Assembly: GCA_004431415.1 (NCBI GenBank)
Contig: QPMI01000043.1
Location: 124,001 to 188,000 of the forward strand
DNA from: Cyanophora paradoxa CCMP329
Lineage: Eukaryota > Plantae > Glaucophyta
DNA length: 64,000 nucleotides
Direction of reading: 5' to 3'
This document shows, piece by piece, positions 1 to 64,000 of this stretch; within the stretch, counting starts at the first letter, position 1; each line of letters starts with the position of its first letter. The position numbers and the translations under genes were made by a program. Below the pieces are notes generated by a model. That model did no database searches and was not told where the DNA came from. It saw only the letters and a list, made by a program, of their open reading frames with translations.

Positions 1-44
1 CTGCATCGCCGCCCCTCGCGCTGACGGCCACCCTGCTCGGGCAG

Positions 45-719
45 ATCATCCGCCTGCGGGACAAGATCGGCGCCATCTCCAACGCCGTCAAGCGTGCCCT
101 GCCGCCCTCGCCGGGGGCGGCGGCGCCTGACGGCGGGCGGGCGGCAGGAGCGTGTTCGGGAAGGAGGTGCCGAAGGGCGAGGGCGCCATGGCCCGCCTCG
201 AGCGCTTCCAGGCCCGCATGCAGCGCCTCCAGGCCCGCACCGCCCCGCCCCACCCGCCCCGCGCCCTCCCGCGCCCCTCTGAGGTCCCTCCGGTCGGGCA
301 GAACCTCTTCCGGGACGGGTCGCAGTGCGAGTTCGTGGTCGTGTCGATCCCGACGGTCCTCGCCGCCTCCGAGTCCGAGCGCCTCGTCGCCGCCCTCCGC
401 CGCGAGGGCTTCGCCCTCCGCACCGCCGTCGTCAACCAGGCGCGCCCCGCCATCCAGGCCCCCGCGCCCGTCAGGCTGACTTGGTCGGCGGCGGCAGGTG
501 GTGCCTGCGGAGGAGCTCGAGGCGGGCGGAGCCGGGGCGGCGGCGGGGTTCGCGCAGCGCGTGGCGCGGCAGCACGCGCGGACGCTGGAGCACCTGCGGA
601 CGGACCCGGCGCTGGCGGGCCTGCAGGTGATCGCCGTCCCCTACTTTGACGCCGAGGTCCGCGGCGTCTACGGCCTCCGCTCCCTCGCCGCCGCCCTCCT
701 GCCCCCGCCCGCCCCGTAG
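45..719 (+). CDS. GET3: 3' part of host GET3/ArsA-family ATPase (organellar GET3b-like); exons 45-91, 148-232, 302-439, 498-719
   Basis: Spliced translation IIRLRDKIGAISNAVKSVFGKE..MARLERFQARMQRLQNLFRDGSQCEFVVVSIPTVLAASESERL..VVNQVVP..VPYFDAEVRGVYGLRSL* matches the recalled C-terminus of plant/algal GET3b (ELFRD..TEFVIVTIPTVMAVSESSRL..VNQ..EIRGVPAL). Three 56-69 bp GC-AG introns with CTGAC/CTGAG branch motifs. Confidence 0.85.
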
Positions 720-1136
720 CTCTAGCATATGTACAGTGCCCGCAGGCCGACTGCAGTGCTAGCCGCCGACCACTAGGCTCTAGCCCCAGCTTCAATACCA
801 AGCGCTCGGATGCGGAATCTTATTCTGTTTCCACAAAGTGTTGTCTACAAAGTTCTAGATCTAGAAGAGAGCTCAAGGGCTGCTTGTTGCACAATATAGA
901 TGATTCTGCACGTGCACGTGCACGTTGACAAAATGCAATTGTGGGACAGTATCACTGGGAGCCAGAAATTAAGTGAACTCGCCAGGGTGACTTTCGGGCT
1001 GCAGCGGTTACATTCTGCTGATTTCCCATATCCATGCATGCAGTTCTGTTTTTCCATGCATGCTGATATTACATGCATTTCACATCTTCCTTTCTAGCCT
1101 AGTAGTAGCTACTGCAAAGCTAGCTATAGCTACTGC

Positions 1137-2000
1137 CGCCTACGGGCCTAGCTATATATAGCGCTAGCCGGCAGCCCCGCTGCGCCTGCTTGCTCACCTT
1201 CGAGCAGCAAGGCCGCCGGCAGACCCCACTGCTTGCTCACCTTCAAGCAGCAGGGCCGGCCAAATAGCGCGCACGCTATCGAAAAGGAAGGGTGCACGGA
1301 CCTCTTCGATTCTTGATGAAAATGCTCTTGACAGCTCTGCGGGAGACAACACAGGCAGCGATCAGCTGCAGAACGACGAGAAAAAGGATAGAAAAGCGCA
1401 ATCAAACGCCTACGGGCCTAGCCGGCAGCCCCGCCTGCTCGCTCACCTTCGAGCAGCAAGGCCGCCGGCAGACCCCACTGCTTGCTCACCTTCAAGCAGC
1501 AGGGCCGGCCAAATAGCGCGCGCGCTATCGAAAAGGAAGGGTGCACGGACCTCTTCGATTCTTGATGAAAATGCTCTTGACAGCTCTGCGGGAGACAACA
1601 CAGGCAGCGATCAGCTGCAGAACGACGAGAAAAAGGATAGAAAAGCGCAATCAAACGCCTACGGGCCTAGCCGGCAGCCCCGCCTGCTCGCTCACCTTCG
1701 AGCAGCAAGGCCGCCGGCAGACCCCACTGCTTGCTCACCTTCAAGCAGCAGGGCCGGCCAAATAGCGCGCGCGCTATCGAAAAGGAAGGGTGCATGTGCA
1801 CGGACCTCTAGATCTTAGACTTCGATTCTCGATGAAAATGCTCTTGCTCTGCGGGAGACAACACAGGCAGCGGTCAGCTGCAGATTTAGGCGCAAGCAAA
1901 CACCTACGGGCCCAGCCGGCAGCCCCGCCTGCTCGCTCACCTTCGAGCATGATGAGCAGCAAGGCCGCGCGCCGGCATGCATATGCGCAGACCTCGGACA
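1137..2000. repeat. 249-bp tandem repeat (~3.5 copies, last degenerate)
   Basis: Identical ORFs at 1292 and 1541 (offset 249); unit start cgcctacgggcctag recurs near 1137, 1407 and 1656. Confidence 0.9.
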
Positions 2001-2369
2001 CCGGCTCACGGACCTCATCGGATGCATATAGACCTTCAAGCTTGCTTTAGATCTGCATGAGATGACAAACAAGCAGCGGTCAGACAGCAGTAGACGGCAG
2101 AAGCGCACCGACATTCAAACACCAACGTTCACGTTCATAAGCTTGGTGCCGCAATCACTCAAAGCTGTCGAAGTCGCTTATCACTGCTGATTCGTTTGGG
2201 GCTCTTCCGGAGCAGAAGCAGAGCCAGCACGTCGCCACGTCGGCCAGAACGAGAATGACACTAACGGAGTACCCCCCTCCACCCCCCCCCCCGCTGGGCC
2301 GCCATCACCTTCATCGATATCTCTTCGCCAGCTAAAAAGCGATGTCAATGCGCTTGGGTGGGCTCCTTA

Positions 2370-5300
2370 TTGTCATACGAAGGCCGCGAGCTGGCAGGCT
2401 CGCCAGCAGCGGCAAGGCGGCTCCGCTGCACTTCGGCGGGCTTGTTGCATCGAGGCCGAGCGCGGCCCGCGAGGTGCACTGAGCCTCATCGCTCCTCCGC
2501 CGCCCCGCCTGACTCGCGATCGTAAGTCGATGCAGGTCGCGAGCTTGCATGGCGGGTTTGGAGGCGGGCGCGGCTGCGCTGCTCTGCGCCGGGCCTGTTG
2601 CTTCGAGGCCGGGCGCGCTCGCGAGGTGCATGAAGCCTCATCGCTGCGCCGCGCGCCCGGCTCGCCTGGCCCTTAACTCGATGCAGGTCGCGTGCTGGCG
2701 TGCTTGAGGGCGGGCGGGGCTCCGTTTCGCTGCTGCAGACCTGTTGCTTCGAGGCCGGGCGCGCTCCGCGAGGTGCACTGAGCCTCTTCGCTGTGCCGCC
2801 GGCCCGCCCGGCTCAAGAATCGTCGCAGTTCGCGTGCTGGCGGGCTTGAGGGCGGGCACGGCTCCGTTTCACTGCGCCGGGCCTGTTTCTTCGAGGCCGG
2901 GCGCGCTCCGCGAGGTGCACTGAGCCTCTTCGCTGCGCCGCCGGCCCGCCCGGCTCAGAATTCGTCGCAGGTCGCGTGCTGGCGGGCTTGAGGGCGGGCG
3001 GGGCTCCGTTTCGCTGCTGCAGACCTGTTGCTTCGAGGCCGGGCGCGCTCCGCGAGGTGCACTGAGCCTCTTCGCTGCGCTGCCAGCCGGCCCGGCTCAA
3101 GAATCGTCGCAGGTCGCGTGCTGGCGTGCTTGAGGGCGGGCGGGGCTCCGTTTCGCTGCTGCAGACCTGTTGCTTCGAGGCCGGGCGCGCTCCGCGAGGT
3201 GCACTGAGCCTCTTCGCTGTGCCGCCGGCCCGCCCGGCTCAAGAATCGTCGCAGTTCGCGTGCTGGCGGGCTTGAGGGCGGGCACGGCTCCGTTTCACTG
3301 CGCCGGGCCTGTTTCTTCGAGGCCGGGCGCGCTCCGCGAGGTGCACTGAGCCTCTTCGCTGCGCCGCCGGCCGGCCCGGCTCAAGAATCGTCGCAGGTCG
3401 CGTGCTGGCGGGCTTGAGGGCGGGCGGGGCTCCGTTTCGCTGCTGCAGACCTGTTGCTTCGAGGCCGGGCGCGCTCCGCGAGGTGCACTGAGCCTCTTTG
3501 CTGCGCCGCCGGCCCGCCCGGCTTAAGAATCGTCGCAGGTCGCGTGCTGGCGGGCTTGAGGGCGGGCGGGGCTCCGTTTCACTGCGCCGGGCCTGTTTCT
3601 TCGAGGGTGAGCGCGGCCCGCGAGGTGCACTGAGCCTCTTCGCTGCGCCGCCGGCCGGCCCGGCTCAAGAATCGTCGCAGGTCGCGTGCTGGCGGGCTTG
3701 AGGGCGGGCGGGGCTCCGTTTCGCTGCTGCAGACCTGTTGCTTCGAGGCCGGGCGCGCTCCGCGAGGTGCACTGAGCCTCTTCGCTGCGCCGCCGGCCCG
3801 CCCGGCTCAAGAATCGTCGCAGGTCGCGTGCTGGCGGGCTTGAGGGCGGGCGGGGCTCCGTTTCGCTGCTGCAGACCTGTTGCTTCGAGGCCGGGCGCGC
3901 TCCGCGAGGTGCACTGAGCCTCTTCGCTGCGCCGCCGGCCCGCCCGGCTCAAGAATCGTCGCAGGTCGCGTGCTGGCGGGCTTGAGGGCGGGCGGGGCTC
4001 CGTTTCGCTGCTGCAGACCTGTTGCTTCGAGGCCGGGCGCGCTCCGCGAGGTGCACTGAGCCTCTTCGCTGCGCCGCCGGCCGGCCCGGCTCAAGAATCG
4101 TCGCAGGTCGCGTGCTGGCGGGCTTGAGGGCGGGCGGGGCTCCGTTTCGCTGCTGCAGACCTGTTGCTTCGAGGCCGGGCGCGCTCTGCGAGGTGCACTG
4201 AGCCTCTTCGCTGCGCCGCCGGCCCGCCCGGATTAAGAATCGTCGCAGGTCGCGTGCTGGCGGGCTTGAGGGCGGGCGGGGCTCCGTTTCACTGCGCCGG
4301 ACCTGTTTCTTCGAGGCCGGGCGCGCTCCGCGAGGTGCACTGAGCCTCTTCGCTGCGCCGCCGGCCGGCCCGGCTCAAGAATCGTCGCAGGTCGCGTGCT
4401 GGCGGGCTTGAGGGCGGGCGGGGCTCCGTTTCGCTGCTGCAGACCTGTTGCTTCGAGGCCGGGCGCGCTCCGCGAGGTTTACTGAGCCTCTTCGCTGTGC
4501 CGCCGGCCGGCATGGCTCAAGAATCGTCGCAGGTCGCGTGCTGGCGGGCTTGAGGGCGGGCGGGGCTCCGTTTCACTGCGCCGGGCCTGTTTCTTCGAGG
4601 CCGGGCGCGCTCTGCGAGGTGCACTGAGCCTCTTCGCTGCGCCGCCGGCCGGCCCGGCTCAAGAATCGTCGCAGGTCGCGTGCTGGCGGGCTTGAGGGCG
4701 GGCGGGGCTCCGTTTCGCTGCTGCAGACCTGTTGCTTCGAGGCCGGGCGCGCTCCGCGAGGTGCACTGAGCCTCTTCGCTGCGCCGCCGGCCCGCCCGGC
4801 TCAAGAATTCGTCGCAGGTCGCGTGCTGGCGGGCTTGAGGGCGGGCGGGGCTCCGTTTCGCTGCTGCAGACCTGTTGCTTCGAGGCCGGGCGCGCTCCGC
4901 GAGGTGCACTGAGCCTCTTCGCTGTGCCGCCGGCCCGCCCGGCTCAAGAATCGTCGCAGGTCGCGTGCTGGCGGGCTTGAGGGCGGGCGGGGCTCCGTTT
5001 CGCTGCTGCAGACCTGTTGCTTCGAGGCCGGGCGCGCTCCGCGAGGTGCACTGAGCCTCTTCGCTGCGCCGCCGGCCGGCCCGGCTCAAGAATCGTCGCA
5101 GGTCGCGTGCTGGCGGGCTTGAGGCCGGGCGGGGCTCCGTTTCGCTGCTGCAGACCTGTTGCTTCGAGGCCGGGCGCACTCCGCGAGGTTCACTGAGCCT
5201 CTTTGCTGCGCCGCCGGCCCGCCCGGCTCAAGAATCGTCGCAGGTCGCGTGCTGGCGGGCTTGAGGGCGGGCGGGGCTCCGTTTCACTGCGCCGGGCCTG

Positions 5301-5975
5301 TTGCTTCGAGGCCGGGCGCGCTCCGCGAGGTGCACTGAGCCTCTTCGTTGCGCCGCCGGCCGGCCCGGCTCAAGAATCGTCGCAGGTCGCGTGCTGGCGG
5401 GCTTGAGGGCGGGCGGGGCTCCGTTTCGCTGCTGCAGACCTGTTGCTTCGAGGCCGGGCGCGCCCCGCGAGGTGCACTGAGCCTCTTTGCTGCGCCGCCG
5501 GCCCGCCCGGCTCAAGATCGTCGCAGGTCGCGTGCTGGTGGGCTTGAGGGCGGGCGGGGCTCCGTTTCGCTGCTGCAGACCTGTTGCTTCGAGGCCGGGC
5601 GCGCTCCGCGAGGTGCACTGAGCCTCTTCCCTGCGCCGCTGGCCCGCCCGGCTCAAGAATCGTCGCAGGTCGCGTGCTGGCGGGCTTGAGGGCGGGCGGG
5701 GCTCCGTTTCGCTGCTGCAGACCTGTTGCTTCGAGGCCGGGCGCGCTCTGCGAGGTGCACTGAGCCTCTTTGCTGCGCCGCCGGCCGGCATGGCTCAAGA
5801 ATCGTTGCAAGTCGCGTGCTGGCGGGCTTGAGGGCGGGCGGGGCTCCGTTTCGCTGCTGCAGACCTGTTGCTTCGAGGCCGGGCGCGCTCCGCGAGGTGC
5901 ACTGAGCCTCTTCGCTGCGCCGCCGGCCCGCCCGGCTCAAGAATTCGTCGCACTGCGGCAGGTCGCGTGCTGGTG
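2370..5975. repeat. 142-bp GC-rich satellite array (~23 well-conserved copies plus degenerate edges)
   Basis: Unit ctcaagaatcgtcgcaggtcgcgtgctggcgggcttgagggcgggcggggctccgtttc... repeats with 142-bp period (ORFs at 2813/2955/3097, 3523/3665/3807); two internal variants. Confidence 0.97.
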
Positions 5976-6931
5976 GGCCCGGTCTTATTGCAATTCTCAT
6001 TTCAAGTTTTTTGAATCAAATCAAATCAGCAAGAGTATATGAGATCACTTAGAGAAGTTTAGATCAGTCGTAGCCGAGGCCGGGAGCAGATAAGGGCTTC
6101 ATCTCTTCATAGCTATAGAGAATACGTATACGAGCACTCTGGGTCCGTCACAGCCACTAGTACTGAGCTAGCTAGCGCTCAGCGGCTTCATGATTGGGGT
6201 CTTGGAACTTCAAGGCTTCGAGGCTCTGAGGCCTCTGAGGCTTCAAGTGCAGCTGAGGCTTCATGATAATTATATATAATGACGGGGTCACTGATCATGA
6301 GTTAGTGAGCCTCGATCGGAGGGAGCTTCTGAGCAGCGGAGCCCTTAAAGGCCCTGAGGCGATCATGACGGGCTCACGAGCATCATGCTCATGATCAGGC
6401 CCTGAGGACCTGGCGGCTAGGTTAGGCTGGAGGTTACGACTTCACTGATGATGATCATGATGTCTCTGGGCTTTGAGGTCCTGAGGCTTCAGGATCATCG
6501 CGATATGACCGGATCACTGTGTCAGCAACTTGGCAAGCCTCGGAGAAAGCTTCTGAGCCCTTGAAACTTGAAAGCTTCTGAGCCCTTGACTCAGTGAAAA
6601 CTTCTCAGCCCTCACAGGGCCTGTGGCCTTCATGACGGGCTCATAATCATGAGCATCATCATCATGATCAGGCCCGGCGGCCAGGAGGACCTCGCGGCTA
6701 GCTATAGGATAGGCTGGAGGTTACGGCTTCACTGCTTCATGATCATGATGCCGTTGGGCTTTGAGGCCCTGAGGCCTCATGATCATGAGCCACAGAAGAA
6801 GCTTCCGAGTTCTGAGCCGCTGAGCCCTCAGAGGCCCTGAGGCTTCGACACGGGCTCATCATGGCATAAGCATCATTCGAGGCCCCGCAGCTGATTAATA
6901 TTGCATGACGGGGAACCTAACCTAGCAGCTA

Positions 6932-7203
6932 GCAGCTAGCATCGCTCGAAAAGAGCTATCCGCAGAAGCATTAAGATGGAGACTGGGCCGCGGACCTGCA
7001 GAGCCCGCCGTGCTATTTGTGGCCGGAAAGTCGATGCTGGAGATTGAGCTCCTCGCATCATGGGCACGCTTATCAATAGCGCCAGTTTCGAAAATCGGCC
7101 TGCAGCTAGCATCGTTCGAAAAGAACTGTCCGCAGAAGCATTAAGATGGAGACTGGGCCGCGGACCTGCAGAGCCCGCCGTGCTATTTGTGGCCGGAAAG
7201 TCG
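6932..7203 (+). repeat. Local ~100-bp direct duplication (period ~170 bp)
   Basis: gcagctagcatcg..ccgcagaagcattaagatggagactgggccgcggacctgcagagcccgccgtgctatttgtggccggaaagtcg at ~6932 and ~7102. Confidence 0.85.
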
Positions 7204-7204
7204 G

Positions 7205-7431
7205 AACGATCGCCACGTTGCAAAGATTCCGAAGTTCATTTCAATGTGCGCGATCCCGTGCACGCCCCTGCCTGTGTGGGCACTGCGCTGGTACCGACGC
7301 GGGCCCCGCTGGCCCCACGCGGGCCCCGCACTGTCCGCTGTAAATATGAATGGCTCGCATCATTACTTGAAGATTTTTCCATGCATGGCTTGGCTCGGCC
7401 TCCGCCGGATCCGTTCCGCAGGAAACAAAGC
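7205..7431 (+). repeat. Dispersed host repeat, copy 1 (~227 bp)
   Basis: Near-identical to 9692-9919; degenerate partial copy at ~41190-41300. Confidence 0.85.
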
Positions 7432-9691
7432 TCATGAGCAGGCACCCGAGCGCCGGCGTTGCATCAAGAGCTTCAAGGCTTATTGCAAGGGGGGAAAGAA
7501 GACCGAAGGTCTTCCCCCCTTGCTTCCCGTTCCCTCGCTTCAGCCAAAATTTCTTCTATGAGGCCGTTTTCGAGGTCCAGTTTGCAACGCGGGAAAAAAA
7601 TGGGCCGAAATTCGGTTGCAGCGACACGTGTTTGTCGCTGCGGCCGTCCATGCAAAAAAAGGTTTTCGAGGGCGAAGACCAGTTTTCCTTGACTTGAAGC
7701 CTGGAAACCAACTTCTCTCTCATTCCGATCTTCGAATTCCTTAAGCTTCCGCGGTTCTAGCGAAGACCAGTTTTCCTCGACTTGAAGCCTGGAAACCAAC
7801 TTCTCTCTCATTCCCGTCTTCGAATTCCTTCCGCGGTTCTGCATGGAACCAGTTCTCCCTATAGCTAGCTGTCTCCTGTAGATTTCGGCTTCCTCGCAGT
7901 GCGTCGCGTACGCCTTGCTCTTCGTTGCGCGGTTCTGCATGGAACCACTTCTCCCTAGCTGTCTTGCTCGATCTCCTCTAGATTTCCACTTCCTCGCACT
8001 GCGCCGCGTACGCCGCACGGAATTTCTTAAAACTTCCGAAGTTCTCCCTAGCTGTCTTGCTCGATCTCCTCTGGATTTCCACTTCCTCGCAGTGCGCCGC
8101 GTACGCCGCACGGTACCCGTGCCGCCTGATCTACTTTTGACTGCATTAAGCTTGCACCGCAGCACGTGCACCGAAGCACGCGCAGCCCGTGGGCCGGATT
8201 GGCCCGTACCGCGTAGCTTTTCCTCGCGATCCAGCCTCTGCTCGCAGCCGCATCGCTGCGCCGACCTCGTTGGCGCCCCGGCCGCTGTCCCTTCGCGCCG
8301 GGCGGTCTTGCGAGCTGACCAGCTCTTGCGAGCGGATCAGCGGCAAACCGATCGCGAGCGTTCGAGTTGCGAATAACAAAGAGCGGCGCGTGTGCAGCTG
8401 CAGCGCGTGAACAGTGAGTAAGCGAGATCATTGCGTGCACGAGAATCCGGGCGTGAACTGATCATGAGCTTCGGCACTGAGCTTACTAAGTTAACGTTAG
8501 TGCTCCCGCCGGACGGATACCGGCACGCCGCGTCCAGCTGGCCGTCAGGAGCGGCCCCCGACGTCGGCGGTCTCGTGTCCGTGCTCGGAGCGGCTGAGAA
8601 GCCGCTGCTCATCCTCGCCGAGTCGTCCGCGAGCTCCCCGACCGGGCTGGCTTCCCCCCCACGCGCGAGCAAGCCGTCGCCTTCGCTTTAGCGACCGTCG
8701 AAGTTAAGCACTCGCGGCTGCACGGCAGGATAGCTTCGTCGTTCGCTTTGTCGGGTGCGTGAAGATTCATTGAAGTGGACCGCCCATAGCTCACCTCTGT
8801 TTATAATTGCCACGGCAGGCCTGCGATCGAGGACCTCCAAATGGGAGTCCTCAACCGCCTCCGTGACGCCGGCCTCGCGGATATCGAAATTCAAGACCTT
8901 GTCTACCAGATGCGCAGCGGGAGCGAGCAGCGCGCCAGCCGCGTGGCTCTGCGGGCGCTCGAAGCGGCGGGCCGCCTCACCATGCTCTCGCAAGACGGCT
9001 CTCTTCAGGACCGCCGCCGCTGGCTGCCGCTCACCCCATGGGCGACTTCCGCCTCGACCCGCTCCAGAAGGCCTGGATCGCCTATGTTTACGGCGAGCCC
9101 TCTGCAGACAACACCATCATCTTTTAGCCAGCTGTTCAGGGTTAGGGGTAGGCCGCGCGAACACAAATGATGCGCAGCGTTTTTCCGCTCCAGACCAGTC
9201 TTTCATATACAGTGCGCTGAATCTGGCCTTTCATTCAGGCTTTTCTTTATTCGGTTAGATCGCAGCGTCTGCATATCAGCCCTTTTCTACTCTTTTCAAT
9301 CATATATAATCTGTGTCTATCTTTACTATATATATATAGCTACTTCAACCTGCCGCGCGCGCTGGGCCGGGGTCGATCTACATCTGCCCCGTGCATGTTC
9401 GTGCCACTACTACTCTTTCATTACATCCCGATTCCCCCCTTGCACCCCCGGCGCGCCAAAACGCGGCCGGGCCACTAGTAAAATTATAATTACGATCTAC
9501 TATTACGTTCGAATTCGCAATGGCGACCTGGCCATGGGCCAGCGATGAGCCGTGGTAATATTAATGCCACCATTGGTCATGAGTCGCAGTCCTGCACAAC
9601 TGGCCTCCGAATTCGGAATTCGGAATTCGAATTCGAAAGTCGTTATCGATTCTTGAGCTTCACCAAATCTCATCATGAGCATAAGCTCTTT

Positions 9692-9919
9692 AACGATCGC
9701 CACGTTGCAAAGATTCCGAAGTTCATTTCAATGTGCGCGATCCCGTGCACGCCCCGGCCTGTGTGGGCACTGCGCTGGTACCGACGCGGGCCCCGCTGGC
9801 CCCACGCGGGCCCCGCACTGTCCGCTGTAAATATGAGTGGTTCGCATCATTACTTGAAGATTTTTCCATGCATAGCTTGGCTCGGCCTCCGCCGGATCCG
9901 TTCCGCATGAAACAAAGCT
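9692..9919 (+). repeat. Dispersed host repeat, copy 2
   Basis: aacgatcgccacgttgcaaagattccgaag...acaaagct shared with 7205-7431. Confidence 0.85.
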
Positions 9920-10083
9920 TTTAATCAGCTGCGCATGCAGGGAGCCGCGCGCCGGCGTGCCGGCGTCCGGATCCGGTCCCAGCTCTCTCCGAGGCTCAGA
10001 ACAACATTGCGCAACGATATCAAAGCCACGTACGTGCACATGCGCGTTCTTTCTGGCTTGTAGACAGAGGGGAGAAAGGAGAG

Positions 10084-10306
<223 letters not shown>

Positions 10307-11060
10307 AGACACCCGCTCACGCGGGGAAGGCCCCCCCCCCTCCCCCCACCCCTTCCCACACATCCAGATTCCTTCGAGTTATCCAGATCTAATTATAAGG
10401 GGAAGAACATCGATTTAAATCAGTACACAGCCTCAATAAAAGATCAAGGTGGATCGATATCTAAGTAGATCTAGAGAGCTGCCAGGCTGGACCAAAGCAG
10501 GCGGATCTGAGAGCTGGACCAAAGCAGGCGGATCTAGAACTAGAAAGGCATGTGTAGCATCGATTTTTCGGTTCAGACTGCATGTCGGAGGCTTGTCGTG
10601 CGCGTATAGTATGTTAAATTTCATATAAGCATCGAAGAAACATACACTTCCCAGCGCTAGAGTACGTAGCGATCTTGAGCATCCGCTGCGCATGCATCGC
10701 TCGCAGTGCTTGCTCGCAATTTTCGTGAGCCTAGTACTAGTGAGAGCTGCTGAGGCCGGGCGTCTTCGAATTCAAACCATGCATCGATATCGCTAGATAA
10801 ACATCACAAGAGCGTGCAGAAATATTCCTGAGAGCTGGAGCAGCGGAGGCGCATCGAGAATTAGAAAGGCATGTGTAGGATCGATTTTCCGGTTCAGACT
10901 GGATTTCGGAGGCTTCTCGCGCGCGTGTAGCATGCTGAAGTTCAAGGCACGGGTGTGCGGAAAGGTTCAAGGGCGTGTCCAGGATCAAATTCGACTGCAG
11001 CCCCGGTTCCCGGGGTCCGGCGCGTGCCTGGAGCATGCGAAACGCTTAGTTTACATCCAA

Positions 11061-11066
11061 CATACA
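11061..11066 (+). other. Target-site duplication CATACA (left copy; right copy 39982-39987)
   Basis: Same hexamer immediately outside both TIRs; 6-bp TSDs are typical of Polinton rve integrases. Confidence 0.95.
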
Positions 11067-12175
11067 ACACATAGTAAAATGCGGAGTTTTAACCCTCGGC
11101 TTATCTTAATTGATTTTGTTGATATATCTCGTATATTCTATTTCAATCAATCGATAATCTGTGTATATCTTATCGAATATTCATTTATTTCGTTTATTTT
11201 GTATTCTTTTCGATATTTTATCGTAAATTTCTCTTATTTTCCAATTAGTCTTACTGAGTCTATCGATAATCTGTATATATTTCCGAATAATATAACTGAA
11301 TCTCAATTAGATCTTGCCTCTGGTTAAAACTCCGCATTTTACTATGTGTGATTGGTCTGTTTGTTAATTGATTTAATCGATATTATATTCATGTACTTTC
11401 TCGATTAAATTTAATTAAATTTAATTCATTTAATCGGAAATATATCGCTAAACTCGATTAAGATCCATAAATGATTCATTTGTTTATATTAACAAATCGA
11501 TCTCTTATTGAATTCAATCGTAATTATACATGAAACTTATATGATTTTATCATTGTTTTGTTGAGTCTAAGGGGGGACCCTTAGGATTTTGGGTGTGACA
11601 GGTGTGACAGGTGTGACAGGTCAATCCCAAGGAAAGTCCTAGTGAGAAATTGATTTTTAAAATCCACGGGATAAACCTGTCACACCTGTCACACAAACCA
11701 TATTCAGTAAGGACCTCATATATTGTGAAAATCTCAGTGTTAGTTGGTGTTAAATCTTTCAGGCAGCATTTATTTGTCAGGCATTAAATCTATCGATTTT
11801 CATAAAGTATTTTATTTTGGCTAAGTCATTGTTTGGATTAACAATGAAATTTCAATTTTATAAAAGTTTTCTAAAAAGGTGCCTGACAATGCCTGACATA
11901 CTATATTAGTGCCTGACAACTATATTATAGTGCCTGACAAACCATATATGGTAATACTATATGTTATAACCTACTTTCTCAGTGTTAGTTGGTGTAGTTG
12001 ATTCAAATAATGCATTTTATACTCTGATTCATTGTTATTTCCTGTGAAATTTGAGTCAACTCAACCCACTTAGTCAACCCTTGCATTGAATTCGTAACAA
12101 AATCCATATACTATCGATTAATATGAGTCAACCTTGAGTCCACTTTAATAATAGGGGGAATCTTGGGGAGATGCT
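11067..12175 (+). repeat. Left terminal inverted repeat, element 1 (1109 bp)
   Basis: Reverse complement of 38873-39981; one mismatch noticed (~11243). Confidence 0.96.
11593..11694. promoter_or_regulatory. Inverted (GTGTGACAG)n iteron cassette, putative origin (TIR copy; mirror at 39354-39455)
   Basis: 3 direct 9-mers, an AT-rich core and 2 inverted 9-mers; homologous 102-bp copy at 20657-20758. Confidence 0.6.
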
Positions 12176-12191
12176 TATTAGATGCTATTAA

Positions 12192-13577
12192 TTAGCTAGT
12201 TTTGGTCCTTTCTCTTAGTGTTCTTTGAGGTTTAGGGGCTGTATATGACTCCTTAGTAGTCTGAAAGTCATTATACCATCTTTGGCTATTCACTTCTGAA
12301 AGTTTCTGTGTTCCTGCTATAGTGAGCTTTTTGAGTTCCCTGTTAACTTTGCCAGCCTTCTCCTTTCTAGCCTCTATCAAAGGCTTATCTGGGACTTCAT
12401 TAGCAGCTTCTATGCCCTCTCTCCTTATAGAAGCATCAACCCTAGCTTCCTCTTTAGCTTGCTCTAAGGCATCCACTGTAGGGGCTTCCAGATACTCAAC
12501 TGCATTCACAGGCAACAGCTCATGGAAAGCAAACCTGTTATCTATGATCTCTCCAGTGGGACTCTTTAGCTTAAACTTAAAGCCTTCTCTACTATCAACA
12601 GTGTAAACCATCCTAGACCAATTGTTACCCTGTTTAGCAAAGGGGTTCTTCTCTACTTTCACTCTAACAAACATGCCAGGCTGCATGGTATCAAGATAAG
12701 CTATTGATTTCTTGAATCTTTCATCTTCTAATCCTACTATATACCTATAATGCTCCTCTGTAGTTTCACCTGGCTTCATCTTAGTAGCTGAGTGAACTGT
12801 ATTATTGTAATTATACTCAATATCACCTAACACATCAAAGAATCTAGCTGTGTTATTAGCTATGCAGTAGTTTGTGATCAGTCTCTTAATCTGCTTGTTA
12901 AAGGCTTCAATTCGACCTTGGCTTCTATGGTCAGCAGTTCCACTCACTTGGTGTTCTATGAATTTACTAGATAAATACTCCTGGAATATTCGATTTTGGA
13001 ACTCACTCCCAGCATCTGATTGAACTTTTACTATGGGTCTTGCCACTCTCATTTCAAGCTGCTTAAATGCAGCTAATGTAGTGAGAGCTGATTTATCTCT
13101 TATAGGTATAATATACCCAGTTCTTAGTGTGGATTCCATAGCAGTCATAAAGGTATCATAGCCATTGTTTTGTTTCTTATAAGCTGGGAAAAAGAGCAAA
13201 TCAATCACATAGGTATCAAGGGGTTGCCTTATTGGAACCATGGGATCTCTCTTCCTAGATATAGCTGGTGCATTGATCTGAACTACCTCTTGTTTTTTAT
13301 AGAACTCTTGCAACTGCTTATAGGATTCATCTGGTAACTCAGCCCTCATAGCTTGAAGCCCTTTGTAACCAGTTCTCACATCATAGAATCTCTTGGCAAT
13401 CTTGCTGGTTTCTTTCACTGCAATAGCAACTGGGATCTCTACTGGGACAAGCTCTTTCATCTCTGACTTTTTGACAATTCGAGATTCCCCCTTTTCCTCC
13501 TTTGGAACTGTGATGGGCAGTAGGTTACCTTGTAGTTGCTCAGTGGTTCTCCTAACTATTCTTCCAGTTGCTGGCAT
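12192..13577 (-). CDS. Retroviral-type (rve) DDE integrase, Polinton c-INT family
   Basis: YVIDLL / VQSDAGSEF / GRIEAFNKQIK DDE motifs, YNNTVHSATKMKP, SH3-like PGMFVRV..NWS..YTV. Confidence 0.93.
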   Translation of the reverse strand: MPATGRIVRRTTEQLQGNLLPITVPKEEKGESRIVKKSEMKELVPVEIPVAIAVKETSKIAKRFYDVRTGYKGLQAMRAELPDESYKQLQEFYKKQEVVQINAPAISRKRDPMVPIRQPLDTYVIDLLFFPAYKKQNNGYDTFMTAMESTLRTGYIIPIRDKSALTTLAAFKQLEMRVARPIVKVQSDAGSEFQNRIFQEYLSSKFIEHQVSGTADHRSQGRIEAFNKQIKRLITNYCIANNTARFFDVLGDIEYNYNNTVHSATKMKPGETTEEHYRYIVGLEDERFKKSIAYLDTMQPGMFVRVKVEKNPFAKQGNNWSRMVYTVDSREGFKFKLKSPTGEIIDNRFAFHELLPVNAVEYLEAPTVDALEQAKEEARVDASIRREGIEAANEVPDKPLIEARKEKAGKVNRELKKLTIAGTQKLSEVNSQRWYNDFQTTKESYTAPKPQRTLRERTKTS

Positions 13578-13580
13578 CTC

Positions 13581-16500
13581 TTAATTAAAAGGAACAGAAT
13601 TAATACCATCTGGTAAGATGTATCTCTTTGCATCAAAGCAGTTTAGGGCAACCCTTCTACTCACAGTGTCTATTATTGTGTGATCTGCCCTTCTTTTCTG
13701 CTTTGCAGTCACAGTCTTGCTGATACCTGCAAATAAACACTGTTTAAAATCATTAAATTGGAGTTCCTCAGTTGAAGTCCCAGAGAGCTTACTCCTCTCA
13801 ATCTCAGCAGTTCTGAAACTGTAAACTTTAGCTCTCAGACCCACATACTCCAATATAGCAGAGCCAGGCATTTCATTTTTGTATTTACCTGGGTCATTCT
13901 GGAATCACCTCCAAGGTCTAATGCATAGGATATATTCTCTATATCTTTTGTAGGGTCTTAGATTCGATATATAGACAAAAGGAGTCAGTATCATGGAATA
14001 GTAACTTTGCTTTTGTCCATTGGGACCTTACAGTATCATAGAAGAACTTGTAGTTATGCAGTTTGGCTGCATCCAGAACATAAGCCCAATAGCAACTGGC
14101 TTATCTAGCTTCACATGCTTTGTGTAAAACTCAAAGGCAACTGCTTTTTCGTTTATGGGACTTGTTGATTTCACCAATGGGGAGGCTGCATATTTCATAA
14201 ACAGTTTCTCACTGTTTGCAATCTTAACCACAGATCTACCTCTGCAAGATTCAATGCATTTCCCATAGATTGAGTTATTCATGAGTTTATAGAAATCAGC
14301 CTCGAATTTATTCACTGCTTTCCTTCTCATGTCAGTATTCAGCTCAATATAGGGTTTCATTACAGGAGCCACAGTAAATGATAGGACCCTGTGAACTTTC
14401 TTTAATTTCACCCCTTTGTCCAACAGATATTGCAGAAGAGGCTCAGAAATCACATAGTTGGTCACAGAACCAAAGGTTGCAGTTAGCTTAGGGGTCTTAT
14501 CAAGCTCTTCTCCTGAGAGATCTAATAGGCTCTTTTGATATTGTGATAATTCTGCATATTCTACTATTTTCTTGTTAATAATTAGGGGGAAATCACTGTG
14601 GTCTAGATATAGCCTAATTGGGTAATCCAGATCAACTTCCAGGAAACTGGATCTGTTATCTTGTGGGTTGAATTCGGTCTCCCATCTAAAATCACCAACT
14701 GGGATTGGCTGACTCAAACAGTAGCCATACAAGTTGTTAGCATCAAACAGCATTATATGGGAGTTCTCACCATCAGCCTCAGCATACCTACAAGGCATTG
14801 TTGCAAAGCCACCCCTGATTCCCCTCTCAACAAATTCGTATTGCTCTACATCACTTATAAGCTCTATTTTTGCCTTGGTGGTCCTAAGCATAGCATCCCA
14901 AGATAACCCAGGTGCAGATACATAATGAACTGGGTCCAATCCATATACTGAGTGTGAAAGCCTTCTGAAGGCTTGGAATTTGTCCATTAACTCATCTACA
15001 TCAGCAGCCCCAAAGTCCATAAAATTACTTGCATCAATGAACTTGTAAAGACCCCATTGCAATGAAAGGTATTGATCAAAGTTTTTCGAAAGGATTTCGA
15101 TTCGCTTTTTATCACCCATGCCTGCTATTTTTCTGAAAATGAATGTCCCACAGTCATCCATTTGGTCAACAACCACTGCTACTTTTGTTTGCTTTGAGAT
15201 TCTCCTATGGAGATTGCAGTTTCTGCATGCAGGAGCAATATAATGACCTGTGTGGTGATCATGATCCCTGCATTTGAAGTTCTCTTTGGTGAACCTCTCA
15301 CTGCAAAGGTAACAGTGTTTAGTAGCCTTGTAAATTGCTTTCTGCTCATCTGTGAGTTCATTCATGGGAATATTGGTAAACAGGAAGTCAATTAGCTCTC
15401 TTGCTTTGGATTCCAAGCATTCAAACAGACCTCCCATTGGATCCTGACCCTCAAATCGAAACTCCTGAACATCTGCCCCAGTGACTATTCTAATGTTGAC
15501 TGCTGAGACTTCCCTCTTGGATTTCGATGCATCAATGGGGATGCTTCTATGTTCAATCTTGCAGTAAACCACAACAGGAAGCCAGACAGTTTTCCTGAGG
15601 TTTTTCAGTCCAAACTCTATTGTGGTGTCAGGCTTAGGGGTGATTCCCTTTGAGAGTCTCCAATCAATGCATCTGTTTGAGTCCACATGAGCAGTGAGTT
15701 TAGCCTCAGACCTGAATCGAGATAAGCATGTATCACAGTAGTGTAACTTTTGATCCTTGGTTTTATCAAGGGCAACTCTGAGAAGTCTTGAAAGGGACAT
15801 GATAGTAATATAGTGACCATTCCCTTCATCATCATGAATGAGCATGAGATTAATCTTTTGCTTTCTGCCTGGGTTGCTGGATTGATGCAGGGGATAAATA
15901 ACCTCTCCATCGATTCCAAATATATTAATGCTAATGCCTGCATTTTGAGCCTCGAATTTATCAATTATTTCAGCATCACAGGCAACAGGGAATGGGATAT
16001 TGTCGAAATTGAGAGCCAAAGGATTGTATGTGGTTGGTGAGTATTTCCATTTGCGATATTGTGTAAGCTCACTTCTCTTGTGGGAATTTACATCTTTCCT
16101 ATGGATCCATGCCAAAATGGCATTTTCAAAGCAAGAATCATCAATATTTCGAATATTCACTGTGGCTTTCTTAGCTGCAATTGATTCTGGTGTTTTAACA
16201 TAGCAGCCACCAGTTGGGGCATAACTCATAATAGCAACTCTTAGCATTTCGATTCTCTCCAATCGATAGCTATCAACAACATTCATCTGTTCCTGACACA
16301 TTTGGGCTGCTTTATTCAGCTCAGTTCGAATATTTCTCGATTTGGTTAATACAAAATAATCGCTGTAAATGTATTTCGATATCCAAACCTGTGGATTGCT
16401 GACTTTAACGAACTTGCAGATAAACGACAAGCGAACTTTGATTGCCCTGAATTGATCCAGACTATCTCTTAAACGTTTTGGTAGAGAGGTTGCAATTCTA

Positions 16501-16821
16501 TCTAAATATTCAATCACATCTACCACAACTTCCCTTCTGGCTCTGTATGTGAGCCAGCGATATAATTCATTCATGGCTGTTCCATCTTCTGCCTCTGGTT
16601 CTATTTGCCTCAGGCGATCGAGTTCATCAAGAGTCTCAACTTTGTCATAGAGGTTATTGGCTTTTCTGGTTAATTTTGCTAAAGTGGGTCTGCCCTTGAA
16701 ATAAATCCGATTTCCCGGTCATATTCAGCCTCTGTGATTTCATGGGCTGCATACAGTGTTCCCAGTAATCCCATAAGTTCCCATTTCTTCTCTCTAATGA
16801 GTCTGTTGCTAATTCGGGCAT
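13581..16821 (-). CDS. Protein-primed family B DNA polymerase (pPolB), split by ~3 indels in this assembly
   Basis: DANNLYG, KLMNNSIYGK, HDTDS motifs; RDHDH..ACRNCN insert; collinear with the intact 1081-aa copy at 47231-50476. Confidence 0.92.
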
Positions 16822-16930
16822 AGTTCCTAACTTGTTCCTACTAAAAGGGGAGGTTTTAAATGGGGAATTCTGAACACAAAATTTGATGAAAACTACTTAA
16901 AGAAATATCTTCTATATATATAAAAGGACA

Positions 16931-17746
16931 ATGGCAGAGAAGAAATCGTATTGCCTGGAAAAGCTCAAAGCGGCTTTAATGTTGCTTTGTGGATCTGATA
17001 ACTTCAATGATTATGTTGCTCTTGGAAGTAACAGGAAACCGCTCCCTCTTTGGGCAAAGCTTGCAAAATATGGATTAAGTGACTATGACCTGCCTCCAGA
17101 GTCTGAGCATTGCGCCTGTGATCATCCAATTAAAGAGCAATGCTATATTCTGCATGTTAATAAAAAGATTGTGGTCATTGTTGGGAATTGCTGCATTTTA
17201 CGATTTATTCCAAAGGGTGCCAGAGGTCAAGATATATGTGAAAGATGTGGAGATCGGCATAAAAACCGAAAGGATAATTTCTGTAATAAGTGCAGGATTA
17301 TCATAAAGGAGGAGGAATTGGAAAGAAAAAAGCAAATCCAGAAAGAAGCAGAGGAGCGAAAGAAACAACTTGAATTAGAAGAAAGAGAGCGAAGGCAGAG
17401 AGAATTAGAACAAGAAAGAGCAAGGAATAGACATGCAGTTAATCTTTTCCTGATTTGGTGCAACCAGTTCATTCCAAAAATGGATAATCTTCGCAGAGAT
17501 GATATAGAGAGGTTCAGAGAGGGTAGATCTGCATTGATTGAAATGTATGCAGAACTCAGTACAACAAACACATTGGTTGCTGGGTTTCAGGTGCCTTTTC
17601 TTAAAAAAGATATCGCAAAAGGATTAGATTGCAGATGGAATAAGGACAAGAAAACATGGGAGACCTTGGAAATCGAACCATTTGTAGCATTGCTAGGTAA
17701 GCATTTCAAACTTATGTATATTGAGAGATTTGGACAGAGAGGTTAA
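16931..17746 (+). CDS. Cys-rich hypothetical protein with coiled coil and C-terminal DUF5710-like motif
   Basis: CACDHPIKEQCYI..VGNCCI motif; VPFLKKDIAKGLDCRWNKDKKTW resembles DUF5710; upstream ACTTAAAG motif. Confidence 0.65.
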   Translation: MAEKKSYCLEKLKAALMLLCGSDNFNDYVALGSNRKPLPLWAKLAKYGLSDYDLPPESEHCACDHPIKEQCYILHVNKKIVVIVGNCCILRFIPKGARGQDICERCGDRHKNRKDNFCNKCRIIIKEEELERKKQIQKEAEERKKQLELEERERRQRELEQERARNRHAVNLFLIWCNQFIPKMDNLRRDDIERFREGRSALIEMYAELSTTNTLVAGFQVPFLKKDIAKGLDCRWNKDKKTWETLEIEPFVALLGKHFKLMYIERFGQRG

Positions 17747-17802
17747 AGAACAAAAAATGATTTAAAGAATTCTCTATATATATTAAGAGAGACAGAGGAA
17801 AA

Positions 17803-18057
17803 ATGCCACTCAGTGAAGCCCAGAAGAGAGCTATGAAGAGGTACCAGCAAACTGAAAAAGGTAAGGCTCAAATCAAAAAGTTTAACGAAAAAATAGCCAC
17901 ACAGCTTAGAGATCTATATCAAACCGATGATACCTATAGAGCCATGAAAATAGCAAGTTCATGTCAGCGAAAGTATGCAGCCAATGCAGTCTGCTTTGTC
18001 AAGTATTTGTATGATGTCCCTTACTCAAACAGAGGGAGAAAATCGAAACATGTCTAA
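17803..18057 (+). CDS. Small basic protein (putative DNA-binding)
   Basis: 84 aa, K/R-rich, upstream AAAAAATGATTTAAAG motif. Confidence 0.6.
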   Translation: MPLSEAQKRAMKRYQQTEKGKAQIKKFNEKIATQLRDLYQTDDTYRAMKIASSCQRKYAANAVCFVKYLYDVPYSNRGRKSKHV

Positions 18058-18269
18058 ATTATTTTTCCCAGCATATTACTAGGCTGGGGATATGCTGTTT
18101 ATTCGCTGAAATACCCATTCATCCTTTTTGTATCTAAACCACTCGATAAGTCGTGTGGAAATATTTCGTAGGGATACTTTCTCGATTTCCAACAAAAAAT
18201 GATTGGGGGACCCAAAACTACTTAAAGAAAAATCTTCTATATATATAAAAGGGACCCCGATCGCTGAAA

Positions 18270-20597
18270 ATGAACGCCAAACAGACCAAGTTAATCAAAT
18301 CGCTCGCTTACTGGCTCAGATCTGATGAGGATCTAGCCAAAAACATGATTATCCCAGTGAAACCTGACAGCAAAGACCCTGTTTTCAAGCATAAGGGAGG
18401 TGCTTGGTCCTGGGAAAAGTATGAAGAAGCGCTGGCAACTAATCAGTATGTATCTTGGGGCATTCTGCTCTCAGACAACATGATGGTTATTGACTTTGAT
18501 GATGAGGAGAACTTTGAGAAATTCCGAGATATGTTTCCTGATGACTTTGATGCCAATCAACCCATGGCAAAAACTAAAAAAGGCTATCATGTCTACTTTA
18601 AACGACCTGAGGAGTTCACTAAACTCAAAATCACCGATAAGGCTCCAGGCTTTAAAGGCTTTGAAAAGGTTGACCTGAAAACAATCACTGGAACTGGAAC
18701 TTCTGGATTGATCAATGTGTGTCCCAGTGTCAACAAGGCTTGGGTGATCTCCCCATGGGATGATACCTGTGATTTCAATGAGCCTACTGATGACTTCAAA
18801 AAGTGGATTATAGATAACTACATCTATAAGAGTGAGTATACTGCTAATGCTACCTCACATGATGAACTGGAAAACAATATTATCAAAGAGCTGGTGGATA
18901 TGGGATTTATGCATCCCAATATAATCTCTAAAACTGAACTTGGCTTTAACTTTGATGCTGCTAACAAGGGACTCAATTGCCCATGCTGCAATGGTTCACA
19001 TGAATCGAATAACTGGTATGTTATGAAAGCTAAAGGAGATGATAACAAATACATTGTGTCAAGCTACAGTGGAAATTGCAAAAAACGATTCATCTGCATT
19101 GGAATGCAATCTGATATCTTCAATCTTATAGATAAATCCGCTGGTTCTGGTGGCGCTCATTATGATGTGAGTTTAGTATGCAAAGAGGTTCTTAAACATA
19201 CATGGAGATACTCCAAAAAGTCATGGTTCAAACTCAATACTGATACTGGGATTTGGGAGCTTGATGACACAAACCTAAAGATTTACCTAGATATAAGCCG
19301 TCTTGTTGTCCCCCAATACCTTGGGAGGGCTGTGCATTATAGTCAAAGAGCTTTAAAGGATGAGGAAAACAAAGCAGCTTTCGAAGAAAGATCCAAAACA
19401 TTGATGACCATTGCCAAAAATCTTAAACAATCAGGATTTCGCAAATCCCTTCTGACTGACTTGGTCCCACTGCTGAATGATGATGAATTCTTTGAGAAGA
19501 TTGACACTGTACCATATGTGATTGGATTCGAAAATGGTGTATTTGATCTGACAACTATGACTTTCAGAAAGGGGAAACTGGAAGATATGGTGAGCAAGAC
19601 TGTGGGTTATGACTATACTGAAAATGTAGACCCCAAGAAAATAGAGCATCTCAATCAGATTTATAAAGAGATTGTGGATGATCCAGCAGAGCGAAAGTAC
19701 CTTCTGGCATCCATTGCAATTGCTCTTAGTGGATCAACTAAATCCCAGAAGTTCTTCATGTGGACTGGTGCTGGTGCTAATGGGAAATCACTTGTTCAGG
19801 AAAACTGCAAACAAATATCTGGTCGTTATTACAGCCCTCTCGAAATATCCTATTGGACTAAGCCTAAAAAGAACTCATCAGAGGCTACTCCTGAACTTGC
19901 CAAACTCCTAGGAAAGCGACTTGTATTCAGTAATGAGGCTGAAGATGGTGATAAACTGCAGATCTCCAAGATTAAGGAGGTCACAGGTGGAAATGAAATG
20001 ACTGTGAGAGCCTTGTTCAAAGACCCAGTTATCCTTACCCCAATGTTTCAGGTCTACATTACAACTAATGACAATTTGACTATAAATAAACCAGACTTTG
20101 CAATTCAAAGAAGACTTTCCTATCAGAGATTCAATAATATATTCAGAGAGAAGCCAGAAGCTGGTCAAAAGAAAGCTGATCCAACTCTGTTCACACTTCT
20201 TCACAATGATGATGAGTATAAGATGGCTCACATGAAGATATTACTGGATATGTGGAAAAACAAAGAGGTTGAAGAGATCTTAAGAAGTCCCCCTCAATCG
20301 ATTATTGAACAGGGAATTAACTTTATAGCTGAAAATGATAAGATTGGTGAATGGCTTCGAGATAATTTCGAGGTTACACATAATGCTAACGACTTTGTTT
20401 CCAGTGATATCATTTACAGATCATACAAAAGTGTTGATGATAAAGTTGAATGTGTATCTGTTATGAAAAGAGTAAGGGAAATCTTCAATGTTAAATCAGA
20501 AAGAAAACGAGTTAATGGTATTCTTGCCAGAGGATATATTGGGATTCGAAAGATAACAAGGGTTCAGGAAGACAATGAAGATGATGCCGAATATTAA
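18270..20597 (+). CDS. Primase-helicase: N-terminal Prim-Pol (bifunctional primase-polymerase), Zn-finger, D5-like SF3 helicase
   Basis: MVIDFDD..KTKKGYHVYF; CPCC..H; IGFENGVFDL; Walker A GAGANGKS, Walker B VFSNE, motif C ITTN. Confidence 0.9.
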   Translation: MNAKQTKLIKSLAYWLRSDEDLAKNMIIPVKPDSKDPVFKHKGGAWSWEKYEEALATNQYVSWGILLSDNMMVIDFDDEENFEKFRDMFPDDFDANQPMAKTKKGYHVYFKRPEEFTKLKITDKAPGFKGFEKVDLKTITGTGTSGLINVCPSVNKAWVISPWDDTCDFNEPTDDFKKWIIDNYIYKSEYTANATSHDELENNIIKELVDMGFMHPNIISKTELGFNFDAANKGLNCPCCNGSHESNNWYVMKAKGDDNKYIVSSYSGNCKKRFICIGMQSDIFNLIDKSAGSGGAHYDVSLVCKEVLKHTWRYSKKSWFKLNTDTGIWELDDTNLKIYLDISRLVVPQYLGRAVHYSQRALKDEENKAAFEERSKTLMTIAKNLKQSGFRKSLLTDLVPLLNDDEFFEKIDTVPYVIGFENGVFDLTTMTFRKGKLEDMVSKTVGYDYTENVDPKKIEHLNQIYKEIVDDPAERKYLLASIAIALSGSTKSQKFFMWTGAGANGKSLVQENCKQISGRYYSPLEISYWTKPKKNSSEATPELAKLLGKRLVFSNEAEDGDKLQISKIKEVTGGNEMTVRALFKDPVILTPMFQVYITTNDNLTINKPDFAIQRRLSYQRFNNIFREKPEAGQKKADPTLFTLLHNDDEYKMAHMKILLDMWKNKEVEEILRSPPQSIIEQGINFIAENDKIGEWLRDNFEVTHNANDFVSSDIIYRSYKSVDDKVECVSVMKRVREIFNVKSERKRVNGILARGYIGIRKITRVQEDNEDDAEY

Positions 20598-20656
20598 AGA
20601 AAACGATTAATGATTGAGATTTACATATATTTTTATAGCCTTACTGAAAATGGTTT

Positions 20657-20758
20657 GTGTGACAGGTGTGACAGGTCCATCCCAAGGAAAGCCCTGGTGA
20701 AAAGTTGATTTTCAAAATCGATGGGATAGACCTGTCACACCTGTCACACCTGTCACAC
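20657..20758. promoter_or_regulatory. Inverted (GTGTGACAG)n iteron cassette immediately 3' of the helicase gene (putative cognate origin)
   Basis: 2 direct plus 3 inverted 9-mers around an AT-rich core, 60 bp after the stop codon; homologous to the TIR cassette. Confidence 0.65.
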
Positions 20759-20826
20759 CTATCGAAAATGACCAAAATTTGACAAGAATACTTAAGGCTT
20801 ACTTGATTGTGTATAGTGAAGACAAA

Positions 20827-21048
20827 ATGGCAAAGACTCTTGATGAGATGACCATGACTGAGTTAGATAAATGCATAAAGCATGGAGATATAGGGGCATA
20901 TATCGAAATGTCACAGAGATTGATAGGTTACAATATGTATGCAGCTAAACCAAAGAGAAATAGATCAGTAAACATTCACATTACTGTTTCAGTGTCTGAG
21001 AATGCAAACAAAAAACAACAAAAGCATATTTACAAAACTTATCTGTGA
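20827..21048 (+). CDS. Small hypothetical protein
   Basis: ATG at 20827 preceded by an ACTTAAGG motif; element-1 specific. Confidence 0.45.
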   Translation: MAKTLDEMTMTELDKCIKHGDIGAYIEMSQRLIGYNMYAAKPKRNRSVNIHITVSVSENANKKQQKHIYKTYL

Positions 21049-21135
21049 CTTGATTGCAAGTATAAAGCCAATTCCTTTGTATATATTTTTATAGCTGCCT
21101 CAGTGGCATACTGAGACCGCTTTTTCTCAATTATC

Positions 21136-21381
21136 TTATAGACCTGGGGGTCCATTGCTACTTTCAGTAGGCAAATAATATTTAATCGGTCTCCCTCTTG
21201 GTCTCTGCTCCTCTTTTTGGGCTTTTCTGCGATAATAGGATGCCAGGGCTTGCTGCTTTTTATACTCTCTATATGCTGGGTCCTCTCTATATCGTTTCTG
21301 CATTGCTAGAATGTGTCTAATAGAACCCTCAGTAACAGGTTCATCACTGGTAAACTCGATTAAACTAATAGTATCCTCCAT
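21136..21381 (-). CDS. Small basic protein with AT-hook-like PRGRP
   Basis: Conserved in element 2 (54423-54668). Confidence 0.75.
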   Translation of the reverse strand: MEDTISLIEFTSDEPVTEGSIRHILAMQKRYREDPAYREYKKQQALASYYRRKAQKEEQRPRGRPIKYYLPTESSNGPPGL

Positions 21382-21637
21382 TTATATTCCCAGAGAAAAC
21401 GTTTTCTGCTGACAGAGAACTTCTCCTTGGATACTCCTGTTGCTCATATGTATACTCTGTGGGGTCTGCTGGCATTGACTCCACAGAAACTGTAGACCTC
21501 CTTCTCTCTCTTGCTTCTGAGGCATTATCCTCATTATCTGACATCTCAAACTCCACTGTTGTCTCACAACATCCACTGTGGCAATTGCTCACCACATGCA
21601 GACTGAACATCTCGAAGAACTTTCGTATTATGTCCAT
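21365..21637 (-). CDS. Hypothetical protein (~90 aa)
   Basis: Conserved frame in element 2 (54652-54924). Confidence 0.65.
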   Translation of the reverse strand: MDIIRKFFEMFSLHVVSNCHSGCCETTVEFEMSDNEDNASEARERRRSTVSVESMPADPTEYTYEQQEYPRRSSLSAENVFSGNINGGYY

Positions 21638-21659
21638 ATCTCTAATAAAACAGAGATAA

Positions 21660-22394
21660 TTAAAGCCAAACTCGTCTTTTATATACTGTTGGGGCAACTC
21701 CCTTTTCTACTTCAGCTTTGGTGGCACCAGGTTCAATGGTTCCCTTTTGGGTTTTTGTTTTCATTTCATCTACTGCCTGCTCATCGATTTGGTTCTCTTT
21801 CTTAGCAATAAACTGTTTATCTGGGACACCAGTGATTCCCATTTTATAAACTTCCTTTCGAAGCATCTCCTTTAGCTTGGCTCTCTCTTTCTTCTCAGTA
21901 ACATACTGCTCCAAGGCACTTGATTTGGCTTCCAGATCTTTGAGTTTAGCAGTCATCTCATCCCATTGAGCCTTGGGAATTCGATGAATATTTTGAGTGG
22001 GAGCAGTCTTGTATGTGACTTCACCAGCCATAGACTGAATTACCTTGTCTGATTCCTTACTAAGACCCTCACCTTTGCGAGCCAGTGAAAGATCTTGCAA
22101 GCCTAAACCTTTGTCATCAGCAGCCCCAATAATTCGCCTGGCACCCTCAGCAACAGACTTCATCTTTGCTGTCTCAGGGGAAATGTTCAGTTGGTCAGCA
22201 GTTGAACTTTGTGGGGCTTTGTCATCGACTGATTCCTCATAGGCAGCATTTAGGGGGTCCTCTTCTTGCTGTGAGGGCTTTACCTCATTCATACCATTGA
22301 ATTTCAGTGGATCTGTGTTAATGGATCCATTGTTTCCACCACCTGAATAGCCAACAGCCCCAGCTGGAATCCCTATCTTTCGTTTGGGAGGCAT
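21660..22394 (-). CDS. Hypothetical protein, 244 aa
   Basis: Conserved with mostly synonymous changes in element 2 (54947-55681). Confidence 0.8.
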   Translation of the reverse strand: MPPKRKIGIPAGAVGYSGGGNNGSINTDPLKFNGMNEVKPSQQEEDPLNAAYEESVDDKAPQSSTADQLNISPETAKMKSVAEGARRIIGAADDKGLGLQDLSLARKGEGLSKESDKVIQSMAGEVTYKTAPTQNIHRIPKAQWDEMTAKLKDLEAKSSALEQYVTEKKERAKLKEMLRKEVYKMGITGVPDKQFIAKKENQIDEQAVDEMKTKTQKGTIEPGATKAEVEKGVAPTVYKRRVWL

Positions 22395-22422
22395 TGTATC
22401 TTTATTAGAATGAGAGATAATT

Positions 22423-23205
22423 TTATAAACCGCGTTTATATCGCATCAATTTATTGCTATGGACTTGGCTTTTCACTTCTTTGGGGGCTTCCTCTTTTTC
22501 TGGTGGTTTCAGTTCATCCTCTTTCTTTTTTGGCTTCCTGTGGAAGCGAGGAAATGGGAAATCTTTCACAAGCTCAGCTTTATCTACATAGTATTTAACT
22601 GAGTAGTTTGCAGAGGACCAAATGATATATTGATAGGAGTGAACATACTCTTCAAACATCTTGTAGAAATCCTCTTTATTTCGCATTATATTGTATTCTT
22701 CCTCTATGGCTTCAAGTTCTTTGCGATTAGCAGCACTGAGAAACATAGCATAGTCAGAATTGACTCGAATAGTCGAAGAGACTTTTCTTAGCTTTTGTGT
22801 GATGCAGATAATGGATATTTTCGAATGGCGACCTCTGGAATACAGAGATCCGATTATTTTATCCCTTGTGAGATCGACTATCTCATTATCGATTAAATCA
22901 TCTAAAACTACACATAACTGGTTAACAGGTTCACCTTTCTCTATTTTCTCTTGCCTCTCATCTAGCAATTTAGCAATGTAAGGGGCATCCCATTTTCCCA
23001 GTTGCAATGTTGCAACTTTATCCCAGAAATGATTGAAGCTGGTACCACTCACAACTAATACAACATCAATCTTTTTGGCATCATGCAACTGCTTCAACCA
23101 ATACTTTACAGCTTCTGATTTACCAGTTGCTGATTTTCCTATTGCCAATACACGAAATGGTGGTTCTATCATTTCACCAGCCAAAAATTCATCCAAATCA
23201 GTCAT
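22423..23205 (-). CDS. A32/FtsK-HerA-like genome packaging ATPase
   Basis: RVLAIGKSATGKS, CVVLDD, RGRHSKISIICITQ, IRVNSDY. Confidence 0.93.
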   Translation of the reverse strand: MTDLDEFLAGEMIEPPFRVLAIGKSATGKSEAVKYWLKQLHDAKKIDVVLVVSGTSFNHFWDKVATLQLGKWDAPYIAKLLDERQEKIEKGEPVNQLCVVLDDLIDNEIVDLTRDKIIGSLYSRGRHSKISIICITQKLRKVSSTIRVNSDYAMFLSAANRKELEAIEEEYNIMRNKEDFYKMFEEYVHSYQYIIWSSANYSVKYYVDKAELVKDFPFPRFHRKPKKKEDELKPPEKEEAPKEVKSQVHSNKLMRYKRGL

Positions 23206-23264
23206 TGTTGTATATCTTTCTAAATAAAGACAGATAAAAATAATGCAGAGAGACTGAAAATGGT

Positions 23265-24206
23265 TTACAGGTTAGATAAGAATCGTTTAATGCAACCCTC
23301 TATATCTGTTTCAGTATATGGGATTCTTAGGAGTAATATGTTGTTGGCTTCACAGTATCTAGTTTTAATAGCATCATTTAGTTTTCGTTTCTCAAAATCC
23401 TGTTCCCCTCCAAAGTATTCAACAGGTTCAAAGTGTTGTTTTCCATCATATTCAATAGCTATTTTCAATGCAGGCATATAGAAATCGAAAGGGAGAACTC
23501 TTAGAGCCTTGCAGTCCTTGAAAGCATACTCTCTTTCGTACTCTAAGCCAATATTATTGAGGATGGAAGCAATTGCATTCTCTCCTTTAGAAGCTTTGCA
23601 AGCAATGCAGCCACTTCCCATTAAATGTACTCTTGCTTCCTGTTGGAATTCATTCAAGCAAATGTTGCATTTCAATTTGACGATACTAAACTTGTTTTTA
23701 TATTCAACTTGACTATAATCATACTTGTCTCTATGGATGCTCTTTGCTTTTGAGATGAATTCCAAAGTATTGCTCCTCAATTTTGCACCCTTTTCCTGAT
23801 GACCACATTTTCGACAACCTCGACCTCTAAGATGTGAATATGGCTCTTGCTGAAACACATTTCCACAACTCTTACATGTGATTGCTACCTTCACTTTCGC
23901 ATTTTTGTAATTTTGCTTTACCTGTGAATAATCGTACTTGTCACCATGAATTACTTGAGCTTCTTCTATGAACTTCTCGACTGGCTTTACAAATAGGTTA
24001 TGGTAGAGATCACTTTTGCAACTCTTACAACCTCCATTACCCTTTAGATGGTGGTGAGGTAAAGATGTGAAATCTTTCTGGCAAGTGTTACAGGTAACTG
24101 TTAAAACTGTTTTTGCATTTTTGTATTCTGTTTTCGCATACCCAAATTTGTCTCCATACTTACCCTTGCTTCGCTCAATGAAATCTGAAGTTGTAAGAGG
24201 CAGCAT
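23265..24206 (-). CDS. Putative homing-type endonuclease: three Zn-ribbon (DUF723-like) repeats plus C-terminal PD-(D/E)XK/Vsr-like nuclease
   Basis: Repeats FI..A..IHGDKYDYS.V.YKN...V...C..C...F.Q....HL.G.GC..C; LPFDFY..IAIEYDGKQH. Confidence 0.8.
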   Translation of the reverse strand: MLPLTTSDFIERSKGKYGDKFGYAKTEYKNAKTVLTVTCNTCQKDFTSLPHHHLKGNGGCKSCKSDLYHNLFVKPVEKFIEEAQVIHGDKYDYSQVKQNYKNAKVKVAITCKSCGNVFQQEPYSHLRGRGCRKCGHQEKGAKLRSNTLEFISKAKSIHRDKYDYSQVEYKNKFSIVKLKCNICLNEFQQEARVHLMGSGCIACKASKGENAIASILNNIGLEYEREYAFKDCKALRVLPFDFYMPALKIAIEYDGKQHFEPVEYFGGEQDFEKRKLNDAIKTRYCEANNILLLRIPYTETDIEGCIKRFLSNL

Positions 24207-24317
24207 ATTGCTTTTATATTCTAAATGTGACTTCTCTTTAAATGATGAGAAGAAGATAAAAAGAAATCATTTTTTGCAGAACAATGCAGTAAATACATAC
24301 AATCTTTACTGTAGACT

Positions 24318-25684
24318 CTAAAGATTGATACGCCTCAAACCATCTTTGTCGACAATTATGAAACTATGCATTAAAGCGCGAACTTGAACATTGATTGTCT
24401 TATCTGTGGGCATGTAGAGTGTGAGGAATGAAGATGAGGAATTAGTCAGGTCTACAAATCCACTTTGAGCAATATTTCGAATTGCCTTTTCTCCATCAAG
24501 GCAGAATGGGAGTCCTGAAAGGACATATTTATCTGCAACCTTATCCATGTTAGAGCATTTGAAGGCATCAGCAATTAGCTCAGCTCCTTTGAGTAGAGAA
24601 ATTGGCTCAGTGGCAAAAAGTCGCTGTCCATTTATTTCAGTTGTGAATGTTATCTCTTTGGAGTTGGCATAGGTCTTAAGAACACTGTGGGAGCCATTGG
24701 ATTTGTCAACAGTCTCATAATCACGAACTGAAACAAGCAGAGCATAGACAAGACCTGAGATTTGAGAGAGGTTAATTCGATTGGGCTGGGCATTGCCCTT
24801 GGCAGGGAAAGCAATGGCATCTACAAATCCAATATCAAGGGAGGGAATAGCCATGCCAGTAGTCTTTACTTTTTCAATTACAGTAGCGAAAAGCTCATCA
24901 GAAACATTAATAGCATGCATGTAAAGGCGAGGAGAAGTAATTGAAATAGCAGGGGTTGTTGCACCAAGACTGAAAGTGGTGATGTTTTGACCAACATGGG
25001 CAAGTGTAGCATTAGCAGTATCACCAAGACCATCATCTTCTGTCTTATCAGCAGCTGTCCCACCAACAACAGGGAGAGAGCGACCACCATAGGAAGTTTC
25101 AACATAACCCTTTCCAGCATCCTTAAACCAAACAGTAACAACCATTTCACCAGATAAAGCACCAAGGGGAAGGTAGTGATTTAGCCAAGGCACTGGGATT
25201 TCAACGAAAAATGAGCCACCAAGTCGGTTGGTTCCATGAGCAGGGATTCCATGAACCATGCCCATTGAGCGTTTCTTTTTAGCTAGTTGATCCTCCGAAT
25301 AATAGACCAGGGGAAATGAGCAAGGAAATCAGAAGGAATGTGGTAGGTGTAAGATCCATAGGTAATTTCAAGTCGCTGAACTAAAGCACCAACTGGGCGA
25401 GTGTATCCATTGCGAACTAGATCTTCACCAGCAAAAGTGATTTCTGGTAGGTCGAAAGCAAGTTCGAGTTTTCCACAGAAATTGTAGCGAGGTAGCTTGA
25501 AGGAAATGCGATTTCCAACATTATTCTCAAAAGTATTGCTGGGATTCACAACAACTAGAACTGGCTTAGACTTGGATTCGAGACCAAGCATAAGGGAGTT
25601 ATCCAGGAAAAAGGCTTTCGCCTCCTCTGGGGTTGTTAGGGCTTCTTTCAGCGAAAGTCTTTGAAGAGTGGAAGTGATATCCAT
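24318..25684 (-). CDS. Double jelly-roll major capsid protein (~455 aa; one homopolymer frameshift at ~25310)
   Basis: GNRISFKLPR..LELAFDLP..ALVQRLEITYG..FFVEIPVPW..YLPLGAL pattern; position between ATPase and penton; G4 here versus G5 in element 2 restores the frame. Confidence 0.8.
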
Positions 25685-25737
25685 TATATTCTCTTTTATT
25701 ATACTGCAACATAAAAAATCTACCAATGATCCTTAAT

Positions 25738-26748
25738 TTATGCGAAGTTTGTAATAACTGGATAGGAAGGGTGAAGCTGCGACATTCTCATCTTATAGTA
25801 TTCATAAACTGGGTCCCCAGCTGGCTCATCACCATAGCGAATTTCAAAGGTCAGATGAACAGGTTGACCCTCAAAATCAATTGGTTCATTTACAGCATTA
25901 ACAATATCAACCGAGAAAGTGGATAATCCAACCTTTTTGTTATAGTATTTATAAAGTGGATGAGCCTCTGTTGAATTGTAAACAACATGCTCACCATAAT
26001 CTTTGTCAGGGACCACTATTTTGTGAAAGTAACCAGTCAGAAGACCATCCCCACATTGCACCAGATCACCCAGCTCCTTTACTCTCACAAACAAAACACT
26101 GTCCCTGGTCTTCTCAGGCTCAAAAGAAGATATAATGCCATTCACTCGACCACCAGTAAAGATTCCATCAGTGAGAGCATCATAAACTTGTGATTGGATT
26201 GAGGAATTGCCATATCTTCCAGGATCAAGACCAAGCAGTCTAGCTGAACTCAATAGCTTTTGGATTGTTTGTTGGCTTGGGTTCACAGCTACTGAGAAAG
26301 CCAAGTAAAATGGTACTGCTGAGTGGAATATAATTCGTTTCAGTGATTCATCCCATTTGCAGCGAATGGATGGTTGGGGATTTCTGCCTTCGAATTTAGA
26401 GTTAATTACATTCACCAGTTGTTGGTGGCTTTGGATGGGGGTGTTTCGACTTATAATGAATTGTTTCCATTGTTCATAGTCAGCAGCTGGGCGAACTGTT
26501 GGAATTCCTGAGCTTCCAGCTCCAGGAGTTTGTTCAGAATAATAAATGCTAAATGCATTGTCAACTGTCACATCTCCAACTTTGGTTTCACCACTCACCA
26601 TAGGGATGCTGTTATAAAATTCGGCTGATACCAGTCTCACAGCCCTCACATTCTCATAACTACTGGGGAGTCTTGCCACAAAGCTTGATGTGGGACCATC
26701 ACCAGAGATTGTATTAAATGAGCTAACCTCGATGTAATCCACAGGCAT
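25738..26748 (-). CDS. Minor capsid protein (penton) 1
   Basis: IEVSS..SSFVARLP..ENVRAVRLVSAEFYNS...FSVDIVN..NEPIDFEG..HLTFEI single jelly-roll signature. Confidence 0.8.
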   Translation of the reverse strand: MPVDYIEVSSFNTISGDGPTSSFVARLPSSYENVRAVRLVSAEFYNSIPMVSGETKVGDVTVDNAFSIYYSEQTPGAGSSGIPTVRPAADYEQWKQFIISRNTPIQSHQQLVNVINSKFEGRNPQPSIRCKWDESLKRIIFHSAVPFYLAFSVAVNPSQQTIQKLLSSARLLGLDPGRYGNSSIQSQVYDALTDGIFTGGRVNGIISSFEPEKTRDSVLFVRVKELGDLVQCGDGLLTGYFHKIVVPDKDYGEHVVYNSTEAHPLYKYYNKKVGLSTFSVDIVNAVNEPIDFEGQPVHLTFEIRYGDEPAGDPVYEYYKMRMSQLHPSYPVITNFA

Positions 26749-26777
26749 TCTTCTTTTATCTATATTTATATATTAAA

Positions 26778-27710
26778 ATGAATCGACTTGTTAATATTGA
26801 TAGCAGGGATAGAAGCCAAGGACAAAATGAAAACTCTTACAGGGTCACTCTCACAACTCCAGTAGAGAGACCAAGGGAATGTAGGGTTCTCTATGCAGAG
26901 ATTCCAAACAGTATCTATAACAGTGTGGGAACTGATCATCTAACAGTTCAGTTTAATTACCAAGATGGTTCATACAATGAAATCATCACACAGAAAGTGT
27001 ATCCCCTTCCCAGTGGCTACATTAACCAGGGTCATTTTGGGGTAACACACCCTTATAATTATGGGCTGAACTATTCAAGCTTCCAAACCATTGCAGGCAA
27101 AACAGTAGCTTTTGAGTTCAAGATATTCTATAACCCAACTACCTATAAAGTGGAGTTTTACAGTAACCATGAGTTTCGTTTTATTGCAAGCAACCAGAGA
27201 ATAGGGAAGCTTTTGGGTGTGAGTTCTACTGAATACACCAATGGTTATTATAGCACTCCTCCTGCTGGTGGATCTCCCTATCGACCTGAGAACCTTTTAA
27301 AGTATGATGGCAAACCTATTACACCTGATCACCCAGCATGGGGAATCACCTTCTCAGGACCCAGACTCTCCTCAAAGCCCTTGCAATATTATTTTGACAG
27401 CAGGAAGATGTCTGATATGAATGCTGAGCAGTATCTGTACATGCATATTAAAGAGCTGTCCCCCTTTGCCAGCAGACACAATATAATCCCGAAATCGCAA
27501 CCACATAACCAGGGGGCAATCCTTAGACTGCAATTGAGTAAAGATATAGGCGGCTATGTTTACCATAGTGGTGAGCATGCCGAATTCATTCAGATAAATG
27601 ACAGAAACCTGGTGATAAGGGAACTCACTGTGGAGTTTAAAGATTACTTTGGTGAACTGATTGATATGAATGGAATCGACAATTCTTTTCAGTTGGAGTT
27701 TATCGAATAA
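26778..27710 (+). CDS. Minor capsid protein (penton) 2
   Basis: VNIDSRDR..YRVTL..VLYAEIPNSIYN...YLYMHIKEL...LTVEFKDYFGELIDMNGIDNSFQLEF. Confidence 0.85.
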   Translation: MNRLVNIDSRDRSQGQNENSYRVTLTTPVERPRECRVLYAEIPNSIYNSVGTDHLTVQFNYQDGSYNEIITQKVYPLPSGYINQGHFGVTHPYNYGLNYSSFQTIAGKTVAFEFKIFYNPTTYKVEFYSNHEFRFIASNQRIGKLLGVSSTEYTNGYYSTPPAGGSPYRPENLLKYDGKPITPDHPAWGITFSGPRLSSKPLQYYFDSRKMSDMNAEQYLYMHIKELSPFASRHNIIPKSQPHNQGAILRLQLSKDIGGYVYHSGEHAEFIQINDRNLVIRELTVEFKDYFGELIDMNGIDNSFQLEFIE

Positions 27711-29255
27711 AGGCACCTGTAAAGTCCACTCTCATTGTGGGAGCATTCACATACACAAGGGGATAAATGCGAATATACTTGATTCTGAGAGAAAAACCTA
27801 TGTAAAAAGCATCCTTGATGCTGAGAGGAAATCCACTCAATAAAGCAACATCACCTGAGTTGTGAGCATTGTTAATGTTCTCACAGACATATATTTTGTT
27901 CTGCCCATCTGATCGAATAAAAGACCAGTTGATCCCATCAGTGGATGTTGCCACATTGAAAGTCTTAATAAAAGCATTGGTGTCCCCTGAACCATAGGCA
28001 ATAACAGAGGAGAGTTCGAAAGTATATGGGAAAGCAACTTGAAGGTATTCAGTGGGGGTTTCCCATATCTGCTCAGGAGCATAGGCTCCAGCTTCCCAGC
28101 CAAATGCTGAAGGTCTAGCCATGAAAGGCTCTTTACCTGTCACAGAGGATGAGGCAGTGAAGGCATCATCTGCAAGCTGATACCAATTTGCATCCAAAGG
28201 AGGTGATGTAGTGAGAGTGGATGATATGTAAGCCTTTGAAGGGTTCTTTAATTCATAGTTTGCTACTAGAATGCTGCAAAGCTTATTAATCATATCATTG
28301 TTTGCTGCAATGTATGTTTCAGTGAATGCAAGCATGTCTGGGATTTTAGAAGTGTCATCCAGGGAGCTTACTATATGATTTGGAAGTGGGACTGATAGCC
28401 TATAGTATCTCCCATAATCCTGATCATAGTTGTAGGGTAACAACTCCTCCATCTTATCAAGGGCAGAAAGCTCACTTGCAGCCATGAGCATGTTAATCAA
28501 TGGGCTTCCATCTGTTGAGGCAATCCATGAGAGAATGCCCCAGCTGTTGACAGTCTCATAAGCATAACCCACATAATCAGACTCTAAATGTGGGTCCACC
28601 TCTCCACAAGATATACTTATTACTATAATATCATCATCATCACTGTAAATTTTCTTTGCATGGCTGTAACCACACACACTGGGATTATTGTTTCCCGAAA
28701 TGGCACCATCAATTAGACAGACATATACTCCCCGATTGAAATCAACAATGCTTACAGGAGAGAAATATGTAGGAGCAGCAGAAGTAGCCCTAGCAGCAAT
28801 CTTACAAGGCATAAAGTTGTAATTGTTGTCATTTGTGATAAATATTGGTTTCATATTCTGAGTATCAAAGGATGTGATCACAATGTCCTTTAGGGAATCC
28901 TGTATTAGTGATTCACCAGTAACTGAATTGATTGCAGTCTCCAAGGGTCCCACATCATACTTTGTATTAAAAAGGGCATTTTCGATTATATTTCGAGGAT
29001 TTGCGAAAATCAAGGGCAGTTGAGTTAGGTAAATATTGTGTAAATCGTTTGCTGTCAGTTTAGGTTCACCTGGTTTATCAGGATGCCTTATATTCAAACC
29101 TATTGCAATGATCCCACCAGTGGAAGTTCCACTCACAAGATCCACAAGATCGATTATTCTCCTGCCAGTTCGATTTTCGATTTCTTTTAGCAGCCTGGTT
29201 ATGATAATGCCCCTTGCACCTCCCCTGATAAAGACAGGCAGATTTTCAAGGGCAT
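27700..29255 (-). CDS. Patatin-like phospholipase fused to C-terminal F5/8 type C (discoidin) domain; one homopolymer frameshift near the start
   Basis: LSLSGGGARG (after +1 G), GTSTG, ATSAAPTYF, DGA..NNP; C-terminal FTASS..W..EYLQV..STDGINW..YIRIYP..MRVDF. Confidence 0.88.
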
Positions 29256-29298
29256 CTTTTACTTATCAGGAATTTTATAAATCCATATAGTAAAAGCC

Positions 29299-32200
29299 AT
29301 GAGCTTCAATTACCCACCAAATCTAGAAACCATTCAAGATGATAATGCAAGCAGCACCAAGCATGTGAACTTTGATAATATTAAAGTAAAGGGTTCAGTT
29401 TCGATTGACCACAGTTCCGATAATTCATCCAAGACTCAATCAAGGGAGCATGCTTTATCTGTGAATCAAACCGATCCAGATAAGGAGGAAGTTAGTGTTG
29501 CTTTTAGCTTGGGTAATGTGAAAGCAAACCAAGTGGCAGAGATCAAAGCAACAAGAAGGAGACCTAGGAAACTCAAAACCAGTGGCACTCACCCAGATAT
29601 ACCTTCTAGGTTTGATAGTGGTCGATTGATTTTCAATGTTCAAGATGAGCAGGGCAAACAGAACACAGGTTTGCGAATTTACAATGAGGGCAGCACTGCA
29701 AAAGCTGAGGTCCCCCAAGTATTGCAAGTGGGTCCCATTGCCAACACAAATCAGGTCTCCTACACAAATGATGTCTATCCCAAGGATATAACATATGACT
29801 TTGCGAGGAATGAGCCTTTTGGGTTCTTTACTCCAAAAGATGTCCATCAAAAAAAGCCATCAATTACAATCAACAGTAGCCCCAGTCAGCCAGTAGCAAT
29901 CCATTTACATCCTGATCTTGTTGAAATGGATAGGCACCTTTTGCCTTTGTATAGCAATGTGAAAGACCTTGGAATTCGAACCAGGCAATGGCGAAATATC
30001 CATGGCAGCAATGTGTATGCAAATGGTGAGAAGCTTGTAAGTGAGAAGACCATAAGAGAGATCTTTGAGTATTATGGACCTGTCCCAGTTCCCTTCCCTC
30101 TTCCATGGGATCCACCGGATTTAACACCGAAAAAGCAACCAGGCAGAGAGTACACAGCAGATGAGACAGTTGCTTTTGGGCAGCATATTGTTAGTTGGGA
30201 GCAAGTTCGCAATAAACCTATAATTGAACCCAGAAAGCAAATAGATGAGCAGTATTTACCTCCTGAAGTCGATATATTAGAGCTTGATGAATATCAATTC
30301 GTTCCAGATGAGGAAGAATATTTACCAGATGGTTTTGACCCACAAGAATATGAATATGATCAGTTTGACCCCAATGAGGAGGAGATACTACCAGATGGCT
30401 TAGATCCCCAAGAGTTTGAGTATGAGCAGAACTATGAACCTGATGAGGAGTATTTGCCAGATGGGCATGATCCACCAGCTGTTGATTATGAGCAACCTTA
30501 TGAACCCCATGAGGAATTATTACCAGATGGATTTCGACCTGAGATCTGGGAGTTCTTTCCTGATTATGAACAAATTAATAATAAACCTGCAAAGTATCCC
30601 CCAGAGGATCACAATCATGACTGGGATGAGATCTTAGGCAAACCACAGAAATACCCACCAGAAGACCACAGGCATGATTGGGGTGATATTGATGGGATTC
30701 CAGATAAGTTTGCAGCAAGCAACCATGAACACACCTGGGATGAGATCAATGACCAACCAGAATTTGCAAAAGTTGAGCCTCTTGCTACTCTGGGAGTTTC
30801 TCTTTACCAGACTTGCAATGTCCCTGAAAGGATCTTTTTGAATCACCACTATGTTCATGTGAATGGGACACTTGCGAATTCAGCTATGAGAGGACCACTT
30901 CATATTAGGACATTACCAGGCTCTTATAATCCACCACCTGAACCAGGAGCAACCATACCAAATATCTTTGTGTCAAGCTACATGGAGGCTGACATTCCCA
31001 CAGATACATTCAGAGTCCCAACAGACCCAGCAACCTACCAAAATTACAACTCTGCTATACAGGTTCATGTAGCAGATGTAAGCAGCTTAGATGGCTCAAG
31101 ACCAATGATAGTATTCAGTCGAGATAAATACTCCTACATTCCCATAGTGGGAACTGCAAATGATAACTATGGGAGGGCAGAGCTTGCATGGATTAAAACA
31201 GATTATGGTGGGGTTCTGGAAGCTAATCAGAGGATGGCTGCAAAAAACATACACAATGAGAGCATTTCGAGAGTAGTCACAGAGGATTACCTTACTGCTG
31301 TTGTTCTTGTGAATATAGTCACCCTTGCTATGCTCGCAAATTATGTAACTAAAAATGAACTTGCAGCCGAATTATCCAAGTATCTTCCACTTGTTGGTGG
31401 GACAATCACAGGAGACCTTACGGTAAATAGTAATATTTACAGTAGCAATATAGAGACGAGTAATTTAAAAGTGAATGGAAATCTTACAGTGACAAGTAAT
31501 ATTTTTATTGGAGATAGAAATACAAAAGTCGATGTCTTTTATAACACACCATATTACCCTGTTACATCAAATACAGATCCGGCATTTACAATTCCGAATT
31601 GTGTAATGGCAGCTAAACCATCAGGTTATGCCGATCTTGAAAATGCATACGCAAAACCAATCGGCAACCGATCCACATTAGCAATTCCATTCATTCCAAA
31701 TTTGTATGCTTTGACAGGAAGTTCACCCAATACATCATACTTTAAGATAAGTCCTTTATTGAACAATCAAATCACTTTAAATTCTGGTTCGGGAAGTGTT
31801 GGTTTGACCACAAATAGAACAGATACCGTGGATTGGAGTAATGGGTTAACATTCTTCTATGTGGGTAATGTGAGATCTGATTCATACACAAATGGAGTAT
31901 TTTATGTTGCTGATGAAGGAGTGTTTGAAGTTAACTATGGAACTTTTATAGATTGGACAGTAAGCCCCCCTGTTTGCAAATGGGGCATGAATAGATATAT
32001 TAACACAGCAGCTGGAATAAACATGCAATATGGAACCCCAACATATAATGACCTTCCACATGTCCATATGCCTTATGAAGAATACGCAAATTATAAACAT
32101 GCATACTGGGACACCACTGTGACTTCCGAAAGTATATCATATTCAATGAACGGGAAGCATTTAGGAACAGTAGCTGGAAACTGGCTTCCGCCATCAACAT

Positions 32201-35200
32201 TTAATTTTTTTGGAACAAGACACGACTGGGGTGAGTTTGCAGAACTCATTGTTTTCAATAGAGTTTTGACAGAAGGCGAGAAACAACAGGTGAGATATTA
32301 CATTCAACAGACATATGGATTTCCAATAACTCAGCCGCTTTACTATCCTGATAATCTACGAATTTCGGCTGAATATGTTCATATAAAAAATTTAATCGTC
32401 TCTTCAAATGCTGTGATTCCAAACTATACAACATCAAATGTGGTTCAAGGTTGGATACAAAACCACACACACACCAAAGATCAGATCACAGATTTTGACC
32501 ATAAACATGTTAAAGCAGACATAACAGATTTTGACCATACTCACACAAAATCGCAAATCACAGATTTTGCACACAAACATGTCAAAGCAGATATTACAGA
32601 TTTTGACCATACTCACACAAAAGCGCAAATCACAGATTTTGCACACAAACATGTCAAAGCAGATATTACAGATTTTGACCATACTCACACAAAAGCGCAA
32701 ATCACAGATTTTGCACACAAACATGTCAAAGCAGATATTACAGATTTTGACCATACTCACACAAAAGCGCAAATAACAGATTTCACACATAGGCACAATT
32801 GGGACGAAATAGATCAACAGCCAGTTTTTGCACAATTGAATGCAATCGGAAACGTTTTTAATGGAGTCACACTTTACCAATCAAGTAATACACCTGAAAG
32901 ATTGTATTTGAATGATCATTATGTTAGTCTCAATGGGACTTTTACAGGTCAAACAGGAACCCCAATGGTGGGAACTCTTGCAGTAAGATTACCCAGGGAT
33001 CCAATTGTTAATGGAGTTTATGATGGCGATTTTAATGTGGGAGTTAATGATACTTTCCCCAGTATCTATGTTACAAATTATCACCCAGGTGAAACAGGAC
33101 AAGTAGCCAATTTTTCAGCAGCTATTCAAATAAACGTTACAGATCAAAGCGCATATGATGGAGCAAGACCTAAAATTGTGTTCACAAGGGAGAAAGTTGT
33201 AAACTACCTTCCTGTTGCGGGACAACCCACAGATGATCATGGAAAATGCGAGATTGCTTGGATTAAAACGACATCAGGTGGAGCCTTAGAAGTCAATCAG
33301 AGGATGGCAGCAAAGAACTTACACAATACCACCCTTTCAGGAGTGGTCACAGATGATTACCTTACCAATAAAGGTTATCTTACTTCTGCAGATTTAAGCA
33401 GTTATGCAACAGATGCAGAGTTAACAACAGCTCTTGCAAACTATTTGCCTCTTACAGGTGGGACTGTCAATGGAACTGTGAATGCTACCACTCTACAAAT
33501 TGGTGGAACCACAATTCCAAAAGGTTATGATTTTGATCAGTTAGATGTAGTATCAACAGATAGAAGCGCAAATAATTGGACAGTCAATTGGACAGGACAA
33601 AGAACAGGACAAACAGGATGTTACACAAACCCACTAAATGATGAAGATTGCAGTGGTTGTTGGATGAGATGGCTCATTCCCACAGGTATGAAATCATTTT
33701 ATATCCAGCACATGCCTTGGTATAATTGCAGATATTTCGATATCTATGGGCAAACAACTAATGGATATCAACATTTCTTAAAGCGAGTAAATGCCTATCA
33801 GGGTATACAACAGGTGAATCAGGATGGAACACACAATACAATCTTGTTTGTCTCTATCAATTGCGAATTCTACAAATATATTTATGTCCAAGGTCGAAAA
33901 GGTAGAATCCATCTTACAGGTGTTTTTGGGTGGAGCAGACAGAGAGCAACAGATAATGAATTGGGCATGATCTCTTGGGATAATATTTTTAGTAAACCTG
34001 ATTTTGCAGGCACTTATGCAACAAAGGCAGAAGTCCCTAACGTTTTAGGTGATCTTTTGACAGTGAACTCTGTGGACTGGCACAAATCAACAGATAATAT
34101 TCCAAGGTTTTGGTTTGGTAGTGGTAATACTACATATATTCGAGGATATGGGAATAGTGAAGGTGTGTCAATTGAATTTAGAAATTCAGGAGATACAGCC
34201 ATTTTGAAGTCTTATGACAATGGTAACCTTTGGGTCAATAATACCCTCACAGCATCTACCATTAATGCTACTACGAATCTCCAGATAAATGGGAATGCTG
34301 TTCCAAAGCTACACTCCAACGATGGATATGTTGCAGGGAGTTCTCCACACAATTATTCTGGAAGTTGGACATTTGGGTATGGCTCAGCTTGGGAACCCTA
34401 TTTTAATTATGGTGGGCATGCATACAATAGTGAAGTGGATGACCAAACTTCTTCTGCTTGGATTGAATACAATATTCCCGATGGATTACACACAGGAACA
34501 GCATTTTTAACTCATTTACCTTGGGGCAACACACGAATTTTCGAGATTTGGGGAATAAATCGACAAGGCAATGCGATTTTCATTACAACTGTCAACAATT
34601 ATCACCCTTATGCAGGGTCTGCAAATGATAACCATAGTGGTGTGAATAATGTCCCCATTTTCCTAGGAAACCGATTTGTAAGGATTCGAATTCAAGCAAG
34701 AATTGGAAGGGTTCACATTATGGGTATTAGTTTCATGAAAATATGGGTTGGGCATAGCTATGGTGGTCACACTGGTTATATTCATTGGAATAATGTGTAT
34801 AGTAAGCCGAATATACCTACATCCTATCTATCATTAACAGATGTAACCAATTCGATTGGAAACATTACAGGATTTGATACTTGGAGTGGAACAGGTTCCT
34901 ATGGTCTATCATTTAGTGGTGGTTGGACAACAGGTTGGACACCAACCTACACAAATCCAGTCGATGGATTTTATAGTAACATTTCAGGCGATGAAACAGA
35001 TGGTGGTTGGGCGCAAATTGAAGTCCCTGGCAATATGAAAACATGTCATGTTCAGTATATGTGTTGGACAAATTGCAGATATTTCGATATTGGAGGCTAT
35101 CGAAATGGGAGGTGGCATCACATTATGAGGGTGAATTGCTACCAAGCTGTTTCAAATAATTACGATTCAGATTGGCATGATGGCTTAACATGGACGTCTT

Positions 35201-35865
35201 TCCATTGTGATACATTCTCCCATGTAAGATTTGTTGCAAGGAAAGGGAGATGTCACATTGGTATGATTGGATGGACAAAAGAAAAAGGAAGAACAGCCCC
35301 AGCAAATGGTTTTATAAGTTGGGATAATGTATATAGTAAAGATGCTCGCACAACTTGGGCAACCGGAACTTGGATAACATCAGATGAAGGTAATGGGAGA
35401 GTTTATTTCGGTTCATCATCAACTACATACATTAAAGGTTATGGTTACGAAATGATCCATTTTAGAGCAGGAAATGATATAACAATGCAAGCTTTTTATA
35501 ATAATGGTGACGTTTACTTTTGGGGATGGCTTACACAAGGAAGTGATAGAAGATACAAAACCGACATTAAAAATATAACCGGCGCCCTTTCAGCAATTGA
35601 GAAATTACAGGGTGTGAGTTACAAAAAGATTGGTGATGGAAAACAGAAAGTAAACTTAGGTTTGATTGCGCAAGATGTCGAAAAAGTCATACCAGAAGTA
35701 GTAGGTAAAAATCACGAAAATTATTTGACCCTTGCATACACAGGTTTAATTCCGGTTCTCATTGAAGCAGTGAAGGAGTTATCCCAAAAATGCAAAGATT
35801 TAACACAAACCTGTGAGAATCTCCAAAGTCAAATAGACCAAATTAAAAATATCACAGTATTATAA
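29299..35865 (+). CDS. Large modular fibre/receptor-binding protein (2188 aa) with C-terminal peptidase S74 intramolecular chaperone
   Basis: SDRRYKTDI..LGLIAQDVE.VIPEVV..Y..LIPVLIEAVKEL; HxH and HxWDEI phage-tail repeats; LamG-like ELIVFNRVLT..E. Confidence 0.88.
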   Translation: MSFNYPPNLETIQDDNASSTKHVNFDNIKVKGSVSIDHSSDNSSKTQSREHALSVNQTDPDKEEVSVAFSLGNVKANQVAEIKATRRRPRKLKTSGTHPDIPSRFDSGRLIFNVQDEQGKQNTGLRIYNEGSTAKAEVPQVLQVGPIANTNQVSYTNDVYPKDITYDFARNEPFGFFTPKDVHQKKPSITINSSPSQPVAIHLHPDLVEMDRHLLPLYSNVKDLGIRTRQWRNIHGSNVYANGEKLVSEKTIREIFEYYGPVPVPFPLPWDPPDLTPKKQPGREYTADETVAFGQHIVSWEQVRNKPIIEPRKQIDEQYLPPEVDILELDEYQFVPDEEEYLPDGFDPQEYEYDQFDPNEEEILPDGLDPQEFEYEQNYEPDEEYLPDGHDPPAVDYEQPYEPHEELLPDGFRPEIWEFFPDYEQINNKPAKYPPEDHNHDWDEILGKPQKYPPEDHRHDWGDIDGIPDKFAASNHEHTWDEINDQPEFAKVEPLATLGVSLYQTCNVPERIFLNHHYVHVNGTLANSAMRGPLHIRTLPGSYNPPPEPGATIPNIFVSSYMEADIPTDTFRVPTDPATYQNYNSAIQVHVADVSSLDGSRPMIVFSRDKYSYIPIVGTANDNYGRAELAWIKTDYGGVLEANQRMAAKNIHNESISRVVTEDYLTAVVLVNIVTLAMLANYVTKNELAAELSKYLPLVGGTITGDLTVNSNIYSSNIETSNLKVNGNLTVTSNIFIGDRNTKVDVFYNTPYYPVTSNTDPAFTIPNCVMAAKPSGYADLENAYAKPIGNRSTLAIPFIPNLYALTGSSPNTSYFKISPLLNNQITLNSGSGSVGLTTNRTDTVDWSNGLTFFYVGNVRSDSYTNGVFYVADEGVFEVNYGTFIDWTVSPPVCKWGMNRYINTAAGINMQYGTPTYNDLPHVHMPYEEYANYKHAYWDTTVTSESISYSMNGKHLGTVAGNWLPPSTFNFFGTRHDWGEFAELIVFNRVLTEGEKQQVRYYIQQTYGFPITQPLYYPDNLRISAEYVHIKNLIVSSNAVIPNYTTSNVVQGWIQNHTHTKDQITDFDHKHVKADITDFDHTHTKSQITDFAHKHVKADITDFDHTHTKAQITDFAHKHVKADITDFDHTHTKAQITDFAHKHVKADITDFDHTHTKAQITDFTHRHNWDEIDQQPVFAQLNAIGNVFNGVTLYQSSNTPERLYLNDHYVSLNGTFTGQTGTPMVGTLAVRLPRDPIVNGVYDGDFNVGVNDTFPSIYVTNYHPGETGQVANFSAAIQINVTDQSAYDGARPKIVFTREKVVNYLPVAGQPTDDHGKCEIAWIKTTSGGALEVNQRMAAKNLHNTTLSGVVTDDYLTNKGYLTSADLSSYATDAELTTALANYLPLTGGTVNGTVNATTLQIGGTTIPKGYDFDQLDVVSTDRSANNWTVNWTGQRTGQTGCYTNPLNDEDCSGCWMRWLIPTGMKSFYIQHMPWYNCRYFDIYGQTTNGYQHFLKRVNAYQGIQQVNQDGTHNTILFVSINCEFYKYIYVQGRKGRIHLTGVFGWSRQRATDNELGMISWDNIFSKPDFAGTYATKAEVPNVLGDLLTVNSVDWHKSTDNIPRFWFGSGNTTYIRGYGNSEGVSIEFRNSGDTAILKSYDNGNLWVNNTLTASTINATTNLQINGNAVPKLHSNDGYVAGSSPHNYSGSWTFGYGSAWEPYFNYGGHAYNSEVDDQTSSAWIEYNIPDGLHTGTAFLTHLPWGNTRIFEIWGINRQGNAIFITTVNNYHPYAGSANDNHSGVNNVPIFLGNRFVRIRIQARIGRVHIMGISFMKIWVGHSYGGHTGYIHWNNVYSKPNIPTSYLSLTDVTNSIGNITGFDTWSGTGSYGLSFSGGWTTGWTPTYTNPVDGFYSNISGDETDGGWAQIEVPGNMKTCHVQYMCWTNCRYFDIGGYRNGRWHHIMRVNCYQAVSNNYDSDWHDGLTWTSFHCDTFSHVRFVARKGRCHIGMIGWTKEKGRTAPANGFISWDNVYSKDARTTWATGTWITSDEGNGRVYFGSSSTTYIKGYGYEMIHFRAGNDITMQAFYNNGDVYFWGWLTQGSDRRYKTDIKNITGALSAIEKLQGVSYKKIGDGKQKVNLGLIAQDVEKVIPEVVGKNHENYLTLAYTGLIPVLIEAVKELSQKCKDLTQTCENLQSQIDQIKNITVL
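32464..32800 (+). repeat. 72-bp coding tandem repeat (alternating HTHTKAQITDF/HKHVKADITDF)
   Basis: gattttgaccatactcacacaaaa at 32527, 32599, 32671, 32743. Confidence 0.92.
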
Positions 35866-36171
35866 ATGGCGACCTATCCTCTTGGTGGAACCACCTATTC
35901 TACTGAGCCTGTTGCACTTTCTTTTGATACAATCACCCTTGTAAACGCATTACAAACAGTTGAAAAAACGATTCAGCAAACTAACAAGCTCTCACCAGTT
36001 GTAAATGAGTATAAAAACCTCTTGGTTAATGTCCTTGCTCAAGCTGCATATGGTGACCCTGTTGCTAAATACAATGAGTGTGATAACAACATTAAAGCAA
36101 TGACGTCCAACCTGCAAGTTCTTTCAACTGTTTACCAATCCCTTGGATCGAATTTAATCACTTTGGCTTGA
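35866..36171 (+). CDS. Hypothetical helical protein, 101 aa
   Basis: ATG directly abuts the fibre stop codon (TAAATG). Confidence 0.7.
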   Translation: MATYPLGGTTYSTEPVALSFDTITLVNALQTVEKTIQQTNKLSPVVNEYKNLLVNVLAQAAYGDPVAKYNECDNNIKAMTSNLQVLSTVYQSLGSNLITLA

Positions 36172-36210
36172 TTGCAGTTTATTTTTCTTTCCTTTTTAGT
36201 AAAAGAAGCA

Positions 36211-37065
36211 ATGGGTGAATATAATCGAGTTCAACTTCCAATATATTCCCTTGGATCCCCTGCAATGCACTTTCGCCAGCATGAAGTTAATGATGAGGTT
36301 CGTGGTTTAGAATCCACAGAGAGACCCAATTCCAATGGTAACTCCTTTGATAAGAATTCGATTATTCGAGTTAAAGAGCTGAGAGCTGATAAGAACTCAG
36401 GTGTGGTGAAAACAACTCGACTTCTTGTCACAAATGCTAACTTTTTCCAACCTACTAATGGAGGTCCTGATGCTTACAGTGTTGATCTGAAAGCCCTTGA
36501 TTTCGATAAGAATTCTGCAGCTGTTACTGTGAGATCAGGAGGAGCTTTTATTGGTGGAGGCTGCAGAGTTTCAGGTCAGCTATCTTCATCTGTTTCCTAC
36601 AATGATGTCCCAGATACTCTAGAGCAAAATGCTGAGAACCCACAACGAATTCGTTTCTACACACCTGTTGCACAGCAACCTTTTTTGCATTTCTATGTTG
36701 CATCCTCTGTAACTCTTGAGAATTCGGAATTAGTTTCCATTACAGGAACTGATCGAGTAAGAAGAAATATTCCTCTTCCCACTTCAATGCTTTCCATGTG
36801 TAGAGCCAATAATAATCAACCAGGTCACAACTACTTATTCTTTGTTCAAGCTTCGAACCATTTTGGCAGAGGATATTGTGTTTATAACAATTTGACATTT
36901 ACCTATGATCTGTTTGTCACTGAGGTTGGAGTATACAATACTATGATTATGGGACTGAGAACAGATATAGCAGCTGTATCAGCACTTCGTGGTGTAAATG
37001 TTGCTGATATATTCACAACAGGATTTTACATGGAACCAGATGTGATTGATGACCCAACCCCATAA
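36211..37065 (+). CDS. Hypothetical virion/fibre-like protein, paralogue A
   Basis: Shares ELR.DKN.G.VKTT.LLVTNANF and SGGA.IG.G.RV.G with the next ORF. Confidence 0.75.
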   Translation: MGEYNRVQLPIYSLGSPAMHFRQHEVNDEVRGLESTERPNSNGNSFDKNSIIRVKELRADKNSGVVKTTRLLVTNANFFQPTNGGPDAYSVDLKALDFDKNSAAVTVRSGGAFIGGGCRVSGQLSSSVSYNDVPDTLEQNAENPQRIRFYTPVAQQPFLHFYVASSVTLENSELVSITGTDRVRRNIPLPTSMLSMCRANNNQPGHNYLFFVQASNHFGRGYCVYNNLTFTYDLFVTEVGVYNTMIMGLRTDIAAVSALRGVNVADIFTTGFYMEPDVIDDPTP

Positions 37066-37088
37066 AAGATATATCCCTTTAATGTAAA

Positions 37089-37922
37089 ATGGCTGAGCAA
37101 CCCCCACTTGAACGAATTATCACCCCACAACTATCATTAGCAGCCCCAGCAAACCATGTTCTGCAACATGCTACCTTTGATGATGTGGAAGGTCTCCAAT
37201 CCACAGAGGTCCAACCTACAATGAACACCTTTGGTTCCACCCATAAACTGAGATTACAGGAACTCAGATGTGATAAAAATAATGGAATAGTTAAGACAAC
37301 TAAGCTACTTGTCACAAATGCAAACTTTTCTGCTCATTATGGAGACCCAGATAGCTATGGAGATCCTCTTTCTACTTATTCTTTTGAATCTAGGTCGGGA
37401 GCTATTAACTGCAAATCGGGGGGAGCTTATATTGGTGATGGTCTTAGGGTTGGTGGGGCTGTTGGAGCGCCTCTATTTGTGAATGATCAACCCAATCCCA
37501 TTGATCCCAACACAAGAATTCGAACCTATGTCCCCAGCATGAATGCCCCCTATATAATCAAGATATTCCCCATTGTTGTGAATGAACAAACAGCAGTTGT
37601 TGACTCTCTTGTTGAGATTGGTGACCACTATAAGGTTGTTGTTGATATCCCACCAGATGTTTATGCTGTATGCCAAGTTGAAGGTGGAACTCCTAATTTT
37701 GCTGTTGTGATCACCCCATATGATAATTTTGGTATTGCTTATCATGGAGTCAATTTCGGTTTGGAAGATTATCAGTTCTTAGTGAGAGCCACCAAGTTTG
37801 GTATCTACAAATGTGTATTATATGCAGAGAGAACCGATTTTATTGCAAAGCAGAATACCTATGCTGAGTACTATGGGACAAATCGATATTTCCCCATTTT
37901 TGGGCAGGATACTGCTCCATAA
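37089..37922 (+). CDS. Hypothetical virion/fibre-like protein, paralogue B
   Basis: Tandem paralogue of 36211-37065. Confidence 0.75.
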   Translation: MAEQPPLERIITPQLSLAAPANHVLQHATFDDVEGLQSTEVQPTMNTFGSTHKLRLQELRCDKNNGIVKTTKLLVTNANFSAHYGDPDSYGDPLSTYSFESRSGAINCKSGGAYIGDGLRVGGAVGAPLFVNDQPNPIDPNTRIRTYVPSMNAPYIIKIFPIVVNEQTAVVDSLVEIGDHYKVVVDIPPDVYAVCQVEGGTPNFAVVITPYDNFGIAYHGVNFGLEDYQFLVRATKFGIYKCVLYAERTDFIAKQNTYAEYYGTNRYFPIFGQDTAP

Positions 37923-37944
37923 GAATGTTGATTATATATAGAGT

Positions 37945-38217
37945 ATGGATAGTAAAACAAAAAAGTTTATTGATGCTGCTATGACAGTTCATGGTAAAGA
38001 TAAATTCGATTACAGTGAGACACATTACATCAAAGCTCAAGAGAAAGTATCTGTGAGATGTTTGCAGTGTAATAAGGTGATCCTTACCTATCCCTTTAAT
38101 CATGTGAAGGGATCAGGTTGCAGGGACTGTAACAAAAGAAAGAGTCAAGCACACAGGAAAAGAGCTACTTCATCAATCAGAGTAGAGTATAGGGATATTT
38201 GCATTAGGTTTGACTAG
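37945..38217 (+). CDS. Small protein with a single DUF723-like Zn-ribbon repeat
   Basis: FIDAAMTVHGKDKFDYSETHY..V..RCLQC...P.NH.KGSGCRDC, same repeat as in 23265-24206. Confidence 0.7.
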   Translation: MDSKTKKFIDAAMTVHGKDKFDYSETHYIKAQEKVSVRCLQCNKVILTYPFNHVKGSGCRDCNKRKSQAHRKRATSSIRVEYRDICIRFD

Positions 38218-38240
38218 TTAATTTTTCTAAGGTATTCTTA

Positions 38241-38639
38241 ATGGAGACTAAATACAGAGGCTTTCATGTTATGCTTGATTACAAGGCTAAATCAGCTATA
38301 GCAACAGGTCATGAGCATGTTAGCTTCCTAGGTAATTGAATTATGGGAACCCTTGAACAAGCAGTATTGAGACAAGGTATTAGGATTGTTCATAAGCATT
38401 GTGAGATATTTGATGGCAAACTATCACCTCCTGGTTTTGCTTTGGTTCTGCTATTAGATGAAAGCCATTGTACAGCTCATTGTTATTCCAATGAAGGCAT
38501 GTTAGCAATTGATATATTCAGTTGTGGTAAAGAAGCTCAGCATAAAACACAATCAGTAGCAGATGAGATCGATAAAACAATGAATTTCTTAACATTTGAG
38601 AAGACTGAGAGACATAAACATGATAGATTCCCGTTTTGA
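38241..38639 (+). pseudogene. speD: Prokaryotic-type S-adenosylmethionine decarboxylase (SpeD/AdoMetDC) homologue with an in-frame TGA at codon 33
   Basis: G.HVMLD N-terminal motif; PPGFALVLLLDESHCTAHCY..GMLAIDIFSCG with the ESH self-cleavage motif; TGA at 38337-38339, same frame on both sides. Confidence 0.8.
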
Positions 38640-38872
38640 TGGGTTTCTATAATGATAAACAGGGTAATTTACCTTTTTTATTACAATGGCAATCGTTAAA
38701 AAAGGATATAATATATCCTTTCCTACAATAGCTTTCTACAATGATTTTCTTTCTACAGTAGCTTTTGTTACAATAGAATTCTACTGTATGATGTAGCCGA
38801 AATATGAATGCACCCTACATTAAGCAATGTCAAGTATTTCGAATACTATTCGATTTCCTTACAATAACACTC

Positions 38873-39981
38873 AGCATCTCCCCAAGATTCCCCCTATTAT
38901 TAAAGTGGACTCAAGGTTGACTCATATTAATCGATAGTATATGGATTTTGTTACGAATTCAATGCAAGGGTTGACTAAGTGGGTTGAGTTGACTCAAATT
39001 TCACAGGAAATAACAATGAATCAGAGTATAAAATGCATTATTTGAATCAACTACACCAACTAACACTGAGAAAGTAGGTTATAACATATAGTATTACCAT
39101 ATATGGTTTGTCAGGCACTATAATATAGTTGTCAGGCACTAATATAGTATGTCAGGCATTGTCAGGCACCTTTTTAGAAAACTTTTATAAAATTGAAATT
39201 TCATTGTTAATCCAAACAATGACTTAGCCAAAATAAAATACTTTATGAAAATCGATAGATTTAATGCCTGACAAATAAATGCTGCCTGAAAGATTTAACA
39301 CCAACTAACACTGAGATTTTCACAATATATGAGGTCCTTACTGAATATGGTTTGTGTGACAGGTGTGACAGGTTTATCCCGTGGATTTTAAAAATCAATT
39401 TCTCACTAGGACTTTCCTTGGGATTGACCTGTCACACCTGTCACACCTGTCACACCCAAAATCCTAAGGGTCCCCCCTTAGACTCAACAAAACAATGATA
39501 AAATCATATAAGTTTCATGTATAATTACGATTGAATTCAATAAGAGATCGATTTGTTAATATAAACAAATGAATCATTTATGGATCTTAATCGAGTTTAG
39601 CGATATATTTCCGATTAAATGAATTAAATTTAATTAAATTTAATCGAGAAAGTACATGAATATAATATCGATTAAATCAATTAACAAACAGACCAATCAC
39701 ACATAGTAAAATGCGGAGTTTTAACCAGAGGCAAGATCTAATTGAGATTCAGTTATATTATTCGGAAATATATACAGATTATCGATAGACTCAGTAAGAC
39801 TAATCGGAAAATAAGAGAAATTTACGATAAAATATCGAAAAGAATACAAAATAAACGAAATAAATGAATATTCGATAAGATATACACAGATTATCGATTG
39901 ATTGAAATAGAATATACGAGATATATCAACAAAATCAATTAAGATAAGCCGAGGGTTAAAACTCCGCATTTTACTATGTGT
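38873..39981 (-). repeat. Right terminal inverted repeat, element 1
   Basis: Reverse complement of 11067-12175. Confidence 0.96.
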
Positions 39982-42900
39982 CATACATACTGTATCGATG
40001 CGCGCGCGCGCCGCCGCGTGGGCGCACGGAAAGGTCGATGGGAGAGTGCAGAATCACATTTTGCTGCAGTTTACTTTCTCGCGCTGCGCCGGCGCTCGAA
40101 GCCGGATTTCGGGGCGGCGCAGGCTTTGTTGAGTCTATGCGCATCACTACGCATTGCTCTCGTGCCTTGGCGGACAGGAATCGACTGGCCCATGCCTGTG
40201 GATCAAATTTTCGAGTGACGCGGATCGATTCCAAAATTTCGGGGTGACTGCGAGCTTGAATTCGAACTTCCCAGCGCTAGAATAGCGATCTCGAGCATGC
40301 GCTGTGCCGCTTTGCAGTGCTCGCTGCGGCGCGGCCGGCGCCGCGTTGCGTCGTGGGGCGGCTTGAAATTTTTCCAGGGTCCCACCTTCCTTCTCAGTCG
40401 TGGGTGTGAAGCGGTTCAAATACCCGCCTGAAAATTTCATTTTCGGTTGCGGTTTTAGCCTAGCGGTTAGGATACTCGGTTCCGGACCCGACGACCCGGG
40501 TTCGGGTCTGGGGGGGAGGATTCCTTCCTGAGTGCACGTACGCGACACGGACAGGGCACCGATTGGTCACCGATAGCCGCTAACAGGAGCGAGCGTGCGC
40601 TAGTGGTCGAGCCGGGTAGAAGATATATGCATATGATATATGAGAGGGGAAATAGGCGACACCGACCAATCACCGAGCGGGCACCGATAGGGCACGGTGC
40701 TGGGACGGAGGGGGGAAATTGTGGGGGGCGGTTGCCCAGTGGGTGCCGTCTCGAGGGAATCGGGCGGGCACCTGGGAAAAAATTATGGGGGGGGCCCAAT
40801 AACAATATATATAGGGGGGAAATGCGCATGCTATGATGCATATGCATATGCATGCGCAGCCGGGCCTGATATCGATCCGGATGATACTGGGAGTCTGGCC
40901 GGGACAAGCTCGAAGCTTATAATTAAAAGTTCTCAGAGTCTTGCAATTGCTAGCTAGCTCGGAGAGGAATTGCATGAGAGGATTCGGAGATCTAGAGGTG
41001 TCTAGATCGGGGAGATACGTATACGTATACAGGGCCAGCGCGCGATGGGCAAGGCGACCGGAAAACGCAAGGCGAAGACCGGGAAGCCGACTCATACACG
41101 GCGCGGGTTCGGCGGGCTTTTCATAAGCGCGACGGCCGCGGGGCCTGAGGAGCTCGAGCTCGGAGTTGCATCCGACGCTGACGCCGGCATCCACGCGGGC
41201 CCCGCACTCTTCGATGCAAATACGAGTGGTTCGAGCCATTTCTTGAAGATGCTTCCATGCGTAGCTTGGTTGGGCCTCCGTCAAATCTGTTTGCACGAAT
41301 CGCAGCTCTTGAACGTGAACGGGGAGCGCTAGCGGGGCCGTCATGCGCAGGCAACGGCGTCGCAGCGATGGCGCTATCAGAACAACAACTTGCATGCGCA
41401 TCAAAGCAACGTGCGCGCTCTTTTCCAGCGATATATATATACATGTATTTGCTTTAGATCTAAACAACTTGCACTTGCGGCCGCAGCGAAAGCCTTGGAA
41501 GCAGCGCGCAACACATGCAATTAAAATATTGCGCATGCGCACATCGATATTCCTGTGCGTGCAAAATTAAACGCGTTTTTGTTTGTCTACCTGTTCGAAT
41601 TCTGCAGGCGCAGCTCGCGATCAAGTTCTGCATGCTCTGCAAGATCTAGATTTACATCCAGATGTAGAACAGCGAACTCGATTGCAACCCGCCGCAAATT
41701 CATGCGAAGCAATTCAAGAAGCATCGCCATCAATTCAATCATCGTCGCCATCGACTCATGGGCATGCAGATTCCATCAGCTGCAGTGCGTCATTCTTTGC
41801 CCGCAGCTGCAGCCCCTTGGCCTATATATATATATAGCTATCGCTATAGCTGATCATGACCCAGCTGCGAATTCGTCAGATACAGGCCCAATTGCAAGTT
41901 GTGGTGCTGTGCACGTGCGCATGCCCGTCATACAAGAGCTGTCCGTGAATTCTGCTTCGTCATCTGCAATAGCGGGAATTGTTCGTGCCGCAATGCAGTG
42001 AGCTCGATCTAGCTCGATCTATGCCCGTAATATGCACAAAACCGTAACGCATGCGCAATCGTTTTCGAATCAGGACAATAAATTCCGGCATTGGAGCCGG
42101 TGCAGTTGGGGTTTCGCCACTCACCCAGGCATGCATTATGCTGCTTGCATTCATCGAAGTTCAGGGTCATGCAGCGGCCTTCGATTCTTTCCGGTTCGCA
42201 ATAAATGATTTATACGTTAATCTTCATCGCAAATTGTTGATCCGCTTTGCAAAAGCGCCTGCGCTAGTCTCTCCAGTGAAGACATCACTGGGCTACAACA
42301 AGCTCTCCAACAATGCCACACAACAGCGATGGGAAACGGTGACGCTTGGAATGCGCTCATCCCCCGAATTACGGCGAATTTGCGCCAAAGTCGGCTGGAA
42401 GCGGACCCGCAGTGGAAACAGTTTGCAGATGCACGTAAACAAGATTACTGTGGCGCCTGGGGGTCATCAATAGCATCAGTGCTCTCACAAGCCGAGAACG
42501 TTTCTAGTTCCGCAAAGTGCGTGCAGTGCCCCAGATTCTAGATCTGAGTTGTATTGCCATTCATTAATAGTTGCGCCAGCTTTATTTCCCTTGCTCTGGC
42601 AGATCCAATGGGTCTGCCATCTATGGTGCACGACAACTGGGGCTCGCGATCGTCCAGTGGAGAGTATTTCTCAATAGGTGCACTAGTTTTTTCTCAATAG
42701 TATTTCTAAGTAGTTTTAATGCATCAAGCTGATGAGCTCGAGCTGATAAGCCTTTGAAATTCGGCGCAGAAGACATCAGGAAACAAAGAGCCGACATCGA
42801 TGCAAAGCTCGGCAGGCTGGCGGACGGCTTTCAGTTCATCACACTTGCCAACAGTGGCAACACTTCCGACCAAGAATCTGTGATTGAAGAAATTGCCTGC

Positions 42901-43417
42901 CTGGTGCATTGGCCTGCCTATGCCTGGCCATGGATCAATTTTTGACTTGGTGAACAGGTCGCGAAAAAGTTCTCAATCGTCAAATGCTCGATGGGGGCTT
43001 ATGTGTGGACAAAAGGCTCCTGGGGAACATCGAGAGGTGCCCTAGGAATCAACGTTCAGTTCGGAGAAAGAACACCAGTACCAGCTAACGCATTCAAAGG
43101 ACGGTCTGCTCAATTTGTTGCATTTATTAGAATATCGATATCATTTTGCAGTTTCCGCTAAAGATACATCAGGGAAGATCATCTTGTCATTCCTTGTATA
43201 TATGAGTCTCTTCCCCCAAGCGAGCAAATACTTGGAAGTAATGCCGAGGCTGTTTGCAGTGCTTTGGAACAAATTGGCGGCAATAAGAGTGGCGGCACAG
43301 TGACTGCTAAAGAACTCAGGGAATCGCATCCATTTGCAAAGCTTCCGATCAAGGTATACTTAAAAATATATATCTTTGTTGGAATAGAAGCTGTATAAAA
43401 TGCAAGTTATACTCCAG

Positions 43418-43810
43418 GTCATTATCTGTGAGGCGATTCAAATGAATGTCAACGACGGAATAAGATATCTCTCGCTGGAGTACCTCATTGGGTTGTCAGC
43501 GTTGTGTGAGGAGTTTCGAATCGCCCTCCTGTTTGATGAAGCCATGACTGGTGCAATTCAAAATTAAATAAATGCCCGTGAAACCTTCTGAAACCTATTA
43601 ATGCTGCAGCTGATTGCAGGTACCTGTCGAACCGCAAAGTCCTTCTTTGCTTTTGAGCAGTTTGTGAGAGCTTCTGTCAGCAGCTGCAGTGCAATGATGA
43701 GGAGGAAATGCGACAATGACCAGGTTTCGCCTAGGCCTATCATCGTGCATGGAGTCCTCACAGGCAAAGCCTTCATTGCATCGCTTATCCTTGTGCGAAA
43801 TATTTCCCTG
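43418..43810 (+). CDS. Internal exons of a host class-III aminotransferase-like (PLP) gene; exons 43418-43550, 43620-43663, 43724-~43810; full extent unresolved
   Basis: Spliced VIICEAIQ..EYLIGLSALCEEFRIALLFDEAMTG TCRTAKSFFAFEQF VSPRPIIVHGVLTGKA resembles the class-III motif (EPIQ..LLIFDEV.TG.GRTG..FA.E..PDI...GKA); GT-AG introns. Confidence 0.55.
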
Positions 43811-44778
43811 GTAATCTAAAGATTTCCCTTTGAATCTCAAATGAAGTAATATTCATCGGCCTAGATAAAGCACATGCCTGGCATTGGGGACCCCTGGATT
43901 GCGACTTTTGGAGTCTCTGCAGAAACATTTGCACATGATGTTCACACAGGTGCAGGCCGTTTATAACAGCTAACCGGCCATTCCATTCATTTCTATATAT
44001 ATTTCTTAATGCTCAGTGCAGAGTATGTAACGGTTCAGCCATATCGCATACAGCTGATTCAGACCTCGTGGCTATTGGACAATCGTGCGCACACATACAT
44101 ATGTTATTGAGTCCGTTCCGCTAATCCTTATAATCTCTGCGAAATGCACTTGCAGTTTGCGAAATGCGAGAGCGCAATACACATATGAATATTCATATTT
44201 TAATCCCTCGGCGTTCCGCCTCAGGATTAAAATATGAATATTCATATGTGTGATTCGATGTTATATCAATAAAATCGATTAATTTATTTGAATTTTCACC
44301 TGAATTTTCATATTTTTATATGCATTTTCAATTAATTTAATCGATGTTATATCGATAAACTCGATTAATCGATATTGTATCTTAATTGTAGTTAATCGGA
44401 ATTATATCAATAACTTCGATTGATCTTAATTGAATCCTAAATGAATCTAATCGGAATTATATCAATAAATTCGATTAAATCATGTTCTTTTCCGATTAAA
44501 TCAATTAAATATTTAACTTTGTTATCAGAAGTGGTCTAAGTTGACTCACTTTTCATAAACATTTTGAACTCTTAGTCTCTTTGAATTTCTTAAGATGACT
44601 CAACTTAGTCAACTTAGTCAACTTTGTTACCATAATCAATCAGGGTGGACTCACTTTTAGATCAACTTTGAAATTTCAAGCAAAATCAACTTGGATTTCA
44701 AAAGTGGATCTTCTAAGTGGACTCAAAATGTTCACTTTGTGATACATGTTAGCTCAAATCCTTACTGTTTATGGTCAG

Positions 44779-44964
44779 GGTTGACTAAGTGGGGGAGTTG
44801 ACACATTTTTTGAAATCCTTTTTAGAAAACTTTAGGTCCCAAATATTTCCTGTGAAATTTGAGTCAACTCAACCCACTTAGTCAACCCTTGCATTGAATT
44901 CGTAACAAAATCCATATACTATTACTACTTTTACGATTAATATGAGTCAACCTTGAGTCCACTT
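44779..44964. promoter_or_regulatory. Inverted GTTGAC/GTCAAC iteron cassette in the element 2 terminal region (putative origin)
   Basis: ggttgactaagtgggggagttgac..AT core..gtcaactcaacccacttagtcaacc; homologue at 50536-50716. Confidence 0.6.
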
Positions 44965-45491
44965 AAATATAAATATAATATAATAGGGGGAATCAAGGGA
45001 GATGCTTACTAAATGCAGTGTTAGATTGATGATTTCACATATGTAATCACGATTATCTCTAAAGTAGATTTGGGTTGATTATTCGATGTTATCAGGTGAT
45101 TGAGTTGATAAGTATTTGATGTAGATCTTTAACTCTTTCGTTATAATCGAATTTAATCGAATTAGTTTTGAATTTTCAAAATCGGTTTAATCGTAATAGC
45201 GATGTATACACATCGAGATTCGTAGATGTGATTGCAATTTATTGTTATGTATGATATTGGTGATTATATTGAATCGTTGGTGTATCGATTTGATAACTTC
45301 CTGGTGATCTGTATTAAAAACTCACGTTTAATGGATTTTAATCGAATTTAAAATCAAAATTCAAAATCGAGTGACCGCCTTAAAATGCTCGATTTTATGA
45401 CGTTTTAAGCGCATCGATTTGAGCATGTGGTGTTGAGATATCGTAGCAAACGTGAATAGTGAGTTTCTAGACGGGTACAGCATTAATCTAG

Positions 45492-45616
45492 AAAAAACCG
45501 CGTTTTTTTTTACTTTTCAAGTTTCACGGCGAACGAAGTAAAGGTTCCCGGTCGGATTTGAACCTCGTAGTTCTGGGTCAGTAATCTAGCGCTTTATTCT
45601 CTGAGCCAAAAACGGC
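45492..45616 (-). ncRNA. tRNA-like / SINE-like Pol III unit
   Basis: Minus strand: A-box-like TGGCTCAGAGAATA, B-box GGTTCAAATCC at tRNA spacing, then an A-run and a TTTTTT terminator; cloverleaf degenerate. Confidence 0.45.
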
Positions 45617-45841
45617 TTGCCATCTAGTCGACTCCTGGGCTAGTGTTTCACCAAGTCTACTATGGCAAGTGACTTTTGCATCTTCAAACTGTTATATCTC
45701 ATCACCAGATCATCAAAACGCAACGTTCTGCATATCGCTGTGAAGCGCTTGATAAGATCTACAAGACTATGTGTATATCATGTGCATATATGTATATCAG
45801 TCATACATATATTTGGAAAAAACGAGTTTTTGCCTAGCAAA

Positions 45842-47227
45842 CTAGCTAGTTTTGGTCCTTTCTCTTAGTGTTCTCTGAGGTTTAGGGGCTGTATATGACT
45901 CCTTAGTAGTCTGAAAGTCATTATACCATCTCTGGCTATTAACCTCAGAAAGTTTCTGTGTCCCTGCTATAGTGAGCTTTTTGAGTTCCCTATTAACCTT
46001 GCCAGTCTTCTCCTTTCTAGCCTCTATCAAAGGCTTATCTGGGACTTCATTAGCAGCTTCTATGCCTTCTCTCCTTATAGCAGCATCAACCTTGGCTTCC
46101 TCTTTGGCTTGCTCTAATGCATCCACTGTAGGTGTTTCCAGATACTCAACTGAATTCACAGGTAACAGCTCATGGAAAGCAAACCTGTTTTCTATGATCT
46201 CACCAGTGGGACTCCTTAGCTTAAACTTAAAGCCTTCCCTACTATCAACAGTGTAAACCATCCTAGACCAATTGTTACCCTGTTTAGCAAAGGCATTTTT
46301 CTCAACTTTCACTCTAACAAACATGCCTGGCTGCATGGTATCAAGGTAAGCTATTGATTTCTTGAATCTTTCATCTTCTAATCCCACTATATACCTATAA
46401 TGCTCCTCTGTAGTTTCGCCTGGCTTCATCTTAGTAGCTGAGTGAACTGTATTATTGTAATTATACTCAATATCACCTAACACATCAAAGAATCTAGCTG
46501 TGTTATTAGCTATGCAGTAGTTTGTGATCAGTCTCTTAATCTGCTTGTTAAAGGCTTCAATTCGACCTTGGCTTCTATGGTCAGCAGTTCCACTCACTTG
46601 GTGTTCTATGAATTTACTAGATAAATACTCCTGGAATATTCGATTTTGGAACTCACTCCCAGCATCTGATTGAACTTTTACTATGGGTCTTGCCACTCTC
46701 ATTTCAAGCTGCTTAAATGCAGCTAATGTAGTGAGAGCTGATTTATCTCTTATAGGTATGATATATCCAGTTCTCAGTGTTGATTCCATAGCAGTCATAA
46801 AGGTATCATAGCCATTGTTTTGTTTCTTATAAGCTGGGAAAAAGAGCAAATCAATCACATAGGTATCAAGGGGTTGCCTTATTGGAACCATGGGATCTCT
46901 CTTCCTAGATATAGCAGGTGCATTGATCTGAACTACCTCTTGTTTTTTATAGAACTCTTGCAACTGCTTATAGGATTCATCTGGTAACTCAGCCCTCATA
47001 GCTTGAAGCCCTTTGTAACCAGTTCTCACATCATAGAATCTCTTGGCAATCTTGCTAGTTTCTTTCACTGCAATAGCAACTGGGATCTCTACTGGGACAA
47101 GCTCTTTCATCTCTGATTTTTTAACAATTCGAGATTCCCCCTTTTCCTCCTTTGGAACTGTGATGGGCAATAGGTTACCTTGCAGTTGCTCAGTGGTTCT
47201 TCTAACTATTCTTCCAGTTGCTGGCAT
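45842..47227 (-). CDS. rve DDE integrase (element 2)
   Basis: 461 aa, near-identical to 12192-13577. Confidence 0.93.
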   Translation of the reverse strand: MPATGRIVRRTTEQLQGNLLPITVPKEEKGESRIVKKSEMKELVPVEIPVAIAVKETSKIAKRFYDVRTGYKGLQAMRAELPDESYKQLQEFYKKQEVVQINAPAISRKRDPMVPIRQPLDTYVIDLLFFPAYKKQNNGYDTFMTAMESTLRTGYIIPIRDKSALTTLAAFKQLEMRVARPIVKVQSDAGSEFQNRIFQEYLSSKFIEHQVSGTADHRSQGRIEAFNKQIKRLITNYCIANNTARFFDVLGDIEYNYNNTVHSATKMKPGETTEEHYRYIVGLEDERFKKSIAYLDTMQPGMFVRVKVEKNAFAKQGNNWSRMVYTVDSREGFKFKLRSPTGEIIENRFAFHELLPVNSVEYLETPTVDALEQAKEEAKVDAAIRREGIEAANEVPDKPLIEARKEKTGKVNRELKKLTIAGTQKLSEVNSQRWYNDFQTTKESYTAPKPQRTLRERTKTS

Positions 47228-47230
47228 CTC

Positions 47231-50200
47231 TTAATTAAAAGGAACAGAATTAATACCATCTGGTAAGATGTATCTCTTTGCATCAAAGCAGTTCAGGGCA
47301 ACCCTTCTACTCACAGTATCTATTATTGTGTGATCTGCCCTTCTCTTCTGCTTTGCAGTCACAGTCTTGCTGATACCTGCAAATAAACACTGCTTAAAAT
47401 CATTAAATTGGAGTTCCTCAGTGGAAGACCCAGAGAGCTTACTTCTCTCAATCTCAGCAGTTCTGAAACTGTAAACTTTGGCTCTTAGACCCACATACTC
47501 CAATATAGCAGAACCTGGCATCTCATTTTTGTATTTACCTGGGGTCATTCTGTTAGGTCCTCCTAAGTCCAGATTAAAGGATATATTCTCTAGGTCCTTT
47601 TGGAGGGTCTGAGATTCGATATATAGACAAAAGGAATCAGTATCATGGAATAGTAACTTTGCTTTTGACCATTGGGACCTTATAGTATCATAGAAGAACT
47701 GGTAATTATGCAGTTTGGCTGCATCCAAAACATAAGCCCCAATTGCAACAGGCTTATCTAGTTTCACATGCTTTGTGTAAAACTCAAAGGCAACTGCTTT
47801 TTCGTTTATGGGGCTTGTTGATTTCACCAATGGGGAAGCTGCATATTTCATAAATAGCTTCTCAGTATTTGCAATCTTTACCACAGATCTACCTCTGCAG
47901 GATTCAATGCATTTCCCATAGATTGAGTTATTCATGAGCTTGTAGAAATCAGCCTCGAATTTATTCAATGCTTTTCTTCTCATCTCAGTGTTCAGTACAA
48001 TATAAGATTTCATTACAGGAGCCACAGTAAATGATAGGACCCTGTGGACTTTTCTCAATTTCACCCCTTTGCCCAACAGGTATTGCAGAAGAGGCTCAGA
48101 AATCACATAGTTTGTCACAGAACCAAAGGTTGCAGTTAGCTTTGGGGTTTTATCAAGCTCTTCTCCTGAGAGATCTAATAGGCTCTTTTGATATTGTGAT
48201 AATTCCGCATATTCTACTATTTTCTTGTTAATAATTAGGGGGAAATCACTGTGATCTAGATACAGCCTTATTGGGTATTCCAGATCAACTTCTAGGAAAC
48301 TGGATCTGTTATCTTGTGGGTTGAATTCGGTCTCCCATCTAAAATCACCAACTGGAATTGGCTGACTCAAACAGTAGCCATACAAGTTGTTAGCATCAAA
48401 CAGCATAATGTGGGAGTTTTCACCATCAGCCTCAGCATACCTGCAAGGCATTGTTGCAAAGCCACCCCTGATTCCCCTCTCAACAAATTCGTATTGCTCT
48501 ACATCACTTATAAGCTCTATTTTTGCCTTGGTGGTCCTTAACATAGCATCCCAAGATAGCCCAGGTGCAGATACATAATGAACTGGGTCAAGTCCATATA
48601 CTGAGTGTGAGAGCCTTCTGAAAGCTTGGAATTTGCTCATTAACTCATTCACATCAGCAGCCCCAAAGTCCATGAAATTACTTGCATCAATGAACTTGTA
48701 AAGACCCCATTGCAATGAAAGGTATTGATCAAAGTTTTTTGAGAGGATTTCGATTCGTTTTTTATCTCCCAAACCTGCTATTTTTCTGAAAATGAATGAC
48801 CCACAGTCATCCATTTGGTCAACAACCACTGCTACTTTGGTTTGCTTTGAGATTCTCCTATGGAGATTGCAGTTTCTGCAAGCAGGAGCAATGTACTGAC
48901 CTGTGTGGTGATCATGATCTCTGCATTTAAAGTTCTCCTTAGTGAATCTCTCACTGCAAAGGTAACAGTTTTTGGTAGCTCTGTAAATTGCTTTCTGCTC
49001 ATCTGTGAGTTCATTCATAGGAATATTGGTGAACAGGAAATCGATTAGTTCTCTTGCTTTGGACTCCAAGCATTCAAACAGACCTCCCATTGGATCCTGC
49101 CCCTCAAATCGAAAATCTTGAACATCTTCCCCAGTGACTACTCTAAGGTTGACTGCTGAAACTTCCCTCTTGGATTTCGATGCATCAATGGGGATGCTTC
49201 TATGTTCAATCTTGCAGTAGACCACAACAGGAAGCCAAACAGTTTTCCTGAGGTTTTTCAGTCCAAACTCTATGGTGGTTTCAGGTTTAGGGGTGATTCC
49301 CTTTGAGAGTCTCCAGTCAATGCATCTATTTGAGTCCACATGAGCAGTGAGTTTAGCCTCAGACCTGAATCGAGATAAGCATGTGTCACAGTAGTGTAAC
49401 TTCTGATCATTGTATGTTTCATGATTTACTTTCAATAATCTTGAAAGGGACATGATTGTAATATAATGACCATTCCCTTCATCATCAAATATCAGCATGA
49501 GATTAACCTTATGCTTTCTGCCTGGGTTACTGGATTGATGCAGGGGATAAATAACCTCTCCATCGATTCCAAATATATTAATGCTAATGCCTGCATTTTG
49601 AGCCTCGAATTTATCAATAATCTCAGCATCACAGGCAACAGGGAATGGGATGTTATCGAAATTCAGAGCCAGCGGATTATAAGCGATTGCTGAGTATTTC
49701 CATTTGCGATATTGTGAAAGCTCATTCCTCTTATGGGAGTTTATCGCTTTTCTGTGAATATATGCCAAAATTGCATTTTCGAAGCAGGAATCATCTATAT
49801 TTCGAATATTCACTGTGGCTCTCTTCCTAGCAATCCACTCTGGGGTTTGTAGAAAGCATCCACCAGTTGGAGCATAACTCATAATAGCCACTCTGAGTAT
49901 TTCGATTCTTTCCAAGCGATAGCTATCAACCACATTCATCTGCTCTTGACACATTTGGGCTGCTTTATTCAGCTCAGTTCGAATATTTCTCGACCTGGTT
50001 AATACAAAATAATCACTGTAAATGTATTTCGATATCCAAACCTGTGGATTGCTCACTTTTACGAACTTGCAGATAAAAGACAAGCGAACCTTGATTGCCC
50101 TGAATTGATCTAAACCCTGCTTTAATCGATTAGGAAGGGATGTAGCAATTCTGTCCAGGAATTCAATCACATCTACAACAACTTCCCTTCTGGCTCTGTA

Positions 50201-50476
50201 AGTGAGCCAGCGATATAATTCATTCATGGCTGTTCCATCTTCTGCCTCAGGTTCTATTTGCCTTAGGCGATCCAGTTCATCCAAGGTTTCAATTTTATCA
50301 TATAGGTTATTTGCTTTTCTGGTTAATCTGGCTAAAGTGGGTCTACCCTTTGCAATTAAATCTATTTCCCGGTCATATTCAGCCTCTGTTATTTCATGGG
50401 CTGCATAAAGTGTTCCCAGCAATCCCATGAGTTCCCATTTCTTCTCCCTTATGAGTTTGTTGGAAATTCGGGGCAT
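47231..50476 (-). CDS. Protein-primed DNA polymerase B, intact ORF (1081 aa)
   Basis: DANNLYG, KLMNNSIYGK, HDTDS, GLRAKVYS. Confidence 0.94.
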   Translation of the reverse strand: MPRISNKLIREKKWELMGLLGTLYAAHEITEAEYDREIDLIAKGRPTLARLTRKANNLYDKIETLDELDRLRQIEPEAEDGTAMNELYRWLTYRARREVVVDVIEFLDRIATSLPNRLKQGLDQFRAIKVRLSFICKFVKVSNPQVWISKYIYSDYFVLTRSRNIRTELNKAAQMCQEQMNVVDSYRLERIEILRVAIMSYAPTGGCFLQTPEWIARKRATVNIRNIDDSCFENAILAYIHRKAINSHKRNELSQYRKWKYSAIAYNPLALNFDNIPFPVACDAEIIDKFEAQNAGISINIFGIDGEVIYPLHQSSNPGRKHKVNLMLIFDDEGNGHYITIMSLSRLLKVNHETYNDQKLHYCDTCLSRFRSEAKLTAHVDSNRCIDWRLSKGITPKPETTIEFGLKNLRKTVWLPVVVYCKIEHRSIPIDASKSKREVSAVNLRVVTGEDVQDFRFEGQDPMGGLFECLESKARELIDFLFTNIPMNELTDEQKAIYRATKNCYLCSERFTKENFKCRDHDHHTGQYIAPACRNCNLHRRISKQTKVAVVVDQMDDCGSFIFRKIAGLGDKKRIEILSKNFDQYLSLQWGLYKFIDASNFMDFGAADVNELMSKFQAFRRLSHSVYGLDPVHYVSAPGLSWDAMLRTTKAKIELISDVEQYEFVERGIRGGFATMPCRYAEADGENSHIMLFDANNLYGYCLSQPIPVGDFRWETEFNPQDNRSSFLEVDLEYPIRLYLDHSDFPLIINKKIVEYAELSQYQKSLLDLSGEELDKTPKLTATFGSVTNYVISEPLLQYLLGKGVKLRKVHRVLSFTVAPVMKSYIVLNTEMRRKALNKFEADFYKLMNNSIYGKCIESCRGRSVVKIANTEKLFMKYAASPLVKSTSPINEKAVAFEFYTKHVKLDKPVAIGAYVLDAAKLHNYQFFYDTIRSQWSKAKLLFHDTDSFCLYIESQTLQKDLENISFNLDLGGPNRMTPGKYKNEMPGSAILEYVGLRAKVYSFRTAEIERSKLSGSSTEELQFNDFKQCLFAGISKTVTAKQKRRADHTIIDTVSRRVALNCFDAKRYILPDGINSVPFN

Positions 50477-50535
50477 TATTCCTAACTTGTTCCTATTCTA
50501 AGGGGATATTGTATTTTAGAGCATTTTAAACGCAA

Positions 50536-50716
50536 GTGGACTTAGTGGGTGGAGTTGAGGCACTTTTTATTTCTTTTTAGGGCAGAGTCCTCTTTCAGAA
50601 TCTGTGAAAAAATGAGTCAACTCCCCCCACTTAGTCAACCTAATCGATAAATAAACCATAAATAAAAGACTGTTTGGGTCTTTTATGATAAATTTGAGTC
50701 AACCATGAGTCCACTT
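50536..50716. promoter_or_regulatory. GTCAAC-type iteron cassette immediately 3' of the element 2 helicase gene
   Basis: gtggacttagtgggtggagttga..core..gagtcaactccccccacttagtcaacc..tgagtcaaccatgagtccactt; ends ~10 bp from the helicase stop. Confidence 0.65.
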
Positions 50717-50726
50717 TTGAGTAAAC

Positions 50727-53320
50727 CTAAACTTCAACATCAGAATCATAATCTGATGCATCAGGATCAGCAGCAGGTAGGTCTTGTTTCATCCTTGGAT
50801 TAGCTTCTTCCTCAATGGTCTCATCATCTACAAGCTTCATCTTTCTGAATTCCTCAAATACTTGTGGGAATAGGAAATGATAGTATTGCTTACCATTTGT
50901 AGTTTTCACTTGGATATATGTCACACTTCTCATTTCAGTATAATACCTGCGACTATTATAATCGTTTTTATATTTATTGCTGGTAATGAACTCCTGGAAC
51001 CATTTCCAGGTTTCCACAAGGCTACCAGACTTGCATTTATTCTCGGAAATTAAGCCTCGATCCACAAGCCACTTAGTGAACATAAGGATGATTGGAGCGC
51101 ACACCTGTTGGGCTAAATAGTATTTATTTGTAAGGGGTCTATCAGCAATCCAGTTCACATCCTCACAGTCAACTTTGGTTCTCAAATAGTGGGCAATGTT
51201 TCGAATATTGCAGTGATCATTTAGCCATTTTACAAGTGGAAGGAAGTATGACCTATCCTTTGCGAATTTCTTACTAACTTCAACAACCACAAATCGCCTA
51301 TCTCCAGCTTCAATTTTCACTGGAATGTTATTATTGCTGGTAAATATAATCCTGGCAAAGTTGCTTTTTGTGTATGAATCTATCCCTTTGTGTTCAATAA
51401 CAATCTTATCAGAAGTAATGAGATCTTTGAGCATATCATTATTTTCGAATGTGTCCTTGCCTGAGGCTTCATTCACAACAATCAAGATCTTATCCTCTCT
51501 ATTGTGGGCAAATCGACCAAACAGATCCTCTTTTGGCTTTCCAGTTGCATAACTCAGGGCATCTCCAAGTATCTTCTTTTGGAAAGTATCAACCAACACA
51601 TTCTTACCAGTTCCCTGTTCACCAATGAAGATTAAGGATACTCCATTGAGTTCCCCAGGCTTTTGCAGCATGTGGGCAAACCATTTCAATAGATATTCAT
51701 AGGTATTTTGATCCTCACCAGACATTAAGAACAAGTGATCTAGGAAAGGCTTAATCATCTCAGCAGTTACATCCTCTGGAGCATTTTCGAATTGCTGATG
51801 GTCGACCTTCATTCCTGGATAGAGATTAAATACAGACTTGCATTTTGCACTGAGAGTAGCAGGAGGGGGAAGGAAATCCATGTAAGTTGATCTTGTGGCT
51901 GTTGGATCCACAATCCATTTCCTAAATGATTGCTCCCATTTCTCTTTCTCATTATCTGTTCCCTCATTGACAATCACCTTATGCATCAAATGGGGAAATG
52001 CTTTGTAGAGAGCTTCCCAATATCTTTGGGCATCCAGCAAAGTAGTTGTTCATCCCAGAGCATCACACAACCAACATTTTCAACATGATGCATTCGAGCA
52101 TTGAAATACCTCTTATGCACATTGTAATGTTCAGCCAAAGGAGGGATACTTGCAGTCTTGTAATCGATTTCATCTGTGTCCTCTGGTAGGAATGCATACT
52201 TTTTGGGGAAGAGTTCCTTGAAAAGCTCATTGTTATCTTTGCTCAACCAATAAACCAAGGATTTGAAGGTCAACACTTTGCCAGGCTCAGCCTTCTTCTT
52301 GCTTCTGCGAAGCTGTGTAAACTTCTCCTGGCATTCATCATAATCATACTTGTCACTCTGTTCTGAGAATTGGTGGAAGAGTTCAGCTTGCATTTTAGGG
52401 GTGAACTTGTTGTCTTCCCCAACATTGATGATGACCAGTCCTACATCAATCCAAGTTTTATACTCATTAGCTCTCTCACCATTCAGACCCATTATAACAC
52501 TTTGTAGCAGTTCGAAAGTAACAGGATTGTCGGGTTCAGTGTCTTTTTCAGCTTCTACCTTCTCAGTCTTCACTTTATCACTTTTTGGCTCCTTTTTAAC
52601 TGGTTTTGGCTCAGGGCTATAATTTGCGAATGCAGAAATATTCGATTCATCCACAAGTTTAGTAGAAGCTGAGAAGAAAGATACAAAGAAGTCCTCATTT
52701 CGCATTAACACTTTGTCACAGTCAACGAATTTCTTAAAGCAAACGTTTTTATCAACATCTTTCTTTGATTTATTTTGAGCATCCAGAGTCTCACCTTTGC
52801 AGCAATTGAGGCAGATAAGGTTCTGTGTGGAGCTGTAAACTCCACTGTCATAATCCTCATTTTTCACCAATCCCATAGCTTTGAAAAGCTTGGGGATATC
52901 TTCATGTTTGCATGCAAGCGATTTAATGATAAAGTGGGCTGAGATCTTGAACTTGGTGACATCCTCCTTGATCAAATAAACCCTTCTATGGCGAACTGCA
53001 ACAGCAATATCGTTAATCGAAGTGGTCCCAGATCGCTTCCATAGCTTATCTCTCATCTCTCTTACAACAGTTTCAGCCTCAGCATAGTTATCAGCAATAT
53101 TCTCCTTCAAATCAGCGAATTTATCCAGGTCCAGGTAAACTCTGGTCACTTGTTCAGGCTGAATGCATTCAGCCCAGGTCTTGACCTTGCTATTATCAAT
53201 TGCTTCAAGGGCATCTTCAGCAGAATCAAATACATGGGTGACCTTGTTGCGATCACCAATGAGAGTACTAAGGAATGTAGCATTTTCAACAGGGGTGGCG
53301 AATTTCTCGATTTTGTTCAT
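50727..53320 (-). CDS. Primase-helicase type 2: AEP primase, PriCT-2 and DUF5906/SF3 helicase (one homopolymer frameshift at ~51990)
   Basis: RVYLDLD..ISAHF..YDSGVYS; EYKTWIDVG..FSEQSDKYD; FNLYPG, WFAHMLQKPG, GEQGTGKN, VVNEA, IFTSN, DRRF. Confidence 0.88.
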
Positions 53321-53537
53321 TTTCGATTTTGGGGGACTTCTACCTTTAACAAAGAAAATAATTTCGGAAGGAGGAATTGTCTTTTATATATATCCTATTA
53401 TTTGCCAAGTCCTTAAGTAGTTTTGGGTCGGGATACTGTCTCGATATATAGGTACAGTTTTAAAAAGAGGGAAGAAAGCTGTCATTTTTTTGCCTCCGAT
53501 CAAATCGATTTCTACAAAATTTGTGTCGATCGAGAAT

Positions 53538-53864
53538 TTATTCTTCGATATATTTCCGAGGTCTTCCAACCGGTTTATGCTCTTTGGGTTTCTTGGGCTG
53601 TTCATCTTTCTTCTTGTGGTAATATTCCAGCGCTTTTGCCTTTTTCTGCTCGCGATATTCTTCATTTTCCCTGTATTTCCTCTGGTGTCTGAGGGCAATC
53701 TTTTTGAGTTCTTCTGGTGTGTGAACTGTAGCGGCTCCTTGGGATAATCGTTCCTCCTTCTTTTTATGATAGGCTTCGCGTTTTCTTTGGGCATCTTGCT
53801 CCCTTTTCAGTCTCAGCTTCTCTGCTTTTTCATCATCTGTGAGTATCTTGCGGATATTCGGCAT
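53538..53864 (-). CDS. Small basic protein with AT-hook-like GRPRK
   Basis: KYRENEEYREQKKAKALEYY resembles the 21136/54423 family; upstream AAAAAATGACTTAAAG. Confidence 0.7.
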   Translation of the reverse strand: MPNIRKILTDDEKAEKLRLKREQDAQRKREAYHKKKEERLSQGAATVHTPEELKKIALRHQRKYRENEEYREQKKAKALEYYHKKKDEQPKKPKEHKPVGRPRKYIEE

Positions 53865-54033
53865 TTCTCTTTAATAGTAGATACGAAAATAATTTTTCCT
53901 CAATACAACCTATCTACTTTTTCTTTAAGTCATTTTTTGTTGCGAACACCAGTTCCTGTCTATAAACTGTGGCAACAAAAAATGATTAGGTGAAAGCAGC
54001 TTGATATTTATCAGATATAATTACAGATCAGTA

Positions 54034-54342
54034 ATGGCTGCTCGAACTGCAAGAGGAATTCTGTTTGACAAGTTGGAGAAAAATCCTATTGTGAATGGAC
54101 ATAAGGGATTGGTAGATGCTATGGTCGAAAGTAGTCTTCAATCAAAAGGGATAAACATCAATCATACAGACAACACAAGAACCAAACAGTTTCGACAGAA
54201 ATTGGAGAAAGACATATTGACAATGACACTTGATCCAAACTACATGCCTTCGATTGGTAAAAAGAATCATTCAGGCTCTGCCACAAGAAAGCGACTTTTA
54301 ACCAAATTGATGAATCGTTCTATTGCAGCCACTAGCGATTAA
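54034..54342 (+). CDS. Hypothetical protein (element-2 specific)
   Basis: ATG at 54034, ~102 aa. Confidence 0.5.
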   Translation: MAARTARGILFDKLEKNPIVNGHKGLVDAMVESSLQSKGININHTDNTRTKQFRQKLEKDILTMTLDPNYMPSIGKKNHSGSATRKRLLTKLMNRSIAATSD

Positions 54343-54422
54343 CCAATGAAGCCACTAACTCCTGTGTATATATTTTTATAGCTGCCTCAGTGGCATACTG
54401 AGACCGCTTTTTCTCAATTATC

Positions 54423-54668
54423 TTATAGACCTGGGGGTCCATTGCTACTATCAGTAGGCAAATAATATTTAATCGGTCTCCCTCTGGGTCTCTGCTCCTC
54501 TTTTTTGGCTTTTCTGCGATAATAGGATGCCAGGGCTTGCTGCTTTTTATACTCTCTATATTCTGGGTCCTCTCTATATCGTTTCTGCATTGCTAGAATG
54601 TGTCTAATAGAACCCTCAGTAACAGGTTCATCACTGGTAAACTCGATTAAACTAATAGTGTCCTCCAT
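54423..54668 (-). CDS. Small basic AT-hook-like protein
   Basis: Orthologue of 21136-21381. Confidence 0.75.
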   Translation of the reverse strand: MEDTISLIEFTSDEPVTEGSIRHILAMQKRYREDPEYREYKKQQALASYYRRKAKKEEQRPRGRPIKYYLPTDSSNGPPGL

Positions 54669-54924
54669 TTATATTCCCAGAGAAAACGTTTTCTGCTGGC
54701 AGAGAACTTCTCCTTGGATACTCCTGTTGCTCATATGTATACTCTGTGGGGTCTGCTGGCATTGATTCCACTGAAACTGTTGACCTCCTTCTTTCTCTTG
54801 CCTCAGATACATTATCCTCAGTATCTGACATCTCAAACTCTATTGTTGTGTCACAGCATCCACTGTGGCAATTGCTCACCACATGCAGACTGAGCATCTC
54901 AATAAACTTTCGTATTATATCCAT
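54652..54924 (-). CDS. Hypothetical protein
   Basis: Orthologue of 21365-21637. Confidence 0.65.
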   Translation of the reverse strand: MDIIRKFIEMLSLHVVSNCHSGCCDTTIEFEMSDTEDNVSEARERRRSTVSVESMPADPTEYTYEQQEYPRRSSLPAENVFSGNINGGHY

Positions 54925-54946
54925 GTCTCTAATAAAACAGAGAAAA

Positions 54947-55681
54947 TTAAAGCCAAACTCGTCTTTTATATACTGTGGGAGCTACTCCCTTTTCTACTTC
55001 AGCTTTAGTGGCACCAGGTTCAATGGTTCCCTTCTGGGTCTTTGTTTTCATTTCATCTACTGCCTGCTCATCGATTTGGGTCTCTTTCTTAGCAATAAAC
55101 TGTTTATCTGGGACACCAGTAATGCCCATTTTATAAACTTCCTTTCGAAGCATCTCCTTTAGCTTGGCTCTCTCTTTCTTCTCAGTAACATACTGCTCCA
55201 AGGCACTTGATTTGGCTTCCAGGTCTTTGAGTTTAGCAGTCATCTCATCCCATTGAGCCTTGGGAATTCGATGAATATTTTGAGTGGGAGCAGTCTTATA
55301 TGTGACTTCACCAGCCATAGACTGGATTACTTTGTCTGATTCCTTACTAAGACCTTCACCTTTGCGAGCCAATGACAGATCTTGCAAGCCTAGACCTTTA
55401 TCATCAGCAGCTCCAATAATTCGCCTGGCACCCTCAGCAACAGCCTTCATTTTCGAAGCTTCTGGTGATATATTGAGTTGGTCACTGGTTGAAGCCTGTG
55501 GGGCTTTGTCATCAACTGATTCCTCATAGGCAGCATTGAGGGGGTCTTCTTCTTGCTGTGAGGGCTTCACCTCATTCATACCATTGAATTTCATTGGTTC
55601 AGTATTAATGGATCCATTGTTTCCACCACCTGAATAGCCAACAGCCCCAGCTGGAATCCCTATCTTTCGTTTGGGAGGCAT
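54947..55681 (-). CDS. Hypothetical protein, 244 aa
   Basis: Orthologue of 21660-22394. Confidence 0.8.
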   Translation of the reverse strand: MPPKRKIGIPAGAVGYSGGGNNGSINTEPMKFNGMNEVKPSQQEEDPLNAAYEESVDDKAPQASTSDQLNISPEASKMKAVAEGARRIIGAADDKGLGLQDLSLARKGEGLSKESDKVIQSMAGEVTYKTAPTQNIHRIPKAQWDEMTAKLKDLEAKSSALEQYVTEKKERAKLKEMLRKEVYKMGITGVPDKQFIAKKETQIDEQAVDEMKTKTQKGTIEPGATKAEVEKGVAPTVYKRRVWL

Positions 55682-55709
55682 TGTATCTTTATTAGAATGA
55701 GAGATAATT

Positions 55710-56503
55710 TTATAAACCGCGTTTATATCGCATCAATTTATTGCTATGGACTTGGCTTTTCACTTCTTTAGGGGCTTCCTCTTTCTCTGGTGGTTTCAGT
55801 TCATCTTCTTTCTTCTTGGGCTTCCTGTGGAAGCGAGGAAAATCGAAATCTCCAACTAAATCGGCTTTATCAACATAGTAGCCCACATTATACTTGAAAG
55901 ATGTATAAACAAGGAATTGATATGAGTGGACATACTCTTCAAACAGTTGATAGAAATCTTCTTTGCGAGGAAAAGTCGAAAACTCCTCTGCAAATGCTTC
56001 CAGCTCTTTTTGATTGCTTGCACAAACCATAATTACTATATCACTATTGCAGCGAATAACACTTGCGACCTTTCTTAATTTTTGGGAAATAGTTATAATT
56101 GATATATTGACATGTCTGCCACGAACATAAAGCATTCCCACTGTTTTATCTCGACTGAGATCCAGCTGGTCATTTTCTATCATATCCTCTAAAATCACCA
56201 GCATATGGTTAAGTTCTTCTCCTTTCTCCCTTTTTGCCTCTCTTTCTTTTATAATTTTCGACATGTATTGGGATCCCATGCACCCAGTTGAACAGTAGCA
56301 GCTTTGTCCCAAAAATGTGAAAATGAGGTAGCGGATATAATAAGTGTTGTATCAATCTTTTTGGCATCATGCAGCTGTTTCAAATAATATTTTACAGCTT
56401 CTGTTTTTCCGCATCCACTTTTTCCGAGTATGAGTAGTCTGAAAGGGGGTTCTATCATTTCACCAGCCACAAATTCATCCAGATCAGAACTTGGTATTGG
56501 CAT
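55710..56503 (-). CDS. A32-like packaging ATPase (frameshift at ~56270)
   Basis: LLILGKSGCGKT, VILED, RGRHVNISIITISQ. Confidence 0.88.
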
Positions 56504-56559
56504 TGTGTATCTTTCTATAAAGAAACAGATAAAAATAATGCAAGGTGACTGAATATGGT

Positions 56560-57290
56560 TTACAGGTTAGATAGGAATCGTTTAATGCAACCCTCAATAT
56601 CAGTTTCAGTGTATGGGATTCTCAGTAGTTTAATGTTGTTAGCTTCACAGTATCGATTTTTTATTCCATCATTAATTTGAACCTGTTTAAATTGCTCTTC
56701 ACCATTATCAGCACCAAACCACTTTCTTGGTTTGAAATGTTGAATACCATCATATTCTATTGCAATTCGAAGAGAATCAATATAGAAATCGAACCTTAAT
56801 GGAAACTTATTTCTACAATCTTTGAACGTATGTTGTTGTGTATACCCCAATCCAATGGAGTCCAACACTTTGCACAACTCTTCCTCACCTTTTGAAGATC
56901 TACAAAATGGGCAACCAGTATTTCGAATATGAATGATTGGGGGTTGCATGAACTCTTTGTTACAAGAGTTGCATCTTATACAAACTGGTGTGTGAGCTTT
57001 CACATATTCTACTTTATTATAACAATATTTGTCTCCATGTGTTTTTCTTGATTGCTCTATAAATGTTTCCAGCTCTTTTCTGCGTTCATTTCCCAACCGC
57101 TGAAAACTACATTTTTTACAGCTTGACCCTCTTAGATGGTGATCCACACGCTGTTCAAATATTGTACTGCAAGTCAGACAAGAAATGAGAACTTTATCCT
57201 TGCATTTTGTAAATTGAACCTTCGAATAATCGAATTTACCATTATGCTTGGCATTTGCACGATCTACAAACTCATTAATTGTGAGGGCAT
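56560..57290 (-). CDS. Zn-ribbon-repeat plus PD-(D/E)XK endonuclease, divergent allele (frameshifted)
   Basis: LRFDFY..IAIEYDGIQH; same locus as 23265-24206 but shorter and divergent except at the C-terminus. Confidence 0.75.
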
Positions 57291-57363
57291 TTTACTTTAT
57301 AAAGGTTTCCAAAAATAAATAATCATTTTTTCTTTAAATGCCTTACTGTTTATCGTAAGGTTA

Positions 57364-58733
57364 TCAAAGATTTATACGACGTAATCCATCTTTGTCCAAA
57401 ATTATATAGCTATGCATGAGAGCGCGAACATTGACATCGATTACCTTATCTGAAGGCATGTAGAGGGTGAGGAAGGAAGAAGAGGAATTTGTTAAATCGA
57501 CATAACCAGACTGGGCAATATTTCGAATTGCCTTCTCTCCATCAATGCAGAAACTTAAACCTGAAAGGACATAGCGATCAGCAACCTTATCCATGTTAGA
57601 GCATTTGAAGGCATCAGCAATTAGCTCAGCACCTTTGAGTAGGGAAATTGGCTCAGTGGCATAAAGTCGCTGTCCATTAATTTCAACAGTGAAAGTAATA
57701 TCTTTGGAGTTGGCATAGGTCTTAAGAACACTGTGGGAGCCAGTGGATTTATCAACAGTTGCATTATCACGAACTGAAACAAGCAGAGCATAAACAAGAC
57801 CTGAGATTTGAGAGAGGTTAATTCGATTGGGTTGGGCATTGCCCTTGGCAGGGAAAGCACTAGCATCTACAAATCCAATATCAAGGGAGGGAATAGCCAT
57901 GCCAGTAGTCTTTACTTTTTCAATTACAGTAGCGAAAAGCTCATCAGAAACATTAATAGCATGCATGTAAAGGCGAGGAGAAGTAATAGAAATGACAGGG
58001 GTTGTTGCACCAAGAGTAAAGTCTGTGATGTTTTGACCAACATTTGCCAGAACAGTTTCAGCAGGGGCAGTTCCAAGACCGTCATCTTTTGAATAATCTA
58101 CATCAGCTGCTGCAACAGTAAGACCACGACCACCATAGGAAGTTTCAACATAACCCTTTCCAGCATCCTTAAACCAAACAGTAACAACCATTTCACCAGA
58201 TAAAGCACCAAGGGGAAGGTAGTGATTTAGCCAAGGCACAGGAATTTCAACGAAAAATGAGCCACCAAGGCGGTTGGTTCCATGAGCAGGAATGCCATGA
58301 ACCATGCCCATTGATCGCTTCTTTTTAGCTAGTTGATCCTCCGAATAATAGACCAGGGGGAAATGAGCAAGGAAATCAGATGGAATATGGTAGGTGTAAG
58401 ATCCATAGGTAATTTCAAGTCGCTGAACTAAAGCACCAACTGGCGAGTGTATCCATTGCGAACTAGGTCAGTATCACCAGCAAAAGTGATGGCTGGAAGG
58501 TCGAAAGCAAGTTCGAGTTTTCCACAGAAATTGTAGCGAGGTAGCTTGAAGGAAATGCGATTTCCAACATTATTCTCAAAAGTATTGCTGGGATTCACAA
58601 CAACTAGAACTGGCTTAGACTTGGATTCGAGACCAAGCATAAGGGAGTTATCCAGGAAAAAGGCTTTCGCCTCCTCTGGGGTTGTTAGGGCTTCTTTCAG
58701 CGAAAGTCTTTGAAGAGTGGAAGTGATATCCAT
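57364..58733 (-). CDS. Major capsid protein (element 2; single-base indel at ~58442)
   Basis: Orthologue of 24318-25684. Confidence 0.8.
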
Positions 58734-58786
58734 TATATTCTCTTTTATTATACTGCAACATAAAAAATCTACCAATGATCCTTAAT

Positions 58787-59790
58787 TTATGCGAAGCTTG
58801 TAATAACTGGATAGGAAGGGTGAAGCTGCGACATTCTCATCTTAAAGTATTCATAAACTGGGTCTCCTGCTGGCTCATCACCATAGCGAATTTCAAAGGT
58901 CAGATGAACAGGTTGACCCTCAAAATCAATTGGTTCATTTACAGCATTAACAATATCAACCGAGAAAGTGGATAATCCAACCTTTTTGTTATAGTATTTA
59001 TAAAGTGGATGAGCCTCTGTTGAATTGTAAACAACATGCTCACCATAATCTTTGTCAGGAACCACTATTTTATGAAAGTAACCAGTCAGAAGACCATCCC
59101 CACATTGAACCAGATCACCAGCTCCTTTACTCTCACAAACAAAACACTGTCCCTGGTCTTCTCAGGCTCAAAAGAAGATATAATGCCATTCACTCGACCA
59201 TCAGTAAAGATTCCATCAGTGAGAGCATCATAAACTTGGGATTTGATTGGGGAATTCCATATCTTCCAGGATCAAGACCAAGCAGTCTAGCTGAACTCAA
59301 TAGCTTTTGGATTGTTTGTTGGCTTGGGTTTACAGCAAGTGAGAAAGCCAGGTAAAAAGGCACTGCCGAGTGGAATATAATTCGTTTCAGTGACTCATCC
59401 CATTTGCAGCGAATGGATGGTTGGGGAGTTCTGCCAATGAATTTTGAGTTGATTACATTCACCAGCTGTTGGTGGCTTTGGATGGGGTCTCGCGATTTAC
59501 CATGAATTGTTTCCATTGTTCAAAATCAGCAGCTGGCGAGTTGTTGGAATTCCTGAGCTTCCAGCTCCTGGAGTTTGTTCGAATAATAAATACTAAATGT
59601 GTTATCAACTGTGACATCTCCTGCTTTGGTTTCACCACTCACCATAGGATGCTGTTATAAAATTCGGCTGAGACCAGTCTCACAGCCCTCACATTCTCAT
59701 AACTACTGGGAGTCGAGCCACAAAGCTTGATGTGGGACCATCACCAGAGATTGTATTAAATGAGCTAACCTCGATGTAATCCACAGGCAT
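58787..59790 (-). CDS. Penton 1 (element 2; multiple indels)
   Basis: Collinear with 25738-26748. Confidence 0.75.
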
Positions 59791-59819
59791 TCTTCTTTTA
59801 TCTATATTTATATATTAAA

Positions 59820-60748
59820 ATGAACCGGCTCGTTAATATTGATAGCAGGGATAGAAGCCAAGGACAAAATGAAAACTCTTACAGGGTCACCCTCACAACT
59901 CCAGTAGAGAGACCAAGGGAATGCAGGGTTCTATATGCAGAGATTCCAAACAGCATCTATAACAGTGTGGGAACTGATCATCTAACAGTTCAGTTTAATT
60001 ACCAAGATGGTTCATATAACCAAGTGATCACACAACAAGTGTATCCCTTCCCAGTGGCTACATCAATCAGGGTCATTTTGGGGTAACACACCCTTATAAT
60101 TATGGGCTGAACTATTCAAGCTTCCAAACCATTGCAGGCAAAACAGTAGCTTTGAGTTCAAGATATTCTATAACCCAACTACCTATAAAGTGGAGTTTTA
60201 ACAGTAACCATGAGTTTCGTTTTATTGCAAGCAACCAGAGAATAGGGAAGCTTTTGGGTGTGAGTTCTACTGAATACACCAATGGGTATTATAGCACTCC
60301 TCCTGTTGGTGGATCACCCTATCGACCTGAGAACCTGTTAAAGTATGATGGAAACCTATTACACCTGATCACCCAGCATGGGGAACCACCTTTTCAGGAC
60401 CCAGACTCTCATCTAAGCCCTTGCAATATTATTTTGACAGCAGAAAGATGTCTGATATGAATTGCTGAGCAGTATCTATACATGCACATTAAAGAGCTTG
60501 CCCCTTTTGCCAGCAGACACAATATAATTCCGAAATCGCAACCACATAACCAGGGGCAATCCTTAGATTGCAATTGAGTAAGGATATAGGTGGCTATGTT
60601 TTACCATAGTGGTGAACATGCAGAATTCATCAGATAAATGACAGAAACCTGGTGATAAGGAACTCACAGTTGAGTTTAAAGATTACTTGGTGAACTGATT
60701 GATATGAATGGAATCGATAATTCTTTTCAGTTGGAGTTTATCGAATAA
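59820..60748 (+). CDS. Penton 2 (element 2; multiple indels)
   Basis: Collinear with 26778-27710. Confidence 0.75.
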
Positions 60749-62268
60749 AGGCACCTGTAAAGTTCAACTCTCATTGTGGGAGCATTCACATACACAAGGG
60801 GATAAATGCGAATATATTTAATTCTGAAGAAAAACCTATGTAAAAGCATCCTTGATGCTGAGAGGAAATCCACTCAATAGAGCCACATCACCTGAGTTGT
60901 GAGCATTGTTAATTTCTCACAGACATATATTTTGTTTTGCCCATCTGATCGAATAAAAGACCAGTTGATCCATCAGTGGATGTTGCCACATTGAAAGTCT
61001 TAATAAAAGCATTGGTGTCCCCTGATCCATAGGCAATCACAGAAGAGAGTTCAAAAGTATATGGAAAAGCAATTGAAGGTATTCAGTGGGGGTTTCCCAT
61101 ATCTGCTCAGGAGCATAGCTCCAGCTTCCAGCCAAATGCTGAAGGTCTAGCCATGAAAGGCTCTTTACCAGTCACAAGGATGAGCAGTGAAGGCATCATC
61201 TGAAGCTGATACCAATTAGCATCAAAGTGGTGATGTAGTGAGAGTGGATGAGATGTAAGCCTTTGTAGGGTTCTTTAATTCATAGTTTGCTACTAGAATG
61301 CTGCAAAGCTTATTAATCATATCATTGTTTGCTGCTATGTATGTTTTCTGTGAAGAAAGATATCTGGATTTTAGAAGTGTCATCCAGGGACTTACTATGT
61401 GATTCGGAAGAGTACTGATAACCTATAGTACTCCCATAATCCTGATCATAGTTGTAGGGTAACAACTCCTCATCTTATCAAGGCAGAAAGCTCACTTGCA
61501 GCCATGAGCATGTTAATCAATGGGCTTCCATCTGTTGAGGCAATCCATGAGAGAATGCCCCAGCTGTTGACAGTCTCATAAGCATAACCCACATAATCAG
61601 GACTCTAAATGTGGGTCCACTCTCCACAAGAGATACTTATTACTATAATGTCATCATCATCACTGTAATCTTCTTTGCATGGCTGTAACCACACACACTG
61701 GGATTATGTTTCCCGAAATGGCACATCAAATGAGACAGACATATACTCCCCGATTGAAATCAACAATGCTTAAGGTGAAAGTATGTAGGAGCAGCAGAAG
61801 TAGCCCTAGCAGCAATCTTACAGGGCATAAAGTTGTATTGTTATCATTTGTGATAAATATTGGTTTCATATTCTGAGTATCAAAGATGTAATCACAATGT
61901 CCTTTAGGGAATCCTGTATTAGTGATTCCCCAGTAACTGAATTGATTGCCAGTCTCCAAGGGTCCCCAATCATACTTTGTGTTAAATAGGGCATTTTCAA
62001 TGATATTTCGAGGATTTGCGAAAATCAAGCAGTTGAGTTAGGTAAATATTGTGTAAATCGTTTTGCTGTCAGTTTAGGTTCACCTGGTCTATCAGGATGC
62101 CTTATATTCAAACCTATTGCAATGATCCACCAGTGGAAGTTCCACTCACAAGATCCACAAGATCGATTATTCTCCTGCCAGTTCGATTTTCGATTTCTTT
62201 TAGCAGCCTGGTTATGATAATGCCCCTTGCACCCCCGCCAGAAAGACTTAAAACGACCTGAGAGGCAT
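60738..62268 (-). CDS. Patatin-discoidin fusion (element 2; many indels)
   Basis: Collinear with 27700-29255. Confidence 0.75.
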
Positions 62269-62310
62269 CTTTTACTTATCAGGAATTTTATAAATCATAT
62301 AGTAAAAGCC

Positions 62311-64000
62311 ATGAGCTTCAATTACCCACCAAATCTAGAAACCATTCAAGATGATAATGCAAGCAGCACCAAGCATGTGAACTTTGATAATATTAAAGTA
62401 AAGGGTTCAGTTCAATTGACACAGCTTGATAATTCATCAAAGACTCAATCAAGGGAGCATGCTTTATCTGTGAATCAACCGATCCAGATAAAGAGGATGT
62501 CAGTGTAGCCTTTAGTTTGGGTAATGTGAAAGCAAACCAAGTGGCAGAGATCAAAGCAACAAGAGGAGACCTAGGAAACTAAAACAGTGGCACTCACCCA
62601 GATATACCTTCCAGGTTCGATAGTGGTCGATTGATTTTCAATGTTCAAGATGAGCAGGCAAACAGAACACAGCTTTGCGAATTTACAATGAGGGCAGCAC
62701 TGCAAAAGCTGAGGTCCCCAAGTATTGCAAGTGGGTCCCATTGCCAACACAAATCAGGTCTCCTACACAAATATGTATACCCAAGGATATTACATATGAC
62801 TTTGCGAGGAATGAGCCTTTTGGGTTTTTTACTCCAAAAGATGTCCATCAAAAAAAGCATCAATTACAACACAGTAGCCCAGTCAACCGTAGCAATCCAT
62901 TTACATCCTGATTTAGTCGAAATGGATAGGCACCTTTTGCCTTTGTATAGCAATGTGAAAGACCTTGGAATTCGAACCAGGCAATGGCGAAATATCCATG
63001 GCAGCAATGTGTATGCAAATGGGAGAAACTTGTAGTGAGAAAACTCTAAGGAAATCATTGAGCATTATGGTCCCAATGGACCAACAGTGTCCCATTCCCT
63101 ATTCCATTTCCAAATGGACCCCCGATTTAACACCAAAGAAGCAGCCTGGAAGAGAATACACAGCAACTGAAGATGTAGCCTTTGGGCAGCATATTGTTAG
63201 TTGGGAGCAAGTTCGCAATAAACCTATAATTGAACCAGAAAGCAAATAGATGAGCAGTATTTACCTCCTGAAGTCGATATATTAGAGCTTGATGAATATC
63301 AATTCGTTCCAGATGAGGAAGAATATTTACCAGATGGTTTTGACCCACAAGAATATGAATATGATCAGTTTGACCCCAATGAGGAGGAGATACTACCAGA
63401 TGGCTTAGATCCACAAGAGTTTGAGTATGAGCAGAACTATGAACCTGATGAGGAGTATTTGCCAGATGGGCATGATCCACCAGCTGTTGATTATGAGCAA
63501 CCTTATGAACCCCATGAGGAATTGTTACCAGATGGATTTCGACCTGAGATCTGGGAGTTCTTTCCTGATTATGAACAAATTAATAATAAACCTGCAAAGT
63601 ATCCCCCAGAGGATCACAATCATGATTGGGATGAGATCTTAGGCAAACCTCAAAAGTATCCACCAGAGGATCACAGGCATGATTGGGGAGAAATTGATGG
63701 GATACCTACTGAGTTCCCACCAAGCAAACATGAACATACTTGGGATGAGATCAATGACCAACCAGAATTCGCAAAGGTAGAGCCTCTTGATAACTTGGGG
63801 TTTCTCTTTATAGACTTGTAATGTGAAAGAATCTTTTTGAATGAACACTATGTTCATGTGAATGGGACACTTGCAAATTCAGCTATGAGAGGACCACTTC
63901 ATATTAGGACATTACCAGGCTCTTTGAAACCCACCACCAACCAGGAGCAACCATACCAAATATCTTTGTGTCAAGCTACATGGAGGCTGACATTCCCACA
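62311..64000 (+). CDS. 5' part of the large fibre gene (element 2; indels, truncated by window)
   Basis: Collinear with 29299-31010. Confidence 0.8.

What the first reader, a model, noticed from the sequence alone, without database searches (positions are those of the whole stretch)
11593..53320. Swappable 'primase-helicase + cognate iteron origin' modules, with the origin copied into the termini (SaPI Rep-ori-like system in a Polinton-like virus)
Seen: element 1's Prim-Pol/D5 helicase (18270-20597) is followed 60 bp downstream by a 102-bp cassette of inverted GTGTGACAG repeats around an AT-rich core (20657-20758). The same cassette sits in both TIRs (11593-11694, 39354-39455). Element 2 has a different helicase (AEP/PriCT-2/DUF5906, 50727-53320), followed immediately by a cassette of the same design with different iterons (GTTGAC/GTCAAC, 50536-50716). 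That cassette is the one in element 2's terminal region (44779-44964); I saw no GTGTGACAG arrays in the sequenced part of element 2. Established: staphylococcal SaPI D5-family Rep helicases use an ori just 3' of rep, made of inverted iteron sets flanking an AT-rich region, with Rep-ori specificity. Inference: these viruses replicate with exchangeable helicase-ori pairs whose ori is duplicated into the TIRs, alongside the canonical protein-primed scheme. I do not know of this being described for Polintons/PLVs.
Basis: partly seen in the sequence, partly recalled or inferred. Interest (0 to 1): 0.9.

Follow-up and report, generated by a model that had tools for sequence, protein, structure and literature searches.

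The report
Stacked helicase origins in Polinton ends
Two related integrated DNA viruses carry different primase-helicase genes, each followed by its own block of mirrored short repeats that recurs in the virus ends, where one virus stacks three different blocks; these are likely start sites for DNA copying, predicted to be read by the helicase tail, which would give a testable answer to how such viruses begin replication.

Summary
The cassettes are real, but "cognate only" is wrong. Element 1's TIRs hold its own cassette (A), a third iteron set (B) whose helicase is not in the window, and half of element 2's cassette (C). A's core is not AT-rich.

The origin reading has good comparative support:
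- The A design lies just 3' of primase/helicase genes in 14 of 28 viral cassette types.
- Low-GC relatives of helicase 2 (mostly PLV/virophage-like) have an inverted-iteron cassette directly 3' in 50 of 96 clusters. Controls: 15 of 482 other gene ends, 2 of 53 mostly giant-virus D5 genes.
- The iteron word tracks the winged-helix wing (best of 128 windows; signal lost at 50% dereplication).
- 7 of 60 carry a second copy of their own cassette; no TIR pair was shown there.
- The pPolB lacks exonuclease motifs.

Best reading: SaPI/P4-type helicase-origin modules swapped between elements, with TIR copies as loading sites. Binding and initiation are untested. Barth 2024 proposed inverted repeats as PLV origins, and this scan noted PLV origin candidates on other DNA. 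I found neither the iteron-wing code nor stacked TIR cassettes in print.

The parts
11067..12175 (+). Element 1 left TIR (begins ACAC; 6-bp target duplication at 11061-11066 and 39982-39987)
11593..11694 (.). Cassette A, left TIR copy (3+2 inverted 9-bp iterons, 57-bp core)
11733..11750 (+). 18-bp linker, repeated at 11978-11995, bounding cassette B as a module
   Evidence: junction variants
11758..11938 (.). Cassette B (GTCAGGCA/TGCCTGAC, 80% AT spacer); no matching helicase in the window
12036..12146 (.). Inner half of cassette C (element-2 type) at the inner end of element 1's TIR
12192..13577 (-). rve integrase, element 1
   Evidence: rve, E 2.6e-4, below curated cut-off; similar to integrases of L001-L004
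13580..16822 (-). pPolB of element 1, reading frame broken in this sequence (approximate limits)
16852..21069 (+). Swapped block of element 1: ORF271, small basic ORF, helicase 1, cassette A
18270..20597 (+). Helicase 1: Prim-Pol, D5_N, DUF5906, C-terminal RFX/P4-type winged helix (about 20277-20594)
20657..20758 (.). Cassette A, internal copy, 59 nt after the helicase-1 stop; core inverted relative to arms and flank compared with the TIR copy
   Evidence: bridged by run contigs
38873..39981 (-). Element 1 right TIR, with half-C (about 38902-39012), B (39110-39290) and A (39354-39455)
44179..45016 (+). Element 2 left terminal region (begins ACAC); outer C-like sets at 44538-44625 and 44643-44725
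   Evidence: right end outside the window
44778..44964 (.). Cassette C, terminal copy in element 2 (three arms)
45842..47227 (-). rve integrase, element 2
47231..50476 (-). pPolB of element 2: polymerase motifs intact, exonuclease motifs lost
50534..50716 (.). Cassette C, internal copy, 10 nt after the helicase-2 stop; arms kept, spacers diverged from the terminal copy
50727..53320 (-). Helicase 2 in two frames: PriCT-2 part (51986-53320); DUF5906 plus winged-helix-like tail (50727-51986)
50507..54356 (-). Swapped block of element 2

Best explanation
Each element carries its own primase-helicase gene with a block of mirrored short repeats beside it and again in its ends; the blocks are likely replication origins that the helicase is predicted to recognise with its winged-helix tail, and the end copies would load it near the termini. 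Shown: the anatomy, the swap of gene plus cassette between two 85-93% identical elements, the fold of the helicase-1 tail, the recurrence of the layout in relatives, the co-variation of word and wing, and the loss of exonuclease motifs in pPolB. Inferred by analogy with SaPI PriRep5: one hexamer per arm binds through the wing hairpin, self-loads and melts the neighbouring DNA. Inferred: the copy next to the gene keeps word and wing linked during swaps, while the copies roughly 0.5-0.8 kb inside the ends open them and unwind ahead of the exonuclease-less pPolB, or start replication of the integrated copy. Inferred: after a swap a new cassette enters the TIR as a linker-bounded module and older ones remain (B, half of C), so the TIR is a stack rather than a cognate-only site. 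My odds: about 0.85 that the cassettes are sites of the adjacent helicase, about 0.6 that the TIR copies are used in replication.
For: (1) The A design lies within -200..+450 nt of the 3' end of a primase/helicase gene in 14 of 28 distinct cassette types from 43 viral contigs. (2) Helicase-2 relatives have an inverted-iteron cassette directly 3' in 31 of 76 loci vs 11 of 550 other gene ends. After dereplication: 39 of 108 with a strict detector; 50 of 96 low-GC clusters plus 10 with a 5' cassette with a looser one, vs 15 of 482 controls; mostly giant-virus D5 genes 2 of 53. 22 of 31 cassette-positive loci of 9 kb or more encode an A32 ATPase. (3) The helicase-1 tail model (pLDDT 86) matches RFX DNA-binding domains (Z 10.6, 10.1; rmsd 2.6, 2.1) and the phage P4 origin-binding domain (Z 6.2, rank 3); the helicase-2 tail profile is homologous (hhalign 96.9%). 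(4) The wing window is the best of 128 for predicting the word after removing overall similarity (partial r 0.21; permutation p 0.0005). It holds at 80% and 60% dereplication and for pairs with cassettes on opposite sides of the gene (r 0.15, p 0.015). L087 has a core 99% identical to L085 but the wing and word of L088. (5) Between the two C copies the arms are kept while one spacer is at shuffle level and the other marginal, as expected if both copies are under selection. (6) A second copy of the own cassette in 7 of 60 loci. (7) pPolB has lost exonuclease motifs that L001-L004 keep, fitting the helicase-gain pattern in PMC11071308. (8) SaPI layout and wing read-out: PMC9371898 (passages), bioRxiv 10.64898/2026.10.17.759575 (introduction, first results section).
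Against: No binding, melting or initiation data. The A core is not AT-rich. The same GTGACAG word sits beside unrelated replicase families and dissimilar wings, and 14 of 28 types have no helicase end next to them. 36 of 96 low-GC clusters and 12 of 12 high-GC clusters show no adjacent cassette. The wing correlation is modest, a second window scores 0.18, and the signal vanishes at 50% dereplication (n=11, p 0.40); permutations do not fully remove relatedness. L087 can be one conversion tract, because wing and cassette are neighbours. 53 of 60 loci show no second copy (many are short), and no TIR pair was shown in any relative. Half-C in element 1 lacks an arm. Helicase 2 is frameshifted and its single-sequence tail model is poor (pLDDT 51.5). 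The C pattern found no helicase-linked match among 27 viral hits.
Confidence: 0.68

Rival explanations
1. The cassette next to the gene is an origin, but the TIR copies are passive: recombination or conversion placed them there, TIR homogenisation copied them to both ends, and the stack is a scar of past swaps. Termini are used only for protein priming and integration.
For: Half-C is incomplete and B has no partner in the window. Run contigs show TIR junction variants (11750 to 11676 in 3 of 4 runs; 11744 to 11989 in 1 of 4, weak). 53 of 60 relatives show no second copy.
Against: Arms are conserved while spacers drift between the two C copies. Both elements have their own word in the end. Second copies recur in 7 loci with six different words.
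Confidence: 0.17
2. The helicase is a selfish mobile module flanked by its own binding sites that invades TIRs (model of Barth et al. 2024); the cassettes are mobilisation or homing ends rather than origins of the whole virus.
For: In L224, L152 and L135 inverted copies flank the helicase region. Gene and cassette swap as a block. PMC11296320 section 9 describes repeat-flanked helicases and a repeat shared by the Gezel-14T TIR and the end of its module.
Against: In element 2 the two copies enclose integrase and pPolB, and the helicase lies outside. No nicking or recombinase domain was found in the swapped blocks. The single 3' cassette is the common state.
Confidence: 0.09
3. The repeats are transcriptional operators or sites for another protein, such as a host RFX-type factor or the small basic ORFs.
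For: The tail is RFX-like; 10 relatives have the cassette 5' of the gene, where an operator would sit.
Against: Most cassettes are 3' of the gene. The word varies with the helicase wing, which a fixed host factor would not explain. The same design follows primase-helicases of phages.
Confidence: 0.06

Closest known systems
SaPI Rep/PriRep-ori module (SaPI5 PriRep5, SaPI1 Rep1)
   Same: SF3 primase-helicase with a C-terminal winged helix; iterons immediately downstream of the gene; at least two per side in opposite orientation; word differs between helicases (PMC9371898 passages; bioRxiv 10.64898/2026.10.17.759575).
   Different: Eukaryotic linear integrated virus with pPolB and rve integrase; 5 rather than 6-12 iterons in A; A core not AT-rich; extra copies in both termini, stacked with foreign words; no biochemical test.
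Phage P4 alpha protein with ori1 and crr
   Same: D5-family primase-helicase; the tail matches the P4 origin-binding domain 1ka8 (Z 6.2). Two separate cis sites with one iteron word is recalled, not found in the library.
   Different: Here the second and third sites are in TIRs of a linear genome and are whole inverted cassettes.
PLV end-module hypothesis and Gezel-14T direct repeat (Barth et al. 2024, PMC11296320)
   Same: Inverted repeats proposed as origin for the primase-helicase; a >300-bp repeat in the TIR and downstream of the module; replicon turnover.
   Different: In the sections and passages I read, no iterons, no word-wing link and no multi-word TIR stack; there the primase-helicase replaces pPolB, here the two coexist. 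The Gezel-14T sequence could not be checked.
Mavirus and low-GC EMALEs (pPolB, rve integrase, separate SF3 primase/helicase)
   Same: Same gene trio, non-homologous helicase replacement (PMC8547959 passages), exonuclease loss with helicase gain (PMC11071308 passages).
   Different: Unrelated capsid lineage (only 2 clusters found, nearest named one from Cyanophora paradoxa); no origin mentioned in the passages read.

Membership tests
SaPI/PICI-type Rep-ori module | SF3 (or MCM) helicase, with or without fused primase | tested here: met
   Prim-Pol, D5_N, DUF5906 (helicase 1); PriCT-2, DUF5906 (helicase 2)
SaPI/PICI-type Rep-ori module | C-terminal winged-helix origin-binding domain | tested here: met
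   for helicase 1; helicase 2 by profile homology only, own model poor
SaPI/PICI-type Rep-ori module | At least two iterons on each side, opposed, immediately 3' of the gene | tested here: met
   C is degenerate
SaPI/PICI-type Rep-ori module | AT-rich region between the iteron sets | tested here: inconclusive
   A core 56-63% vs 61% background (not met); B 80%, C 67-78% (met)
SaPI/PICI-type Rep-ori module | Sequence-specific binding, melting and initiation by the cognate helicase | not testable with these tools
   only co-variation
SaPI/PICI (the element family) | Bacterial phage satellite with tyrosine integrase and helper-phage packaging | tested here: not met
   rve integrase, pPolB, A32 ATPase, TIRs, 6-bp duplication
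Polinton / PLV with pPolB and rve integrase | TIRs and 5-6-bp target duplication | tested here: met
   (element 1); element 2's right end is outside the window
Polinton / PLV with pPolB and rve integrase | pPolB, rve integrase, A32 packaging ATPase | tested here: met
   (rve below curated cut-off)
Polinton / PLV with pPolB and rve integrase | [quoted passage not shown] | tested here: inconclusive
   candidate 24318-25684 has no Pfam hit and two relatives; fold not predicted; assigned by position and size
Polinton / PLV with pPolB and rve integrase | Functional protein priming (terminal-protein domain) | not tested
   N-terminal region is shorter than in L001-L004; not modelled

The most novel reading that the evidence does not exclude
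The TIRs of this virus family are a growing keyring of origins: linker-bounded cassettes for successive or co-resident helicases are added to the ends and partly kept, so one element can be opened and replicated in trans by several helicase types in the same nucleus. Across PLVs and virophages a short wing-to-iteron code sets replicon compatibility, as in plasmid incompatibility groups.
Probability: 0.3. Interest if true: 0.82.

Novelty: new variant of a known kind. Interest (0 to 1): 0.64.

Why it matters
[quoted passage not shown] The result names concrete sites of 100-200 bp, the domain predicted to read them, and natural specificity variants, so simple binding and wing-swap assays can settle it. 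It extends the phage-satellite self-loading helicase origin to eukaryotic small DNA viruses. It offers a reason why replication modules turn over as blocks, and suggests that a pPolB without proofreading domain is helped at the ends by a sequence-specific helicase. If the stacked TIR cassettes are used in trans, co-resident proviruses would share or compete for replication proteins.

Tried and rejected
- No host genome is held, so other family members could not be read; three relatives' whole records are not held.
- pPolB as query gave only 4 distant elements, with no helicase match and no clear cassette in the fetched parts. Helicase 1 alone gave no locus. The capsid alignment gave none.
- The C DNA pattern gave 27 chance-like hits, none near a helicase-profile hit.
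- B patterns in prokaryote genomes: 1 hit with no helicase and 0 hits. A looser core gave 5 hits: 3 Kitasatospora loci 68 nt after a DUF3987 gene and 2 of another repeat type. This is one family, so weak support. The exact A cassette gave 0.
- The single-sequence model of the helicase-2 tail was too poor for a fold search; its profile gave only E 0.8 to the P4 domain.
- Summed contig depth over the helicase-1 block was lower than over the core, but the tool warns this is no copy number; used only as a hint.
- Rejected: 'cognate only' TIRs; 'AT-rich core' for A; a general 'newest cassette outermost' rule (fits element 1, not element 2, where the best match to the internal copy is innermost).
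- Detector errors were left in the counts: one microsatellite call (L232), one wrong cassette (L216), one wrong gene end (L131). Element 2's word was entered by hand.
- The 'YR-like' profile was built from these same loci and has no Pfam support.
- Literature: ten searches showed no paper on iterons in Polintons, PLVs or virophages. The library lacks most subscription papers and no supplements were read; the supplements of PMC11296320 list repeats and may bear on novelty.
Full report
OBSERVATION. The window holds one complete integrated element (E1, 11067-39981; 1109-bp TIRs, 6-bp target duplication) and the left part of a second (E2, from about 44179). They are 85-93% identical except for one block next to pPolB (E1 16852-21069; E2 50507-54356). 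Each block has a different primase-helicase. The host was not established; the flanks are GC-rich and the nearest named capsid relative is from the alga Cyanophora paradoxa. Contigs from two independent runs bridge the helicase-1 end and the cassette, so this is not an assembly artefact. Cassette C lies 10 nt after the helicase-2 stop and again in E2's end (131 of 189 identical).

E1's TIRs are a stack. From outside in they hold A; an 18-bp linker; a third inverted set B; the same linker; and the inner half of E2's cassette C. B has no internal copy in E1 and is absent from the sequenced part of E2. Run contigs show junction variants at the linker: half of A after the linker in 3 of 4 runs, B skipped in 1 of 4 (weak), and a B start after the second linker in 1 of 4. 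Two contigs of 955 and 1610 nt begin with B's right arm and continue into other sequence. That fits an internal B copy beside a third helicase, but I could not read those contigs. The A core is inverted relative to arms and flank between the TIR and internal copies, and it is not AT-rich (56-63% vs 61%). Helicase 2 is split by a frameshift; whether that is real or a sequencing error is open.

IS IT A HELICASE ORIGIN? A DNA search for the A design gave 43 viral contigs, 28 distinct cassette types, 14 of them at the 3' end of a primase or helicase gene (D5, VapE, Toprim, Prim-Pol). Relatives of helicase 2 were then fetched without regard to repeats. In the first set 31 of 76 usable loci (4 of 80 dropped as truncated) had an inverted-iteron cassette right after the stop, against 11 of 550 other gene ends. 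In the full set (168 usable of 186 loci; 108 clusters at 95%) a strict detector found 39 of 108: 39 of 96 below 45% GC, 0 of 12 above, with 47 cassettes elsewhere in 1.16 Mb. A looser detector found 50 of 96, plus 10 with the cassette just 5' of the gene, against 15 of 482 controls. Mostly giant-virus D5 relatives of helicase 1 gave 2 of 53 clusters (73 usable of 78 loci). Of 31 cassette-positive loci of 9 kb or more, 22 encode an A32 ATPase, and one has a Sputnik-type minor capsid. The layout is therefore common in PLV- and virophage-like genomes, each lineage with its own word, usually at 9-bp period.

WHO READS IT? The helicase-1 tail folds as a winged helix closest to RFX DNA-binding domains and then the phage P4 origin-binding domain. 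The helicase-2 family tail is homologous. SaPI5 PriRep5 reads iterons with the wing hairpin (bioRxiv 10.64898/2026.10.17.759575; abstract, introduction and first results section read). Across 59 helicases, the wing was the best of 128 sliding windows for predicting the word once overall similarity was removed (r 0.21, permutation p 0.0005; next independent peak 0.18). The result holds at 80% (n=41) and 60% (n=22) dereplication and for 5'-versus-3' pairs, where wing and cassette are not neighbours (p 0.015). It is lost at 50% (n=11, p 0.40). L087 is a natural swap: core 99% like L085, wing 25%, but wing 100% and word like L088 (core 75%). A single conversion tract could also produce it. On the phage side the same GTGACAG word accompanies dissimilar wings, so the code is not one-to-one.

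THE TERMINAL COPIES. Seven of 60 cassette-positive loci have a second copy of their own cassette. In five a copy lies within about 700 nt of a contig end; one follows an rve integrase gene. Contig ends need not be virus ends, and no TIR pair was shown. Inside the window, the two C copies keep their arms while the spacers drift to or near shuffle level, which argues for selection on both. E2's pPolB keeps its polymerase motifs but has lost the exonuclease motifs and about 100 residues that four helicase-less relatives retain. This matches the pattern of exonuclease loss with helicase gain in PMC11071308 (passages).

MECHANISM. Most likely the helicase binds both arms through its wing, self-loads and melts nearby DNA, as in SaPIs (PMC9371898, passages); this step is inferred. 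The gene-adjacent copy keeps wing and word together in swaps. The TIR copies would load the helicase near each end, to assist strand displacement by pPolB or to start copying the integrated provirus. After a swap the TIR gains the new cassette as a module and keeps older ones, as relics or for use in trans. Confidence 0.68 overall. Rivals: passive TIR copies (0.17), selfish mobile helicase (0.09), operator or other protein (0.06).

PRIOR KNOWLEDGE. Barth et al. 2024 (PMC11296320; passages, section 8 and the first part of section 9 read) propose PLV inverted repeats as primase-helicase origins, note a repeat shared by the Gezel-14T TIR and the end of its module, and model helicase invasion of TIRs. 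Helicase replacement is known in EMALEs (PMC8547959) and PLVs (PMC4642659, PMC12220804, 10.1101/2025.10.09.676808; passages only). Ten searches found no report of iterons, a wing code or stacked cassettes in these viruses; supplements were not read. P4 ori1/crr is recalled. Earlier notes of this scan flagged origin candidates beside PLV-type helicases in other genomes and word-wing co-variation in phages; my tests came before that look-up.

VERDICT. It works like a SaPI/P4 helicase-origin module but is not a SaPI: a new variant of a known kind in a eukaryotic virus, with a stacked multi-word TIR as its most unusual feature. Interest 0.64.

Noticed in passing
window 11711(-), 20640, 39337, 44761; L054-L056, L058-L060, L086: A motif CTTAC-N3-5-(T/A)ATGGT flanks all three A copies and E2's terminal C copy, and lies next to cassettes with other words in several relatives (7 hits near helicase ends, 6 elsewhere); possible primase start or shared conversion handle.
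   Followed up: partly
window 11067-11349 and 44179-44251: Both elements repeat their terminal sequence in inverted form a short way inside (28 bp at 11322-11349; a 73-bp near-palindrome in E2), so each end could fold back.
   Followed up: no
window 16889-16927, 18214-18252, 53384-53430: A shared promoter-like motif (ACTACTTAA ... TATATATAAAAG) precedes ORF271, helicase 1 and helicase 2.
   Followed up: no
window 45540-45620: tRNA-like or SINE-like sequence between E2's terminal region and integrase, absent from E1 (seen).
   Followed up: no
window 29299-35865 and about 38340-38640: 2188-aa fibre with an S74 chaperone domain and 24-aa repeats; a short ORF that by eye resembles SAM decarboxylase near the right TIR.
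   Followed up: no
window 23265-24206 and about 56280-56950: Zinc-ribbon repeat, endonuclease-like gene between ATPase and capsid gene; run contigs show a joint skipping it and low depth, so it is probably a mobile insert.
   Followed up: no
L228 3973-16153; L063 1841-12018: PLV-like contigs with four and three dispersed copies of one cassette type and none directly 3' of the helicase.
   Followed up: no
L223 1-1588 vs 19089-20524: Two related units in tandem; the cassette is present at the first junction and absent at the second.
   Followed up: partly
L007 family (13 loci), about 10001-10260: A phage group with the GTGACAG cassette about 200 nt after an AAA_30 helicase-like gene and about 4.8-5 kb from its DUF5906 protein.
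   Followed up: no
window 1-720, 2500-6100, 10087-10304: Host side: by eye an ArsA/GET3-like gene with short GC-rich introns, a 142-bp tandem array (24 copies) and a long (TA)n run.
   Followed up: no
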